Shown here: one piece after another, positions 1 to 51,065 of the stretch
How positions within the stretch are numbered: position 1 is the stretch's first letter
How the letters are laid out: each line of letters starts with the position of its first letter
Source: a bacterium
Lineage (GTDB): Bacteria > JACRDZ01 > JAQUKH01
NCBI GenBank assembly: GCA_028719205.1
Contig: JAQUKH010000018.1
Span: 1-51,065 of the forward strand
Length of the DNA: 51,065 nt
Reading direction: 5' to 3'
Translations under genes and position numbers: made by a program
Notes under the pieces: generated by a model
Database searches by the model: none
What the model was told of the DNA's origin: nothing
The model's input: the letters and a program-made list of their open reading frames with translations, nothing else

Positions 1-1189
1 TTACGAACAGTTTTTCCACAGATAATTTCGCGTAATATCTTTTTTTGTCATTGGCAGGGTCATCGTATTTATAAAAACTACTCTCCACACCGAGGGATGT
101 ATTCCAGTTTTTTTTACGGTTGTAGTTCATTTGGAGGTCCGCGATTATTTTTCTGTAATCATTTCCTGTTATCTCGCTGTATCTGGTATCTTTGCGCCCT
201 ATGTCAAAATTCAGCCACGCTCTTTGCAAAGCGTCTTCCAGTATCTCATAATTATATCCGTTCGCGATATAAAACCCCTTATGGTCGAGGTCAATAACGT
301 TATAATCTTTTATAAAATAATCGTATTGCAGGTCTGTTATTAACTTGTTACTAATTTTGTGGATGGTTTTTACATTGTACTGCCGGTATGTATAATCGGA
401 ATCTTCATCGCGGTCATCATCGTCCTTTGTATCCCTTTTTCCCCATTTAAATTTTGTCTCGACCTTGTATATAAACTTACGGGCAAAAACATAATCGATC
501 CCTGTCATAAGATTGTGTTTTGTCCTGTCACGATCTGTTTGTTTATGGTTAAGGTGTTCGATCCCATAACCTCCCGACAACGTTAATCTCTTTTCCAGAA
601 AATATTTATACCCGTCTAATTTGCCGGAATATTTAGACTGGTCATTCTGGTCCGCGGTTACATAATCGTATTTATTGAATCCGGTTAATAAATTTATTGC
701 ATAAAGGCCTTCCTTTTTAAATTTCAATGAAGGCTCAACCATAAATTGGCTGAATTCTCTTTCAGGGCTGTCATAATAACCTTTTTCTTTATAAAGTATT
801 TTCAGGTCAAACTTCAAAGATCTTTCTTTTTGTTTTTCAATGTAATAAAACCAGTTTGTTTTGAAAATTCTTGATTTGTTGTCCAGGGCATCGCTTGAAT
901 CATAATCTTTTATGTATGTAAATGAACTCAGGTCATAACCAACCCGTTCCGACAAGTCCTGTTCAAATTTAACCTGATAATTAGAAAAAGTATAATCAGC
1001 GTCGCTGTCCTCTTCTTCATAATCATCGGCTGTGGACCTTTTCCCTGTTTCACTGAAACTTGATATTCCGCCTTTAAATATTTTTTTCGACGGGGCAATT
1101 TCATCTGCCTTAACAAAAGGAGATAAAATAATCAGGCAAAAGAACAGGAGACTAAACATGTTATTGAGAAAAACAGATTTTCTTGTCAT
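1..1189 (-). CDS. Exported protein, probable outer-membrane beta-barrel; 3' end runs off the window
   Basis: Not in the ORF track; read manually from ATG 1189 and apparently open to base 1 (MTRKSVFLNNMFSLLFFCLIILSPFVKADEI...). Signal peptide, then Tyr/Phe-rich alternating strands and an internal duplication. Confidence 0.75.
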   Translation of the reverse strand, partial: MTRKSVFLNNMFSLLFFCLIILSPFVKADEIAPSKKIFKGGISSFSETGKRSTADDYEEEDSDADYTFSNYQVKFEQDLSERVGYDLSSFTYIKDYDSSDALDNKSRIFKTNWFYYIEKQKERSLKFDLKILYKEKGYYDSPEREFSQFMVEPSLKFKKEGLYAINLLTGFNKYDYVTADQNDQSKYSGKLDGYKYFLEKRLTLSGGYGIEHLNHKQTDRDRTKHNLMTGIDYVFARKFIYKVETKFKWGKRDTKDDDDRDEDSDYTYRQYNVKTIHKISNKLITDLQYDYFIKDYNVIDLDHKGFYIANGYNYEILEDALQRAWLNFDIGRKDTRYSEITGNDYRKIIADLQMNYNRKKNWNTSLGVESSFYKYDDPANDKKRYYAKLSVEKLFV

Positions 1190-1289
1190 AATTTTTAATT
1201 ATATCAAAGATTTTTAATTCTGTTTGATTTTTTTGAGAAATCGCGAATCAGGAAGATGACCGGATGTCCAAAATTTTAATATTTTTTTC

Positions 1290-1985
1290 TTAGTTGGTAT
1301 CTAAACTAATAACTCCATTAATGCCTGATTTTAAAACATACCAAATATTTCCTTCTGATTCGCCGGCCTGGGTAATGCTCTGCAGGGTTTTTAACCATTC
1401 AACTGTCTTTGTTCTTGCTTTTTCCTCTCCATGAACCTTTTTAAATTCATCATATTTTCGCTGTATATTTTCCGGCATATCCAGCGATATGGATATTTCC
1501 TCATCGGTTAAATGAGTAATAACAGAAAGGCTGGATATTACACTATAATTAGTCATTGTACCGGTTGAATCAATTGTATCAGCGGACACTCTGAATTTTA
1601 TCTTACCTTTTGTATTTCTATTAATAATTATTTTACCGCTGAAAACATCATCAGAGGCTTTATCATCACCAATAGCCGCATCACCGTTATCTCTAAGGGC
1701 GATTGTAGTTTCAATGATATTATTGGAGGAATCCAATTCCAGAAGTTTTATGCTTGAAATATCAAGTTTTTTATTATTTTCAATTGCTATGCTGACAACT
1801 ACTTTTGTTTCCTCATTTATAAAGATAGTATCAGGTATCAACCGGGGATCGCTTAAAAACTCAAGAGAGGCAGAACCACTCGCGGCAATACCTTCAAAAA
1901 AGTTCGCGGCAGCCGTAATAGTATTATCACCCGTTACTAAAGAAAAAATCAATAATAAAATTAAAATATTTATTTTATTTTTCAT
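1290..1985 (-). CDS. Secreted protein with a choice-of-anchor X-like domain, possibly C-terminally truncated
   Basis: Signal peptide; LRDNGDAAIGDDKASDDVFSG matches the LxDDG...DxxAxDGxYSG pattern of choice-of-anchor X. Confidence 0.65.
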   Translation of the reverse strand: MKNKINILILLLIFSLVTGDNTITAAANFFEGIAASGSASLEFLSDPRLIPDTIFINEETKVVVSIAIENNKKLDISSIKLLELDSSNNIIETTIALRDNGDAAIGDDKASDDVFSGKIIINRNTKGKIKFRVSADTIDSTGTMTNYSVISSLSVITHLTDEEISISLDMPENIQRKYDEFKKVHGEEKARTKTVEWLKTLQSITQAGESEGNIWYVLKSGINGVISLDTN

Positions 1986-1993
1986 TTGTTTTT

Positions 1994-2046
1994 AATAAAA
2001 ATGACGCCATCCCCCAGGTATTGATCATACCAGGAGCGATGGCGCC
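1994..2046 (-). terminator. Terminator-like hairpin in the 5' leader of the 1290..1985 gene (possible attenuator)
   Basis: Minus strand GGCGCCATC-GCTCCTGGTAT-GATCA-ATACCTGGGG-GATGGCGTC followed by ATTTTTATT, just before the ATG at 1985. Confidence 0.55.
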
Positions 2047-2204
2047 ACTACCTAACTGCCAGTATTATATCTTTGCGCGCTAATTAAAGTCACCTGTCAT
2101 TTCTTACAGGTCAAGAATATATTGTTTAAATTTTATCTATGGAAAGCATATAAAGGGAGGATTCGTTTTTACCGTAGCCATCTGCAAATAATAAATATTT
2201 ATGC

Positions 2205-2268
2205 GGAGAGGGGTGATAGGGATGGGGCCACCCCTCCCCTGGAAGCCTCTCTCGGATGAGAAACTCCC
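2205..2268 (-). other. Two adjacent GC-rich hairpins in AT-rich intergenic DNA (candidate structured RNA)
   Basis: Minus strand GGGAGTTTCTC-ATCCGA-GAGAGGCTTCC (11 bp including G-U pairs), then GGGGAGGGGTGG...TCACCCCTCTCC. Confidence 0.45.
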
Positions 2269-2419
2269 GTTATATTATTTTCATTGTCCCTGTATCTGAA
2301 ATAATAAAATAAATATATATTAAAAACATTTATTCATTTATTATTGTAAAGCTATTTAGCAGAAAAGTGAATTGGCTATTTCCACTTTTGTTTGACTTAT
2401 TTCTTCTTCAACGGAGGCA

Positions 2420-3088
2420 TTACAAACTCAAAATTCTGCGGTTATCTTTAAACCATTTTTCTCTTTGTTCGTAATCAGGCATTACGGCTTTGACTTTACT
2501 CCAAAATCTATCCTTGTGATTTTTTTCCACAAGATGCGCGAGCTCATGCACTACCACATAATCGATCATATTGACCGGCGCCATAATAAGCTTCCAGCTG
2601 AAATTTATCGATCCGCACGGGCCGCATGAACCCCATCGTTTCTCGGCCCTGGTAATCGATATCGAGCTGAATTTCCAGCCTGTTATCCTGCTGTAAAAAT
2701 TGGCTCTTTCGGTTATTATTTCCAACGCTTTTCCCCTATACCATTGGATCATTTTCGCCCTGCTGTCACTTAAATATTTATCAGGAAAATACAAATAATC
2801 CGTCAAAGTAACCGCGCCGCAATCCTGTATCTTCAGCTTATAAGTCTCGCCTAAATAAAGGAACTCTTCGCCATCCGTGAATTCCCTTTTTTTAACAAGG
2901 CCGCCATTTTCCAAAACCTGTTTCTTTTTTTTATCTATCCATGATCTTTTTTTAAAAACCAGATCCCTGATAAATTCCATAGTCGTCCGCATAGGCGCGC
3001 GCACAATAAGCGCCGCGTCATTAGAAATGATCAACGCGATAGTTCTTCTCTTGGAACGGATTAATTTATCTATTTTAATTTCTGTCAT
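2420..3088 (-). CDS. YgjP/DUF45 family (M48/SprT-like) zinc metallohydrolase
   Basis: RSKRRTIAL N-terminus, RWGSC, FSWKL, YVVVHELAHLVEKNH (HExxH...H). Confidence 0.9.
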   Translation of the reverse strand: MTEIKIDKLIRSKRRTIALIISNDAALIVRAPMRTTMEFIRDLVFKKRSWIDKKKKQVLENGGLVKKREFTDGEEFLYLGETYKLKIQDCGAVTLTDYLYFPDKYLSDSRAKMIQWYRGKALEIITERANFYSRITGWKFSSISITRAEKRWGSCGPCGSINFSWKLIMAPVNMIDYVVVHELAHLVEKNHKDRFWSKVKAVMPDYEQREKWFKDNRRILSL

Positions 3089-3184
3089 AAAACTCCATTG
3101 CTTTTCAAAAAATAGCTCTTAAATTATACAGTTAAACCTTGAACTTTGATATAATGAAAATAAATATTTATAAAAGGGCCGGAA

Positions 3185-3874
3185 ATGGACAAGTTTGAAA
3201 CTCTTTTTGGTTTAAAAAGACCAGATATAAAAGAAAATTGCATTTTGATGCCTCTTATCTCAAAATATATTTTACAGGCTTTTGATACCCCAAATCTTAC
3301 AAAAGGCAAAATATATTCCTCGGTAAATACTCCGGAGTTTACAATTATACAAACGGGAATGTGCTCCGGTTTTACAGGCGACGCGGCGCTATATTTAAAA
3401 GATACCGCTTGCAGAAACATAATACTTTTCGGCTCATGCGGGCTTGCGGAGGAAAAAGACGGATTTCAAATTGGAAGTTTGGTAAGCCCTTCAAAATGCT
3501 TTTCATATGAAAGTTTCAGCAGTATGCTATTTAAACATAAAGCTGATGTATTTTATCCTGATAAAACGCTATTTGAAAAAATAACACATAAAAATAATGA
3601 AATAAAAAACGTAACCTGTGCCACAGTTTCTTCACTAAAACTGGAGGAAGATAATTTAACTTATTATAAAAACAAAAATATTGATGTTTTTGATATGGAG
3701 TGTTCAGCGTTATTCTCCGCGGGAAACCATATAGGGATCAAGACTGCCGCGCTTTTTTATGTCAGCGACATAGTAAGCTCAAAACCTTTTTATATGAATA
3801 TGGAAGATGCTTCAAAACTAAAAATATCAAACTCCATTAAAAACGCGGTTAATGTTTTAAGCAGATTATTCTAA
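3185..3874 (+). CDS. Nucleoside phosphorylase family protein (PNP/UDP type 1 fold)
   Basis: ILFGSCG and VFDMECSALF motifs, FYVSD. Confidence 0.8.
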   Translation: MDKFETLFGLKRPDIKENCILMPLISKYILQAFDTPNLTKGKIYSSVNTPEFTIIQTGMCSGFTGDAALYLKDTACRNIILFGSCGLAEEKDGFQIGSLVSPSKCFSYESFSSMLFKHKADVFYPDKTLFEKITHKNNEIKNVTCATVSSLKLEEDNLTYYKNKNIDVFDMECSALFSAGNHIGIKTAALFYVSDIVSSKPFYMNMEDASKLKISNSIKNAVNVLSRLF

Positions 3875-3888
3875 ATCAAATTTTTCGT

Positions 3889-4281
3889 TTACTCCTTTGC
3901 TCCGCTATTTTTTAGTAATTCGATAACTTCTTCGTTTTGGGTATGAATGGCTATTTTCAAAGGAGTCCAGTTATCTGAATATCTGGCATTTATATCAACC
4001 CCTTTTTCTATAAGAAGTTTTATAACATCTATGTATCCATTGTAAATAGCAATATTTAATATCGTCCAGCCTTGACGGTTTTTAGTATTAATATCAGCTC
4101 CGGTTTCTAACAAGCGTTTCACTTCAATTACATTTCCCATCTCAACAGCTCTCACTAACAAATAATTTTTATCCGGTTTTTTTTCTGCATTACTATACAT
4201 AGATTTTGTCGTACTGCAGCTGCACATTAAAAAAAGATTTAACACCAAATATATCAATACTGTTTTATTTAAGGTTTTCAT
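3889..4281 (-). CDS. Ankyrin-repeat lipoprotein
   Basis: Lipobox-like LMCSC; ankyrin repeats GADINTKNRQGWTILNIAI and GVDINARYSDNWTPLKIAI; AAGGAGG RBS. Confidence 0.9.
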   Translation of the reverse strand: MKTLNKTVLIYLVLNLFLMCSCSTTKSMYSNAEKKPDKNYLLVRAVEMGNVIEVKRLLETGADINTKNRQGWTILNIAIYNGYIDVIKLLIEKGVDINARYSDNWTPLKIAIHTQNEEVIELLKNSGAKE

Positions 4282-4335
4282 TTTTTCCTCCTTTCAAAAA
4301 AATCATTTTGTATTAATTTAAAATGACTCAAAAAC

Positions 4336-4371
4336 AAAAAAGCCACTTAATATAAATATTAAGTGACTTTT
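4336..4371 (-). terminator. Rho-independent terminator downstream of the small basic protein
   Basis: AAAAGTCACTTAATAT/ATATTAAGTGGCTTTT inverted repeat followed by a U-run on the minus strand. Confidence 0.7.
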
Positions 4372-4408
4372 GTTACTAAAAATAACCTTTGTCCTTAAAG
4401 ACCAGTTA

Positions 4409-4504
4409 TTAACCTTTTTTCGCTTTTTTCTCCAGGCGTTTTTCTTTCAATGTTTTTACAGGCTTCTTTTTATCATTTTTTTTTGTGATCATACCTTTTG
4501 CCAT
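4409..4504 (-). CDS. 31-aa lysine-rich small protein
   Basis: MAKGMITKKNDKKKPVKTLKEKRLEKKAKKG; AAGGAG RBS upstream and its own terminator; below the ORF track cutoff. Confidence 0.75.
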   Translation of the reverse strand: MAKGMITKKNDKKKPVKTLKEKRLEKKAKKG

Positions 4505-4619
4505 ATGTTTTCTCCTTTTGTTTAAAGTTATATTTAAATTGGTCTACAGCTACATTTTAAGGGGATATTTTATTTAAGTCAAGCAAAAATCAGCAAAGCT
4601 GATTTTATGGATAAATAGC

Positions 4620-4649
4620 TTGACTATTTTTTCGTAAAAACTATATAAT
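4620..4649 (+). promoter_or_regulatory. sigma70 promoter of nth
   Basis: TTGACT-N18-TATAAT ending 9 nt before the GTG start. Confidence 0.55.
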
Positions 4650-4658
4650 ATAAAAATA

Positions 4659-5285
4659 GTGAACATAAATTTAAGTAAAATATTAAACCTGCTAAAAAAA
4701 GAATATCCAAAAGCTAAGACCGCGCTTAATTTCTCCAATCCTCTGGAGATACTGGTTTCAACAATACTATCGGCGCAATGCACCGATAAAAGAGTAAATA
4801 TAGTTACCGAAAGCCTTTTTAAGAAATATAAAAGTGCCAAAGACTTCGCGAACGCGGACATAAAAATATTCGAACAGGAAATACGCTCAACCGGTTTTTA
4901 CCATAATAAGGCAAAAAATATTATCTCTGCCTGCAAAAAAATCCTGAAGGATTTTAACGGCAAGGTTCCCAGCTCCATGGAAGAATTAATTCAATTGCCG
5001 GGCGTCGCCAGAAAAACCGCGAATATTGTGCTTTTGAACGGCTTCAGAAAGGTTGAAGGCATTGCCGTCGATACGCATGTAAAGAGATTAAGCCAGAGGT
5101 TAGGATTAAGCAAAAATGATGATCCCGTTAAAATTGAAAAAGACCTTATGGAAATGCTGGATAAAAAAGAATGGGGAGGTTTCGCGAATCTTTTGGTTGA
5201 ACACGGAAGAAAGATCTGCGCGGCAAAAAAACCAAAACACGACGAATGCGTGTTGAAAGACCTTTGCCCGTCAAAAAATATTTAA
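4659..5285 (+). CDS. nth: Endonuclease III
   Basis: LSAQCTD, HhH motif LPGVARKTAN, AVDTHV; C-terminal Fe-S motif C-X6-H-X2-C-X5-C. Confidence 0.95.
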   Translation: MNINLSKILNLLKKEYPKAKTALNFSNPLEILVSTILSAQCTDKRVNIVTESLFKKYKSAKDFANADIKIFEQEIRSTGFYHNKAKNIISACKKILKDFNGKVPSSMEELIQLPGVARKTANIVLLNGFRKVEGIAVDTHVKRLSQRLGLSKNDDPVKIEKDLMEMLDKKEWGGFANLLVEHGRKICAAKKPKHDECVLKDLCPSKNI

Positions 5286-5306
5286 ATTATAAGACGCATT
5301 TAGGCC

Positions 5307-5369
5307 ATAGGTATCTTTTTGCTTAAACCCGTCCGCCTAGGCGGACTATAGACGCAAAAAGAAACCTAT
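5307..5369. repeat. Intergenic inverted repeat with a nested perfect 16-bp palindrome
   Basis: ATAGGTATCTTTTTGC...GCAAAAAGAAACCTAT arms enclosing GTCCGCCTAGGCGGAC (5331-5346). Confidence 0.7.
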
Positions 5370-5397
5370 AACCCAAATTTTCCAAACCGAGGTGTAA

Positions 5398-6384
5398 ATG
5401 AAATACAAAACACTTATCCTTGAAAGAAGATCCATAGAAAATATTATTAATATGAAGGATGTCATTAAGGCTATGGAATACGCTTACAGGGAATATGGGA
5501 TGAACCGGTGCAAGATGCCTCCCAAGCTTTATTTGAATCTGGATAAACATAAAGGTGATTTCAGGGCCATGCCGGGATATATTGAACGCTTGAATAAATG
5601 CGCACTCAAATGGGTGAACGTCCATCCTGAAAACACCGCGAAAGGATTACCGACCGTAATGGCGGTAATTATTTTAAGCGACCCGTCAAACGGTTTCCCT
5701 CTTTGCATTATGGATGGAACTCTTGCGACTAATCTCAGGACCGGCGCCGCTGGGGGATTAGCGGCAAAATATCTGGCAAGAAAAAACTCTAACATTATTG
5801 GCCTTGTAGGCTGCGGCGTACAGGCAAAGACCCAGCTTATGGCATTGAACGAACTTTTCAATATTAAAGAAGTAATGGTATGGGGAAACAAGCAATCCTT
5901 TATAAATAATTTTATTAAAAATAAAAAAAAAATAGGACTGAAATTTACGGCAGCAAAAAACGTAAAGGAATGCGTTAGGAACAGCGACATCGTTATCACG
6001 ACAACTCCTTCAAGAAAACCTCTGGTAAAGCTTGAATGGCTGAAAAAAGGAGTTCATATAAACGCGATCGGGGCGGACGCGAAAGGAAAAGAAGAGCTGG
6101 ATCCGCTTATTTTGAAAAACGCGAAGGTTATTGTTGATTCCTGGGAGCAGGCATCCCATAGCGGGGAAATAAATCTACCAGTCTCAAAAGGCATTATTTC
6201 TAAAAAAGACATATACGCCGATATCGGCGAAATCGTAACCGGCAGAAAAAAAGCAAGAACCAATGAAAATGAGATAACCGTTTTTGATTCGACCGGCCTC
6301 GCTATTCAGGATGTGGCAATCGCCAACCTTATCTACAAAACCGCCCTTAAAAAGAAATTAGGAATGTGGGTTAATCTTATCTAA
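5398..6384 (+). CDS. ala: Alanine dehydrogenase, archaeal type (ornithine cyclodeaminase/mu-crystallin family)
   Basis: PPKLYL, GDFRAMP, LKWVNVHPEN, LRTGAAGGLAAKYLA, AIGADAKGKEELD, FDSTGLAIQD. Confidence 0.85.
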   Translation: MKYKTLILERRSIENIINMKDVIKAMEYAYREYGMNRCKMPPKLYLNLDKHKGDFRAMPGYIERLNKCALKWVNVHPENTAKGLPTVMAVIILSDPSNGFPLCIMDGTLATNLRTGAAGGLAAKYLARKNSNIIGLVGCGVQAKTQLMALNELFNIKEVMVWGNKQSFINNFIKNKKKIGLKFTAAKNVKECVRNSDIVITTTPSRKPLVKLEWLKKGVHINAIGADAKGKEELDPLILKNAKVIVDSWEQASHSGEINLPVSKGIISKKDIYADIGEIVTGRKKARTNENEITVFDSTGLAIQDVAIANLIYKTALKKKLGMWVNLI

Positions 6385-6502
6385 GTTTCTTCATATTAAA
6401 CTAAATATTTCTCTAATATATTGCTAAAACAGAAACCTGTTAATATAAAAATGGGTATATTAAATATATTAACAAGCACATGGAATAAAATCGGGAGATT
6501 AA

Positions 6503-8055
6503 GTGATAAGCTATATTCACAAAATATTAAAAAAAGTATTAATTTTTGTGTTATTGTTCATTGGGATATTAGGCATATCTAAGATCTATGCTGATGATAG
6601 TTTTTCCCATCAGCAAATAGAAAACGAATTAAATAAAAATGATGTAAAAGAACAGATACTGAAATATCTTGAATCATCAAAGAATTATGCTCCATTCCAG
6701 AAAGAAGAACTGAAAAAATCTAGCATAAATGATTTTACAATAAAACTATCTTCCTATATAGTATTTAGTAATCCTGTTATAAAAAAAGAACAAATAATTA
6801 TGGTTGGAGAATTTCCCGAATATTTTTATATTAAAAAAATAACGATAAAACAGCAGGATTATCTTATGGATCCCAACAAGAAAAAGTATTTCACACCTTA
6901 ATTGGTTTGTTCCAAAATAAATTAAAGGAGTTTGTTCCATTATCAGATACGTTTTACAAGGATGTAAATATTAGTTTTGAAGAAATAGTAGGAAATCTGC
7001 CATTATTCATTTTGATTAATGGATTATACGAGAATAGACACGAGGATTATTTGGGCCGTAATGGCCCTAAATATTGTGAAATATTCTCTTATGATTTCTC
7101 TTCTGGCCAATATATATTGAATGATAGGTTTTACAACTATGTTCGCGTGTCAGCAGATGGCCCAACAGGCGGCAGTGATTATATTGATATTTCGAATGTA
7201 AAATTTGTCAGCACAAAACAGAAAGGGGTTAAAAATCTAGTTGTTACAACTGAGAGAAACGGAGAAAGTACCTACTTTGATTTTGTTGAATTCAGAGATA
7301 AAGAAAAAATATTTAACAATTGGGTGAAAGAAGATCTATTCAAATGGGATGGAAAAAAGTTTTTATTATATAAAACTATTGAAGATGGAAAGATCACTTT
7401 TGACACTGAAAAATTAAATGAATTAAATAATTTGCTTAAAGTAAATTCTAAAGAAATAACTGTAGAAATAATTAATTTTATGGCTAATTCTAATGGTGAA
7501 ATCGCTAAATCAACATATTATAAAATAGCGGAAAGACTCACGTTGTTAAGAGAAATAGATAAAAAATCATATAAAGATTCAATAGATAACCTCGTGCAAT
7601 TAGCTGCAACCGGTACAGCGGAAGAGAGGGATGTGTGCATTAAGATGCTTTATAGGTATTACAACGTAAAAAATCCTCCTGGCTTTGAACAAAACCAGAT
7701 CGACATATTGCGTAAAACCATTGATGAAAAAAATCTGCCCCAATATTTAAATAATATTTTAATCCGTATTCTCAGCCACGCAGGAGATGAAAATGTTTTA
7801 CCAATAGCTTTAAAATCACTTGAATTAGCTCTAGATAAGGATACACTAACGGCAATGGATGTAATATCCTGCATTGAAGAGCTGGCTGAAAAAGGTGTTC
7901 AATTTTCACAAGATCATATTTTAGTGCTGAAAAAAGCTGCCAGTTCAGATATACCGTCAGATATAGGAGATGTTGCAGAAACTATTGGCGATGTTGCAAA
8001 TAGGATTTTGCAGAAGATAATGGCAAACGAAGAAAAAAGACATACATTAAAGTAA
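6503..8055 (+). pseudogene. Probable single secreted protein with a helical (HEAT-like) C-terminus, split by a frameshift (ORFs 6503..6901 and 6907..8055)
   Basis: The first ORF has a signal peptide. The second frame is open from 6835, inside an A7 run (6833-6839), and has no good start or RBS. One extra A fuses them (~517 aa). Confidence 0.55.
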
Positions 8056-8171
8056 GATAAGTATTATTTTATTCTACTTTTAAAATTTATAGCACATTAT
8101 CCGGACTTATTTACAAGATACGTGAATGGTATTTATTGCATAATTATCACAATTATATTACAATAAATTTT

Positions 8172-9515
8172 ATGCGCGTTCTACTTGTAAATCCATACAT
8201 CCATGATTTTGCCGCTTTTGACCTCTGGGCCAAACCCCTGGGACTTTTGAAGATCGCGGGTTTCCTTAAGGAATTAAAATGTGAAATATCTCTGATCGAC
8301 TGCCTGGACAGGTTGGATCCCTCGCTTAACGAATTTCTAAAAGGCAAAGCGCCAAAAAGCTCGCCTTTCGGGAGCGGGCAATATTATTCGGAAGAAATAA
8401 TTAAACCTGATCTATACAAGTCCGTACCCAGGAAATTCAAACGCCACGGTATGCCGCCTGGGTTATTTAAAAAAATACTTGGTGGTACACCCAAGCCCGA
8501 TATAATTCTTGTAACATCCGGGATGACTTACTGGTACCCGGGGGTATTCGAAACAATAGAAATATTAAAACATAAATTCCCCGGGGTACCTCTGATCCTT
8601 GGCGGAATATACGCGAACATCTGCACGAAACACGCGAAAGAAAAAAGCGGCGCGGATATTGTCTTCAGCGGAAATAATATCTTTGAAATCCTTAAACTTA
8701 TAAGCACATTAACTAAAACCGAATTTGATCATTCAAGATTAAAAAAAGACGATGAAATTTTACCATATTATGAATTATACCCAAAACTTTCTTATATCAC
8801 CTTACGCACTTCAAGCGGCTGCCCGTTTAAATGCAGTTACTGCGGATGGTATTTATTAGAGGATAAGTTTCACCAGATGGATCCCTGTCTTGTAGTTGGA
8901 CATATTGAATATTTTAATAAAAAATATGATATTAGAAATTTCGCTTTCTATGATGAAGCTCTTTTGTATAACGCTGAAAACCATGTTATAAAGATCCTGC
9001 AAAATGTAATTAACAGGAATTTACAAATTAATTTTCATACCCCAAACGGCCTGCACGCCAGATTTATGACTCTGGAAATCGCTAAACTTATGAAAAGAGC
9101 GGGCTTCATTCAACCCAGGCTCGCGCTTGAAACGACAAAAGAGGAAAGACAGAAACAGACAGGCTTCAAGACTTCTACCAAAGAATTTATGAACGCGGTT
9201 GAATGTTTAAAAAGCGCGGGATTCGCCCCTCAGGATATCGCGGTAAATATTTTGATCGGGTTGCCCGGACGGGATTTTAGTGAAATAAAAGACTCCATAG
9301 AATTTGTCGCAAAACTGGGGCAAAAAATATTTCTGGAGGAGTATTCGCCGATACCCGGAACAAATGATTTTGAAAGTTCAGGCCTTACAGCCGATTCCGA
9401 CCCGCTTTTACATAACAACAGCATTTTCCCTTTATTTAAACCGGAGGACCTTCCGGTAATACAATCCTTAAAAAAACTGGCGCATGACCATAACCAGAAA
9501 AATACTATTCGCTGA
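8172..9515 (+). CDS. B12-binding domain radical SAM protein
   Basis: LLVNPYIHDFAAFDLWAKPLGLL N-domain, VTSGMTYWY, ILGGIYA, GCPFKCSYC. ATG 8172 preferred over TTG 8136. Confidence 0.9.
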   Translation: MRVLLVNPYIHDFAAFDLWAKPLGLLKIAGFLKELKCEISLIDCLDRLDPSLNEFLKGKAPKSSPFGSGQYYSEEIIKPDLYKSVPRKFKRHGMPPGLFKKILGGTPKPDIILVTSGMTYWYPGVFETIEILKHKFPGVPLILGGIYANICTKHAKEKSGADIVFSGNNIFEILKLISTLTKTEFDHSRLKKDDEILPYYELYPKLSYITLRTSSGCPFKCSYCGWYLLEDKFHQMDPCLVVGHIEYFNKKYDIRNFAFYDEALLYNAENHVIKILQNVINRNLQINFHTPNGLHARFMTLEIAKLMKRAGFIQPRLALETTKEERQKQTGFKTSTKEFMNAVECLKSAGFAPQDIAVNILIGLPGRDFSEIKDSIEFVAKLGQKIFLEEYSPIPGTNDFESSGLTADSDPLLHNNSIFPLFKPEDLPVIQSLKKLAHDHNQKNTIR

Positions 9516-10863
9516 TACCGTATTTTTTTAATTTCCTGTAAAGCGTCTTCAGCCCGATACCTAATATCTGCGAGGCTTTGTTCTTATTGCCTTCAACTAA
9601 TTTTAAGGTGTGTATTATTGTTTTTCTTTCAATTTCATCGAGAGACAGAAGGCTGCTTTCCTTTGGATCCAGACTGGGAACAGCGGAATCCTTGCGAAGA
9701 TACGACGGCAGATTATCGACATCCAATATTTTTTTTGAGCTTCTCACAACCGCGCTTTCCAGACAGTTTTTCAGCTCCCTGACATTCCCCGGCCAATTAT
9801 GACCTTCCAGGATCTCCATCACCTCGCCTGAAACTCCCAATATTTTCCTGTTGGTTTCCCTGCTAAGCTCATTTAAAAAATATTCCACAAGCAGGGGCAG
9901 GTCACCCTGCCGTTCGCGTAACGGAGGAAGAACAATGTTCAAAACATTAAGCCGGTAAAAAAGATCCTCCCGGAATTTTCCTTCTTTAACAAGCAACGAC
10001 AGATCCTTATTGGTCGCGGATATTACCCGGACATCCACCTTGATCGGCTCCTGGCCTCCAACCCGTTGGAATTCTTTTTCCTCAAGTACCCGAAGAAGTT
10101 TCGACTGCAGCGGCAAGGACATCTCGCTTATTTCATCAAGAAATATTGTGCCGGTATGAGCCTGCTCAAACAACCCTTTTTTCCTGTCATAAGCGCTTGT
10201 AAACGAACCTTTTTCATGCCCGAAAAGCTCACTCTCCAAAAGCCCTTCCGGAATAGCCGCGCAGCTAATTTTGACAAAAGGATTTGAATCGCGATTACTT
10301 GAATAATGAATCTCATTTGCCACAAGCTCTTTGCCTGTTCCGCTTTCACCCTGGATCAGAACGGTCGATTTGGACGCGGCAACCTGTTTTATCAGTTCAT
10401 AAATTTCTTTCATCCTGCCGCATTTCCAGATAATTTTTCCGCTAAAACTTTTGTCTTTTAATTTCTCTTTCAGGTATTTATTTTCTTCAACGATCTTTTT
10501 ATTCTGGAATATCTTATGTATTACCAGTAACAGTTCATCTATATTTATCGGTTTTGTCAGATAGTCATAAACACCCTCTTTCATTGCCTCAACCGCGGAT
10601 TCAACTGTGCCGTAGGCGGTCATAAGGATAACTTCGATACCCGCATGTTCTTTTCTGATCTTCCTGAAAAGATATAAACCGTCGTTCCCCGGCAAACGCA
10701 AGTCAGTTATTACCAGACAGAATGAATGTTCTTTTAATAATTTGAGCGCGTCCTCGGTGTTTTTTGCCGAATTAACCGAATATCCATCCTGCGATAATAT
10801 CTTGACTAAAGATTCTCTTGTATTTTTTTCATCATCAACTATCAGTATCATATCTTTGTTCAT
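9505..10863 (-). CDS. NtrC-family sigma54-dependent response regulator (REC, AAA+, Fis-type HTH)
   Basis: VDDE, TDLRLP, GESGTGKE, ESELFGHEKGSFTSA, WPGNVRELKN, LGIGLKTLYRKL. Confidence 0.95.
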   Translation of the reverse strand: MNKDMILIVDDEKNTRESLVKILSQDGYSVNSAKNTEDALKLLKEHSFCLVITDLRLPGNDGLYLFRKIRKEHAGIEVILMTAYGTVESAVEAMKEGVYDYLTKPINIDELLLVIHKIFQNKKIVEENKYLKEKLKDKSFSGKIIWKCGRMKEIYELIKQVAASKSTVLIQGESGTGKELVANEIHYSSNRDSNPFVKISCAAIPEGLLESELFGHEKGSFTSAYDRKKGLFEQAHTGTIFLDEISEMSLPLQSKLLRVLEEKEFQRVGGQEPIKVDVRVISATNKDLSLLVKEGKFREDLFYRLNVLNIVLPPLRERQGDLPLLVEYFLNELSRETNRKILGVSGEVMEILEGHNWPGNVRELKNCLESAVVRSSKKILDVDNLPSYLRKDSAVPSLDPKESSLLSLDEIERKTIIHTLKLVEGNKNKASQILGIGLKTLYRKLKKYGISE

Positions 10864-12383
10864 CGCGGCCTCATATTCCTGACTAAAGGAATTTTAATAA
10901 AAAAATTGGTTCCCTTTTCCCAAATGCTTTTAACGGTTATAGACCCGCCATGTTCCTCAATTATCCTTTGGGCAATTGAAAGCCCCAGCCCTGAACCATT
11001 TTCCTTTGTGCTGAAAAATGGCTCAAATATCTGAGTTATTATCTCGTTTTTTATGCCTTTTCCGGTATCAGAGACCTGAATGGTCAAAAAATTATCAATG
11101 CCGGAATTATCCAGAATAATTTTTAGTTCCCCGCCATTTTCCATAGACTGAAACGCATTAATGATAATATTAAGAAAAACCTGTTTCATTAACGATTCAT
11201 CATAAAATGCTGATACTTTTTCCTGCGGGAATCGGCTGACAATATGGATATTCTTTTTATCGGCCTCAGCACGGATCAAGGTTAACACCTGCTGGATAAA
11301 TTCTTTAATGTCCAGTTCTTTCGCTTTTATCTTTTGAGGCCTGGCGAACATGAGAAATTCCTGGATCAGCGAATCCAACCGTAAAACTTCGCCGTTGACA
11401 AGGGAAATAATGTCCTGCATTTCATCTTTTTCTTTAAGCTCGCTTTTCACTAAATATCTTTTTAAAAGCTCGAGGTTCAGGCCGATAGAATTAAGCGGAT
11501 TTTTTATTTCATGCGCCAGGCCGGCCGCGAGATTCCCAAGCCTTGCCAGATGTTCCGCCCTCGCAAGGTCTTTATTCCGCGTTTCGAGCTCTCTAGTCCT
11601 TTCATGAACCATTTCTTCGAGTTTATGATTCCAGTCTTTTATCTCTGCCTGGGTTTGTTTCAATTTTAATAGTATATTATGATAAATCGCCAAAACCAGC
11701 ATGAAAGATGCCACGATCGGAAGCACCCTCTCCAGATTTATCAAAACTTTTATCTGCCCCTCTCCTAAAAATAAATTAAAAAGATGCGCGAGCTGAATCG
11801 CGAGAGTCACACCTAAAAATATTTTAATGAAAATACCGGGTGATTCTCTGGGACGAAGATAAAGGATCGTAAAGGCAATGATCCCAAACTGCCAGACGCT
11901 GTAAAAAAGGTCATGGATAAAGAGTAACTGGCTTCCAGGGGTCACCGGATTCAGGCCGGCCCCTGAAAAAAAATCACGGCTGATACGGATCAATGAGATA
12001 TGGATAAGCGGATATAAAAATAATACAGCAATATTCAGAGAGAAATATCTTTTAAACCAGCTTTTTCCTTTTGCCTGAGGATATAAAAATGCCCAGGCAA
12101 GAAAGATAAGCGAAAGTGTATTAAACCAGGAATCTATAATAGGATAAAACGGTTTTGTCTGCGGAATAGAAAAGAAATGGTTCCGTACAAGCATTAGATG
12201 GATAAAACTTAACCTGACTAACATCAGGCAAAAGGCTATGATTAAGTATAAGGTCTCCCGCTCTTTTGCCCGATTCCATTCGTAAACCAGCATAAAGAGA
12301 ACTATTACAACAGCAACCAGATAATGAGAATTGTAAAACAGCTCCCCTTCCAGGCTTCCAAAAAAAGCAAAAATCTTATCCAT
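10860..12383 (-). CDS. Sensor histidine kinase with a ~7-TM N-terminal domain
   Basis: Multiple hydrophobic helices, H-box AHEIKNPL, N/G boxes (NIIINA, DTGKGI, GSGLGL); overlaps the regulator start. Confidence 0.95.
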   Translation of the reverse strand: MDKIFAFFGSLEGELFYNSHYLVAVVIVLFMLVYEWNRAKERETLYLIIAFCLMLVRLSFIHLMLVRNHFFSIPQTKPFYPIIDSWFNTLSLIFLAWAFLYPQAKGKSWFKRYFSLNIAVLFLYPLIHISLIRISRDFFSGAGLNPVTPGSQLLFIHDLFYSVWQFGIIAFTILYLRPRESPGIFIKIFLGVTLAIQLAHLFNLFLGEGQIKVLINLERVLPIVASFMLVLAIYHNILLKLKQTQAEIKDWNHKLEEMVHERTRELETRNKDLARAEHLARLGNLAAGLAHEIKNPLNSIGLNLELLKRYLVKSELKEKDEMQDIISLVNGEVLRLDSLIQEFLMFARPQKIKAKELDIKEFIQQVLTLIRAEADKKNIHIVSRFPQEKVSAFYDESLMKQVFLNIIINAFQSMENGGELKIILDNSGIDNFLTIQVSDTGKGIKNEIITQIFEPFFSTKENGSGLGLSIAQRIIEEHGGSITVKSIWEKGTNFFIKIPLVRNMRPR

Positions 12384-12393
12384 ACTTTAGATT

Positions 12394-13611
12394 TTATCTT
12401 TTGGTAATAAATGTTTCTTTAAATTCGCGGTAGATATCAGTCAATTCCTTGTCATCAGGCATCCGCTTTAATTCCACTGCCTCATCGCGAAGTTCCGCCA
12501 GTAAAAGCGGGGCCTCTTCTTCGCTTATCTTTATTCCGAGCGTTTCATATTTATGAACCACAGCGGCAGTTCCGGAATGTTTGCTGACACCAATTTTGCG
12601 CTCTTTTAACCCGACATCTTCAGGAAGCATTATCTCGTAATTTTCAGGATCCTTAACCACGCCATCCGCGTGAATTCCTGAGGTGTGCCTGAAAATATTT
12701 TCACCAACGATAGGTTTCCATTCAGGAATATAACGGCCCGCGGCTTTCGCGACATATTCACAAACTTCGCGGAACATTTCGGTTTTGTAACCTAAATCGA
12801 TATTAAGAGATATTTTCAGTGCCATAACAACTTCTTCCAGCGCCGCGTTTCCGGCACGCTCGCCAAAACCATTAACCGTTGTCGCGATCCAGATAGTCCT
12901 GTCCGGAAACTCTTCGGCGGCACGGACGCCGGCTATTGAATTGGCCACGGCCATACCTAAATCGTCATGTGTATGCATTTCAACATCAATTCCTATTTTT
13001 AAATAATCTTTGATCCTGCGGTGTGTTTCAAAAGGGTCAATAAAACCCAGTGTGTCGCAGAAACGGAACCGGTCCGCGCCTGCCTCTTTTATCGCGTGCA
13101 CGTATTCCTTTACAAATTCATGGTCCGACCGCGACGCGTCCTCGGCATTGGCAGAAACATAAAGCCCGAATTGTTTGGCGTATTTTACCGCTTTAACCTC
13201 GGTCTCTATTACCCATGATTTTTCCTTATGCAGTTTTTTCTTGATCATGATATCCGAAGTCGGCATCGAAATACACACGGAATCCACTCCCAGATCAATA
13301 GAGTCTTTGATCTCATGCAATACAGGACGGTGCCATCCCATCAGGTGGCTTTTTATCATACCCGATTTTTTCCGGCGGATAAGCTCCTTGACATATTGGC
13401 GTTCATATCCCTGCTGTGACGGAAATCCTAACTCTATCATGTCAACACCCATATCATTTAAATATTGGGCGATAGTTATCTTCTCGCGATTGGAAAAAAC
13501 AATTCCGTAGGTCTGTTCGCCATCTCGCAATGTGGTATCGCCGATCTTTACCCTCTTTGCCATTTTGCTTAAGTCAACAGAAGATCTCTGCATTTTTTTT
13601 GATTTTGCCAT
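12394..13611 (-). CDS. Homocitrate synthase/Re-citrate synthase (NifV/LeuA-like DRE-TIM family)
   Basis: DTTLRDGEQ, HTHDDLGMA, GFGERAGNAALEE, HTSGIHADG; no LeuA regulatory domain. Confidence 0.85.
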   Translation of the reverse strand: MAKSKKMQRSSVDLSKMAKRVKIGDTTLRDGEQTYGIVFSNREKITIAQYLNDMGVDMIELGFPSQQGYERQYVKELIRRKKSGMIKSHLMGWHRPVLHEIKDSIDLGVDSVCISMPTSDIMIKKKLHKEKSWVIETEVKAVKYAKQFGLYVSANAEDASRSDHEFVKEYVHAIKEAGADRFRFCDTLGFIDPFETHRRIKDYLKIGIDVEMHTHDDLGMAVANSIAGVRAAEEFPDRTIWIATTVNGFGERAGNAALEEVVMALKISLNIDLGYKTEMFREVCEYVAKAAGRYIPEWKPIVGENIFRHTSGIHADGVVKDPENYEIMLPEDVGLKERKIGVSKHSGTAAVVHKYETLGIKISEEEAPLLLAELRDEAVELKRMPDDKELTDIYREFKETFITKR

Positions 13612-13626
13612 AAATTTTCCCCTTAA

Positions 13627-14820
13627 TTAAATTAATTTATTAACCCCTTGTTCGATGCGGTCAATTCCCTTCTGAATATTCTCCATCGATGTCGCGTAAG
13701 ACAGGCGCATATAATTGTCATCTCCGAACGCGATACCCGGAACAACCGCGACATTCATCTCTTCGATCAAAAAACCGCTAAGATCCAGCGATGATCTGAT
13801 CTCTTTACCATTAAATTTTTTACCCAATATTTTCTTAATATTCGGGAACGCGTAGAACGCGCCCTGGGGTATCAAACACGAAACACCTTTGATCTTATTC
13901 AAACGCGAAACCATATAATCACGGCGTTCTTTAAACGCGGTTACCATTGTTCCGACAAATTCCTGCGAACCGTTTATCGCTTCTTGTGCCGCCTTCTGGG
14001 AAATTGACGCCGGATTAGATGTCGAATGGCTCTGGATATTATTCATCGCGCTGATAATATTCTCAGGCCCTGCCGAGTAACCGATCCGCCATCCGGTCAT
14101 TGAAGAACTTTTTGATACGCCGTTCACAACAACCGTATTCTGTTTTATCTCAGGGCTTAAGCTTGCTATACTAAAATGTTTAGTATCATCATAAACTATT
14201 TTTTCATAGATCTCATCGGAGATGATAAGAATTTGATTTTCCAGCGCGGCCTTTGATATATCCATTAACTCTTCTTTGCTGTAAACCATACCCGTCGGAT
14301 TGCTTGGGCTATTAAGGATCAATGCCTTTACTTTTTTGTTAGCTTTTTTCCTTAAACCATCCGCCGTTATCTTAAAACCGTTCTTTTCTTTTGTTTTTAA
14401 AAAAATCGGTTTTCCTCCCGCCAAGCTGACCATCTCCGGATAACTTACCCAATATGGGCTTGGGATAAGAACCTTATCCCCGGGATTTAATATCGCCTGA
14501 AAAATATTATAAAGCGAATGTTTTGCCCCGCATGAGACAAGGATCTCTTTTTTTGTATAAGTTAAATTATTGTCCCTCTGAAATTTCCGGCAGATCGCTT
14601 CTTTCAATTCTTCCGTCCCGCCCACTGCCGTATATTTTGTAAAACCTTTATGGATCGCTTCGATCGCCTTATCCTTAACATTCTGCGGCGTATCAAAATC
14701 CGGTTCCCCCGCCCCGAAACTTATAATATCTTTACCTTCAGCCTTCATCTTTTTTGCCAGCGCGTCTATGGCTAATGTCGGGGAAGGATTTATATTTTTC
14801 GCGCGGTTAGCGATTTCCAT
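13627..14820 (-). CDS. aspC: Aspartate aminotransferase (class I PLP enzyme)
   Basis: GEPDFDTP, NSPSNPTG, SDEIY, SKSSSMTGWRIG. Confidence 0.92.
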   Translation of the reverse strand: MEIANRAKNINPSPTLAIDALAKKMKAEGKDIISFGAGEPDFDTPQNVKDKAIEAIHKGFTKYTAVGGTEELKEAICRKFQRDNNLTYTKKEILVSCGAKHSLYNIFQAILNPGDKVLIPSPYWVSYPEMVSLAGGKPIFLKTKEKNGFKITADGLRKKANKKVKALILNSPSNPTGMVYSKEELMDISKAALENQILIISDEIYEKIVYDDTKHFSIASLSPEIKQNTVVVNGVSKSSSMTGWRIGYSAGPENIISAMNNIQSHSTSNPASISQKAAQEAINGSQEFVGTMVTAFKERRDYMVSRLNKIKGVSCLIPQGAFYAFPNIKKILGKKFNGKEIRSSLDLSGFLIEEMNVAVVPGIAFGDDNYMRLSYATSMENIQKGIDRIEQGVNKLI

Positions 14821-14872
14821 TTATTTTGCTCCTCATTTTTTAGATGTTTTTTGGCTTAAGCGACAAAAAAAT

Positions 14873-14901
14873 ATGATAGCATATACGACTATATCTTTCA
14901 A
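14873..14901 (-). promoter_or_regulatory. sigma70 promoter of the aspC-synthase-kinase-regulator operon
   Basis: Minus strand TTGAAA-N17-TATCAT with TG extension. Confidence 0.55.
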
Positions 14902-14959
14902 TAAGAAAATCTAATGCGGATTTATCCCCTTCGGGGATAATAATGAGACGGGGTAAATA

Positions 14960-15289
14960 TTAAATTTTTCTCCCTACCTTATTAAAATGATCTAAAAGCA
15001 CGGTTTTATACTTAATATCTTCTTCAGGAAATACCTGGATGACCTGTTCGCCTTCACTTCCGTTTAACCTGTTGTATTTAATGTAAACAATACATTGCAC
15101 GCAGTCCTTTTCTTTCTCCGCAAAAGTGCCCTGCACTTTACCTTCGCAAAGAGTTCCGGCAACAGCCCAACAGCTATGGCCAAGGTTTTCTTTTGCCGCA
15201 ACACACTCTCCAAGCTCTGAAACCCTGGTACCCTCTTTTTCACGGCCGCAATTCTTGAGTTCCCAGCAATTTATCATTTTATCATCCAT
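14960..15289 (-). CDS. Two-CW domain Cys-rich protein
   Basis: NCWELKNCGRE...C...SCWAVAGTLCEGKVQGTFAEKEKDCVQC. Confidence 0.85.
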   Translation of the reverse strand: MDDKMINCWELKNCGREKEGTRVSELGECVAAKENLGHSCWAVAGTLCEGKVQGTFAEKEKDCVQCIVYIKYNRLNGSEGEQVIQVFPEEDIKYKTVLLDHFNKVGRKI

Positions 15290-15344
15290 TTTCTTTGTTC
15301 CTCTGATTTGATTTTATATTTTTTTAAATTATTGTCAATTATAT

Positions 15345-16364
15345 TTATTTTTTCCTTCCTGTTATCAGGCTTGTTCTGAAATTTGTGTCTTTCCGGGTAA
15401 TTCTGGAAAATCCGGCGTTTTTCAGCCATTGAATTACTTCCGATCCGGTATATGTGTTACCGGACTCTGTTCCTACAAGCATATTTAAAGCAAACAAAGC
15501 GCCGTGGGGCGGGCTTACGCGGTCGTCATCCATAATAAAATCCTGGACTACGATCTGTCCTTTCGGATTTAATACTTTGTAACATTTTTTTATAAGCATT
15601 TCATTTTCTTTCGGAGAATTACTGTGGATCACCGCCGAAAGGAATACAAGGTCAAAACCTTTTGGAAACTCATCGCTATTATAATTTCCTGGAGTTGTAT
15701 TTATTTTATCTGAAAGTTTTTCTTTTTCAACATACATCTTTGTGATCGGAAGGACATTGAGCAGGTCGAACACAGTAGCTTTTATGTCATCTTTTGCCCG
15801 CGCGAACGCCATGGAAAAAACCCCTGAACCGCCCCCGATATCCAGGACACTTTTAACGCCGGTAAGGTCTATCATCGAAATCACGAACGGCGCCTGCCTG
15901 TATCCGCGTTCATGCATAGCCGCAATAAATCCGGTTAAAGAATCACCGTCGCGCTCGTCTATGCTTTGTAATGCCGCGGGCCTTCCGAAACGGACTGATC
16001 TTGTCAGGGTACTCCAGTTATTCCAAAGATGAACAAAGTGCATTAAGCCCTGCATATATTCAGGTCTTCCCTTGACAAGAAAACGCAGTCCCGAAGGTGT
16101 ATTGGAAAATTTACCGTTCTTCTTTTTTAAGAGACCCATCGCGCATAACGCGTTCATTAAACGATCTAAAGCGCGGCTGTCTGCTCCTAATTTTTTCGCT
16201 ACTTCATTCGAGGACCTGGCTTTATCCCCAAGCGCGGTAAAGACATCAAGTTCATAAGCGGTTAAAAATATCCTGCTCTTCTGAAAACTAAGCCCTAATT
16301 CCCTGATATCCTGAGGCAAAAGTTCATTATTATCATTATTATTCGACATAAAAAATCTCCTCAT
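15345..16364 (-). CDS. SAM-dependent O-methyltransferase with N-terminal dimerisation domain (ASMT-like)
   Basis: TAYELDVF winged-helix domain, LDIGGGSG, VFDL, FLSAVIH. Confidence 0.9.
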   Translation of the reverse strand: MRRFFMSNNNDNNELLPQDIRELGLSFQKSRIFLTAYELDVFTALGDKARSSNEVAKKLGADSRALDRLMNALCAMGLLKKKNGKFSNTPSGLRFLVKGRPEYMQGLMHFVHLWNNWSTLTRSVRFGRPAALQSIDERDGDSLTGFIAAMHERGYRQAPFVISMIDLTGVKSVLDIGGGSGVFSMAFARAKDDIKATVFDLLNVLPITKMYVEKEKLSDKINTTPGNYNSDEFPKGFDLVFLSAVIHSNSPKENEMLIKKCYKVLNPKGQIVVQDFIMDDDRVSPPHGALFALNMLVGTESGNTYTGSEVIQWLKNAGFSRITRKDTNFRTSLITGRKK

Positions 16365-17464
16365 TCTTTTCTTTTTCCGGCAATAAATTCTTCATTCATC
16401 TTATACGCCTCATCATCCGTAAATTGTCTTGGCGGATGTTTCATAAAATACGAGGAAGGCGAGTACAAAACTCCGCCAATACCCCTGTTTATCGCCAGCC
16501 CCGCGCACCTGATCGCGTCAATTACCACTCCAGCGGAATTCGGCGAATCTTCCACAGACAATCTCAATTCCAGATTTATCGGCACATCCCCGAATATTCT
16601 TCCTTCAATCCGGATAAAAGCGACTTTATTGTCTTTCTGCCACGGGACATAATCGCTCGGCCCGATATGAATATTCTCAGGCTCCAGTCTTTCAGCCAAA
16701 ACCGACTGCACAGCCTCTGTCTTTGATTTCTTTTTTGAACTAAGCCTTGTTATATTAAGCATATTAAGAAAATCCGTGTTCCCTCCCGTATTTAACTGAT
16801 AGGTCCTGTCTATCTTCACCCCTCTTTTTTTAAAAAGGGAGGCTAAGGTCCTGTGCGTGATAGTCGCGCCAAGCTGGGATTTTATGTCATCGCCTATTAT
16901 CGGTATATTTTTCTTCTTAAATTTTTCCTGCCATTTCGGGTCGCTCGCTATAAAAACAGGCATGTTATTGATAAGCCCCACACCTGCCGAGAGGGCGCAA
17001 TCCGCGTAAAATCTGACCGCGTTCTCAGAACCTACGGGAAGGTAATTTATTAATAACTGGGCACCGGATTCTTTAAGTGTTTTAACTATATCTTTTTTTT
17101 CCGCCTCTTTTGCATTACCTGGAACAAACCTGCATTTTTCATCGTAATTTTTCATATGCTCGGATACGCCGTCAAGTATTTTTCCCATTTGAACAAATAC
17201 TTTTGTTTTCGGAATATCGGGACAAAACTTTTTTGTACAGTTTGGCAGCGCGAATATGGCCTCCGATACATCCCTGCCAACCTTTCTCTTGTCGATATCA
17301 AAAGCAGCTACTACTTCAATATCATAAGGTTTATATCCTCCTATATCCCAGTGCATTAAACCATTAACGTCTTCTTTTTGTTTTGTTTTATAATATTCAA
17401 TACCCTGGATCAGAGAGCTCGCGCAATTGCCGACTCCAGCGATCGCGATCTTGATTTTCTTCAT
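16361..17464 (-). CDS. ino1: myo-Inositol-1-phosphate synthase
   Basis: GVGNCASSL, YLPVGS, GDDIKSQLGAT, YQLNTGGNTDFLNM, DSPNSAG. Confidence 0.95.
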   Translation of the reverse strand: MKKIKIAIAGVGNCASSLIQGIEYYKTKQKEDVNGLMHWDIGGYKPYDIEVVAAFDIDKRKVGRDVSEAIFALPNCTKKFCPDIPKTKVFVQMGKILDGVSEHMKNYDEKCRFVPGNAKEAEKKDIVKTLKESGAQLLINYLPVGSENAVRFYADCALSAGVGLINNMPVFIASDPKWQEKFKKKNIPIIGDDIKSQLGATITHRTLASLFKKRGVKIDRTYQLNTGGNTDFLNMLNITRLSSKKKSKTEAVQSVLAERLEPENIHIGPSDYVPWQKDNKVAFIRIEGRIFGDVPINLELRLSVEDSPNSAGVVIDAIRCAGLAINRGIGGVLYSPSSYFMKHPPRQFTDDEAYKMNEEFIAGKRKE

Positions 17465-17480
17465 AAAAACCTCCTTAGCC

Positions 17481-19244
17481 TTAACCAGTTACTCTCGCCA
17501 GAAAAGACCATAGTGAAAAAGAAACTGCCCGAACAAATTTCGGTACTCTTATATTAAATATAGTTGTGGACCACTCCAATTCATTTGTGTCGCAAATAGT
17601 CGAAACGTTGTAGCTATCCATATTTCTCTTTAAATTCGCGAATGCCTCATTTCTGACTGATTCATCGCTGTATATCAGGATCTTATCAATTTTGGAGCAA
17701 AGTTCAATTGCCTTTAAGATCCTGTTCTCTAATTTCTGGTATTCTTTCTTTGTCACAAGGCCATACCGGAATTTTAACCGGTTCAGCTCAAGGCCAGCCT
17801 CGTAAGAACTCTCAACGATATCATGCCGCGAAAGCCATTTAGTCTCATAATTCAGAATATATTTCCAGCTTGGCTGGAGAAGTGCCTGCCTGTGTTCTTC
17901 CAAGGTCTTATAAAAGATCTTATAACCATACTGGTCGGGATTTTCAAAAACCATTGAACCCGGGTCAATAAACGGCGCCAGCGGCGATATAAACAATGAC
18001 ATCCTTTTTGAGTTCGCGTATTTTGAAAGCAAATAATCACAATATTTTACAGTCTCCCTGATCGATTCCCTTGTTTGTTCCGGAAGGCCGGTCATAAAGA
18101 AAAGATCCAGTCTTTTTACCCCAAGTTCCAAAGCTTGTTCTATCATCTCTTCCGCCTCAACATTCCCAAACGGCCTTCCAAACGCGCGGCGTATTTTTTC
18201 ATCATGCGATTGCAGTGAAAGCTGGATATTGAAATTTGGAACCGCCTCCGAGATCTCCTTCAACTGCTCTTTATCCGGGGGAACAAAAAACTCAAATATT
18301 ATCTGGTTCGTGATCTTCAGTTCCGCGAACTTTTTCATAAGGGCGCGGGTGTATTCCCTGCCGTTCTGGAAGATATCGCCGACAAGAAAGATCGGCCCTT
18401 TAATAAAACGGATCAAAGCCTTTATTTCTTTCCCGACATCTTCAACGGTTTTATAAACGGTTTCTTTCCGGTTGCAGTAATTCTTATAAAACTCCTTAGA
18501 CCCGCCGCAAACTTTGCAGTTGCAGTTGCATCCCCTGCATAAAACAATAACCGCGATAGGATAAGCCACCCAGTTTATGAACGGCAAATACCCGGAAAAA
18601 TCAAAATTTTTTAACGCCTGTAAAAATATATGTTTATAATCAATATTTATGCCTTCTAAACTGTTTGGAACATAACTGAACGGATTAAATAACGCGTTCC
18701 CCGTTCCATCACGCCAGCAAAGATTAGGAATGTGTTCAAGGCTTTCACCATTCTTTAAGGTAATAATAAGTTTTTCCAGAAGCGCCTCTGTCGAATCTCC
18801 CCGGATACAATAATCAACAGAAGGATATTCCATCAGTTCTTTATGGTAATACGTGGCTGATAATCCCCCAAAAACCACTTTGGAATCCGGATGAAAATTT
18901 TTTACAAGTTTCGCCACTTCAATGCTTCCATGCGCGTGCGGAAGCCAGTGAAGGTCGATCCCAAAGAGCCGGCTATCCATCTTTCTTAAAAACTTTTCAA
19001 CATCGAATTTTGGATTATGCAGCATCTTCAACGCGAGATTTACGATCCTCACCCTGAATCCCCTGCTGGTAAGATATCTTGAGATCGTGGTAAATCCGAT
19101 CGGATACATTTCAAAGATCGGAGTTGACGGAACAACATCGCTTATCGGCCCGTACATTATCGAACTCTTACGGAAATCGTATACACTTGGCGCGTGCAGA
19201 AGAACCAGGTCATACTTGTAATTATCTTTTGTTTTTGTTGACAT
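17481..19244 (-). CDS. B12-binding domain radical SAM protein, probably Ta0216/TIGR04190 family
   Basis: LHAPSVYDFR, GPISDVVPSTPIFEMYPIGF, GIDLHWLPHAHG, RGCNCNCKVC, SPLAPFIDPGS. Confidence 0.85.
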   Translation of the reverse strand: MSTKTKDNYKYDLVLLHAPSVYDFRKSSIMYGPISDVVPSTPIFEMYPIGFTTISRYLTSRGFRVRIVNLALKMLHNPKFDVEKFLRKMDSRLFGIDLHWLPHAHGSIEVAKLVKNFHPDSKVVFGGLSATYYHKELMEYPSVDYCIRGDSTEALLEKLIITLKNGESLEHIPNLCWRDGTGNALFNPFSYVPNSLEGINIDYKHIFLQALKNFDFSGYLPFINWVAYPIAVIVLCRGCNCNCKVCGGSKEFYKNYCNRKETVYKTVEDVGKEIKALIRFIKGPIFLVGDIFQNGREYTRALMKKFAELKITNQIIFEFFVPPDKEQLKEISEAVPNFNIQLSLQSHDEKIRRAFGRPFGNVEAEEMIEQALELGVKRLDLFFMTGLPEQTRESIRETVKYCDYLLSKYANSKRMSLFISPLAPFIDPGSMVFENPDQYGYKIFYKTLEEHRQALLQPSWKYILNYETKWLSRHDIVESSYEAGLELNRLKFRYGLVTKKEYQKLENRILKAIELCSKIDKILIYSDESVRNEAFANLKRNMDSYNVSTICDTNELEWSTTIFNIRVPKFVRAVSFSLWSFLARVTG

Positions 19245-19269
19245 TTTATCTCTCCAAAAAATGATAAAT

Positions 19270-19330
19270 GTAGGGGCGAACCTATGTGTTCGCCCGTATT
19301 AAAAGGGCAGACACATGGGTCTGCCCCTAC
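19270..19330. repeat. Inverted doublet of GTAG-type REP palindromes
   Basis: GTAGGGGCGAACCTATGTGTTCGCCC (+) and GTAGGGGCAGACCCATGTGTCTGCCC (-). The second supplies the TAG stop of the upstream gene. Confidence 0.85.
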
Positions 19331-19971
19331 GGCGCCGGAAAATAAACAAAAAATACATCCCAAGCTATATGCGTGATAACAGCCGGCCAGAAACCTGACT
19401 TAAAATAGATCCAGCCCCAGATAAACGCCAAAGAAAAATCTACTAATCCGGAAACGGGCCCAAGGGTGCAGGCCCTGGCACCGCTTATAATAGAGGCCAG
19501 AAGTATCGCGGTCTTATTGTCAAAATATAGATTAAATATATTTTGAACGTATACCCGATAGAACATTTCAACCGCTATAACGATCATAATTACACCGGAA
19601 ACAGACACGAAAATATTTATCTCATGCCAGGGGCGCACAAAATACTGCCAGAGATCAAGATCCACCAAACCCTGAAGCTTCGGGATCCTGCCGACCGCGG
19701 AAAAAGAAATCCGCATTAATAAATATAGAAAAAGCATAAGAGATACCCCCAAGGCCAAATATCTGGTTTTTACTTTTTTATCCGTTTTATTTTTTATATT
19801 TACATCAAATCCTTTCCCTAAAAAATATCCCGCGGTTAACATACAGGCAAAATACGCCATATTCCCATACGGCCTCATTCCCGGCAACGTATAAATAAGA
19901 TAATACAAACCCGCAACCGGAATATTTACCAAACACATTATTATTAAATCTTTTTTGCTTATCATATCCAT
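19327..19971 (-). CDS. CPBP (CAAX protease/Abi) family membrane protein with degenerate motifs
   Basis: Multi-TM; VEMFYR (EExxxR variant), WGWIY..SG, ITHIAWD. Confidence 0.7.
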   Translation of the reverse strand: MDMISKKDLIIMCLVNIPVAGLYYLIYTLPGMRPYGNMAYFACMLTAGYFLGKGFDVNIKNKTDKKVKTRYLALGVSLMLFLYLLMRISFSAVGRIPKLQGLVDLDLWQYFVRPWHEINIFVSVSGVIMIVIAVEMFYRVYVQNIFNLYFDNKTAILLASIISGARACTLGPVSGLVDFSLAFIWGWIYFKSGFWPAVITHIAWDVFFVYFPAP

Positions 19972-19990
19972 GCTCTATGCTCCATGTTTT

Positions 19991-21199
19991 TTAATAATAC
20001 CCGACTTCTTTCATCAGCTGTCCGACAACCTCTTTATATTCTTTATTAGCTTTTTTATATTCCTCAACGGATTCGTCAAGCTTTCCATCGGTTTGTTTTA
20101 TTTCAGCAAGGCCGTGATGAGTATAAGCTTTGTTTGGATTTACTTCAGAAACATTCGCGTTTACACCCAGCACCTTTTGTTTTTCTGAACCCATATAAAG
20201 ATCTAAAGCCTTTGTAAAACTTTCTACCGCTTTGACCTTGTCATTATTTTTTAAATATGTCACTCCTAAACCATAATAAGCGTCCGCTGACGCGGGAATA
20301 TTCTGGATAACAATGTTAAATTCTTTAATTGCCTCAGCGAGCCTATTCCCATCCTTGCACGCGATCGCGTAATTATAATGAGCTGACATATTACTTGAAT
20401 CGAGGTCTAACGCAGCAAGAAAATAATTGGTCGCTTTATCAAGCTCATCTTTTTTGGAATAAAAAATCCCTAATAATATATTCGCATCCGCGTATGTCGA
20501 ATCTTCTTTCAGCGCGGTTTCTAATTTCGGAAGCGCCTGGCTGATCAAACCCTTTTTGTAAAATTGCAATGCCATATTGTAATAAAATCCCGCTTTCCCT
20601 TTTGGCTGATATCCTTCCGGCGCCTTTTTAACAACCTGTTCTATTCCAAGGGCTGTTTCTATTGACCGGCGGACGATCCTCTCCCCCGAAAGATCGGGAA
20701 AACCCGGGATCAAAGCGGAAACTAAACCTTCTTTATCAATTATAATAAGGCTTGGAATTGTTACAACCCCGAATTTTTCATAAACCGCTAATCCTTTATC
20801 CACTAAAACAGGATATGAGATCTTGGCATCGACTGTCACACCCAATGCCTCGTCTAACTCACTGTCAGGAATTCCCTCCTGGCCGCGCGGGCTATAGACT
20901 GAAAGCACTTCCAGTCCTTTTTCTGAATGATATTTGTCATACATTTTCTGCAAATATCCCAATTCAGCGGCTGAACGCAGGTTTGGATTTGACCAGAAAA
21001 TAACAGCTACCGCTGATTTACCTTTATAACTGTCAATACTGTATTCTTTCCCCTGCATATCCTTAAGCGTAAAACTCACCATCGGATCATTTTCCTTTAA
21101 CCGTTTAAATGCCTGGCCGTTTGCCGGAACAAAAAACAGCAGAAAAAGAAATGTCATCAATAAAGTTACTAAGGTAATCTTGTTAATTTTCGTTTTCAT
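19991..21199 (-). CDS. Exported redoxin (AhpC/TSA-like fold, no CxxC) plus TPR-repeat protein
   Basis: Signal peptide, FTLKDMQGKEYSIDSYKGK, FGVVTIPSLIIIDKEG, then TPR repeats. ATG 21199 has a G-rich RBS. Confidence 0.8.
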   Translation of the reverse strand: MKTKINKITLVTLLMTFLFLLFFVPANGQAFKRLKENDPMVSFTLKDMQGKEYSIDSYKGKSAVAVIFWSNPNLRSAAELGYLQKMYDKYHSEKGLEVLSVYSPRGQEGIPDSELDEALGVTVDAKISYPVLVDKGLAVYEKFGVVTIPSLIIIDKEGLVSALIPGFPDLSGERIVRRSIETALGIEQVVKKAPEGYQPKGKAGFYYNMALQFYKKGLISQALPKLETALKEDSTYADANILLGIFYSKKDELDKATNYFLAALDLDSSNMSAHYNYAIACKDGNRLAEAIKEFNIVIQNIPASADAYYGLGVTYLKNNDKVKAVESFTKALDLYMGSEKQKVLGVNANVSEVNPNKAYTHHGLAEIKQTDGKLDESVEEYKKANKEYKEVVGQLMKEVGYY

Positions 21200-21230
21200 T
21201 TCAACCCCCCCCAAATTAAATTTTATTTTC

Positions 21231-21259
21231 TTGAACCTCACACTATATAATGTTAAAAT
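21231..21259 (+). promoter_or_regulatory. sigma70 promoter predicting a leaderless U32 mRNA
   Basis: TTGAAC-N17-TAAAAT with TG extension; ATG starts 7 nt after the -10 box; no SD. Confidence 0.55.
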
Positions 21260-21265
21260 ATTTTT

Positions 21266-22354
21266 ATGAGATTATCAATTCCCACTAACTGGGACAATAA
21301 GCTTATCGAAAACCTTTCAAGCCTTCCTATACACAACTACTATGCGAAATTACAGGAAGATGTCGTCGGCGGCGGAAGGCCGGCCGCAAGCATTCCTCAT
21401 GTAACACGGCAAAAAGTTAAAGAACACATCAAACTGATCCACGAGAACAAGGCATTATTTAACTATGTTCTCAATGCCCCCTGCCTCGGAAATACTGAGT
21501 ATTCGCCCTCCTATCGTAAACAGATCTTTCAGCTTCTTGACTGGCTTACTTTAATAGGAGTTGATTCCGTAACCGTTACCATTCCACTCCTGCTCGAATG
21601 GATCAAGAAAAATTTCCCGTCTTTAAAAGTAAGTGTCTCTGTTTTTTCTCACGTTGATACTATAAACATGGCAAAAATGTACGAAAACCTCGGAGCGGAT
21701 GAAATTACCATTACCCAGCAATTCAACCGCGATTTTAATTTTTTAAAGAGCCTTCGAAAAAACTGCAAAACTGATTTTCAGCTGATCGTAAACAACGCGT
21801 GCCTTTTCGGATGCCCTTTCCGAAGATACCATTCAAATCTGAACGCTCATTCATCACAAATCGGCGCGAAAAAACTGCCGCTGGATTATCCTGTAATGCG
21901 GTGCACGCTTCTTCGTTTCAAATATCCTTCTGAAATAATCCGCTCTCCCTGGGTCAGGCCTGAAGACCTTGTTTATTATGAAAAGATCGGAATAGATAAA
22001 TTTAAATTATCAGGCCGAACCAATACCACTGAATGGATCACCAAAACCGCGAAGGCGTACGCCGGCCGAAAAAGCCCGAAAAACTTCGCGGAACTTCTGG
22101 CCGTTCCGAATGCCGCCGGTTCCATGTTCAGAAAAACTATTCCGGGAGCGCCGGATGTCAATCTGGTTATTGATAACGATACCCTTCCAGGATTCATAAA
22201 ACATTTCCTTAATAAAAGTTGTTCCTCTCTTTCCTGCGATAAATGCCTCTACTGCGACCGGATAGCTTTAAAGAGCGTAAAGACATCCAAAGAACTTTCT
22301 AAAAAACTTATTTCAGCCTACGAAAAAGTATTATCTGATTTCCAGAACATTTAA
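21266..22354 (+). CDS. U32 family protein (Fe-S hydroxylase-like)
   Basis: GGGR, FNYVLNAPC, NNACLFGCP, WVRPEDL, FKLSGR, C-terminal CSSLSCDKCLYC. Confidence 0.85.
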   Translation: MRLSIPTNWDNKLIENLSSLPIHNYYAKLQEDVVGGGRPAASIPHVTRQKVKEHIKLIHENKALFNYVLNAPCLGNTEYSPSYRKQIFQLLDWLTLIGVDSVTVTIPLLLEWIKKNFPSLKVSVSVFSHVDTINMAKMYENLGADEITITQQFNRDFNFLKSLRKNCKTDFQLIVNNACLFGCPFRRYHSNLNAHSSQIGAKKLPLDYPVMRCTLLRFKYPSEIIRSPWVRPEDLVYYEKIGIDKFKLSGRTNTTEWITKTAKAYAGRKSPKNFAELLAVPNAAGSMFRKTIPGAPDVNLVIDNDTLPGFIKHFLNKSCSSLSCDKCLYCDRIALKSVKTSKELSKKLISAYEKVLSDFQNI

Positions 22355-23004
22355 TAAACCGCTAAATCTTTAACCTTATCCAAACGTTTTCTAAATTCGC
22401 GAATTATATTAACAAAATCATTTATTTCACAATTCGCGCCTACTTTTACCCCTCTGACAAAATCCCTGGGAACCAGTTCTTCCAGGGGAAGATTTTCATA
22501 TTCCTGATCACCGTCAAAGAAAATATCAATCCCTAATTTCGGTGAAACTTTTAGATTTTCAAGAGCCTTCAGCCCCAGCCATGGAACTATAATTCTATCC
22601 GCGCCCATACACCGGGCAAAATTGGCATCACGGTTCGATTGGATCCCGCAAACCACTGAAGCTATTATTTCAATATTACTGTCGGGAAAGTTATCCGACA
22701 CCCAGGATATCAGGCGATAATCCCCAAGCACCAGGCCATCCGGCTGATATGGAATAACATCTTTAATAGCCTGCAATATATCATCATATTGATTATCGGC
22801 CAATTTAGCGTTAAATACCACATACGCTTTTTTTTGATATTTATGCGCGTATTCTATCGCAGAGCTTACCTCTTCTTTTGAAAAAATAACACCGTGATAA
22901 CTTATGGTCACTAATCCCTGAACAGGAATATAAACGGAATCGGCGCCATTTTGTATTGCCGACTTAAGAAATTCCCAATTTGGTGTTGGTACCATTAATT
23001 CCAT
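22351..23004 (-). CDS. Short U32 family protein (N-terminal part only)
   Basis: MELMVP, AIQNGADSVY, AIEYAHKYQKKAYVVFN, DGLVLGD; no Cys cluster. Confidence 0.75.
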   Translation of the reverse strand: MELMVPTPNWEFLKSAIQNGADSVYIPVQGLVTISYHGVIFSKEEVSSAIEYAHKYQKKAYVVFNAKLADNQYDDILQAIKDVIPYQPDGLVLGDYRLISWVSDNFPDSNIEIIASVVCGIQSNRDANFARCMGADRIIVPWLGLKALENLKVSPKLGIDIFFDGDQEYENLPLEELVPRDFVRGVKVGANCEINDFVNIIREFRKRLDKVKDLAVY

Positions 23005-23028
23005 TTGATCCGCCTCCTAAGTGCTTCA

Positions 23029-24060
23029 CTAATCTATTTCAGAAAATTCCAACGCGACAGTCTTATTTATCTCTGCCGACTTATAAGCCGCTGACATGCA
23101 CATCGCGTTAATGATCGCCTCATCGATTCCGTCAGGCGAAAAATCCTTATTTTTTAATCTGCTGTAAAATTTATTAAAAAGTCCCAGATACCAGTCAGAA
23201 TGACTTGAATCAGAGGACATACCCTCATTCAAAATTATTTTCTCTTTTTTCCCGAAAGTATTTAATACAATTTCATTTTCTGTCACGGAAATATCACCAT
23301 CTGTTCCTAATATCTTAAAGATCGTTTCCTTCTCCTTACCCGCCCATGTCAAAGCGAACTGAGCTATACCTTTTTCATATTTAATATTTATCCATGCCGT
23401 ATCTTCCACCGTATATTCGAAATGGTAAAGTCTTTCTGTCTGCGCGGTAATATGCTTCGGTACCCCTAATATTGAAGACGCGAGATAAAAAAGATGCGAA
23501 CCATGATCAACAATAATGCCTCCCCCGCTATTCTCGATTTCACTCCGCCATACCGGATTCCACGCGTCATTGCCTTTATTTATCCCGGTACGGTACACAA
23601 AAAACTGCATAAGAAAAGGTTTTCCTATCAACCCTCTGTTTATAATAAAATCCACTTTTTGCCATACTGGAGAATAACGGTACTGATGCCCCGGTAAAAA
23701 CACCAGATTGCTTTTCGCCAGTTTCTCTTTTATCCGTAAAAGAGATTCAAAATTTATATCAACCGGTTTTTCGCATATTATATTTATTTTCTTTTCCACC
23801 GCGCGCGCTATAATTTCAAAATGGCTCAATGGCGGCGTACAAATATCAACAAAATCAAGTTTTTCATTTGTTAACAGTTCGTTAATATCGGAATACGCGT
23901 TGCTTTGGGGTGACATTTTTTTAAATTTTTCGATATTTTCCCCAACACAATCGCATCCGGCAACAATTTGAAATTTTTTCATCATATCCGGATTAAGATA
24001 TGCCTTCAAATGGCCGTTTAAACCTATGTTTCCTAAACCAATAATTGCTCCGCGATACAC
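23029..24060 (-). CDS. Gfo/Idh/MocA family oxidoreductase (inositol dehydrogenase-like)
   Basis: IIGLGNIG, DICTPPLSH, ICEKP, GGGIIVDHGSH. Confidence 0.9.
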   Translation of the reverse strand: MYRGAIIGLGNIGLNGHLKAYLNPDMMKKFQIVAGCDCVGENIEKFKKMSPQSNAYSDINELLTNEKLDFVDICTPPLSHFEIIARAVEKKINIICEKPVDINFESLLRIKEKLAKSNLVFLPGHQYRYSPVWQKVDFIINRGLIGKPFLMQFFVYRTGINKGNDAWNPVWRSEIENSGGGIIVDHGSHLFYLASSILGVPKHITAQTERLYHFEYTVEDTAWINIKYEKGIAQFALTWAGKEKETIFKILGTDGDISVTENEIVLNTFGKKEKIILNEGMSSDSSHSDWYLGLFNKFYSRLKNKDFSPDGIDEAIINAMCMSAAYKSAEINKTVALEFSEID

Positions 24061-24887
24061 GGTTCTTCCTCCTTCATAGTGTTACCGCTGTTAAGATAAA
24101 TATCTATAAATTTTTTCGCTAATATTGAGGCCCTTTTTGGAAATTCATTATGTTTATTTAATTCAACTGAAAGCCACCCGTTATAATTTATTTTTTCCAA
24201 ATATTCAAAAAATTGGTCAAAATCAATATCCCCTTGTCCGGGTATCAAATGACGGTGCGGAAAATCTTTACGAAAAACATCATCCACATGTATCACCTGT
24301 AAATAATTTTTTAACTTGTCAATATACGCGGGAACCTCTTCTCCGACACCAAAACAATGCCCTATATCAACCAGCGCGCGAAAGGTATCTTTTCCCAGCC
24401 TATTGATAGCTTCCACAACCTGTTCGGGACGGGAAAGCCATTTTTCCGGTTCCGCTTCCAGGGCTACGATAATATTTCTCTTGCGCGCCTCTTCCCCGAT
24501 CATATCCATGGCCTGATAAAAATATTCTCCCTGCTTTTTAAAACTTAGCTCATTTTCAGGATATAATCCGCCTGAGGCCGTGTGCACTGCACCGACTCCA
24601 AAAAATTCCGCCATACGGATACAGCCTAAAAACTTTTCAATGTTCTCTTTTCTTTTCTCCGGTTCAGGCGCGACAAAATCCAAATGCGCGCTTATACCGT
24701 AAACCTCAAGTCCCAGCTTGTAAATAATTCTTTTTATGTCACGTAAGCGCATTTCTGAATCACGGGAAGATATATGATTTCCCTTCGCCCAAAGTTCAAC
24801 TCCTTTATATCCCTGTCCGGCAATCGAGTTTAAGGCGTATTCAATCGGGAAATTCCGGTAAGCATTAAGAAAAAATCCTAATTTCAT
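24033..24887 (-). CDS. Sugar phosphate isomerase/epimerase (xylose-isomerase-like TIM barrel; IolE/IolI-like)
   Basis: GYKGVEL, ALEAEP, DIGH, IHVDD, HLIPGQGDIDF, WLSVEL metal ligands. Confidence 0.9.
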   Translation of the reverse strand: MKLGFFLNAYRNFPIEYALNSIAGQGYKGVELWAKGNHISSRDSEMRLRDIKRIIYKLGLEVYGISAHLDFVAPEPEKRKENIEKFLGCIRMAEFFGVGAVHTASGGLYPENELSFKKQGEYFYQAMDMIGEEARKRNIIVALEAEPEKWLSRPEQVVEAINRLGKDTFRALVDIGHCFGVGEEVPAYIDKLKNYLQVIHVDDVFRKDFPHRHLIPGQGDIDFDQFFEYLEKINYNGWLSVELNKHNEFPKRASILAKKFIDIYLNSGNTMKEEEPCIAEQLLV

Positions 24888-24930
24888 TTTAATTCTCCTA
24901 TTTACTTTAACTCCTGAGGGAGCCCTCTTT

Positions 24931-25845
24931 TTATCTAATTATCAAATCTGATAAAGTAATGAATAAAAACCCTGTTGCTGTTAACGCGTTTATCAAGAAA
25001 AAAGTTTTATTTGTCCTTAGTATCTCAGTTTTTTGTGTAGCAATATGACCATATATCACCAAAACACCTAAGGTTAAAATCCCAATAAAATAAATATTCC
25101 TGAAACTATATATTTTTGCCAAATATAAAAGAAGAGAAATACTTATAATATGAAGGCCAAAGGCTATTATCTGGCTTTTTTTCTCACCCAGCAGCTCCGG
25201 TATCGAATGAAGCCCATGCGTCCTGTAAAATTCTATATCTTCACGGTCATAAATAATATCAAATCCGCTTGTCCAGAAAAACACTGCCAGCCCCATAACC
25301 ATAGCGGAAAGGTTCCATTCTCCTTTAACAGCTATCCATCCCCCGACAGGCGCCCAGAATAATATTGCCCCGAGTAAAAAATGGTTCAACCAGGTCCATC
25401 TCTTGGCTGATGAATAAACAAGAATAAGCGCGATTGGAATTGGAGAAAGATACAAACAAAGCGGATTCAACATCCATGCGCTTAAAATAAATAAGACCAA
25501 AGAAAACACCGTAAAAATTATTACTTCATTATCCCTGATAACCCCTTTTACTAACGCTCTTTCCTTAGTCCTCGGATTTTTTCCATCAATGTCTTTATCC
25601 AGCAAACGGTTAACCGCCATTCCCGCGTTCCGTGCGGAAACAACCGCCAGAATGATCCAGAATATATTCGTTATAGAAGGTATCAACCTCCCATTTATGC
25701 TATATTGGGCAAGTGCTGCCCCCGCCAAAGCAAAAGGCAAAGTAAAGATCACAAAAGGAAATAGTGTAAGCTCAGAATAAATACGAATCTTTTCTCTAAA
25801 ACTTTTGGCTTGTAACTTATGACTTGTGACTTTACTTGAATCCAT
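24931..25845 (-). CDS. ubiA: UbiA family prenyltransferase (MqnP-like)
   Basis: NRLLDKDIDGKNPRTKER, YSSAKRWT, GFDIIY; ATG 25845 with GAGGTGG RBS. Confidence 0.85.
   Translation of the reverse strand: MDSSKVTSHKLQAKSFREKIRIYSELTLFPFVIFTLPFALAGAALAQYSINGRLIPSITNIFWIILAVVSARNAGMAVNRLLDKDIDGKNPRTKERALVKGVIRDNEVIIFTVFSLVLFILSAWMLNPLCLYLSPIPIALILVYSSAKRWTWLNHFLLGAILFWAPVGGWIAVKGEWNLSAMVMGLAVFFWTSGFDIIYDREDIEFYRTHGLHSIPELLGEKKSQIIAFGLHIISISLLLYLAKIYSFRNIYFIGILTLGVLVIYGHIATQKTEILRTNKTFFLINALTATGFLFITLSDLIIR
25808..25832 (-). repeat. Heptamer tandem repeat within the 5' end of ubiA
   Basis: AAGTCAC-AAGTCAT-AAGTTAC-AAGC, encoding KVTSHKLQ; same unit as 40758-40872. Confidence 0.6.
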
Positions 25846-27280
25846 ATTCTTTCCACCTCTTTTCAACAAGTTCAATTATCTCTTTCTTCTGAGAAATCTT
25901 TTCCGGCCACTGCCTTCCGTCCAATTCTTTCGGGAATTTCCGCGTGGCGTCAATACCGATCTTGGACCCAAAGCCTTCCTTTAAACTGGAAAAATCCAAT
26001 ATATCCGCAGGCCCCTTCGCGGTAACAATATCCCGCTCCGGATCAATATTATTCCCAAGGTTCCATAAAACGTCACTGATAGAACTGATATTAATATCAT
26101 CATCCACAATAATTATAATTTTGGAAAACATCATCTGGCCGAGGCCCCAAACCGCGTGCATTATTTTATGCGCCTGCCAGGCATAAGTTTTTTTGATGCT
26201 GAAGATCACAATGTTATGAAAACCTCCCTCTAATGGAAGATTCATATCAACTATTTCAGGAATAGTTAATTTCACAAGCGGAAGAAAAATCCGCTCAGTC
26301 GCCTTTCCTAAAAAATTATCTTCAACAGGGGGAATACCAGTAGATACAGTATGATAGATAGGGTCTTTTCTGTGTGTAATACAAGTCAGATGAAATACCG
26401 GAAACTTATCAGGTAAAGAATAATGCCCCGTATGATCTCCAAACGGGCCTTCCACCCGTCGCTCGCCGGGCTCAATATAACCTTCCAGGATTATCTCGCT
26501 GTTAGCCGGAACCTCAAGGTCGATTGTCTTGCATTTGACGAGTTCAACCGGCTCCCCTTTTAAAAATCCGGCAAAAATAAATTCATCTATATCGGGGGGG
26601 AGGGGCGCTGTGGCGGCATAGGTAGTGGCCGTATCTGACCCAACCGCCACAGCCACCGCTAATCTCCTCCCCAATTTCTCCGCTTTTTGAAAATGCCTTG
26701 CTCCGTCTTTATGCGGATGCCAATGCATACCGCACGTTTGCCCGTCAAAAACCTGCATCCTGTACATCCCGACATTTCTTACGTTCGTCTCCGGGTCTCT
26801 CGTAATAACCAGCGGCAAGGTAATATATTTTCCGCCATCCTTCGGATAATACTTCAATATCGGAAATTCATCCAGAGAAAAATAATTTTTTGTTACGATT
26901 TCCTGGCAAACCCCGTTATTTACATCTTTAGGTTTGAACGACCTGAAGGTTTTATATAATTTTGGAATGGAACGTACCTTACCAAAAAAAGAATCCGGCA
27001 TCTTCGGTTTAATAATTTCTTCAATTCTTTTCGCGATATCATCCAGTTTTTCCACACCTAACGCATGAGACATCTTCTCTAAACTTCCGAACGTGTTGAT
27101 TAAAACAGGATATTTAGATCCTGATACATTTTCAAAAAGAAGCGCCGGCCCGTTTGAACGCGTAACGCGATTTGATATCTCAGCGATCTCTAACTCGCTG
27201 TTAACCGGAATTTTTACCCTTAAAAGCCCGCCCGTCGCTTCTAACGATTTAATATATTCCCTAAGATCTTTGTAAGCCAT
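25832..27280 (-). CDS. ubiD: UbiD family prFMN-dependent decarboxylase (menaquinone MqnL-like)
   Basis: MAYKDLREYI, GPALLFENV, RNVGMYRMQ, EGPFGDHTGHY, IIIIVDDDI, KIGIDAT. Confidence 0.92.
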   Translation of the reverse strand: MAYKDLREYIKSLEATGGLLRVKIPVNSELEIAEISNRVTRSNGPALLFENVSGSKYPVLINTFGSLEKMSHALGVEKLDDIAKRIEEIIKPKMPDSFFGKVRSIPKLYKTFRSFKPKDVNNGVCQEIVTKNYFSLDEFPILKYYPKDGGKYITLPLVITRDPETNVRNVGMYRMQVFDGQTCGMHWHPHKDGARHFQKAEKLGRRLAVAVAVGSDTATTYAATAPLPPDIDEFIFAGFLKGEPVELVKCKTIDLEVPANSEIILEGYIEPGERRVEGPFGDHTGHYSLPDKFPVFHLTCITHRKDPIYHTVSTGIPPVEDNFLGKATERIFLPLVKLTIPEIVDMNLPLEGGFHNIVIFSIKKTYAWQAHKIMHAVWGLGQMMFSKIIIIVDDDINISSISDVLWNLGNNIDPERDIVTAKGPADILDFSSLKEGFGSKIGIDATRKFPKELDGRQWPEKISQKKEIIELVEKRWKEYGFK

Positions 27281-27331
27281 AATTCTTTCTCCTGCTTTAT
27301 ATACGTAACAACTCCTAATAAAAAATCCCTT

Positions 27332-28831
27332 TTAAACGAGATGACATAAATTACAGGCAAACCCTTTCCGAATCCTTTTGGTTTTTGAAGCCTTTTCACC
27401 TTCAAAATGCGGGTCATGACAGGTAGTACATGTAATCTCTCCGTTTGTATCCAGAGGGAATCCTTTTGGTACGATCATTGTTGGTTTTACAACATGGGAA
27501 AACGCGGCCGGATGCGGCCTGTGCGAATGGCACCTGATACAAAGCATCTTGATCTTTCCTCCCTTAATACCCTTATCGCTATCTTCATCGTTTTTATCTC
27601 CGGTATCCGGTGGTGTAATATGACAATACATGCATTTCCGTTTTGCCTTCATTTCAAAATGAGGATTCAATTTCTTAAATTCCTCTTTGTCGTGACACAT
27701 AAAACACAGATCATTAATTTCCTTATTCCTTCCGCCTTCTTCAAATCCCCGAAGTAAGTAAATGCTGGTCCTGTTAACAAATCCAGCGCTATGACATGTA
27801 TTACAAGTGATCTTACCCTTCTGCAGCGGAAGAGCCGGATCAACCTTCATTTCCGGCGGAGGCAGGATATCTACAGGATGCATATTCGCTTCTGTCCCAT
27901 GGCAACTATTACAAAGAAGTGTAAAATTTCCTCCAAACCTAAAATCAACTTCATCTACAGTAGCGCCTTCCTTCGGCATAGTAATATGACAAACTAAACA
28001 TTGGGTATCATCAAAATGGGGTTTAACATATCTTCCCTCTTCCAGGCTATAAATATATTCCGGCCTTAGGAAATGGGCAGTAGCTGATGCCCCATGCGGA
28101 TCATGACAAGTCGCGCAAGTTATATTTCCATCGGCATCGCGGGGTAGGCTAGGCGGAGGAGATATAGTAGTATCTACATTCATAGGATGATTTTGCGCGG
28201 ACATATTATGACAAAAGTTACACAAGGTCAGAATATTAATTCTAAAGCCGACTGTCTTTTCATTATCACTTATTTTGGGTTCAGTGGCGTGACAGTAATT
28301 ACATTTACGCTTCCCTTCCAAAATGCGATGCGGGTTCTTTTTAAGGAATTCCATTCCATGGCAGTCGTAACACAGATCTGTCCGCCACTTATATTTGCCC
28401 TCTTCAAAACCACGGAGCAGGCTGAACTTTGTATCTTTCGCGTGCATATTATGGCAGGTTATACAGTTAACCTTTTTTTCCTTGCTTAAAGGAAGATTCG
28501 CCGGAACTTTCATAGAAGGATCCACACCTGTAGGATGAATATTACTCTCTGCCCCATGGCATTCCACGCAAAGCTCTTCAATAGGTTTTTTGAATGTTAC
28601 AGTTTCTTTTGTATCTTCCTTACCGGGTTTAATTTTATGGCAATCTGTACAGTCCAATTCATTATGCGGATTCGGTCTGCCTTTTTTCTTCGCGAATTCC
28701 TCAAGAGCTTTAGATTCATCTTGCGAGGCGGAAAACGCGGGATATCCTATAAATAATGATACCGATAATAAGAAAATAACACAAATTTTATAGTTTTCTG
28801 TTGAATTAGAAGTTTTAAAATCATTTTTCAT
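27332..28831 (-). CDS. Exported 15-heme cytochrome c
   Basis: Signal peptide and 15 CxxCH motifs counted in 499 aa. Confidence 0.93.
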   Translation of the reverse strand: MKNDFKTSNSTENYKICVIFLLSVSLFIGYPAFSASQDESKALEEFAKKKGRPNPHNELDCTDCHKIKPGKEDTKETVTFKKPIEELCVECHGAESNIHPTGVDPSMKVPANLPLSKEKKVNCITCHNMHAKDTKFSLLRGFEEGKYKWRTDLCYDCHGMEFLKKNPHRILEGKRKCNYCHATEPKISDNEKTVGFRINILTLCNFCHNMSAQNHPMNVDTTISPPPSLPRDADGNITCATCHDPHGASATAHFLRPEYIYSLEEGRYVKPHFDDTQCLVCHITMPKEGATVDEVDFRFGGNFTLLCNSCHGTEANMHPVDILPPPEMKVDPALPLQKGKITCNTCHSAGFVNRTSIYLLRGFEEGGRNKEINDLCFMCHDKEEFKKLNPHFEMKAKRKCMYCHITPPDTGDKNDEDSDKGIKGGKIKMLCIRCHSHRPHPAAFSHVVKPTMIVPKGFPLDTNGEITCTTCHDPHFEGEKASKTKRIRKGFACNLCHLV

Positions 28832-28857
28832 TATTTTTCCCCTTTGTAATAATAATA

Positions 28858-28874
28858 TGCAATTTTCATACCAA
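28858..28874 (-). promoter_or_regulatory. sigma54 (-24/-12) promoter of the cytochrome-ubiD-ubiA operon
   Basis: Minus strand TTGGTATGAAAATTGCA (GG-N10-GC), 26 nt upstream of the ATG. Confidence 0.8.
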
Positions 28875-28902
28875 AGAAATAGAAAATATATTAATTAATG
28901 CA

Positions 28903-28915
28903 TAACCTATTGCAA
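28903..28915 (-). promoter_or_regulatory. IHF-like site between the enhancer and the sigma54 promoter
   Basis: TTGCAATAGGTTA versus consensus WATCAANNNNTTR, in the expected position. Confidence 0.4.
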
Positions 28916-28972
28916 AATAATGAATAATATTTTTTATTTTAATATTATTACATATTTAAAAATAATTACTTT

Positions 28973-29026
28973 TGTCATAATGACACATATTTAATAAATA
29001 TATTTTCGCAATTTGTCATTTTGACA
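28973..29026. promoter_or_regulatory. Pair of palindromic enhancer-like (UAS) sites
   Basis: TGTCATAATGACA (28973-28985) and TGTCATTTTGACA (29014-29026), 41 bp apart, 100-155 bp upstream of the -24 element. Confidence 0.7.
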
Positions 29027-29078
29027 ATAATTAATATTGTTTATTTAAAATATCCATTATGCTAAAATAATCACCTGT

Positions 29079-30443
29079 ATGTTAAACAAAAAAATACTTC
29101 TCACAATTATGCCCCCTTTTTGGCCCAAGATGCCGCCAATAGGAATTGCGTACCTGCAGGCGTATCTTGCCTGTAAAAACATAAAAGCGGATATATTGGA
29201 TCTGAATAATGTGTTTTACAATCTTGTAAGGGCGACCAGCCGTTCGCCCCTGCAAAAATCATGGCTTATCAGTTGTAATACTTTTTTGGAAGAAAACATA
29301 ATCGATATCATACAAAAAGATTTCCCGTCTGAATTTAACGGGTATATTAATAAAATATTGGAATATGATATTGTTGGTTTTTCCTGCTTCAAGAGTAATT
29401 TTAAAACTACAGTTGAAATAATAAAGATATTGAAAGCTCAAAAGTCGAATATAAAAATAATCTTAGGCGGGCCGGAAATTACAAGGCAATTTTATAAAAC
29501 CAATGGGGAATTTAATATGAGGGCGAATAATTACCCGCCTGCCGGACGGGCAGGTTCGCCCCTACAAGCGGATTTGCTTGTTGTCGGTGAAGGTGAAAAG
29601 GCGCTGTATGATTATATCGTAGGGACGCACCTAAATAACCATGAAAAAATCTCAAAGTTTAATCAATTAGAAAATCTTGAAGATTTGCCTTATCCGAAAT
29701 TTCAGGGTATAAACACCTATCCCAGAAAAGATACCGTCCCTTTGTTATTTTCAAGAGGCTGTGTACGAAAATGCAATTTCTGCTCAGAAAAACTGTTATA
29801 TATTGGCTTCCGGACCAGGCCGGCAAAAAACCTAATTGAAGAAATAAGACATCACCTTGCAAATAAAATTAAATACTTCGTGTTTTTCGACTCTATGCTG
29901 AACGCGGACTTAAGAAAGCTTGAAAAATTTTGCGACGCGGTCATTGCTAATTTCGGCTCGATCAATTGGGAAGCGCAGATAGCCGTAAGGAAAGATATGG
30001 ATAAGGCTTTTTTTGAAAAGATAAAAAAAAGCGGATGCTACAATTTGTTTATCGGCCTAGAATCAGGTTCTGACAATACGTTAAAGAAAATGAATAAAGG
30101 TTTTACCGGCAATGATGCCGTTGAATTTTTTAAAAAATTAAATAACGCGGGATTGTTCTTCGGAATAAGCCTGATAGCCGGATACCCCGGCGAGACAGAA
30201 AAGGATTTTAAGGAAAGCCTTGATTTTGTAATTAATAATAAAGCTCTTATACCAAAGATCGAACAGATCAATCCATTTACTTATTATGATGGAACTAATA
30301 CAGATGAAGCCACAGATTATAAATTATGTCCGGAATCAATGAAAAGAATGGAAATCTTCATTGAAGAGATCAAAAAACACAATTTTAAGTACACAAACGC
30401 GTTTTTGGGAAATTTGGTTGAAAAAACAGGGGAAACAAAATGA
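29079..30443 (+). CDS. B12-binding domain radical SAM protein carrying in-frame REP insertions
   Basis: MPPIGIAYL, IVGFSC, ILGGPE, VVGEGE, SRGCVRKCNFC, GLESGS. Confidence 0.9.
   Translation: MLNKKILLTIMPPFWPKMPPIGIAYLQAYLACKNIKADILDLNNVFYNLVRATSRSPLQKSWLISCNTFLEENIIDIIQKDFPSEFNGYINKILEYDIVGFSCFKSNFKTTVEIIKILKAQKSNIKIILGGPEITRQFYKTNGEFNMRANNYPPAGRAGSPLQADLLVVGEGEKALYDYIVGTHLNNHEKISKFNQLENLEDLPYPKFQGINTYPRKDTVPLLFSRGCVRKCNFCSEKLLYIGFRTRPAKNLIEEIRHHLANKIKYFVFFDSMLNADLRKLEKFCDAVIANFGSINWEAQIAVRKDMDKAFFEKIKKSGCYNLFIGLESGSDNTLKKMNKGFTGNDAVEFFKKLNNAGLFFGISLIAGYPGETEKDFKESLDFVINNKALIPKIEQINPFTYYDGTNTDEATDYKLCPESMKRMEIFIEEIKKHNFKYTNAFLGNLVEKTGETK
29226..29253. repeat. GTAG-type REP palindrome inside a CDS
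   Basis: GTAAGGGCGACCAGCCGTTCGCCCCTGC, encoding VRATSRSPL. Confidence 0.75.
29520..29565. repeat. GTAG-type REP inside a CDS with a nested 21-bp palindromic insert
   Basis: AGGGCGAATAATTA[CCCGCCTGCCGGACGGGCAGG]TTCGCCCCTAC, encoding RANNYPPAGRAGSPL. Confidence 0.8.
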
Positions 30444-31282
30444 TCGAAGTCAACGAAGTAAAAATTCAGAGGATCCTTAATCCTACTGCCATTGACCTGG
30501 GCGAGTTTGTGATCAATCCTTTCATGGGCTGCGAGTTTGCCTGTTTATACTGTTACGTCCGATCAAACCGGGTTATAAGCAAAAGGAATAAACCATGGGG
30601 TGAATATGTCGATGTCCGGATAAATGCGCCTGAACTACTGGAAAAAGAGTTGCTGATAAAAAAGCCAAAGGTAGTTTTATTAGGCTCAACTACGGAATGC
30701 TTTCAACCAACGGAACAAAAATATCAAATTACAAAAAAGGTGCTTGAAATATTAAACAGCCATGGGGTATATTATGTAATTCTTACCCGTTCGCCATATA
30801 TTGTTAATTATATTTCCTTATTGAATAAAGGTTTTTGCAGAAAGATATATTTTACAATTAATAATATGCCCTCCGTGTTTAAACAAAAACTGGAGCCTAA
30901 AACCCCGGGATTTGATTCCCGGATAGAAGCGGTAAAAATGCTTATAGATGAAAAAATACCGGTTACCCCCTACTTTTCACCTCTACTTCCATTGATATCA
31001 GATTACCATGAAATTTTTCAAAAATTAGAAAAAGCTCAAATTATTGAATTTGAGTGCCTTAATTTTAATCTTAAGAATATCCTTATTATAATCGATACAA
31101 TATATGAAATAGACCCTATTATAGGGGAAAAATATAAAAAAATGTTTAATGATAAAGATTTTTATTCATATATAATGGATGAGGCCAAAAAAGATATAAC
31201 AAAAAAAGCAATAAGCGCGAAAAAGAATTTTAATATCCATATTCATTCTTTTGGTAATTTTTTCGAAAACAGGTATTCTTAA
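30440..31282 (+). CDS. Radical SAM protein, spore photoproduct lyase-like family
   Basis: INPFMGCEFACLYCY, VRINAPELLEKEL, ILTRSP; ATGA overlap with the upstream gene. Confidence 0.85.
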   Translation: MIEVNEVKIQRILNPTAIDLGEFVINPFMGCEFACLYCYVRSNRVISKRNKPWGEYVDVRINAPELLEKELLIKKPKVVLLGSTTECFQPTEQKYQITKKVLEILNSHGVYYVILTRSPYIVNYISLLNKGFCRKIYFTINNMPSVFKQKLEPKTPGFDSRIEAVKMLIDEKIPVTPYFSPLLPLISDYHEIFQKLEKAQIIEFECLNFNLKNILIIIDTIYEIDPIIGEKYKKMFNDKDFYSYIMDEAKKDITKKAISAKKNFNIHIHSFGNFFENRYS

Positions 31283-31354
31283 AAAATCCTTGACAAATAT
31301 ATTGAGTCTATGCTAAGTTATACTCGATTTATTTTGTTAAAATAAGGAAGTTTA

Positions 31355-32293
31355 ATGTTTAGAAAAAAATCGTACACTATAATGATCGTTCCGCATACGG
31401 ATTCCAAGCCGTTCCATTTTCATATTACATTACCGGCTATTATGCGTATATCGGCATTAGTTTGTTTCGCGGGGCTTTTGCTTTCCCTTTTCCTGATTGA
31501 TTATAATAATGTAAGATTAAAACTGTTTTCCGTAGCTCCTTTACAGGAAAAACTCGTTAAGGAACAGGAACGGCTCGCGGAGCAAAGAACCCGGCAGGAA
31601 GAAGACCTGAAAAAAATAAACGGGATAATGACGAAGCTTAAAAACGTTGAAGATCAGTTTAAAAATATCACCGGCTTTGAATCAAAGATGAAAAAAGGCG
31701 GCCAAGGCGGACCTACATATAACGATAGAGAATTAAGCGGAAGAATAAAAGCTGTGGAATTTAACGCCGAATTTGAAAATAAATCGGAAAAAATTTTGGA
31801 AGATGTCAAGGATTTAGAAGGGTCTCTGTATTATCAATCCTTAAAGCTGGATGAATTTTCCGGTTTTCTGGAAAACCAAAAAGGCAATTTGGGATCAATG
31901 CCGCTAATTTGGCCCGCGAAAAGCGGACATATTTCAGGAAAATTCGGGTATCGGCTTTCTCCTTTTAACAACAAAAGAAAAGAGTTCCACACAGGCCTTG
32001 ATATTTCTTTAAGACCAAAAACACCGGTCTTTGCAACAGCTAAAGGGAAAGTAATATATTCAGGCTGGCTTCCAGGGCTGGGAAATACTATAAAGATATC
32101 CCATGGTAACGGTTTAGTTACCCTTTATGGACATAATTCCAAGCTGCTCGTAAAATCTGGACAGATTGTTGAACGAGGGCAAAATATCTCGCTCTCGGGC
32201 AATACCGGATCAAGTACAGGCCCGCATTTGCATTATGAAGTGCAAAAAAAAGGATACTTTGAAAATCCTGTAAATTATATTTTAAATCTTTAA
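31355..32293 (+). CDS. M23 family peptidoglycan endopeptidase
   Basis: TIMIVPH, TM helix, coiled coil, HTGLD, LYGH, STGPHLHYEV. Confidence 0.92.
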   Translation: MFRKKSYTIMIVPHTDSKPFHFHITLPAIMRISALVCFAGLLLSLFLIDYNNVRLKLFSVAPLQEKLVKEQERLAEQRTRQEEDLKKINGIMTKLKNVEDQFKNITGFESKMKKGGQGGPTYNDRELSGRIKAVEFNAEFENKSEKILEDVKDLEGSLYYQSLKLDEFSGFLENQKGNLGSMPLIWPAKSGHISGKFGYRLSPFNNKRKEFHTGLDISLRPKTPVFATAKGKVIYSGWLPGLGNTIKISHGNGLVTLYGHNSKLLVKSGQIVERGQNISLSGNTGSSTGPHLHYEVQKKGYFENPVNYILNL

Positions 32294-32316
32294 AAAATCC
32301 GGAGAAAAAAATAGTA

Positions 32317-32658
32317 GTGAAAAAAGAAAATGGTAAGATTGATTCAATAGATACAATTTTAGGGCAGGGTATAATTTTCAAAGGTGAGTTAAAAGGAGAT
32401 GGAAATATCAAGATTGACGGCCAGCTTAGCGGTTTGATCGAAGCTACGGGTGATGTTTATATCGGGAAAAAAGCCGGAGTTATCGGGGATTGTCATGTTG
32501 GCAGTATCATCATAGGTGGAAAGGTAAAAGGAAATGTGGTTGCTTTAAAAAGGGTAGAAATCCTTCCCGATGGTGAATTACACGGTGACATTCTTGCTCC
32601 ACGCATATGTATAGCTGATGGTGTAATTTTTGAAGGAAACTGCAAAATTTCAAAATAA
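32317..32658 (+). CDS. Bactofilin (polymer-forming cytoskeletal protein)
   Basis: TILGQGIIFKGEL, IKIDG, GVIFEGNC beta-helix pattern; typical pairing with an M23 peptidase. Confidence 0.92.
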   Translation: MKKENGKIDSIDTILGQGIIFKGELKGDGNIKIDGQLSGLIEATGDVYIGKKAGVIGDCHVGSIIIGGKVKGNVVALKRVEILPDGELHGDILAPRICIADGVIFEGNCKISK

Positions 32659-32688
32659 AGAACCTAAATTGAAAGGGAGAGCTATTTT

Positions 32689-33003
32689 ATGCAAGAGACA
32701 TTCAATGAAATAAAACAAAAAGAAAAAGATGGAAAAGAATTAATTGATAAAACTAAAAAAGAATGTGAAGAAAAATTGATCCTCGCTCAGGCAAGACTGC
32801 TGGATAAGTACAGCACTTCGTTAGGTTCCTTCCAGAAGGAAGCCGGAACGATTTTTATAGACAAGAAAAAAGAAATTGAAAATGAAGTGTTCGGTAAACT
32901 GGACCATGCGGAGAAAGAAAGAAATTCGACCATAGAAAAAGCAAAGATTAATTTCCCAAACGCGTATGAGTTTATAAAAAAGAACGTTTATAAAAATTTG
33001 TAA
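32689..33003 (+). CDS. V/A-type ATPase peripheral stalk subunit G/H
   Basis: Charged coiled-coil 104 aa directly upstream of subunit I. Confidence 0.75.
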   Translation: MQETFNEIKQKEKDGKELIDKTKKECEEKLILAQARLLDKYSTSLGSFQKEAGTIFIDKKKEIENEVFGKLDHAEKERNSTIEKAKINFPNAYEFIKKNVYKNL

Positions 33004-33012
33004 GGGAATATT

Positions 33013-34983
33013 ATGGCTGTAGTCAAAATGAAGAAGGCCTTTATTTTTTCTTCCCTTAATCTCAGGGAAGCCTTAATAAGGAACTTACATAAAATTGGAC
33101 TAGTCCAGATTGCTGATATCCAAAAAATTGATGGTTTAAAAGAGCTTTCAGTTTCAGACACGAAAGACTCTGATGATCAAATAAATAAGATACAATTCCT
33201 GTTAAGCTTCCTCCCCACCCTCCCGAAAGAAAAGAAAAGTTTTATCCAGGATATGGTCGGCGCGAAAAATCTTATTACCAAAGAAGAATTTGCCAATTCA
33301 GTTTCAAATCTTGAATGGAAAGGCATATTTTCACGCTGTATTGAAATAAACAAAGAACTCGAAGAGATAAAAAAGAAAAAGGAATCGTGCAATAATTTAC
33401 TTCAGGAATTGGAGCCATGGCATGATTTTAACCTGCCTCTGGATGAGATAAAAGGAACAAGGCATGCATTTGTTATCCTGGGGAAAGTAGGCATTGAGGT
33501 TTATCCATGGTTATTTGGCGATCTTAGCGCGAAATCCAATAACTTTATTTTAAAAGAAATAAAAGATCTTGGAAAAGACAGATATTTTATTTTAATGGGA
33601 TTGCGCAATGAAGAAGAAAGACTTACCCTTGTTTTAAAAAAGTTTAATTATTCCAATATTAGCTTACCCTCTGGAAAAGACAAGCCCGGTGAATTGATCT
33701 CAAAAACAAAAAAAGAATTGACGGATTTGCATGGCCGTGAAAAACAATTGCAGAATGATAAATTATCGTTTTCCGAAAAACGCCAGGATCTGATCAACCT
33801 TTATGATTATTATTTATGGGAAAAAGACCTGATAACCGTCCAGAAACATTTTGGCAAAACAGAAAAGACCATTGCGATCGAGGGATGGGTAAAGGCGGAT
33901 GATACGGAAAAATTGCAAAAACATTTGATGACAATATCAAAAGATATATATGCCAGGTTTCGGGACCCGCAGGAAGGTGAGGATGTTCCAACCGCTTTAA
34001 AAAACAATTCTGTTTTCGGCCCGTTTGAGTTGATCGTTGAACTTTACGGAATGCCCAGTTATTATGAAAAGGACCCTACCCCGCTTATCGCGATCTTTTT
34101 TTCTATTATTTTTGGTTTTTGCCTTGGTGACGCGGTTTACGGTATAGTTTTAGCAATAGTTACAGGCATGCTCATAAAAAAATATAAGATCAGGGAAGAA
34201 GATAAAAAAGGGCTCCGTTTGTTTTTCTGGGTAGGAATAACAACAATCATAATCGGAGCTTTATGCGGAACTTGGCTGGGAGATTTGCCGGATAAGCTTC
34301 CTGAGAGTGTAAGTTTTATAAAAAATATCAAGAACAGCCTGATGATCGTCGACCCCTTGACCCAGCTTATTCGCTTTATCTCTATAGCTTTGGGAGTCGG
34401 AGTGGCTCATGTTTTTTGCGGATTGGGTTTCAAGGCATACCAGAATATTATTAAAGGCAAATTTTTTGACGCGTTGTTCGATCAGATTGTCTGGATCACG
34501 CTGATCGGCGGGCTTATTGGCTGGGCTATAAGTAGAACAGGCGCTATTCCGTCCGGCCCAGGCGCGGTTTCATTATGGTCAGCAAAAATTTCAGCCATTA
34601 TTATAATCCTTTTCGGCGGACGGGATGTGAAAAATCCTTTTGGCAGGATCGGGCTTGGATTATTTAAACTTTACGGCGCTTCGGCTTACATAGGAGATAT
34701 TCTTTCATATACGCGTTTAGTCGCGCTGGGGTTAGCCGGTTCTATTATTGCTATGGTATTTAATCTTATGGCTTTTCTATTGAAAGATTCATATATAGGG
34801 ATCATTTTTCTTCTTGCGATATTATTTATAGGGCATGGCTTTAATTTAATTATTAATATATTAGGTGCTTTTGTTCACACTGCCCGGCTTCATTATGTTG
34901 AATTTTTCAGTAAATTTTATGATAATGGCGGAAAACCGTTCAAACCTTTCAGGATGGAAGGAAAATATATTGCTGTTGAATAA
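33013..34983 (+). CDS. ntpI: V/A-type ATPase subunit I (a)
   Basis: YGMPSYYEKDPT, GDAVYG, DILSYTRLVALGLA, HTARLHYVEFFSKFY. Confidence 0.95.
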   Translation: MAVVKMKKAFIFSSLNLREALIRNLHKIGLVQIADIQKIDGLKELSVSDTKDSDDQINKIQFLLSFLPTLPKEKKSFIQDMVGAKNLITKEEFANSVSNLEWKGIFSRCIEINKELEEIKKKKESCNNLLQELEPWHDFNLPLDEIKGTRHAFVILGKVGIEVYPWLFGDLSAKSNNFILKEIKDLGKDRYFILMGLRNEEERLTLVLKKFNYSNISLPSGKDKPGELISKTKKELTDLHGREKQLQNDKLSFSEKRQDLINLYDYYLWEKDLITVQKHFGKTEKTIAIEGWVKADDTEKLQKHLMTISKDIYARFRDPQEGEDVPTALKNNSVFGPFELIVELYGMPSYYEKDPTPLIAIFFSIIFGFCLGDAVYGIVLAIVTGMLIKKYKIREEDKKGLRLFFWVGITTIIIGALCGTWLGDLPDKLPESVSFIKNIKNSLMIVDPLTQLIRFISIALGVGVAHVFCGLGFKAYQNIIKGKFFDALFDQIVWITLIGGLIGWAISRTGAIPSGPGAVSLWSAKISAIIIILFGGRDVKNPFGRIGLGLFKLYGASAYIGDILSYTRLVALGLAGSIIAMVFNLMAFLLKDSYIGIIFLLAILFIGHGFNLIINILGAFVHTARLHYVEFFSKFYDNGGKPFKPFRMEGKYIAVE

Positions 34984-35026
34984 ATTTATTAAAATTTGAT
35001 TTTAATCTTAGAAGGAGGATAAAAAA

Positions 35027-35629
35027 TTGAAAAAGTTAGTAGGCTTTTTGTTAATCGGAATGGTCTTGTTTTTATTTACAGTAACATTTGTAAAAGCGCA
35101 GGAAACAACCGGCGTACCCGCTCAAACTGAATCAGTTAAGCCTGAGAGCGGAGGTGTAAGCGGTATTACTTTAGCTGTCATTGGCGCTATAATTACAATC
35201 GTTTTCTCCGGATTCGGGGCATCAAAGGGCATAAGTATAGCAGCGGCGCCGGCTGCGGGGATTATGAGTGAGAATCCTGATATGTTCGGAAAATTATTGA
35301 TCATGGTTGCCCTGCCTGGAACACAGGGGATTTACGGTTTTGTAACCGGATTTTTAGTATTTTTGAAAGTCGGAATTATTGGCGGGACACTCCAGCCAGT
35401 ATCTTTAAACCAGGGGATACAAATTCTGGCAATTTGCGCGTTCCAATCATTTATAGAATTAACATCTGCCATTTATCAGGGACAAGTTGCCGCGTACGGT
35501 ATTGTAATGACCGGTAAAAAACCTGAAGCTTCAATGAAGGGTGTTATCATGGCCGTTCTTGTTGAAACCTACGCGGTACTCGGGCTTTTAGCTGGAATTT
35601 TAGGGATCTGGTTCGGTATCAGGTTCTAA
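35027..35629 (+). CDS. ntpK: V/A-type ATPase subunit K (c), 4-TM Na+-binding type with N-terminal signal-like extension
   Basis: LPGTQGIYG, SAIYQG, VETYA. Confidence 0.92.
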   Translation: MKKLVGFLLIGMVLFLFTVTFVKAQETTGVPAQTESVKPESGGVSGITLAVIGAIITIVFSGFGASKGISIAAAPAAGIMSENPDMFGKLLIMVALPGTQGIYGFVTGFLVFLKVGIIGGTLQPVSLNQGIQILAICAFQSFIELTSAIYQGQVAAYGIVMTGKKPEASMKGVIMAVLVETYAVLGLLAGILGIWFGIRF

Positions 35630-35653
35630 TCATAAAAAACTAAAGGAAAAAAA

Positions 35654-36247
35654 GTGGGAAAAGAAGAACTCTTATCTAAGATTAAACTTGAGTTTGAAAC
35701 AGAGGCGAATAAGATCACCGGAGAGACCGAACTGAAGATCCGTCAAATGGAAAAAGAAAATGACGAGAAAATCGCGGCTAAACGGCATGAGATCTTTGCC
35801 GACCTTCATAAAAATCTGGAAGATATCCGCAGAAAAGATCTCATAGAAACTGATATAAAGATCCGAAGCCTCCTGCTTGAAGTAAAACAGAACCTGATCA
35901 ACGATATTTTTAAAGAGGTTCAGGTTAAAATAAAAGGCGAGGATTATCATAAGCTTATTGAAAATATGCTTATGTCTTCAGTTCAGAACGGTGAGGGAGA
36001 GGTTGTTTTCTCAAAGGAAGACAGTAAAATATTTACGGAAGATTTTATCAATGGAATTAACAGCAAATTAAAGGCATTAGGAAAGAACAGCCGTTTTATG
36101 CTTAGTAAAAAATACGGAAATTTCAGCGGCGGATTTGTCCTGCGCTACAGCGGAATTGAAATAAATAACACCTTTGAAACAATTTTTGGGTATTTGCGTA
36201 AAGACCTGGAGATGGAAATTGGAAAAATACTTTTCCCGGAAAAATGA
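35654..36247 (+). CDS. ntpE: V/A-type ATPase subunit E
   Basis: Coiled-coil N-terminus, SGGFVL...IEINNTFE. Confidence 0.88.
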   Translation: MGKEELLSKIKLEFETEANKITGETELKIRQMEKENDEKIAAKRHEIFADLHKNLEDIRRKDLIETDIKIRSLLLEVKQNLINDIFKEVQVKIKGEDYHKLIENMLMSSVQNGEGEVVFSKEDSKIFTEDFINGINSKLKALGKNSRFMLSKKYGNFSGGFVLRYSGIEINNTFETIFGYLRKDLEMEIGKILFPEK

Positions 36248-37238
36248 CCTTTTTTTAGATATTGGAAACCTTCATCAGGAAGATGTTCAATACGGATATT
36301 CTACCGGAAGGCTTGCAATACTTGAAAAATCAATTCTTGACAAAAACGCTTACAGAGAGCTGATAATTGCCAATAATACTGAAGAAACACTAAGGCTCCT
36401 TGAGAACAAACACGGATTTAAGACAAAAAACCATAACACGCAAGTTTCATGGGAGGATATCTTAAACAAAGAGTTCATCTCCGTTCATGATTTGATCTAT
36501 GGATTAGCTCCGGTAAAAGAGATTTTTGATATATTTTTTTTCCAGTACTCTTTTCATAATTTGAAGGTAAGGCTAAAAGAAAAATTAGCGGGCCATAAAA
36601 TTGACACCCCTTTATTTATTATCGGCCCGGTATTGCTGGAAGAAAGTTCACCGGTTTTGCGGGAAATAATCATAAAGATCGAACAGGTATTTTACAAAGA
36701 GAGGCGTTTTCAGGATATTGACTGCATTTTAGATGAAGAATATTTTAATTTTTTGTCAAGAGTCGCTGACAAATATAAAATACCGGTAATTGAAAGCCTT
36801 ATAAAAACCTGGATCGACCTGGCAAACATCAAACTTTTTTTCCGGTTTAAAACCCTGCAAAGAGATAAAAATAATTTATCCAGGTTTCTTTTTTCGGGCG
36901 GAAATTTTAAACAGGATTTTTATATTAATACTTATCATCTTCGTACTGATGTGCTGAAAAGAGAAACCAAAAATATTTTTTACGCCGATCTGTTTTTAAC
37001 AGGAATAAAATGCCTGGAGAATGAAACCTCTATGGATGAGCTGGAAAAATCTTGCGACAGGTTCATCCTTCAAAGGTTTAGCGAAACAAAACATATTGTT
37101 TTCGGCATTGAGCCGATGATCCGGTATCTTTTGCATAAAGAAAATGAAATGAGAATGCTTCGGATGATTTTTGTCGGCAAAGAAAACAGTATTTCCAATA
37201 ACGAAATTGAAGAAAAAATAGCAGGATATTATGTCTAA
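36219..37238 (+). CDS. ntpC: V/A-type ATPase subunit C
   Basis: YSFHNLK, IDLANIK, FGIEPMIRYLLHKENE. TTG 36219 with GGAG chosen; start uncertain. Confidence 0.85.
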   Translation: MEKYFSRKNDLFLDIGNLHQEDVQYGYSTGRLAILEKSILDKNAYRELIIANNTEETLRLLENKHGFKTKNHNTQVSWEDILNKEFISVHDLIYGLAPVKEIFDIFFFQYSFHNLKVRLKEKLAGHKIDTPLFIIGPVLLEESSPVLREIIIKIEQVFYKERRFQDIDCILDEEYFNFLSRVADKYKIPVIESLIKTWIDLANIKLFFRFKTLQRDKNNLSRFLFSGGNFKQDFYINTYHLRTDVLKRETKNIFYADLFLTGIKCLENETSMDELEKSCDRFILQRFSETKHIVFGIEPMIRYLLHKENEMRMLRMIFVGKENSISNNEIEEKIAGYYV

Positions 37239-37539
37239 GATCGCTTTTATCGGCGAACAGCCGTCAATATTGGGATTTAAAGCTATCGGCGCGGATATTT
37301 TCCCGGCTGCAGATGGAAACGAAGCCGTCAATATGCTTGAAAATATGTTTAAAGAAGATTATAAAATAATCTATATTACTGAAAATATTGCAGGCCAGAT
37401 CACAGATTATTTAAAGGGTATAGACAGATTGTGGCCGATAATTACGATCATCCCGGGCTTTAAAGGAAGTAAAGGATTGGGTAAGGCTAGGCTTAGAAAT
37501 TATATTATTAAAGCAACCGGAACGGATATGATAAGTTAA
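37231..37539 (+). CDS. atpF: V/A-type ATPase subunit F
   Basis: KIAFIGE..ILGFKAIG, IYITE, IKATGTD. Confidence 0.88.
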   Translation: MSKIAFIGEQPSILGFKAIGADIFPAADGNEAVNMLENMFKEDYKIIYITENIAGQITDYLKGIDRLWPIITIIPGFKGSKGLGKARLRNYIIKATGTDMIS

Positions 37540-37544
37540 AGAGA

Positions 37545-37589
37545 ACCTCCCCATTCCCCTCCTTGGCAAGGAGGGGATAAAGGGGTGGT
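37545..37589. repeat. GC-rich palindromic repeat, copy 1
   Basis: ACCTCCCCATTCCCCTCCTTGGCAAGGAGGGGATAAAGGGGTGGT; near-identical copy at 49322. Confidence 0.8.
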
Positions 37590-37612
37590 AAATTTTATAA
37601 TTTTGGAGGAAT

Positions 37613-39385
37613 ATGATAAAAGGTCAAATAGTAAAAATCGCGGGTCCGCTTGTAGTAGCCGAAAACATGGCTGGCGTCAGTATGTATAATGTTGTTAAGG
37701 TCAGTAAATTCGGGCTGGTTGGGGAAGTTATAGAATTAAAACAGGATAAAGTATCTATCCAGGTTTATGAAGAAACCATAGGAATAGGCCGCGGAGAACC
37801 TGTCGAGGATACGGGAGTTCCTCTTTCCATTGAATTAGGGCCGGGCCTTTTGGAATCAATATTTGACGGGATCCAGAGGCCTCTTGACGTGATCAAACAA
37901 AAAACAGGAAATTATATAACCCGCGGGGTTTCTGTTCCCGCGCTGAACCGCGATAAAAAATGGGCCTTTGAGCCATTGGCAAAAAAAGGCGACAAGGTTT
38001 CCCCTGGAGATAAATTAGGTGTTGTCCAGGAGACAGTACTTATTAAACATTATATTATGGTACCAAATGATATTGAGGGAGAATTAATTGAGCTTGCCGT
38101 AAAAGGCAATTACACAATTACCGAACTTATAGCTAAAATAAAAACCACCGAAGGAGTGCAGGAAATAACAATGCTCCGTAAATGGCCTGTAAGAAAGATG
38201 CGGCCTTATATAGAAAAAATGGCTCCAAAAGAATTATTGTCTTCAGGGCAGAGGGTAATCGATACATTCTTTCCGGTAACTAAAGGCGGAACAGCCTGTA
38301 TCCCCGGGCCTTTCGGAAGCGGGAAAACCGTAGTCCAGCAGCAGCTCGCAAAATGGGCGGATGCTGACGTTGTCATCTACATCGGATGCGGTGAACGCGG
38401 AAATGAGATCACGGATGTCTTGCTGGAATTTCCTGAATTAAAAGACCCGAAAAGCGGCGAACCTTTGATGAAAAGGACAGTTCTTGTCGCGAACACTTCA
38501 AATATGCCCGTAGCGGCACGCGAGGCATCAATATATACCGGCGTTACTATGGCGGAATATTACAGGGATATGGGTTACAATGTCGCGCTAATGGCGGATT
38601 CCACGTCACGGTGGGCTGAGGCATTAAGGGAAATATCCGGACGAATGGAAGAAATGCCGGGCGAGGAAGGATACCCGGCTTATCTCGCGTCGCGTATCGC
38701 GGGATTTTACGAACGCGCGGGGCAGGTTGTCTGCCTTGCGAGCAAAGAGAAACGAATAGGAAGTATTTCAATTATCGGGGCGGTATCACCTCCCGGAGGA
38801 GACCTTTCTGATCCTGTAGTTCAGGCAACTCTTCGAATTGTAAAGGTTTTCTGGGGATTGGAAGATAAGCTTGCGTACCGCAGGCATTTTCCGGCTATAA
38901 ACTGGCTCAGAAGTTATTCTCTATACCTTGAAAATATTGAGGAATATCTGAAAACCGTCGCGCCTGAAATTTCAAGTTTGCGGTCTAAATCCATGCGCAT
39001 ACTTCAGGAAGAAGCGGAACTGGAAGAAATTGTGAGGCTCGTTGGCGTTGACGCCCTATCCGATCACGATAAGCTTACAATGGAAACCGCGAAATCGATC
39101 AGGGAAGATTTCCTGCACCAGAACGCGTTTGATATGCAGGATACCTATACTTCTCTTAAAAAACAATATAACATGCTGAAACTTATAATTTCCTTTCACG
39201 AAAGGTCGCTTAAATGTTTAGAGAATAAAATTTCTACAAAAGAAATTTTCAATCTGCCGGTCCGGGACAAGATCGCCAAGTCAAAATTTATCCCGGAGGA
39301 CCAGATGATAGCTTTTGATTATTTAGAAAATGAGATGAGCCAGGTATTTGAAAAATTATTTGCTCACCACACGGAGAAAAAATAA
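37613..39385 (+). CDS. ntpA: V/A-type ATPase subunit A
   Basis: [35 protein letters not shown]; no intein. Confidence 0.97.
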
Positions 39386-39386
39386 A

Positions 39387-40757
39387 ATGTTTAAAGAATA
39401 TCTTTCCGTCACAGCTGTCAGCGGTCCGCTTTTATTAGCGGAACATATTGAAGAAGTCAAATACGGAGAACTTGTAGAAATTGAGCTCGAAAACAAAGAA
39501 ATAAGGCGCGGCCAGGTATTGGAAGTTTCAGGCGACAAGGCCCTTATCCAGATCTTTGAAGGAAGCACCGGGATAAACCTTACCGGAAGCCGGGTCAGGT
39601 TCAGCGGAAAAAGCATAGAGATCGGCGTCTCGATGGATATGCTAAGCCGGGTGTTTAACGGGCTCGGAGAACCGATTGATAACGGCCCCAAAATATTACC
39701 GGAGAAAAAAATTGATATCAATGGAAGCCCTATTAATCCCTACGCGCGGGATTTTCCGCAGGAGTTCATACAAACAGGAATTTCCTCGATCGATGGGATG
39801 AACACACTGGTCCGCGGGCAGAAGCTTCCTATATTTTCAGGGTCAGGACTTCCCCACGCTAGGATCGCGGCTCAAATAGCCAGGCAGGCAAAGGTTCTGG
39901 GAAAAGAAGAGGAATTTGCCGTGGTATTCGGCGCGATGGGTATTACATTTGAAGAGGCGAATTTTTTTATTGAAGATTTTAAGAAAACAGGCGCGATAGA
40001 CCGCGCGGTACTTTTTATAAATCTGGCAAGCGATCCGCCGATCGAGCGTATCGCGACTCCGCGTGTTGTTTTAAGCACTGCGGAATATCTCGCGTTTGAA
40101 AAAGACAAGCATGTCCTTGTTATCCTTACCGACATGACAAACTATTGCGAGGCCTTGCGTGAAGTTTCCGCCGCGAGAAAAGAAGTACCGGGCAGAAGAG
40201 GTTATCCGGGATATTTATACACCGACCTTGCCTCGATATATGAACGTGCCGGACGTATCCAGGGTAAAAAAGGTTCCATAACGCAAATCCCGATCCTTAC
40301 AATGCCTGAGGATGATAAAACCCACCCTGTTCCCGATTTAACGGGGTATATCACGGAAGGACAGATCCTTCTTTCTCGCGCCCTGCACCAGAAAAATATT
40401 TATCCCCCTATCGATGTTTTGCCAAGCCTTTCAAGGTTAAAACAAAAAGGAATTGGACGGGGAAGGACCAGGGAAGACCACGCGGACGTAACCAACCAGC
40501 TTTTCGCGGCTTACGCGAGAGGAAAAGAAGCAAAAGAATTGGCGGTTATTCTTGGCGACGCGGCACTCTCAGACATAGATAAACAATTCTCGAAATTTGC
40601 CGACGAGTATGAAAATAAATTCCTGGCGCAAGGTGAATACACAAACCGTACTATTGAAGAAACCTTAAATATCGGTTGGGAGCTTTTAAAGATCCTCCCG
40701 CGCAGTGAATTAAAACGCGTTAAGGAAGAACAGATCAAAACATATATGGACAAGTGA
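39387..40757 (+). CDS. ntpB: V/A-type ATPase subunit B
   Basis: [42 protein letters not shown] 39387. Confidence 0.97.
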
Positions 40758-40872
40758 AAGTCGCATGTCACACCTGCCCGCCGTGGCGGGAGTTGATAGT
40801 CACAAGTTTTTTGATTTATCACTTTTGCCTTTTATTTTTTTGCTTGTGACTTGTGACTTACAACTTGTGACT
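40758..40872. repeat. Inverted heptamer arrays with a nested GC palindrome between subunits B and D
   Basis: AAGTCGC-ATGTCAC...TAGTCAC-AAG versus GCTTGTG-ACTTGTG-ACTTACA-ACTTGTG; nested CCCGCCGTGGCGGG. Confidence 0.7.
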
Positions 40873-40941
40873 ATAACAGTTTCGATATTAGAATTTTAAA
40901 ACTTAGGTAATTGTATAATAAAATTTAAGGAAGTAAATAAG

Positions 40942-41562
40942 ATGCTCGCTGATGTTTCTCTTACCCGAATGAACCTGATGAAGATGAAAAAACGCTATGC
41001 TATCGCTCTGCGCGGGCATAAGCTTCTGAAGGATAAACAGGATGAGTTGATGCGCAAATTCATGGAACTCCTTGAAGAGATAAAGTCATACCGCCAGGAG
41101 GTCGAAAACAGCCTTGAAAAAGTACATAAACAATTTTTCTGGGCTCAGGGCGTGATGTCCAAAGAATTCCTTGAAGAGGCCATCATGGTTCCGCAAGTGT
41201 CACTAAATCTTACCACCAGCCAGGAACAGGTATTCAACATCCAAACCCCCAAACTGGATTTTCACATTGAAGGCGATATTTATTCCTACGGCTTCCTATT
41301 TACGTCCCAGCAACTGGACCTCGCATTAGACGGCTACAAAAATATTTTTCCCAAACTGCTCCATCTATCCGAGATCGAAAAAAGAGCCGAGCTCCTGGCA
41401 TCCGAAATAGAACAAACAAGAAGGCGCGTAAACGCCCTCGAATACATTCTCATCCCCGAATTAAAACAAACCATCAAATACATCTCCATGCGGCTTGCCG
41501 AGCTTGAACTTTCCAACCAGATACGATTGATGAAAATCAAGGATATTGTCAGAAAACATTAA
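40942..41562 (+). CDS. ntpD: V/A-type ATPase subunit D
   Basis: TRMNL, RGHKLLKDKQDEL, TRRRVNALE. Confidence 0.95.
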   Translation: MLADVSLTRMNLMKMKKRYAIALRGHKLLKDKQDELMRKFMELLEEIKSYRQEVENSLEKVHKQFFWAQGVMSKEFLEEAIMVPQVSLNLTTSQEQVFNIQTPKLDFHIEGDIYSYGFLFTSQQLDLALDGYKNIFPKLLHLSEIEKRAELLASEIEQTRRRVNALEYILIPELKQTIKYISMRLAELELSNQIRLMKIKDIVRKH

Positions 41563-41657
41563 AATATGAATCATTCCCCCTATCACTTTTAAAATCCATC
41601 GACAAATAAATTAAAAGTTGTATAATAAAATTATGGATTTTTATAGGGGGGCTAGTT

Positions 41658-42329
41658 ATGGATAAAAAAGGATTTGAATCGGTTTTAACATCATTAGCTT
41701 TACTCAGTATTTTTTTAATTATCATTTTATTTCCCGGATGCGGGACATCAAAATTAAACAGGAAAACGGATAAAGATATTTCAATAGCAAATAAATTGCC
41801 CGCGCCAAAAATGATAGGGTTCTTTCCAAAGCTTCCATGCCCAAAAACAAACTGGCTAAAAAATGATAATGTGAAGGAGATCTGCAGTGTCAGCGATTGC
41901 ATTGCCGGAGGGCCCGAAGACTGGATAGAGAAAAGGGAACATAATGAGCTGGGATTTTTTAATAATGAAGAAAAGATGAAAAAAGTATTGGATAATGAAG
42001 AAGAAAAATATAATTTTTACGCCTATAAGCTCTATCCTTTTAAATTGATCAACAAAAAGGTGGAAGATGTACCCATATCTATCGACCTGAAAGAAGATAT
42101 TTCCGATTATGAGTTTTTAGGCTTCGATATTGTCTGTAAATCAAGTTCAGCTTTTTTTGAATGTTCACCCTTAGCCTGTAATCTTTTATACAAAATTTAT
42201 CCCGTAAATCAATATTGCCTGATCGATAACCTTGAAAATGCTTATAAATATTATTTAGATATTGAAATCCAGAGGTGTGAACCCGGCCCGTATTATTTGT
42301 TTGAAGTATATAGAAAAAAGAAGAAATAA
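41658..42329 (+). CDS. Hypothetical lipoprotein, Cys-rich
   Basis: Lipobox-like FPGC; FLGFDIV, FECSPLACN, CEPGPYY. Confidence 0.7.
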   Translation: MDKKGFESVLTSLALLSIFLIIILFPGCGTSKLNRKTDKDISIANKLPAPKMIGFFPKLPCPKTNWLKNDNVKEICSVSDCIAGGPEDWIEKREHNELGFFNNEEKMKKVLDNEEEKYNFYAYKLYPFKLINKKVEDVPISIDLKEDISDYEFLGFDIVCKSSSAFFECSPLACNLLYKIYPVNQYCLIDNLENAYKYYLDIEIQRCEPGPYYLFEVYRKKKK

Positions 42330-42375
42330 ATGTAAAATACTTGAATAATTCTCAATAATAAGCAATAATATAATT

Positions 42376-42435
42376 ATGATTCCTGTTTTCGTGAAAGCGG
42401 TCGAAAATACAAGGACAATTGTTTATGAACGATGA
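42376..42435 (+). pseudogene. Probable 3' remnant of an MNT nucleotidyltransferase antitoxin
   Basis: MIPVFVKAVENTRTIVYER overlaps the HEPN start and resembles MNT C-termini (NPYF..SV..TR..IY). Confidence 0.5.
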
Positions 42436-42769
42436 TGAAAGAAAAAACCTGATTGATATTCTTCACGCGACGGAGGAGATACAAAGTTTTACACATAAAA
42501 TGGATTACAAAGGATATCACAACAGTCCGATAACACAACGGGCAGTCGAGAGAAATTTCGAAATTATTGGAAACTCTCTTGAAAGAATCAAGCAAATTGA
42601 CGGAGAATCAATATCAAAGGTTTCAGAATATCATCGGATTATGGAATTCAGCAATATTTTAATACATGGGTACAATATCGATGAGAAGATAGTTTGGAAT
42701 GCAGTTGTAAATCATTTGCCGCTTCTGCTTAAAAGGATAAATGAGATTTTAGAGCCCTCGCTGGAATAG
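42425..42769 (+). CDS. HepT-like (DUF86) HEPN protein with mutated catalytic motif
   Basis: LIDIL, AVERNFEIIG, FSNILIHGY (RxxxxH Arg replaced by Ser), IVW. Confidence 0.85.
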   Translation: MNDDERKNLIDILHATEEIQSFTHKMDYKGYHNSPITQRAVERNFEIIGNSLERIKQIDGESISKVSEYHRIMEFSNILIHGYNIDEKIVWNAVVNHLPLLLKRINEILEPSLE

Positions 42770-42810
42770 AACTTTTCAACCGGATCCGCCGGATGTTTAA
42801 TTCATTAGAT

Positions 42811-42844
42811 AAAAAAGCTGCTTTATACAAAAGCAGCTTTTTTT
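42811..42844. terminator. Bidirectional Rho-independent terminator
   Basis: AAAAAAGCTGCTTT-ATACA-AAAGCAGCTTTTTT between convergent genes. Confidence 0.85.
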
Positions 42845-42863
42845 ATATTTTATTGAATTATGA

Positions 42864-43346
42864 TTATTTAAAGTTAAAATTTACGATCGGCAGAATATAG
42901 AAAGGATTTTTAGCTCCATTAATGTTTATCAGTCCGATCTGCAAGCCTTCCAAACTACCTGTGTTGTTCACTAAAGCCAGCTGGAAGCCTTTCATTTTAC
43001 CGGCATAATTATACCAGCCTGATTGAAAACCTACAAAATCACCCTTGGTAATATTCACGGCGCTGGCCTGCCAACCGGTAAAGTTACCTTCAACATAATT
43101 TACCAAACCCCATTGCACACCTTTAACATTTCCTTTTATTCTGTTAACAAGACCATAGTCAAGACCTGTCAAATTAGCATTAACGCCATAAATTAAGTTA
43201 ATCCTAAGGCCTTCAATTGTAGTGTCTTCACTGAATATCTGGACCGGAGTAAACAAGGAAATTTGGATCGGCTTGGTGCCAGCCGCGAAAATCTGCGTGC
43301 TTCCCATAAGAAGCAGCACCGCGATAGCAAGAAATAATTTTCTCAT
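42864..43346 (-). CDS. LA_2272-like surface repeat protein
   Basis: Signal peptide, PIQISLFTPVQ, GxQxGLVN repeats, aromatic C-terminus LPIVNFNFK; ATG 43346 with AAGGAG. Confidence 0.8.
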   Translation of the reverse strand: MRKLFLAIAVLLLMGSTQIFAAGTKPIQISLFTPVQIFSEDTTIEGLRINLIYGVNANLTGLDYGLVNRIKGNVKGVQWGLVNYVEGNFTGWQASAVNITKGDFVGFQSGWYNYAGKMKGFQLALVNNTGSLEGLQIGLININGAKNPFYILPIVNFNFK

Positions 43347-43421
43347 ATGGTTCTCCTTTCGTGTTAAATTGTTCAATAGTTAAAGCCTAGCACCATTTAA
43401 AGTAAAAAACAAGAATTATTA

Positions 43422-43997
43422 TTATTTAAAGTTAAAATTTATGATCGGCAGAATAAAGAAAGGTTGTTTTGCCCCATTTATGTTTATCAAACCGATCTGC
43501 AAACCGCTTAAGCTGTCTGTATTATTTATCAATCCAAGCTGTAATCCGTTCATTTTTCCCGCGTAATTGTATAAGAATCCCACTTGAAGACCTGTAAAAT
43601 CACCTTTCACAATATTAACAACTCCCCCCTGGGCACCACTAAAACTGCCACTTACAACATTCACAAAACCACCCTGAGATCCATCATAATTACCACCGAG
43701 AATATTCACTATACCGCTCTGCTCACCGTTAAAATCTCCTCCGACATTATTAACCAAACCGCCTTGCCCGCCTTTAAAATTTTTCTTTACACTATTAACA
43801 AGCCCAAAACTGAAACCTGTTATATTATCGTTGACACCATAAATCAGGTTAAAGCTGAATCCTTTAATTGAAGCATCTTCATTATATATTTGAACCGGGT
43901 TAAATAAAGATAACTGGATTGGTTTTGTCTCCCCCGCAAAAACCTTTGTACTCCCCATGAAAAGCAGCACCGCGAAAATTTGAAACACTTTTTTCAT
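43422..43997 (-). CDS. LA_2272-like surface repeat protein, tandem paralogue
   Basis: Same architecture with more GxQxGxVN repeats; LPIINFNFK. Confidence 0.8.
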   Translation of the reverse strand: MKKVFQIFAVLLFMGSTKVFAGETKPIQLSLFNPVQIYNEDASIKGFSFNLIYGVNDNITGFSFGLVNSVKKNFKGGQGGLVNNVGGDFNGEQSGIVNILGGNYDGSQGGFVNVVSGSFSGAQGGVVNIVKGDFTGLQVGFLYNYAGKMNGLQLGLINNTDSLSGLQIGLININGAKQPFFILPIINFNFK

Positions 43998-44309
43998 TGC
44001 ATCTCCTTTTTTTTGAAATTATTTATCAGTTAAATGTTAACATTGATTGCAAACAATTTCAAGATTTTTTTGCCCATTGTATAAAATTGTATAGCCAAAT
44101 GAACCAATATGGTATATAATGTTTACTATATAAAAGCCCTGAATTGTAAAACCGCTGAGGTTTGGCATTATTAATTTTAAAATCATAACTTTCATCTCTG
44201 AATACTATAAATAAAATCCATACCCAATAATTCTCGACAAACAGATCAAAGGTTGTACAATAAAATCACTGGGATAATAAAAATTTAATGAAAGGAAGTA
44301 AAAAATAAT

Positions 44310-45938
44310 ATGAAATCATTTAAAAACCTGGGGTTGTGTGACGCGACCCTGGAAATTCTGCAAAAAAAGGGATTTGAAGAACCTACACCGATCCAGGAAC
44401 AAACCATACCGTTCATACTTAATGAATATAAGGATATGGTCGGGCAGGCCCAGACAGGAACCGGTAAAACCGCGGCCTTCGGCCTTCCCATTATAGAACT
44501 CTTAAAGGAAAATGCAGGCACGGTACAAGTGCTTGTGCTTACTCCGACAAGGGAGCTCGCTATCCAGGTGGCTGAGGAGATCAATTCTTTAAAAGGATCG
44601 AAAAAGCTGAGTATTATTCCGGTCTATGGCGGGCAATCCATAGATATTCAATTAAGAAGCTTAAAAAGAGGCGTTGATATCGTTGTCGGCACACCCGGCA
44701 GGATAATGGATCATCTCGAGCGCCGTACCTTGAAACTTGACAAAATATCTTTTCTGGTTCTCGATGAAGCGGATGAAATGCTGAATATGGGTTTTCTTGA
44801 AGACGTTAAAACGATCATGCAAAAAATCGGGCCGGAAAAAAGGACCCTATTGTTTTCCGCAACCATGCCTGCTGAAATAATGCAAATTGCCAAAAGGTAT
44901 ATGGGCGAATATGAAGTTTTTAAAGTAACCAAAGACCAGCTTACTGTGGTCCAAACAGACCAGATATATTTTGAAGTATCAGCGGCGGATAAATTTGAAG
45001 CCCTCTGCAGGATCGTAGATATTGAAGAGAAGTTTTTCGGGCTTGTCTTTTGCAGGACAAAGATCGAAGTTGATACAATTTCAAACCGCCTGATAGAACG
45101 GGGCTATAATGCCGATGCCCTGCACGGCGATATATCCCAGCCTCAAAGGGAAAAAATACTTAATAACCTGAGAAAACATAAAATAAATATACTTGTGGCA
45201 ACCGATGTGGCAGCGAGAGGCATAGATGTTCAAAACCTCACGCATGTTATTAATTTTTCTCTCCCGCATGACCCTGAATCATATGTCCACAGGATCGGCC
45301 GTACCGGACGGGCCGGCAAAAAAGGAAGCGCTATAACATTTGTAACACCGTCAGAATACAGGAACCTGCAATTTATCATACAAAGAACAAAAACCGCCAT
45401 CCGCAAGGCTCAGTTGCCTAAGATTAAAGATGTTATTGAGGCAAAAAAACTCAGGATCAAAACTAATATCGAAGATATAGTAAAATCTCAACTTAATGAT
45501 GAATATCTTAAACTGTCCGGGGACCTTCTGAAGGACAATACACCCGAAAATATACTGGCGGCACTTCTGCAGTATTCGTTTCCTGACGAACTGAATGAGA
45601 AAAGTTATACCGAAATAAAAAATACTTTAATAAAAAATAATTTTGTTGATGACAAGGGTAAAACACGGCTGTTTGTAACACACGGCAGAAATGAAGGGCT
45701 TACACCCCAAAAATTGATCGGCCTTATCAAGGACATATGTAATATCCCTGACAGGAACATAAGGGACATACAAATCCTCGAAAAATTTTCTTTTGTCACT
45801 CTGCCCTTTCATGAAGCGGAAATATTACTGTCCCGCTTTTCGGAAAGACAACAAAGATCCGGATTATTTATAACAAAAGCAAAAACAGACAGAGATAAAG
45901 GTAAAGACACAAATTTCAAACCAAGAAATAGAAGATAA
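44310..45938 (+). CDS. deaD: DEAD-box RNA helicase with DbpA-type C-terminal domain
   Basis: AQTGTGKT, PTRELA, DEAD, SAT, HRIGRTGR. Confidence 0.93.
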   Translation: MKSFKNLGLCDATLEILQKKGFEEPTPIQEQTIPFILNEYKDMVGQAQTGTGKTAAFGLPIIELLKENAGTVQVLVLTPTRELAIQVAEEINSLKGSKKLSIIPVYGGQSIDIQLRSLKRGVDIVVGTPGRIMDHLERRTLKLDKISFLVLDEADEMLNMGFLEDVKTIMQKIGPEKRTLLFSATMPAEIMQIAKRYMGEYEVFKVTKDQLTVVQTDQIYFEVSAADKFEALCRIVDIEEKFFGLVFCRTKIEVDTISNRLIERGYNADALHGDISQPQREKILNNLRKHKINILVATDVAARGIDVQNLTHVINFSLPHDPESYVHRIGRTGRAGKKGSAITFVTPSEYRNLQFIIQRTKTAIRKAQLPKIKDVIEAKKLRIKTNIEDIVKSQLNDEYLKLSGDLLKDNTPENILAALLQYSFPDELNEKSYTEIKNTLIKNNFVDDKGKTRLFVTHGRNEGLTPQKLIGLIKDICNIPDRNIRDIQILEKFSFVTLPFHEAEILLSRFSERQQRSGLFITKAKTDRDKGKDTNFKPRNRR

Positions 45939-45956
45939 TAAATAAGGACACAAGAT

Positions 45957-46202
45957 ATGACTTCAAATGAGTCCCCTGTTAATAGGATAGTAGAGATCAA
46001 TGTTGAACCTGTTGAACTTTGTAAAATTTTAAAGTTCGAAAATATGGTTCAAAGCGGCGGCGAAGCTAAATTTGTCATTTCAGAGGGTTTAGTCCGTCTG
46101 AATGGTGAAGTTGAAACAAGAAAAAGGAAAAAAATTTTCGCGGGCGATATTATTGAATACAAAGGAGAGAAACTTAAAATTGCCAGGAAAATCAAGCCCT
46201 GA
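45957..46202 (+). CDS. S4-domain RNA-binding protein (YbcJ/YaaA family)
   Basis: ELCKILK, SGGEAK, NGEVETRKRKK. Confidence 0.9.
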   Translation: MTSNESPVNRIVEINVEPVELCKILKFENMVQSGGEAKFVISEGLVRLNGEVETRKRKKIFAGDIIEYKGEKLKIARKIKP

Positions 46203-46836
46203 AACAGCCTGCGTATTATGCGGCGGATCTGATATCGTCTTCCTTTTTAAGGATAAACGCAGAGAATATCTAAAGTGCCTGTCATGCGACCTGGTGTTTG
46301 TTCCTCCAGATCAACACCTTACCCCTGAAGAGGAATTAAAAAGATACAGCCTGCACCAGAACAATCCTGAAGATGAGGGATATAATAAATTTCTGAAAAG
46401 AATGTTTAATCCGCTAAATACTCTTATACCTTCCGGCAGTTACGGCCTGGATTTTGGTTCAGGGCCAAATCCAGTTTTGAGCAGGATGTTTATTGAACGC
46501 GGCCATAAAATGGAGATCTATGACCCTTTTTATGCTAAAGACCGTTCGGTATTCAACAAAAAATATGATTTTATAACCGCGACAGAGGTCGTTGAACATT
46601 TATTTGATCCGCAAAAGGAACTGGACCTTTTATGGTCATGCCTTAAACCCGGCGGATCTCTGGGGATTATGACCAGACTATTATCAAATGAAGATGTTTT
46701 CACGAATTGGTACTATAAAGAAGATAGTAGCCACATCGCTTTTTTTTCCAAAAAAAGTTTTATCTGGTTAGAAAAAAGATGGAATTCAACTCCAAATTTT
46801 ATAGGAGATGATATTATAATTTTTCGTAAGCATTAG
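46102..46836 (+). CDS. Class I SAM-dependent methyltransferase with N-terminal Zn ribbon (real start may be TTG 46180)
   Basis: CVLC...CLSC, HQNN, LDFGSGP, YDPFY, TEVVEH. Confidence 0.85.
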   Translation: MVKLKQEKGKKFSRAILLNTKERNLKLPGKSSPETACVLCGGSDIVFLFKDKRREYLKCLSCDLVFVPPDQHLTPEEELKRYSLHQNNPEDEGYNKFLKRMFNPLNTLIPSGSYGLDFGSGPNPVLSRMFIERGHKMEIYDPFYAKDRSVFNKKYDFITATEVVEHLFDPQKELDLLWSCLKPGGSLGIMTRLLSNEDVFTNWYYKEDSSHIAFFSKKSFIWLEKRWNSTPNFIGDDIIIFRKH

Positions 46837-47993
46837 CCTTGATAAACAATAGAACTTATGACCTCAATATGGCTTGTCTGCGGGAACATATCGATCGGCT
46901 GGATCTTTTCCAGTTTATAACCAAAATTATTAAGAATCATAATATCCCGCGCAAATGTTGAAGGATTACAGGAAATATATATAATTTTTTTGACTTTATG
47001 ATTGCCTATTAATTTTAAGATATCCGGCTGGCAGCCCGTTCTGGGAGGATCAAGTACGATAGTATCCGGAATGGCCTTCTTCATCAATTCCGGCAATTTT
47101 TCTTCCACTTTCCCTTGTATCGAAATAAGATTATTTAGTCCATTCATTGAAGCATTCAAAGCCGTAACTTCATTTGCCTCGCGCCCTTCTTCAAATCCAT
47201 AAACCTTAGATGCCTTCTCCGCAAGGAAAACCGAAAAAAATCCCACACCCGAAAAACAATCAAAAAGGACTTCGTCCTTTTTTGCTCCGGCATATTCCAT
47301 AACTATTCCTGCCATTTTTTCAAGTAAAGACCTGTTTGTCTGGAAAAAGGAATTTATCGGCACAGAAAACCTTTGATTCAAAACCTGATAAGAAAGTATC
47401 TGCTTTTTATCTTTAATATCAGAATACACCTTGCCACCATTATCTAAAACAATACGGAACGAAGGCGGCAAGGTTTTATGCTCTTTTTTTAATTTTTTAC
47501 AGTATTCGTTTGTCTCGGGTTCTCCCAAGAGGCAATCATCCACGTCAACCAGAGTCTTATTGTCGTATGCATAAAAACCCGTTTTACTGCCAATAGAATG
47601 AAATTCCAAAAACCGCCGGTAGTTATATGTTTTTGGGGAAGGAATAACCGGTTCAGGGGATAAATCTATTTTTGCGATATGTTTAAATATCTCTCTAACT
47701 TGTTTTCTTTTTATCTCAAGCTGATGCTTATAATCAATATGCTGATACTGGCAGCCAGCGCAGACGGAAAAATATGGGCATGGCGGAATGACCCTGAAAT
47801 CGGATTTTTCCAATATCTTTAATGATTTTGCCCGTAAAAAGTTCTTTTTTGCCTCAATTACCTCAGCCTCCACAGTTTCACCATCAATAACATTCCGGAT
47901 AAATACCACACGATTCTCTGATCGCGCGACACCCTCTCCGCCAAAAGCGATAGATTCTATTTTTAGTGTTATTTTTTGTCCGATTTCCATCAT
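46833..47993 (-). CDS. rlmD: 23S rRNA m5U methyltransferase, RlmD/TrmA family
   Basis: TRAM domain, CPYFSVCAGC, SFFQTN, LDPPRTG, YISCNP, DMFPQTSHIE. Confidence 0.9.
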   Translation of the reverse strand: MMEIGQKITLKIESIAFGGEGVARSENRVVFIRNVIDGETVEAEVIEAKKNFLRAKSLKILEKSDFRVIPPCPYFSVCAGCQYQHIDYKHQLEIKRKQVREIFKHIAKIDLSPEPVIPSPKTYNYRRFLEFHSIGSKTGFYAYDNKTLVDVDDCLLGEPETNEYCKKLKKEHKTLPPSFRIVLDNGGKVYSDIKDKKQILSYQVLNQRFSVPINSFFQTNRSLLEKMAGIVMEYAGAKKDEVLFDCFSGVGFFSVFLAEKASKVYGFEEGREANEVTALNASMNGLNNLISIQGKVEEKLPELMKKAIPDTIVLDPPRTGCQPDILKLIGNHKVKKIIYISCNPSTFARDIMILNNFGYKLEKIQPIDMFPQTSHIEVISSIVYQG

Positions 47994-48014
47994 TTTTCCT
48001 GATTAAGTTTTATA

Positions 48015-48043
48015 TTGACGAGGTATTTTTTATATATTATAAT
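48015..48043 (+). promoter_or_regulatory. sigma70 promoter of the cytochrome gene
   Basis: TTGACG-N17-TATAAT. Confidence 0.7.
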
Positions 48044-48099
48044 GCCACTATTCTGAAATTGAAAGGTAAAATTTTCGTCAGAAAAAAAGGGGGCAAAAT

Positions 48100-49257
48100 A
48101 TGGGTTGGTTAAAGGAAAATCTTAAAACAGTAATTATTGTCGTAGTGGTTGGCGGCATCGTTGCCTTTTACGGAGGAATTAAGGTAGCCGATATGCCGTT
48201 CTTCTGTGGAATGCTTTGCCATGAAATGAAGCCTCATGTAGCTTCTTTAAAGGCTAATGTGCATGGGGGAAAAAATGTTATCTGTATGGACTGTCATTCG
48301 CACCAGGGATTTTTTAATCATGCCACTGAGCATATTAAATCTTTAGCTCTTTTAGGCGGCCATTTCAGTAAAGCATATTTAGAAGATGAGTTTGACCTTC
48401 ACAAAAATGTTCAGGGTTTTAATAAAGAAGAAATGGATTTTAAACACAAAAGCAAAGAAGAGCAGGATAAGATCGCTAAGGAATGTTTAAAATGCCACCC
48501 TGCACGTATGACAGGTTCCTATTTTATGGTCCAGCCTGAATTTAAAGATAAAATGATGAATGAAAATTGCCATAGATGCCATGAGGAAATTGTGAAAACC
48601 GGTGAAAAGGATATTGAAAAAGCAAAAGGTTTACTCTCCGCTGAAACAGAAAAACCGGCCATAATCGGAAATGTACATCCTATTCATATAGGGAAAGACA
48701 TTTTATGTACATCATGCCATAACCGTGTAGTTCATAGTGTTAATCCTTCTGTTATGAAATTTGGCATGGATAATTGTATGAAATGCCATAATGGAGAAAA
48801 AGCTCCAAAGGTTGAATGTAAAGGATGCCACAACGGACCGAAAAATCTTTTTGCGGGAACCGGAGCGAGGGATGTTAAAGGTTCCGCGGACTTTATGGCC
48901 GAACAGGAGTGCACTGGATGCCATAACGAAACAGAAGCCTTTAAATACAGCGATGAATTATGTACCGGATGCCACGACGAAGGATATGCTAAAACCAGAC
49001 AGGAATGGCAGTCTGCTTACGAAAATAACATGGCTAAAGCTTCTGAAGGTTATAAAGCATTGAAAGAAACCTTTGAAAAAGCAAAAGCAGAAAATAAAGT
49101 TACAGCTGAAATTGAAGAAAAATTCAAGAAGCTGGAATATAATTATGCTTTCGTTTCGATAGACAGAAGCAGAGGTGTTCATAATAGCGAATATTCAAAA
49201 AGCATATTCAGCGATATTGATACAAAGGTAAATGAAATAAAAGAGGTATTGAAATAA
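48100..49257 (+). CDS. Membrane-anchored multiheme cytochrome c with a NapC/NirT-like N-terminus (8 CxxCH plus 1 CxxxCH)
   Basis: N-terminal TM helix, FCGMLCHEM, CMDCH and seven more CxxCH; helical C-terminus with SRGVHN. Confidence 0.88.
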   Translation: MGWLKENLKTVIIVVVVGGIVAFYGGIKVADMPFFCGMLCHEMKPHVASLKANVHGGKNVICMDCHSHQGFFNHATEHIKSLALLGGHFSKAYLEDEFDLHKNVQGFNKEEMDFKHKSKEEQDKIAKECLKCHPARMTGSYFMVQPEFKDKMMNENCHRCHEEIVKTGEKDIEKAKGLLSAETEKPAIIGNVHPIHIGKDILCTSCHNRVVHSVNPSVMKFGMDNCMKCHNGEKAPKVECKGCHNGPKNLFAGTGARDVKGSADFMAEQECTGCHNETEAFKYSDELCTGCHDEGYAKTRQEWQSAYENNMAKASEGYKALKETFEKAKAENKVTAEIEEKFKKLEYNYAFVSIDRSRGVHNSEYSKSIFSDIDTKVNEIKEVLK

Positions 49258-49274
49258 AATATTGATAGAGAAAC

Positions 49275-49315
49275 AAAAAGCCATCCCGATGCATATAGAT
49301 CGGGATGGCTTTTTT
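49275..49315 (+). terminator. Rho-independent terminator (likely bidirectional)
   Basis: AAAAAGCCATCCCGAT...ATCGGGATGGCTTTTTT. Confidence 0.88.
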
Positions 49316-49321
49316 ATTTTG

Positions 49322-49367
49322 ACCTCCCCTTTGTCCCCTCCTTTGTAAGGAGGGGATTAGGGGTGGT
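49322..49367. repeat. GC-rich palindromic repeat, copy 2
   Basis: ACCTCCCCTTTGTCCCCTCCTTTGTAAGGAGGGGATTAGGGGTGGT. Confidence 0.8.
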
Positions 49368-49376
49368 AATAAAATA

Positions 49377-50621
49377 TTAAAACCATATTAAGCTTTCAAT
49401 CTTACCTTCAAAGTTTAATGTTTTGTCCTGCCTTTTTACCTCAAAATCCAGGAAAGATATACTTGATGTATTTTTATCATTTGACCCAATTAATACTTGT
49501 TTGCCATCTATTGAAAACTGGGTAAAATCACCTTTTGCAAGTTCTGTAACTTTTGACCCGTTTAACTTCATTGTAATAATCTTACCATCGGCAGTAATAA
49601 TCATATCTTTTCCATCAGGAGAAAGAAAAAGCTGTGTAATTTTAGTATAGAGGCGTGATATGTTAACAACATTTTGGTTAAATTCAGTATAGTTAATTTG
49701 TCCGTACTTGGACATACTGATCGTTCCGGTTTTAACCGGCCTGCCGGACGGGATCATAGGTATCGCGCATATTTTTTCGCCGCCTTCCCAGGAAGTGTTC
49801 TGGATATAAAAAAGGAATTCTTCTTTTGAATCTATCACAAAAAGATTTTTCCCGGTTGATTTGGCCTGAGCGCCGTTTGTCAAACGTATCAAATTTGGAA
49901 CTTTCAAACCAATATCAAAAATACAAATTTCAGGGCTTCCTGAGTAATCGGCTAAAAAGGCTATCCCATTACCTGACGGCAAAAACTGTGGTAAATGATT
50001 TGCAGCCTTTTCCGAATTTGGGATCCTGATATCCTCTTGCGTAATGATCGCATTTTCAAAGTATTTTAAGTCACTTTCAAGAAAAATTTCAGGATAAGTC
50101 TGGTTCGGCAAATTAAATTCATAGGCAAGAAAATTTCCATCAGGGGAAAACGTACAATTATTCAAACTAAAAGGCCTTTGATATTTTGAAATATAATCAA
50201 GCTCTTTTCCGTTAATATCAATAAACGATATTTTTGATATCTGCGTCTTCTGAGTGGAACCAACCGCAGGAACCTGAATAGCAATAAACTCTCCGTTATG
50301 GGTTATTGAAGGATTCAATGATATTCCGTTTTTACTTTCGAATATCTTTTTTTGAGACAGGTCTTTTGGGTCAAGTAATACCAGACTGCGGGTTTCACCC
50401 TGGTTTAATTCAACCAAAATTTTATCGATCTTTTTAGCCGGGGCCTTGGATAAATAGTACCCCTCATTTTTGCTCTCCTGGGTTTTAACTGCCATTTTCA
50501 CAGACGTTGTCATTTGCTTAAAAGATCCTTTAGGTTTAAGATATTGATAAAATATAAAGGTGCTGACAAGAATTATCAATAAGGTAATTATTATTTCTGT
50601 AAGATATTTTTTCATCCTCAC
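49377..50621 (-). CDS. Membrane-anchored TolB-like beta-propeller (PD40 repeats)
   Basis: N-terminal TM helix; FSPDGNFLAY, PQFLPSGNGIAF, LSPDGK, FSIDGK. Confidence 0.75.
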   Translation of the reverse strand: MRMKKYLTEIIITLLIILVSTFIFYQYLKPKGSFKQMTTSVKMAVKTQESKNEGYYLSKAPAKKIDKILVELNQGETRSLVLLDPKDLSQKKIFESKNGISLNPSITHNGEFIAIQVPAVGSTQKTQISKISFIDINGKELDYISKYQRPFSLNNCTFSPDGNFLAYEFNLPNQTYPEIFLESDLKYFENAIITQEDIRIPNSEKAANHLPQFLPSGNGIAFLADYSGSPEICIFDIGLKVPNLIRLTNGAQAKSTGKNLFVIDSKEEFLFYIQNTSWEGGEKICAIPMIPSGRPVKTGTISMSKYGQINYTEFNQNVVNISRLYTKITQLFLSPDGKDMIITADGKIITMKLNGSKVTELAKGDFTQFSIDGKQVLIGSNDKNTSSISFLDFEVKRQDKTLNFEGKIESLIWF

Positions 50622-50657
50622 TTCCTTTTTAAAATTATATTTTATATTAAATGGAAC

Positions 50658-51065
50658 TTATTTTCCAGGATTAAACACTATTTTTGCCAATCCGATCAAG
50701 CCGGCATTTTCACCTAACCGGGCTTTGACTATTTTTAATTTTTTTGTGGCATCCGGGAATGCCCTTTTTTTAGTTTCAGAACGAATAGCGTCAAAAAGTT
50801 TTTTACCTAAACCCGCGACACCGCCGCCGACCACGATTATCTCAGGATTTAAAAAATCTGCTATATCCGCGGTAACTATACCAATTTTTTTACCAATGTT
50901 ATCTACGATCTTACAGGCGTTTTTATTGTTTAACCTTGCAAGAGCGCCTAATTCCTTTGGTGAGCCTTTTTCCCCTGACAATCTTAGCATCTCTTCTTCT
51001 ATCGCCTGCCGCCCGACATATCTTTCCAGGCAGCCGTTATTCCCGCAATTACATTTTCTGCCTTC
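50658..51065 (-). CDS. glk: ROK family sugar kinase (glucokinase); 5' end outside the window
   Basis: Frame extends to the window edge: CNCGNNGCLERY, NPEIIVVGGGV, LGENAGLIG. Confidence 0.85.
   Translation of the reverse strand, partial: EGRKCNCGNNGCLERYVGRQAIEEEMLRLSGEKGSPKELGALARLNNKNACKIVDNIGKKIGIVTADIADFLNPEIIVVGGGVAGLGKKLFDAIRSETKKRAFPDATKKLKIVKARLGENAGLIGLAKIVFNPGK

Follow-up and report, generated by a model that had tools for sequence, protein, structure and literature searches.

Does the dense gene run that links a multihaem cytochrome to UbiD, UbiA, inositol-type enzymes, U32 proteins and methyltransferases encode one biosynthetic system, and what would that system make? The window analysed here is a stretch of 51,065 nucleotides of bacterial DNA, with the run at 15345-28831. 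We consider it fairly probable, from comparison of sequences across genomes, that a conserved accessory system, present in the window in the form it takes in one lineage, makes a second isoprenoid quinone with a modified ring, or a prenylated aromatic closely resembling a quinone, without O2. No published description of such a system was found in the literature searched.

Gene content and layout

All 12 genes of the run, the 15 haem motifs and the sigma54 promoter are present where the initial annotation had placed them, and the ORF list and profile matches agree with its listing of reading frames and domains (Table 1). The tight spacing that it described is confirmed by the coordinates, with gaps or overlaps of at most 82 nt between cluster genes, and the tight co-directional run reaches 9505, beyond that range. 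A new transcription unit seems to start after the methyltransferase gene, where there is a strong sigma70-like site (15338-15311); terminator-like sites were not commoner than chance (22 found, 19.7 expected). The window was correctly said to lack ubiX and mqnA-E, which are located on contigs C8 (the single UbiX of the genome) and C3.

Table 1. Features of the cytochrome-ubiD-ubiA locus and its regulatory genes, in window coordinates.
Feature	Position	Strand	Basis
15-haem periplasmic c-type cytochrome	27332-28831	-	15 CXXCH motifs; signal-like N-terminus
UbiD2, prFMN-type decarboxylase, MqnL paralogue	25832-27280	-	TIGR03701, 596.8 bits vs cut-off 495.9
UbiA2, aromatic-acid polyprenyltransferase, MqnP paralogue	24931-25875	-	TIGR01475, 247.3 vs 180.8
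Xylose-isomerase-like TIM barrel (keto-sugar isomerase/epimerase/dehydratase superfamily)	24033-24887	-	PF01261
Gfo/Idh/MocA NAD(P) oxidoreductase, sugar or cyclitol type	23029-24060	-	Profile matches
U32s, 217-aa U32 fragment	22351-23004	-	PF01136, UbiU and TrhP matched over their N-terminal halves only
U32L, 362-aa Cys-rich U32-family protein	21266-22354	+	PF01136, 40.3 bits; no NCBIfam match
Secreted thioredoxin-fold (AhpC/redoxin) + TPR protein	19991-21241	-	Pfam
CPBP/Rce1-like polytopic membrane protein	19327-19971	-	PF02517
B12-binding radical SAM protein	17481-19244	-	TIGR04190, 672.4 bits vs 500
Ino1, inositol-3-phosphate synthase	16361-17464	-	PF01658, 128.6 bits
Family-2 SAM methyltransferase	15345-16364	-	PF00891 + dimerisation domain
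Histidine kinase, ~270-aa multi-helix membrane sensor domain	10860-12383	-	Pfam
Sigma54-dependent response regulator (receiver + AAA+ + HTH_8)	9505-10863	-	Pfam
Sigma54 -24/-12 element TGGTATGAAAATTGCA	28858-28873	-	GG-N10-GC; 42 nt upstream of the cytochrome gene
Two TGTCA-N3-TGACA palindromes, 41 bp apart	28973-29026		Candidate sigma54-activator sites

A second UbiD/UbiA pair beside the housekeeping genes

The housekeeping mqnL-mqnP-mqnE-PF02621-mqnC cluster lies on a separate contig, C3, and is kept in G001, G002, G004, G022, G023 and G024. Hence, the second mqnL/mqnP pair that the initial annotation had proposed looking for exists, and the window genes are not the only copies. UbiD2 passes the MqnL equivalog cut-off and shares 53% identity with the C3 copy (649.9 bits). 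UbiA2 is 38% identical to its C3 counterpart and falls below the cut-off of all the MqnP exception models (216.6 against 430, the others likewise). In the trees, an operon-type UbiD clade (support 99/97) and an operon-type UbiA clade (86/84 and, in a second tree, 92/92) each hold members of both phyla, the E. coli UbiA being too distant (branch length 4.9) to polarise the UbiA tree.

Conservation of the gene set in two phyla

The expectation that the gene association would be conserved beyond its own taxon was borne out in a second phylum, where the genes ubiD-ubiA-TIM-Gfo-U32-U32like-U32L-UbiE form a colinear operon in G022 and G023. The order is unchanged in G024 except for a 100-aa opposite-strand ORF between ubiA and TIM, and G025 has a partial copy. 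CPBP follows UbiE in G023 and G024, and the G022 contig ends at UbiE, short of the CPBP position. Within the window's phylum, full synteny is retained in G004, while G002 has ubiD-ubiA-TIM-Gfo / U32L / CPBP and G003 has U32L / ubiD-ubiA-CPBP. In G001 the parts are retained but scattered, with separate contigs for ubiD2, CPBP-UbiE-ubiA2, TIM-Gfo, U32L, the methyltransferase and the kinase/regulator, and the set of G006 is spread over at least four contigs. The absence from G005, which is 92% complete, may reflect a single deletion or a single gap in the assembly.

Among the 26 genomes, the TIM gene occurs in nine, all of which have the methyltransferase, compared to one of the 17 others (G021, with none in the remaining 16); these co-occurrence counts represent few independent events, and the carriers in the second phylum probably belong to a single clade. 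The TIM, Gfo, U32L and CPBP genes are single-copy and accompany the ubiD/ubiA paralogues in both phyla. The TIM protein, with only 38 clusters at E<=1e-30 among 5.8 billion, is a core member and, of all the parts, marks the system most sharply, and the Gfo gene always adjoins the TIM gene, the isolated pair of G001 included. CPBP adjoins operon-type ubiA/ubiD/U32L in G002, G003, G004, G001, G006, G023 and G024, which places it in the conserved core, and the methyltransferase, whose nearest solved relatives are DsyB, RedM, SibL and DnrK-type enzymes and which adjoins ino1 in G002, is part of the system by co-occurrence. In summary, as judged from gene order and co-occurrence, UbiD2, UbiA2, the TIM barrel, the Gfo/Idh/MocA protein, one to three U32 proteins, CPBP and the family-2 methyltransferase form a co-inherited core set. 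In other lineages, a UbiE-type C-methyltransferase also belongs to the set, the operon copies passing NF001244 (235.3 and 225.8 against 216); the window cluster is without UbiE, and the single UbiE copy of the genome lies on C2.

The U32 genes differ in their state of preservation. An internal deletion in U32s has removed the Cys-rich segment present in its ~300-aa second-phylum orthologues, and U32s is absent in G002 and G003; on this alignment, it is what remains, in degenerate form, of the first U32 gene in the operon. In U32L, C179, C183, C213, C324, C327 and C330 are invariant in 33 homologues. U32L is a core member and a candidate O2-independent hydroxylase; its orthologues (49-85% identity) occur in the second-phylum operon and in five of the six genomes of the window's phylum, in which the gene points the opposite way to the operon. 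The proposed equation of the two U32 proteins with UbiU/UbiV does not hold, the short copy being degenerate and both lying far below the UbiU cut-off or giving no match. The broken copies of U32L (split in G002, one TAA in G003) and of TIM (one TAA in G023) may be errors of the metagenome-assembled genomes or decay.

A dedicated kinase and sigma54 activator

A kinase and sigma54 activator pair at 9505-12383, outside the range of the initial annotation and missed by it, belongs to the system. The activator is 51% identical over its full length to L153:5146-6600, its best phmmer partners are in L152/L153, and the regulator gene immediately preceding the second-phylum operon encodes its orthologue. 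The sensor domain of the kinase shares 39% identity with its counterpart in the kinase encoded ahead of that operon, and it occurs in nine of the 26 genomes, namely in eight of the nine TIM carriers and, among the 17 others, in G021; it is absent from G003, G005 and G007-G020. By this distribution, the sensor domain is specific to carriers of the system.

The run was rightly described as sigma54-driven, with the GG-N10-GC element upstream of the cytochrome gene. In G004, a near-identical element precedes the cytochrome gene, and another, TGGCATAAAAATTGCA, precedes ubiD. The two palindromes upstream of the cytochrome gene are two of only four copies of TGTCA-N3-TGACA in the 2.59-Mb genome, and the operon promoters of G004, G023 and G024 likewise have the motif upstream. 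Over 38 loci (374 kb) it has six matches, every one at operon promoters, and the palindromes are thus candidate binding sites of the activator. As palindrome and sigma54 element are common to both phyla and the kinase/regulator pairs are orthologous, sequence comparison shows the system to have its own membrane-bound sensor kinase and sigma54 activator, which control it via the upstream TGTCA-N3-TGACA and the -24/-12 promoter.

Apparent local additions and neighbours

The initial annotation had treated the whole 13.5 kb as one system. A real conserved biosynthetic system built on UbiA/UbiD with U32 proteins and a methyltransferase stands; the cytochrome, Trx-fold/TPR, B12-radical SAM and ino1 genes appear to be neighbours or to have been added locally. 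The cytochrome looks like a recent duplicate, with an 85% paralogue in a different setting on C21. Its adjacency to ubiD is seen in the window's genus only, and in G004 it sits in the corresponding place behind a sigma54 promoter and palindrome of its own. It thus looks like a local, genus-level addition co-regulated with the operon, and is a possible redox partner. The supposed redoxin has one cysteine and no CxxC; paralogues (30-37% identity) lie on C1, C36 and C42. The B12-radical SAM protein is one of three in the genome above the TIGR04190 cut-off, the other two in unrelated contexts; no solved relative was found at E<=0.001. In-cluster copies of both genes are found in the window's genus only: both are in the G004 cluster, the Trx-fold/TPR gene is not in the G002 or G003 cluster, and the B12-radical SAM gene is absent between CPBP and ino1 in G002, whose contig ends inside ino1.

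Ino1 scores 457.7 with TIGR03450 (cut-off 638). Its homologues (59-76% identity) occur in 15 of the 20 second-phylum genomes, one as a fragment, and these include 10 of the 14 without any operon part (nine full-length and the fragment). Across the phyla, identity is 59-70% in carriers and 71-76% in non-carriers, and ino1 is linked to the operon in G000, G004 and G002 only. This suggests that ino1 is probably a housekeeping neighbour rather than a component of the system.

Proposed chemistry

From their families, UbiA2 would prenylate an aromatic carboxylic acid, and UbiD2 would take the carboxyl group off, with prFMN from the single UbiX. The Cys-rich U32 protein or proteins could put hydroxyl groups on the ring in the manner proposed for UbiU/UbiV, a prephenate-dependent chemistry that needs no O2, and the family-2 methyltransferase and UbiE, here perhaps with the B12-radical SAM protein, a candidate C-methylase, would methylate O and C positions. 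A prenylated, hydroxylated and methylated redox carrier, as first suggested, is plausible, with a head group either benzoquinone-like or a modified naphthoquinone. The wider U32L family speaks against this reading: its members (33-43% identity) occur in arrays of B12-radical SAM genes that have neither ubiA nor ubiD, with a UbiA match at one of 80 metagenome loci.

The Gfo/TIM pair would carry out keto-sugar or keto-cyclitol chemistry, and our guess is that it provides the ring precursor or trims it, perhaps by a dehydroshikimate-dehydratase-like route to dihydroxybenzoate. The TIM model (pLDDT 90.1) matches Art22, D-tagatose 3-epimerases, IolE, IolI, AsbF and YcjR at 14-22% identity, and the fold search did not discriminate among epimerases, isomerases and dehydratases. 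The nearest solved relatives of Gfo are the TM0312-type 1zh8 and the C-glycoside 3-oxidase DgpA. In the window's genus, the system would have gained the co-regulated cytochrome, Trx-fold/TPR and B12-radical SAM genes and come to adjoin ino1, and two of the three U32 genes would have been lost or degraded.

Alternative readings

UbiA2 and UbiD2 might instead use the 1,4-dihydroxy-6-naphthoate of the futalosine pathway, or a hydroxylated form, with U32 and the methyltransferases yielding a hydroxy-, methoxy- or methyl-menaquinone. This is the naphthoquinone sub-case of the quinone reading. The passing MqnL score, the branching of the operon-type clades among MqnL/MqnP-like sequences rather than with E. 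coli UbiA, and the futalosine genes in eight of the nine TIM carriers point this way. However, G006 (completeness value not given) has the set, yet no PF02621 protein, MqnC/MqnE or MenD above cut-off, late tailoring needs no separate prenyltransferase and decarboxylase paralogues, and the operon UbiE of G001 best matches the benzoquinone-type MpqE (263 bits, below the 335 cut-off), which leaves this a rather unlikely, if serious, possibility.

A non-respiratory prenylated aromatic (signal, antioxidant, envelope lipid or secondary metabolite), or aromatic-glycoside degradation with Gfo/TIM as a 3-keto-sugar eliminase or C-glycoside lyase, appears improbable. DgpA is among the best solved relatives of Gfo, and the TIM fold matches include YcjR, a keto-glucal hydratase and enzymes of that kind. 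Distant relatives of U32L lie in radical-SAM arrays together with ABBA prenyltransferases (PF11468 in two of 42 neighbours scanned). Against this, the operon contains a UbiE above the quinone C-methyltransferase cut-off, an MqnL-type UbiD and a polyprenyl-type UbiA are membrane-quinone enzymes, and the conserved set is without transporter, glycosidase or catabolic genes.

We give slightly less credence still to the suggestion that Ino1, Gfo (as IolG) and TIM (as IolE/IolI) convert glucose-6-phosphate to an inosose-derived polyhydroxybenzene or cyclitol head group that is prenylated and works with the cytochrome, the 13.5 kb being one pathway. The three linked ino1 genes and the presence of ino1 somewhere in all 10 genomes carrying the TIM/UbiA2 set are consistent with it, as are IolG as the top NCBIfam match of Gfo and IolI/IolE among the TIM sequence and fold matches. 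However, these Iol matches are far below cut-off (79.5 against 355; 38.8 against 290), the analogy with ebo operons fails (EboC 36.8 bits against 250), ino1 is unlinked in seven of the 10 carriers and widespread without the operon, the B12-radical SAM and Trx-fold/TPR genes have in-cluster copies in the window's genus only, and an inositol-derived ring, without a carboxyl group, would make the conserved UbiD2 unnecessary.

That these are ordinary futalosine mqnL/mqnP genes with unrelated neighbours merely close by is very improbable: TIGR03701 is passed, MqnP models are among the best UbiA matches and close spacing is by itself no proof of a joint function, but this reading fails because the housekeeping pair sits on another contig with mqnE, PF02621 and mqnC, and because single-copy, co-regulated genes travel with the paralogues in two phyla.

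Comparison with known systems

If the second-quinone reading is true, an uncultured anaerobe keeps a separately regulated gene set for a second quinone beside its ordinary vitamin-K2 genes, and a few further phyla, also uncultured, share that set. PMC6747719 and PMC10990095 describe U32 proteins as O2-independent ring hydroxylases. The hydroxylase chemistry suggested for U32L is an extrapolation from these, because its pattern, C-x3-C ... C with a C-terminal Cys cluster, departs from the recurrent U32 motif CX6CX15CX3/4C given in PMC6747719. For the methylation steps, PMC11874023 locates a B12-radical SAM methyltransferase in the methyl-plastoquinone cluster of Leptospirillum.

Second copies of UbiD and UbiA in a genome with an intact futalosine cluster

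Every gene that the initial annotation had named was recovered where it had been placed, both in the ORF list and in the Pfam/NCBIfam scans. The features discussed here are collected in the table.

Features in and around the cluster, with positions in the window
Feature	Position	Strand	Remarks
Radical SAM genes flanking the system (two further B12-binding, one PA0069-like)	8136-9515; 29079-31282	+	pair at 29079-31282
Sigma54 activator	9505-10863
Histidine kinase	10860-12383		270-aa membrane sensor domain
Homocitrate/isopropylmalate-synthase-like and aspartate-aminotransferase-like genes	12394-14820	-	synthase-like gene: TIGR02660, 422 bits (cut-off 462.9)
Two-CW domain protein	14960-15289	-	NF045718, 74.7 bits
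Sigma70-like site	15338-15311		strong
AhpC/redoxin-fold and TPR protein, CPBP protein, B12-radical SAM protein, Ino1, PF00891 methyltransferase			beyond U32L
U32L	21266-22354	+	U32 protein, 362 aa, strand opposite to preceding genes
U32s	22351-23004	-	U32 fragment, 217 aa
Gfo	23029-24060	-	Gfo/Idh/MocA oxidoreductase
TIM	24033-24887	-	PF01261 TIM barrel
UbiA (UbiA2)	24931-25875		only the broad subfamily TIGR01475 passed, 247.3 bits (cut-off 180.8)
UbiD (UbiD2)	25832-27280		TIGR03701, 596.8 bits (equivalog cut-off 495.9)
Cytochrome	27332-28831	-	15 CXXCH motifs, signal-like N-terminus
Sigma54 element	28873-28858		GG-N10-GC
Palindromes	28973; 29014		TGTCA-N3-TGACA
V/A-type ATPase operon	33013-40757	+	encodes subunits I, c, E, C/AC39, A, B; an M23 peptidase gene lies upstream

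The conservative reading of the cluster, namely that it holds the ordinary mqnL and mqnP of the genome among unrelated neighbours, is contradicted by the rest of the assembly (2.59 Mb in 68 contigs, 92.7% complete), since contig C3 carries a second UbiD and a second UbiA within an intact housekeeping cluster, mqnL-mqnP-mqnE-PF02621-mqnC (C3:121900-127419), and the window copies are thus not the only ones. The latter are 53% (UbiD) and 38% (UbiA) identical to their C3 counterparts. TIGR03701 does not tell the two UbiD paralogues apart, because the C3 copy (649.9 bits) passes as well; by gene context, the window UbiD is not the copy that stands with mqnP, mqnE, mqnA/D and mqnC, and mqnA-E are absent from the window. 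The window UbiA misses all three MqnP models (NF041584, 213.9 bits against 420; NF041585, 193.9 against 375; NF041586, 216.6 against 430). The housekeeping cluster recurs in three genomes of the window's phylum (G001, G002 and G004) and in three of a second phylum (G022, G023 and G024). In trees of all copies, the operon-type UbiD proteins from both phyla formed one clade (99/97) apart from the housekeeping clade, as did the operon-type UbiA proteins (86/84, or 92/92 when E. coli UbiA was added as an anchor, whose branch is too long to polarise the UbiA tree). The genome has one UbiX, on contig C8, and one UbiE, on contig C2, with none in the window cluster, and TIM, Gfo, U32L, CPBP, ino1 and the methyltransferase are each single-copy.

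The housekeeping futalosine locus on C3 (L110, C3:115307-127419) contains just one gene of the PF02621 (MqnA/MqnD) family, and the same holds for G001, G002 and G005. The futalosine pathway needs both MqnA and MqnD activities. About 5 kb upstream of this cluster lie a gene for a 349-aa UbiU/TrhP-like U32 protein and one for a 269-aa partner that matches no known family.

Family assignment of the neighbouring genes

Both U32 proteins pass Peptidase_U32 membership (PF01136, gathering score 22.4), with 40.3 bits for U32L and 29.8 for the short U32s. They do not qualify as a UbiU/UbiV pair, a heterodimer whose two U32 proteins each carry a 4-Cys [4Fe-4S] motif: against the UbiU equivalog (cut-off 440), U32s reaches 61.9 bits over its N-terminal half alone, and U32L has no NCBIfam match. 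U32L has invariant cysteines at C179-x3-C183, at C213 and, as a C-terminal group, at C324/C327/C330, and this spacing differs from the recurrent U32 Fe-S motif CX6CX15CX3/4C described in PMC6747719; Fe-S binding is hence plausible, but not through the canonical motif. The short U32 gene reported initially is present, but compared with its full-length relatives it is missing the Cys-rich segment; it is the first U32 of the operon after deletion of that segment, and the second U32-like gene has been lost here. The 'redoxin' label likewise held for the AhpC/redoxin fold but not for a redox site, as the protein has a single cysteine in 416 residues, none at the WCxxC position and no CxxC, and it fails the thiol-disulfide oxidoreductase (TlpA/ResA) test (ResA, 52.7 bits against 170).

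The B12-radical SAM protein passes TIGR04190 (672.4 bits against 500), which is passed in none of the 14 control genomes. Ino1 clears PF01658 (128.6 against 27) and stays below TIGR03450 (457.7 against 638); judged by these scores, it appears to belong to the general Ino1 family and not to the mycothiol-type equivalog. Neither the IolG nor the IolE equivalog was reached (79.5 bits against 355 and 38.8 against 290), and the second-phylum Gfo scores 82.3.

The gene association is conserved in two phyla

Six genomes of the window's phylum and 20 of the second phylum were compared. G004, from the same genus, keeps the entire order from ubiD to the methyltransferase; its contig stops within the cytochrome gene, the N-terminus of which begins another contig and is followed by the divergent B12-radical SAM and radical SAM genes of the window. 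In G002, which represents a different family, the arrangement is ubiD-ubiA-TIM-Gfo / U32L / CPBP-ino1; the methyltransferase adjoins the other half of ino1, and no short U32, Trx/TPR gene or B12-radical SAM gene was found at that place. G003, from a third family, has U32L (with one stop) / ubiD-ubiA-CPBP, and a search there for TIM, the kinase sensor and the methyltransferase found none of them. All parts are kept in G001 but dispersed, as ubiD2, CPBP-UbiE-ubiA2, TIM-Gfo, U32L, the methyltransferase and the kinase/regulator. G005, of the same genus and 92% complete, yielded the housekeeping pair and none of the system parts; when its flanks were compared, synteny beyond the cytochrome was found to differ even between the window's genome (G000) and G004.

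The association is conserved in the second phylum, where a TIM orthologue of 51-53% identity occurs in five of the 20 genomes and where G022 and G023 share a colinear operon, ubiD-ubiA-TIM-Gfo-U32(~300 aa)-U32-like(~257-300 aa)-U32L-UbiE. The gene order in G024 is the same, except that ubiA and TIM are separated by a 100-aa ORF of opposite orientation. CPBP follows UbiE in G023 and G024, and the G022 contig terminates at UbiE. A partial copy of the operon is present in G025, and the set is spread over several contigs in G006 (the genome of locus L013), which lies outside the window's six-genome phylum and belongs to the second one; it was this genome that led to the decisive comparison. The co-occurrence counts given here and below reflect only a handful of independent events, since the carriers in the second phylum probably form a single clade and a single deletion or assembly gap could account for the absence from G005. 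The TIM family itself is small, with 38 clusters at E<=1e-30 among 5.8 billion, and the MAG labels in it are Desantisbacteria, Poribacteria, Firestonebacteria and one Hydrothermarchaeales.

The operon was not carried by the wider U32L family, as sampled in 80 metagenome loci (L017-L096). These distant relatives (33-43% identity) sit in same-strand radical SAM arrays without ubiA or ubiD, and the 42 neighbours scanned included 31 radical SAM proteins (22 with a B12 domain), seven second U32 paralogues and two ABBA (PTase_Orf2) prenyltransferases. A third quinone-like cluster was seen in G023 (L157, contig C127, about 5773-16449), comprising an MqnP-like UbiA, two U32 proteins (380 and 419 aa), two MqnE/CofH-like radical SAM proteins and unknown genes, and G021 has a similar trio (L159). 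Besides the housekeeping pair, the carriers G021 and G023-G025 have one to three further MqnC/E-like matches (295-321 bits), which the non-carriers lack.

A predicted shared sigma54 circuit

From the sigma54 element it is 42 nt to the start of the cytochrome gene. In the second phylum, the operon is directly preceded by genes for a histidine kinase with a PAS domain and for a sigma54 activator, and the window has a counterpart of each: its activator is 51% identical over the full length to the second-phylum protein, and the sensor domain of its kinase is 39% identical to that of the second-phylum kinase. This sensor domain was found in nine of the 26 genomes, that is, in eight of the nine TIM carriers and in G021. 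The tight minus-strand run reaches 9505 and so extends past the limit of 15345 set initially, and the sigma70-like site suggests that a fresh transcription unit begins beyond the methyltransferase.

Across the genome as a whole there are four copies of the palindrome TGTCA-N3-TGACA, against an expectation of about three. Two of the four lie in the window, 41 bp apart and 100-155 nt upstream of the sigma54 element. The same palindrome recurs in G004, upstream of the sigma54 elements of both ubiD and the cytochrome, and in G023 and G024, upstream of that of the operon; a scan of 374 kb in 38 loci gave six matches, every one at these promoters. The exact palindrome was not found at the dispersed loci of G001 or G006. 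The second-phylum sigma54 promoters were missed by the strict pattern and were located by eye and with a GG-N10-GC scan. Taken together, the locus has all the predicted hallmarks of a sigma54-dependent operon, namely the -24/-12 element, activator sites upstream of it and a matching enhancer-binding protein. This predicted shared circuit binds the operon together and, in the window's genus, includes the cytochrome too.

Three second-phylum loci (L152, about 5085-5200; L153, about 6810-6950; and L154) have a conserved hydrophobic ORF of about 37-47 aa, ending ...LGQ-ADK-x-Y-x-G-R, between the sigma54 promoter and ubiD; a motif scan did not find it in G000 or in 10 related loci. Between the operon and the kinase, the window carries the synthase-like and aminotransferase-like genes, and the synthase-kinase-regulator trio is kept in G004. 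The two-CW domain gene lies behind the best sigma70-like promoter of the region (11/12 matches) and has three paralogues elsewhere in the genome.

Which neighbours belong to the system

The family-2 methyltransferase belongs to the system, because it is present in the TIM carriers even where it is unlinked: a homologue occurs in all nine, as well as in G021, and in none of the 16 other genomes. Ino1 is probably not a member. Its identity across both phyla is 59-76% (59-70% for carriers, 71-76% for non-carriers), nine of the 14 second-phylum genomes without any operon part have the gene (and a tenth has a fragment), and it is unlinked to the operon in seven of ten carriers. The B12-radical SAM gene is found within the cluster only in the window's genus, and the genome has three paralogues above the cut-off, the other two in unrelated places. 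The Trx-fold/TPR protein also has several paralogues, and it has no redox cysteines itself. A cytochrome copy of 85% identity lies in a different gene context (L182, C21:44109-45596).

The C21 cytochrome copy adjoins a 699-aa TPR-containing protein and a small cytochrome, and further paralogues of 25-32% identity are found on contigs C1, C21, C31 and C42. Matches to a B12-radical SAM model number at least 20 in the genome. Of the radical SAM genes that flank the system, the pair beyond the cytochrome is divergent from it and conserved in G004.

A proposed route to a second quinone

Enzymes of the UbiA type attach prenyl groups to aromatic acids, and those of the UbiD type remove the carboxyl group with the help of prFMN; MqnP, MqnL and MqnM are predicted to be the futalosine versions (PMC4746308). 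[quoted passage not shown] The set probably prenylates, decarboxylates, hydroxylates and methylates an aromatic acid to give a second quinone. The quinone character is supported by the UbiE copies in the operons of relatives, which pass NF001244 (216) and TIGR01934 (158.35) with 235.3 and 236.6 bits at L153 and 225.8 and 234.2 bits at L143, and by the precedent of Leptospirillum, in which a B12-radical SAM methyltransferase adjoins mpqA, mpqC and mpqE (PMC11874023). For the operon UbiE of G001, MpqE is the best match (263 bits, below the cut-off of 335).

The structure model of TIM is confident (pLDDT 90.1), and its fold matches only the general keto-sugar isomerase/epimerase/dehydratase superfamily (Art22, tagatose epimerases, IolE, IolI, AsbF and YcjR, at 14-22% identity). 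For Gfo, the C-glycoside 3-oxidase DgpA is among the closest relatives of solved structure. When the sequences were compared with solved structures, the matches were generic superfamily ones only, with none at all for the B12-radical SAM protein. Since UbiD needs a carboxylated ring, a cyclitol-acid route fits better than inositol, and our guess is that the Gfo/TIM pair plays such a dehydroshikimate-dehydratase-like part. G006 carries the set, and no PF02621 protein, MqnC/MqnE or MenD above the cut-off was found there, a hint that the system is independent of the naphthoate supply.

A more ambitious version, which we consider possible but rather unlikely, is that strictly anaerobic candidate phyla (MAG labels Desantisbacteria, Firestonebacteria and Poribacteria, and one further phylum) independently assembled a fully O2-independent pathway to a ring-oxygenated, methylated quinone of the benzoquinone type, with a higher potential, from duplicated MqnP/MqnL and a new branch of U32 Fe-S hydroxylases. 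The ring acid would be derived by the Gfo/TIM pair from a cyclitol acid of the shikimate pathway, control would lie with a dedicated switch made up of a membrane sensor kinase and sigma54, and the 15-haem cytochrome would be linked to it in the window's genus.

Significance

The redox span of a respiratory chain depends on its isoprenoid quinones. Here, a conserved and seemingly regulated operon of anaerobic candidate phyla joins MqnP/MqnL paralogues to U32 proteins and methyltransferases. Should its product be a quinone, the operon would represent a new route to this class of molecule, would give a functional context to an uncharacterised U32 branch, a tiny TIM-barrel family and the CPBP protein, and would offer a testable case of quinone diversity arising by duplication of the late futalosine steps. 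With nine to ten genes, it is a compact target for heterologous expression. The significance would be greater if the product were a benzoquinone-type carrier in anaerobes. In PMC11874023, ring-oxygenated, higher-potential quinones are tied to Pseudomonadota, Cyanobacteriota and aerobic Nitrospirota, and U32-based O2-free quinone hydroxylation is treated as a Pseudomonadota trait in PMC11707229. The benzoquinone-type reading, if true, would place a ubiquinone- or plastoquinone-like invention outside the three lineages now credited with high-potential quinones, and would provide a candidate for an O2-free C1 hydroxylase.

Comparison with known systems

The late futalosine steps (MqnP, MqnL, MqnM/UbiX and UbiE/MenG), predicted by Ravcheev & Thiele 2016 (PMC4746308), share with the system UbiA and UbiD of the same subfamilies (TIGR01475 and TIGR03701), UbiE, which other lineages carry in the operon, and the single UbiX. 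The system differs in that its UbiD and UbiA are second copies in their own clade, beside the intact housekeeping cluster, in the addition of TIM, Gfo, U32, CPBP and the family-2 methyltransferase, all foreign to the futalosine pathway, and in its dedicated sigma54 control.

With the O2-independent ubiquinone pathway of Pseudomonadota (UbiA, UbiD/X, UbiU-UbiV-UbiT, UbiG and UbiE, as listed in PMC6747719, PMC10990095 and PMC11707229), it has a common logic of prenylation, decarboxylation, U32 Fe-S proteins in place of O2-dependent hydroxylases, and O-/C-methylation, and in the second phylum the first U32 resembles UbiU and TrhP along two thirds of its length from the N-terminus (77-99 bits). 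However, there is no orthology between the proteins (UbiU 61.9-77 bits against 440, U32L unmatched in NCBIfam and with a different Cys motif), no SCP2/UbiT was seen within the operon, the methyltransferase is of the PF00891 type and not UbiG, the hosts lie outside Pseudomonadota, and control is by sigma54 and a two-component system rather than FNR.

The pathway by which aerobic Nitrospirota make methyl-plastoquinone (MpqA, C, D/X, Q and E; PMC11874023) is similar in being a UbiA/UbiD-based benzoquinone pathway related to MqnP/MqnL, with the UbiE-like MpqE and a B12-radical SAM neighbour. The U32 proteins of the system would imply O2-free hydroxylation, a step that PMC11874023 leaves open for methyl-plastoquinone. 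The system also differs in having neither MpqC/UbiC nor MpqQ, and its carriers were sampled from anoxic settings.

Gfo/Idh/MocA proteins pair with xylose-isomerase-like TIM barrels in IolG/IolE-IolI, DgpA/DgpBC and YcjS/YcjR, and AsbF is a TIM-barrel dehydroshikimate dehydratase. The pairing is the same here, a ketone-making NAD(P) dehydrogenase with a metal-dependent barrel that isomerises, epimerises, dehydrates or eliminates, but no member clears a family cut-off and TIM shares only 14-22% identity with its fold matches. We know of no such pair in any quinone pathway. The likeness to the ebo (eustigmatophyte/bacterial) operon, in which a UbiA-family enzyme stands beside a TIM barrel with a cyclitol synthase nearby, did not survive, as EboC scores 36.8 bits against 250, the Pfam/NCBIfam matches of the cluster genes include no EboA, B, D, E or F type, and the window UbiA is of the aromatic-acid (MqnP/4-HB) type.

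A literature search, which covered subscription papers thinly, returned the UbiUVT papers and no description of this gene set. The MqnP cut-offs and both the UbiU cut-off and motif are missed, as are the ebo and Iol cut-offs. The system is a member of neither the futalosine nor the O2-independent ubiquinone pathway; it works like the late futalosine steps fused to O2-independent, ubiquinone-like tailoring.
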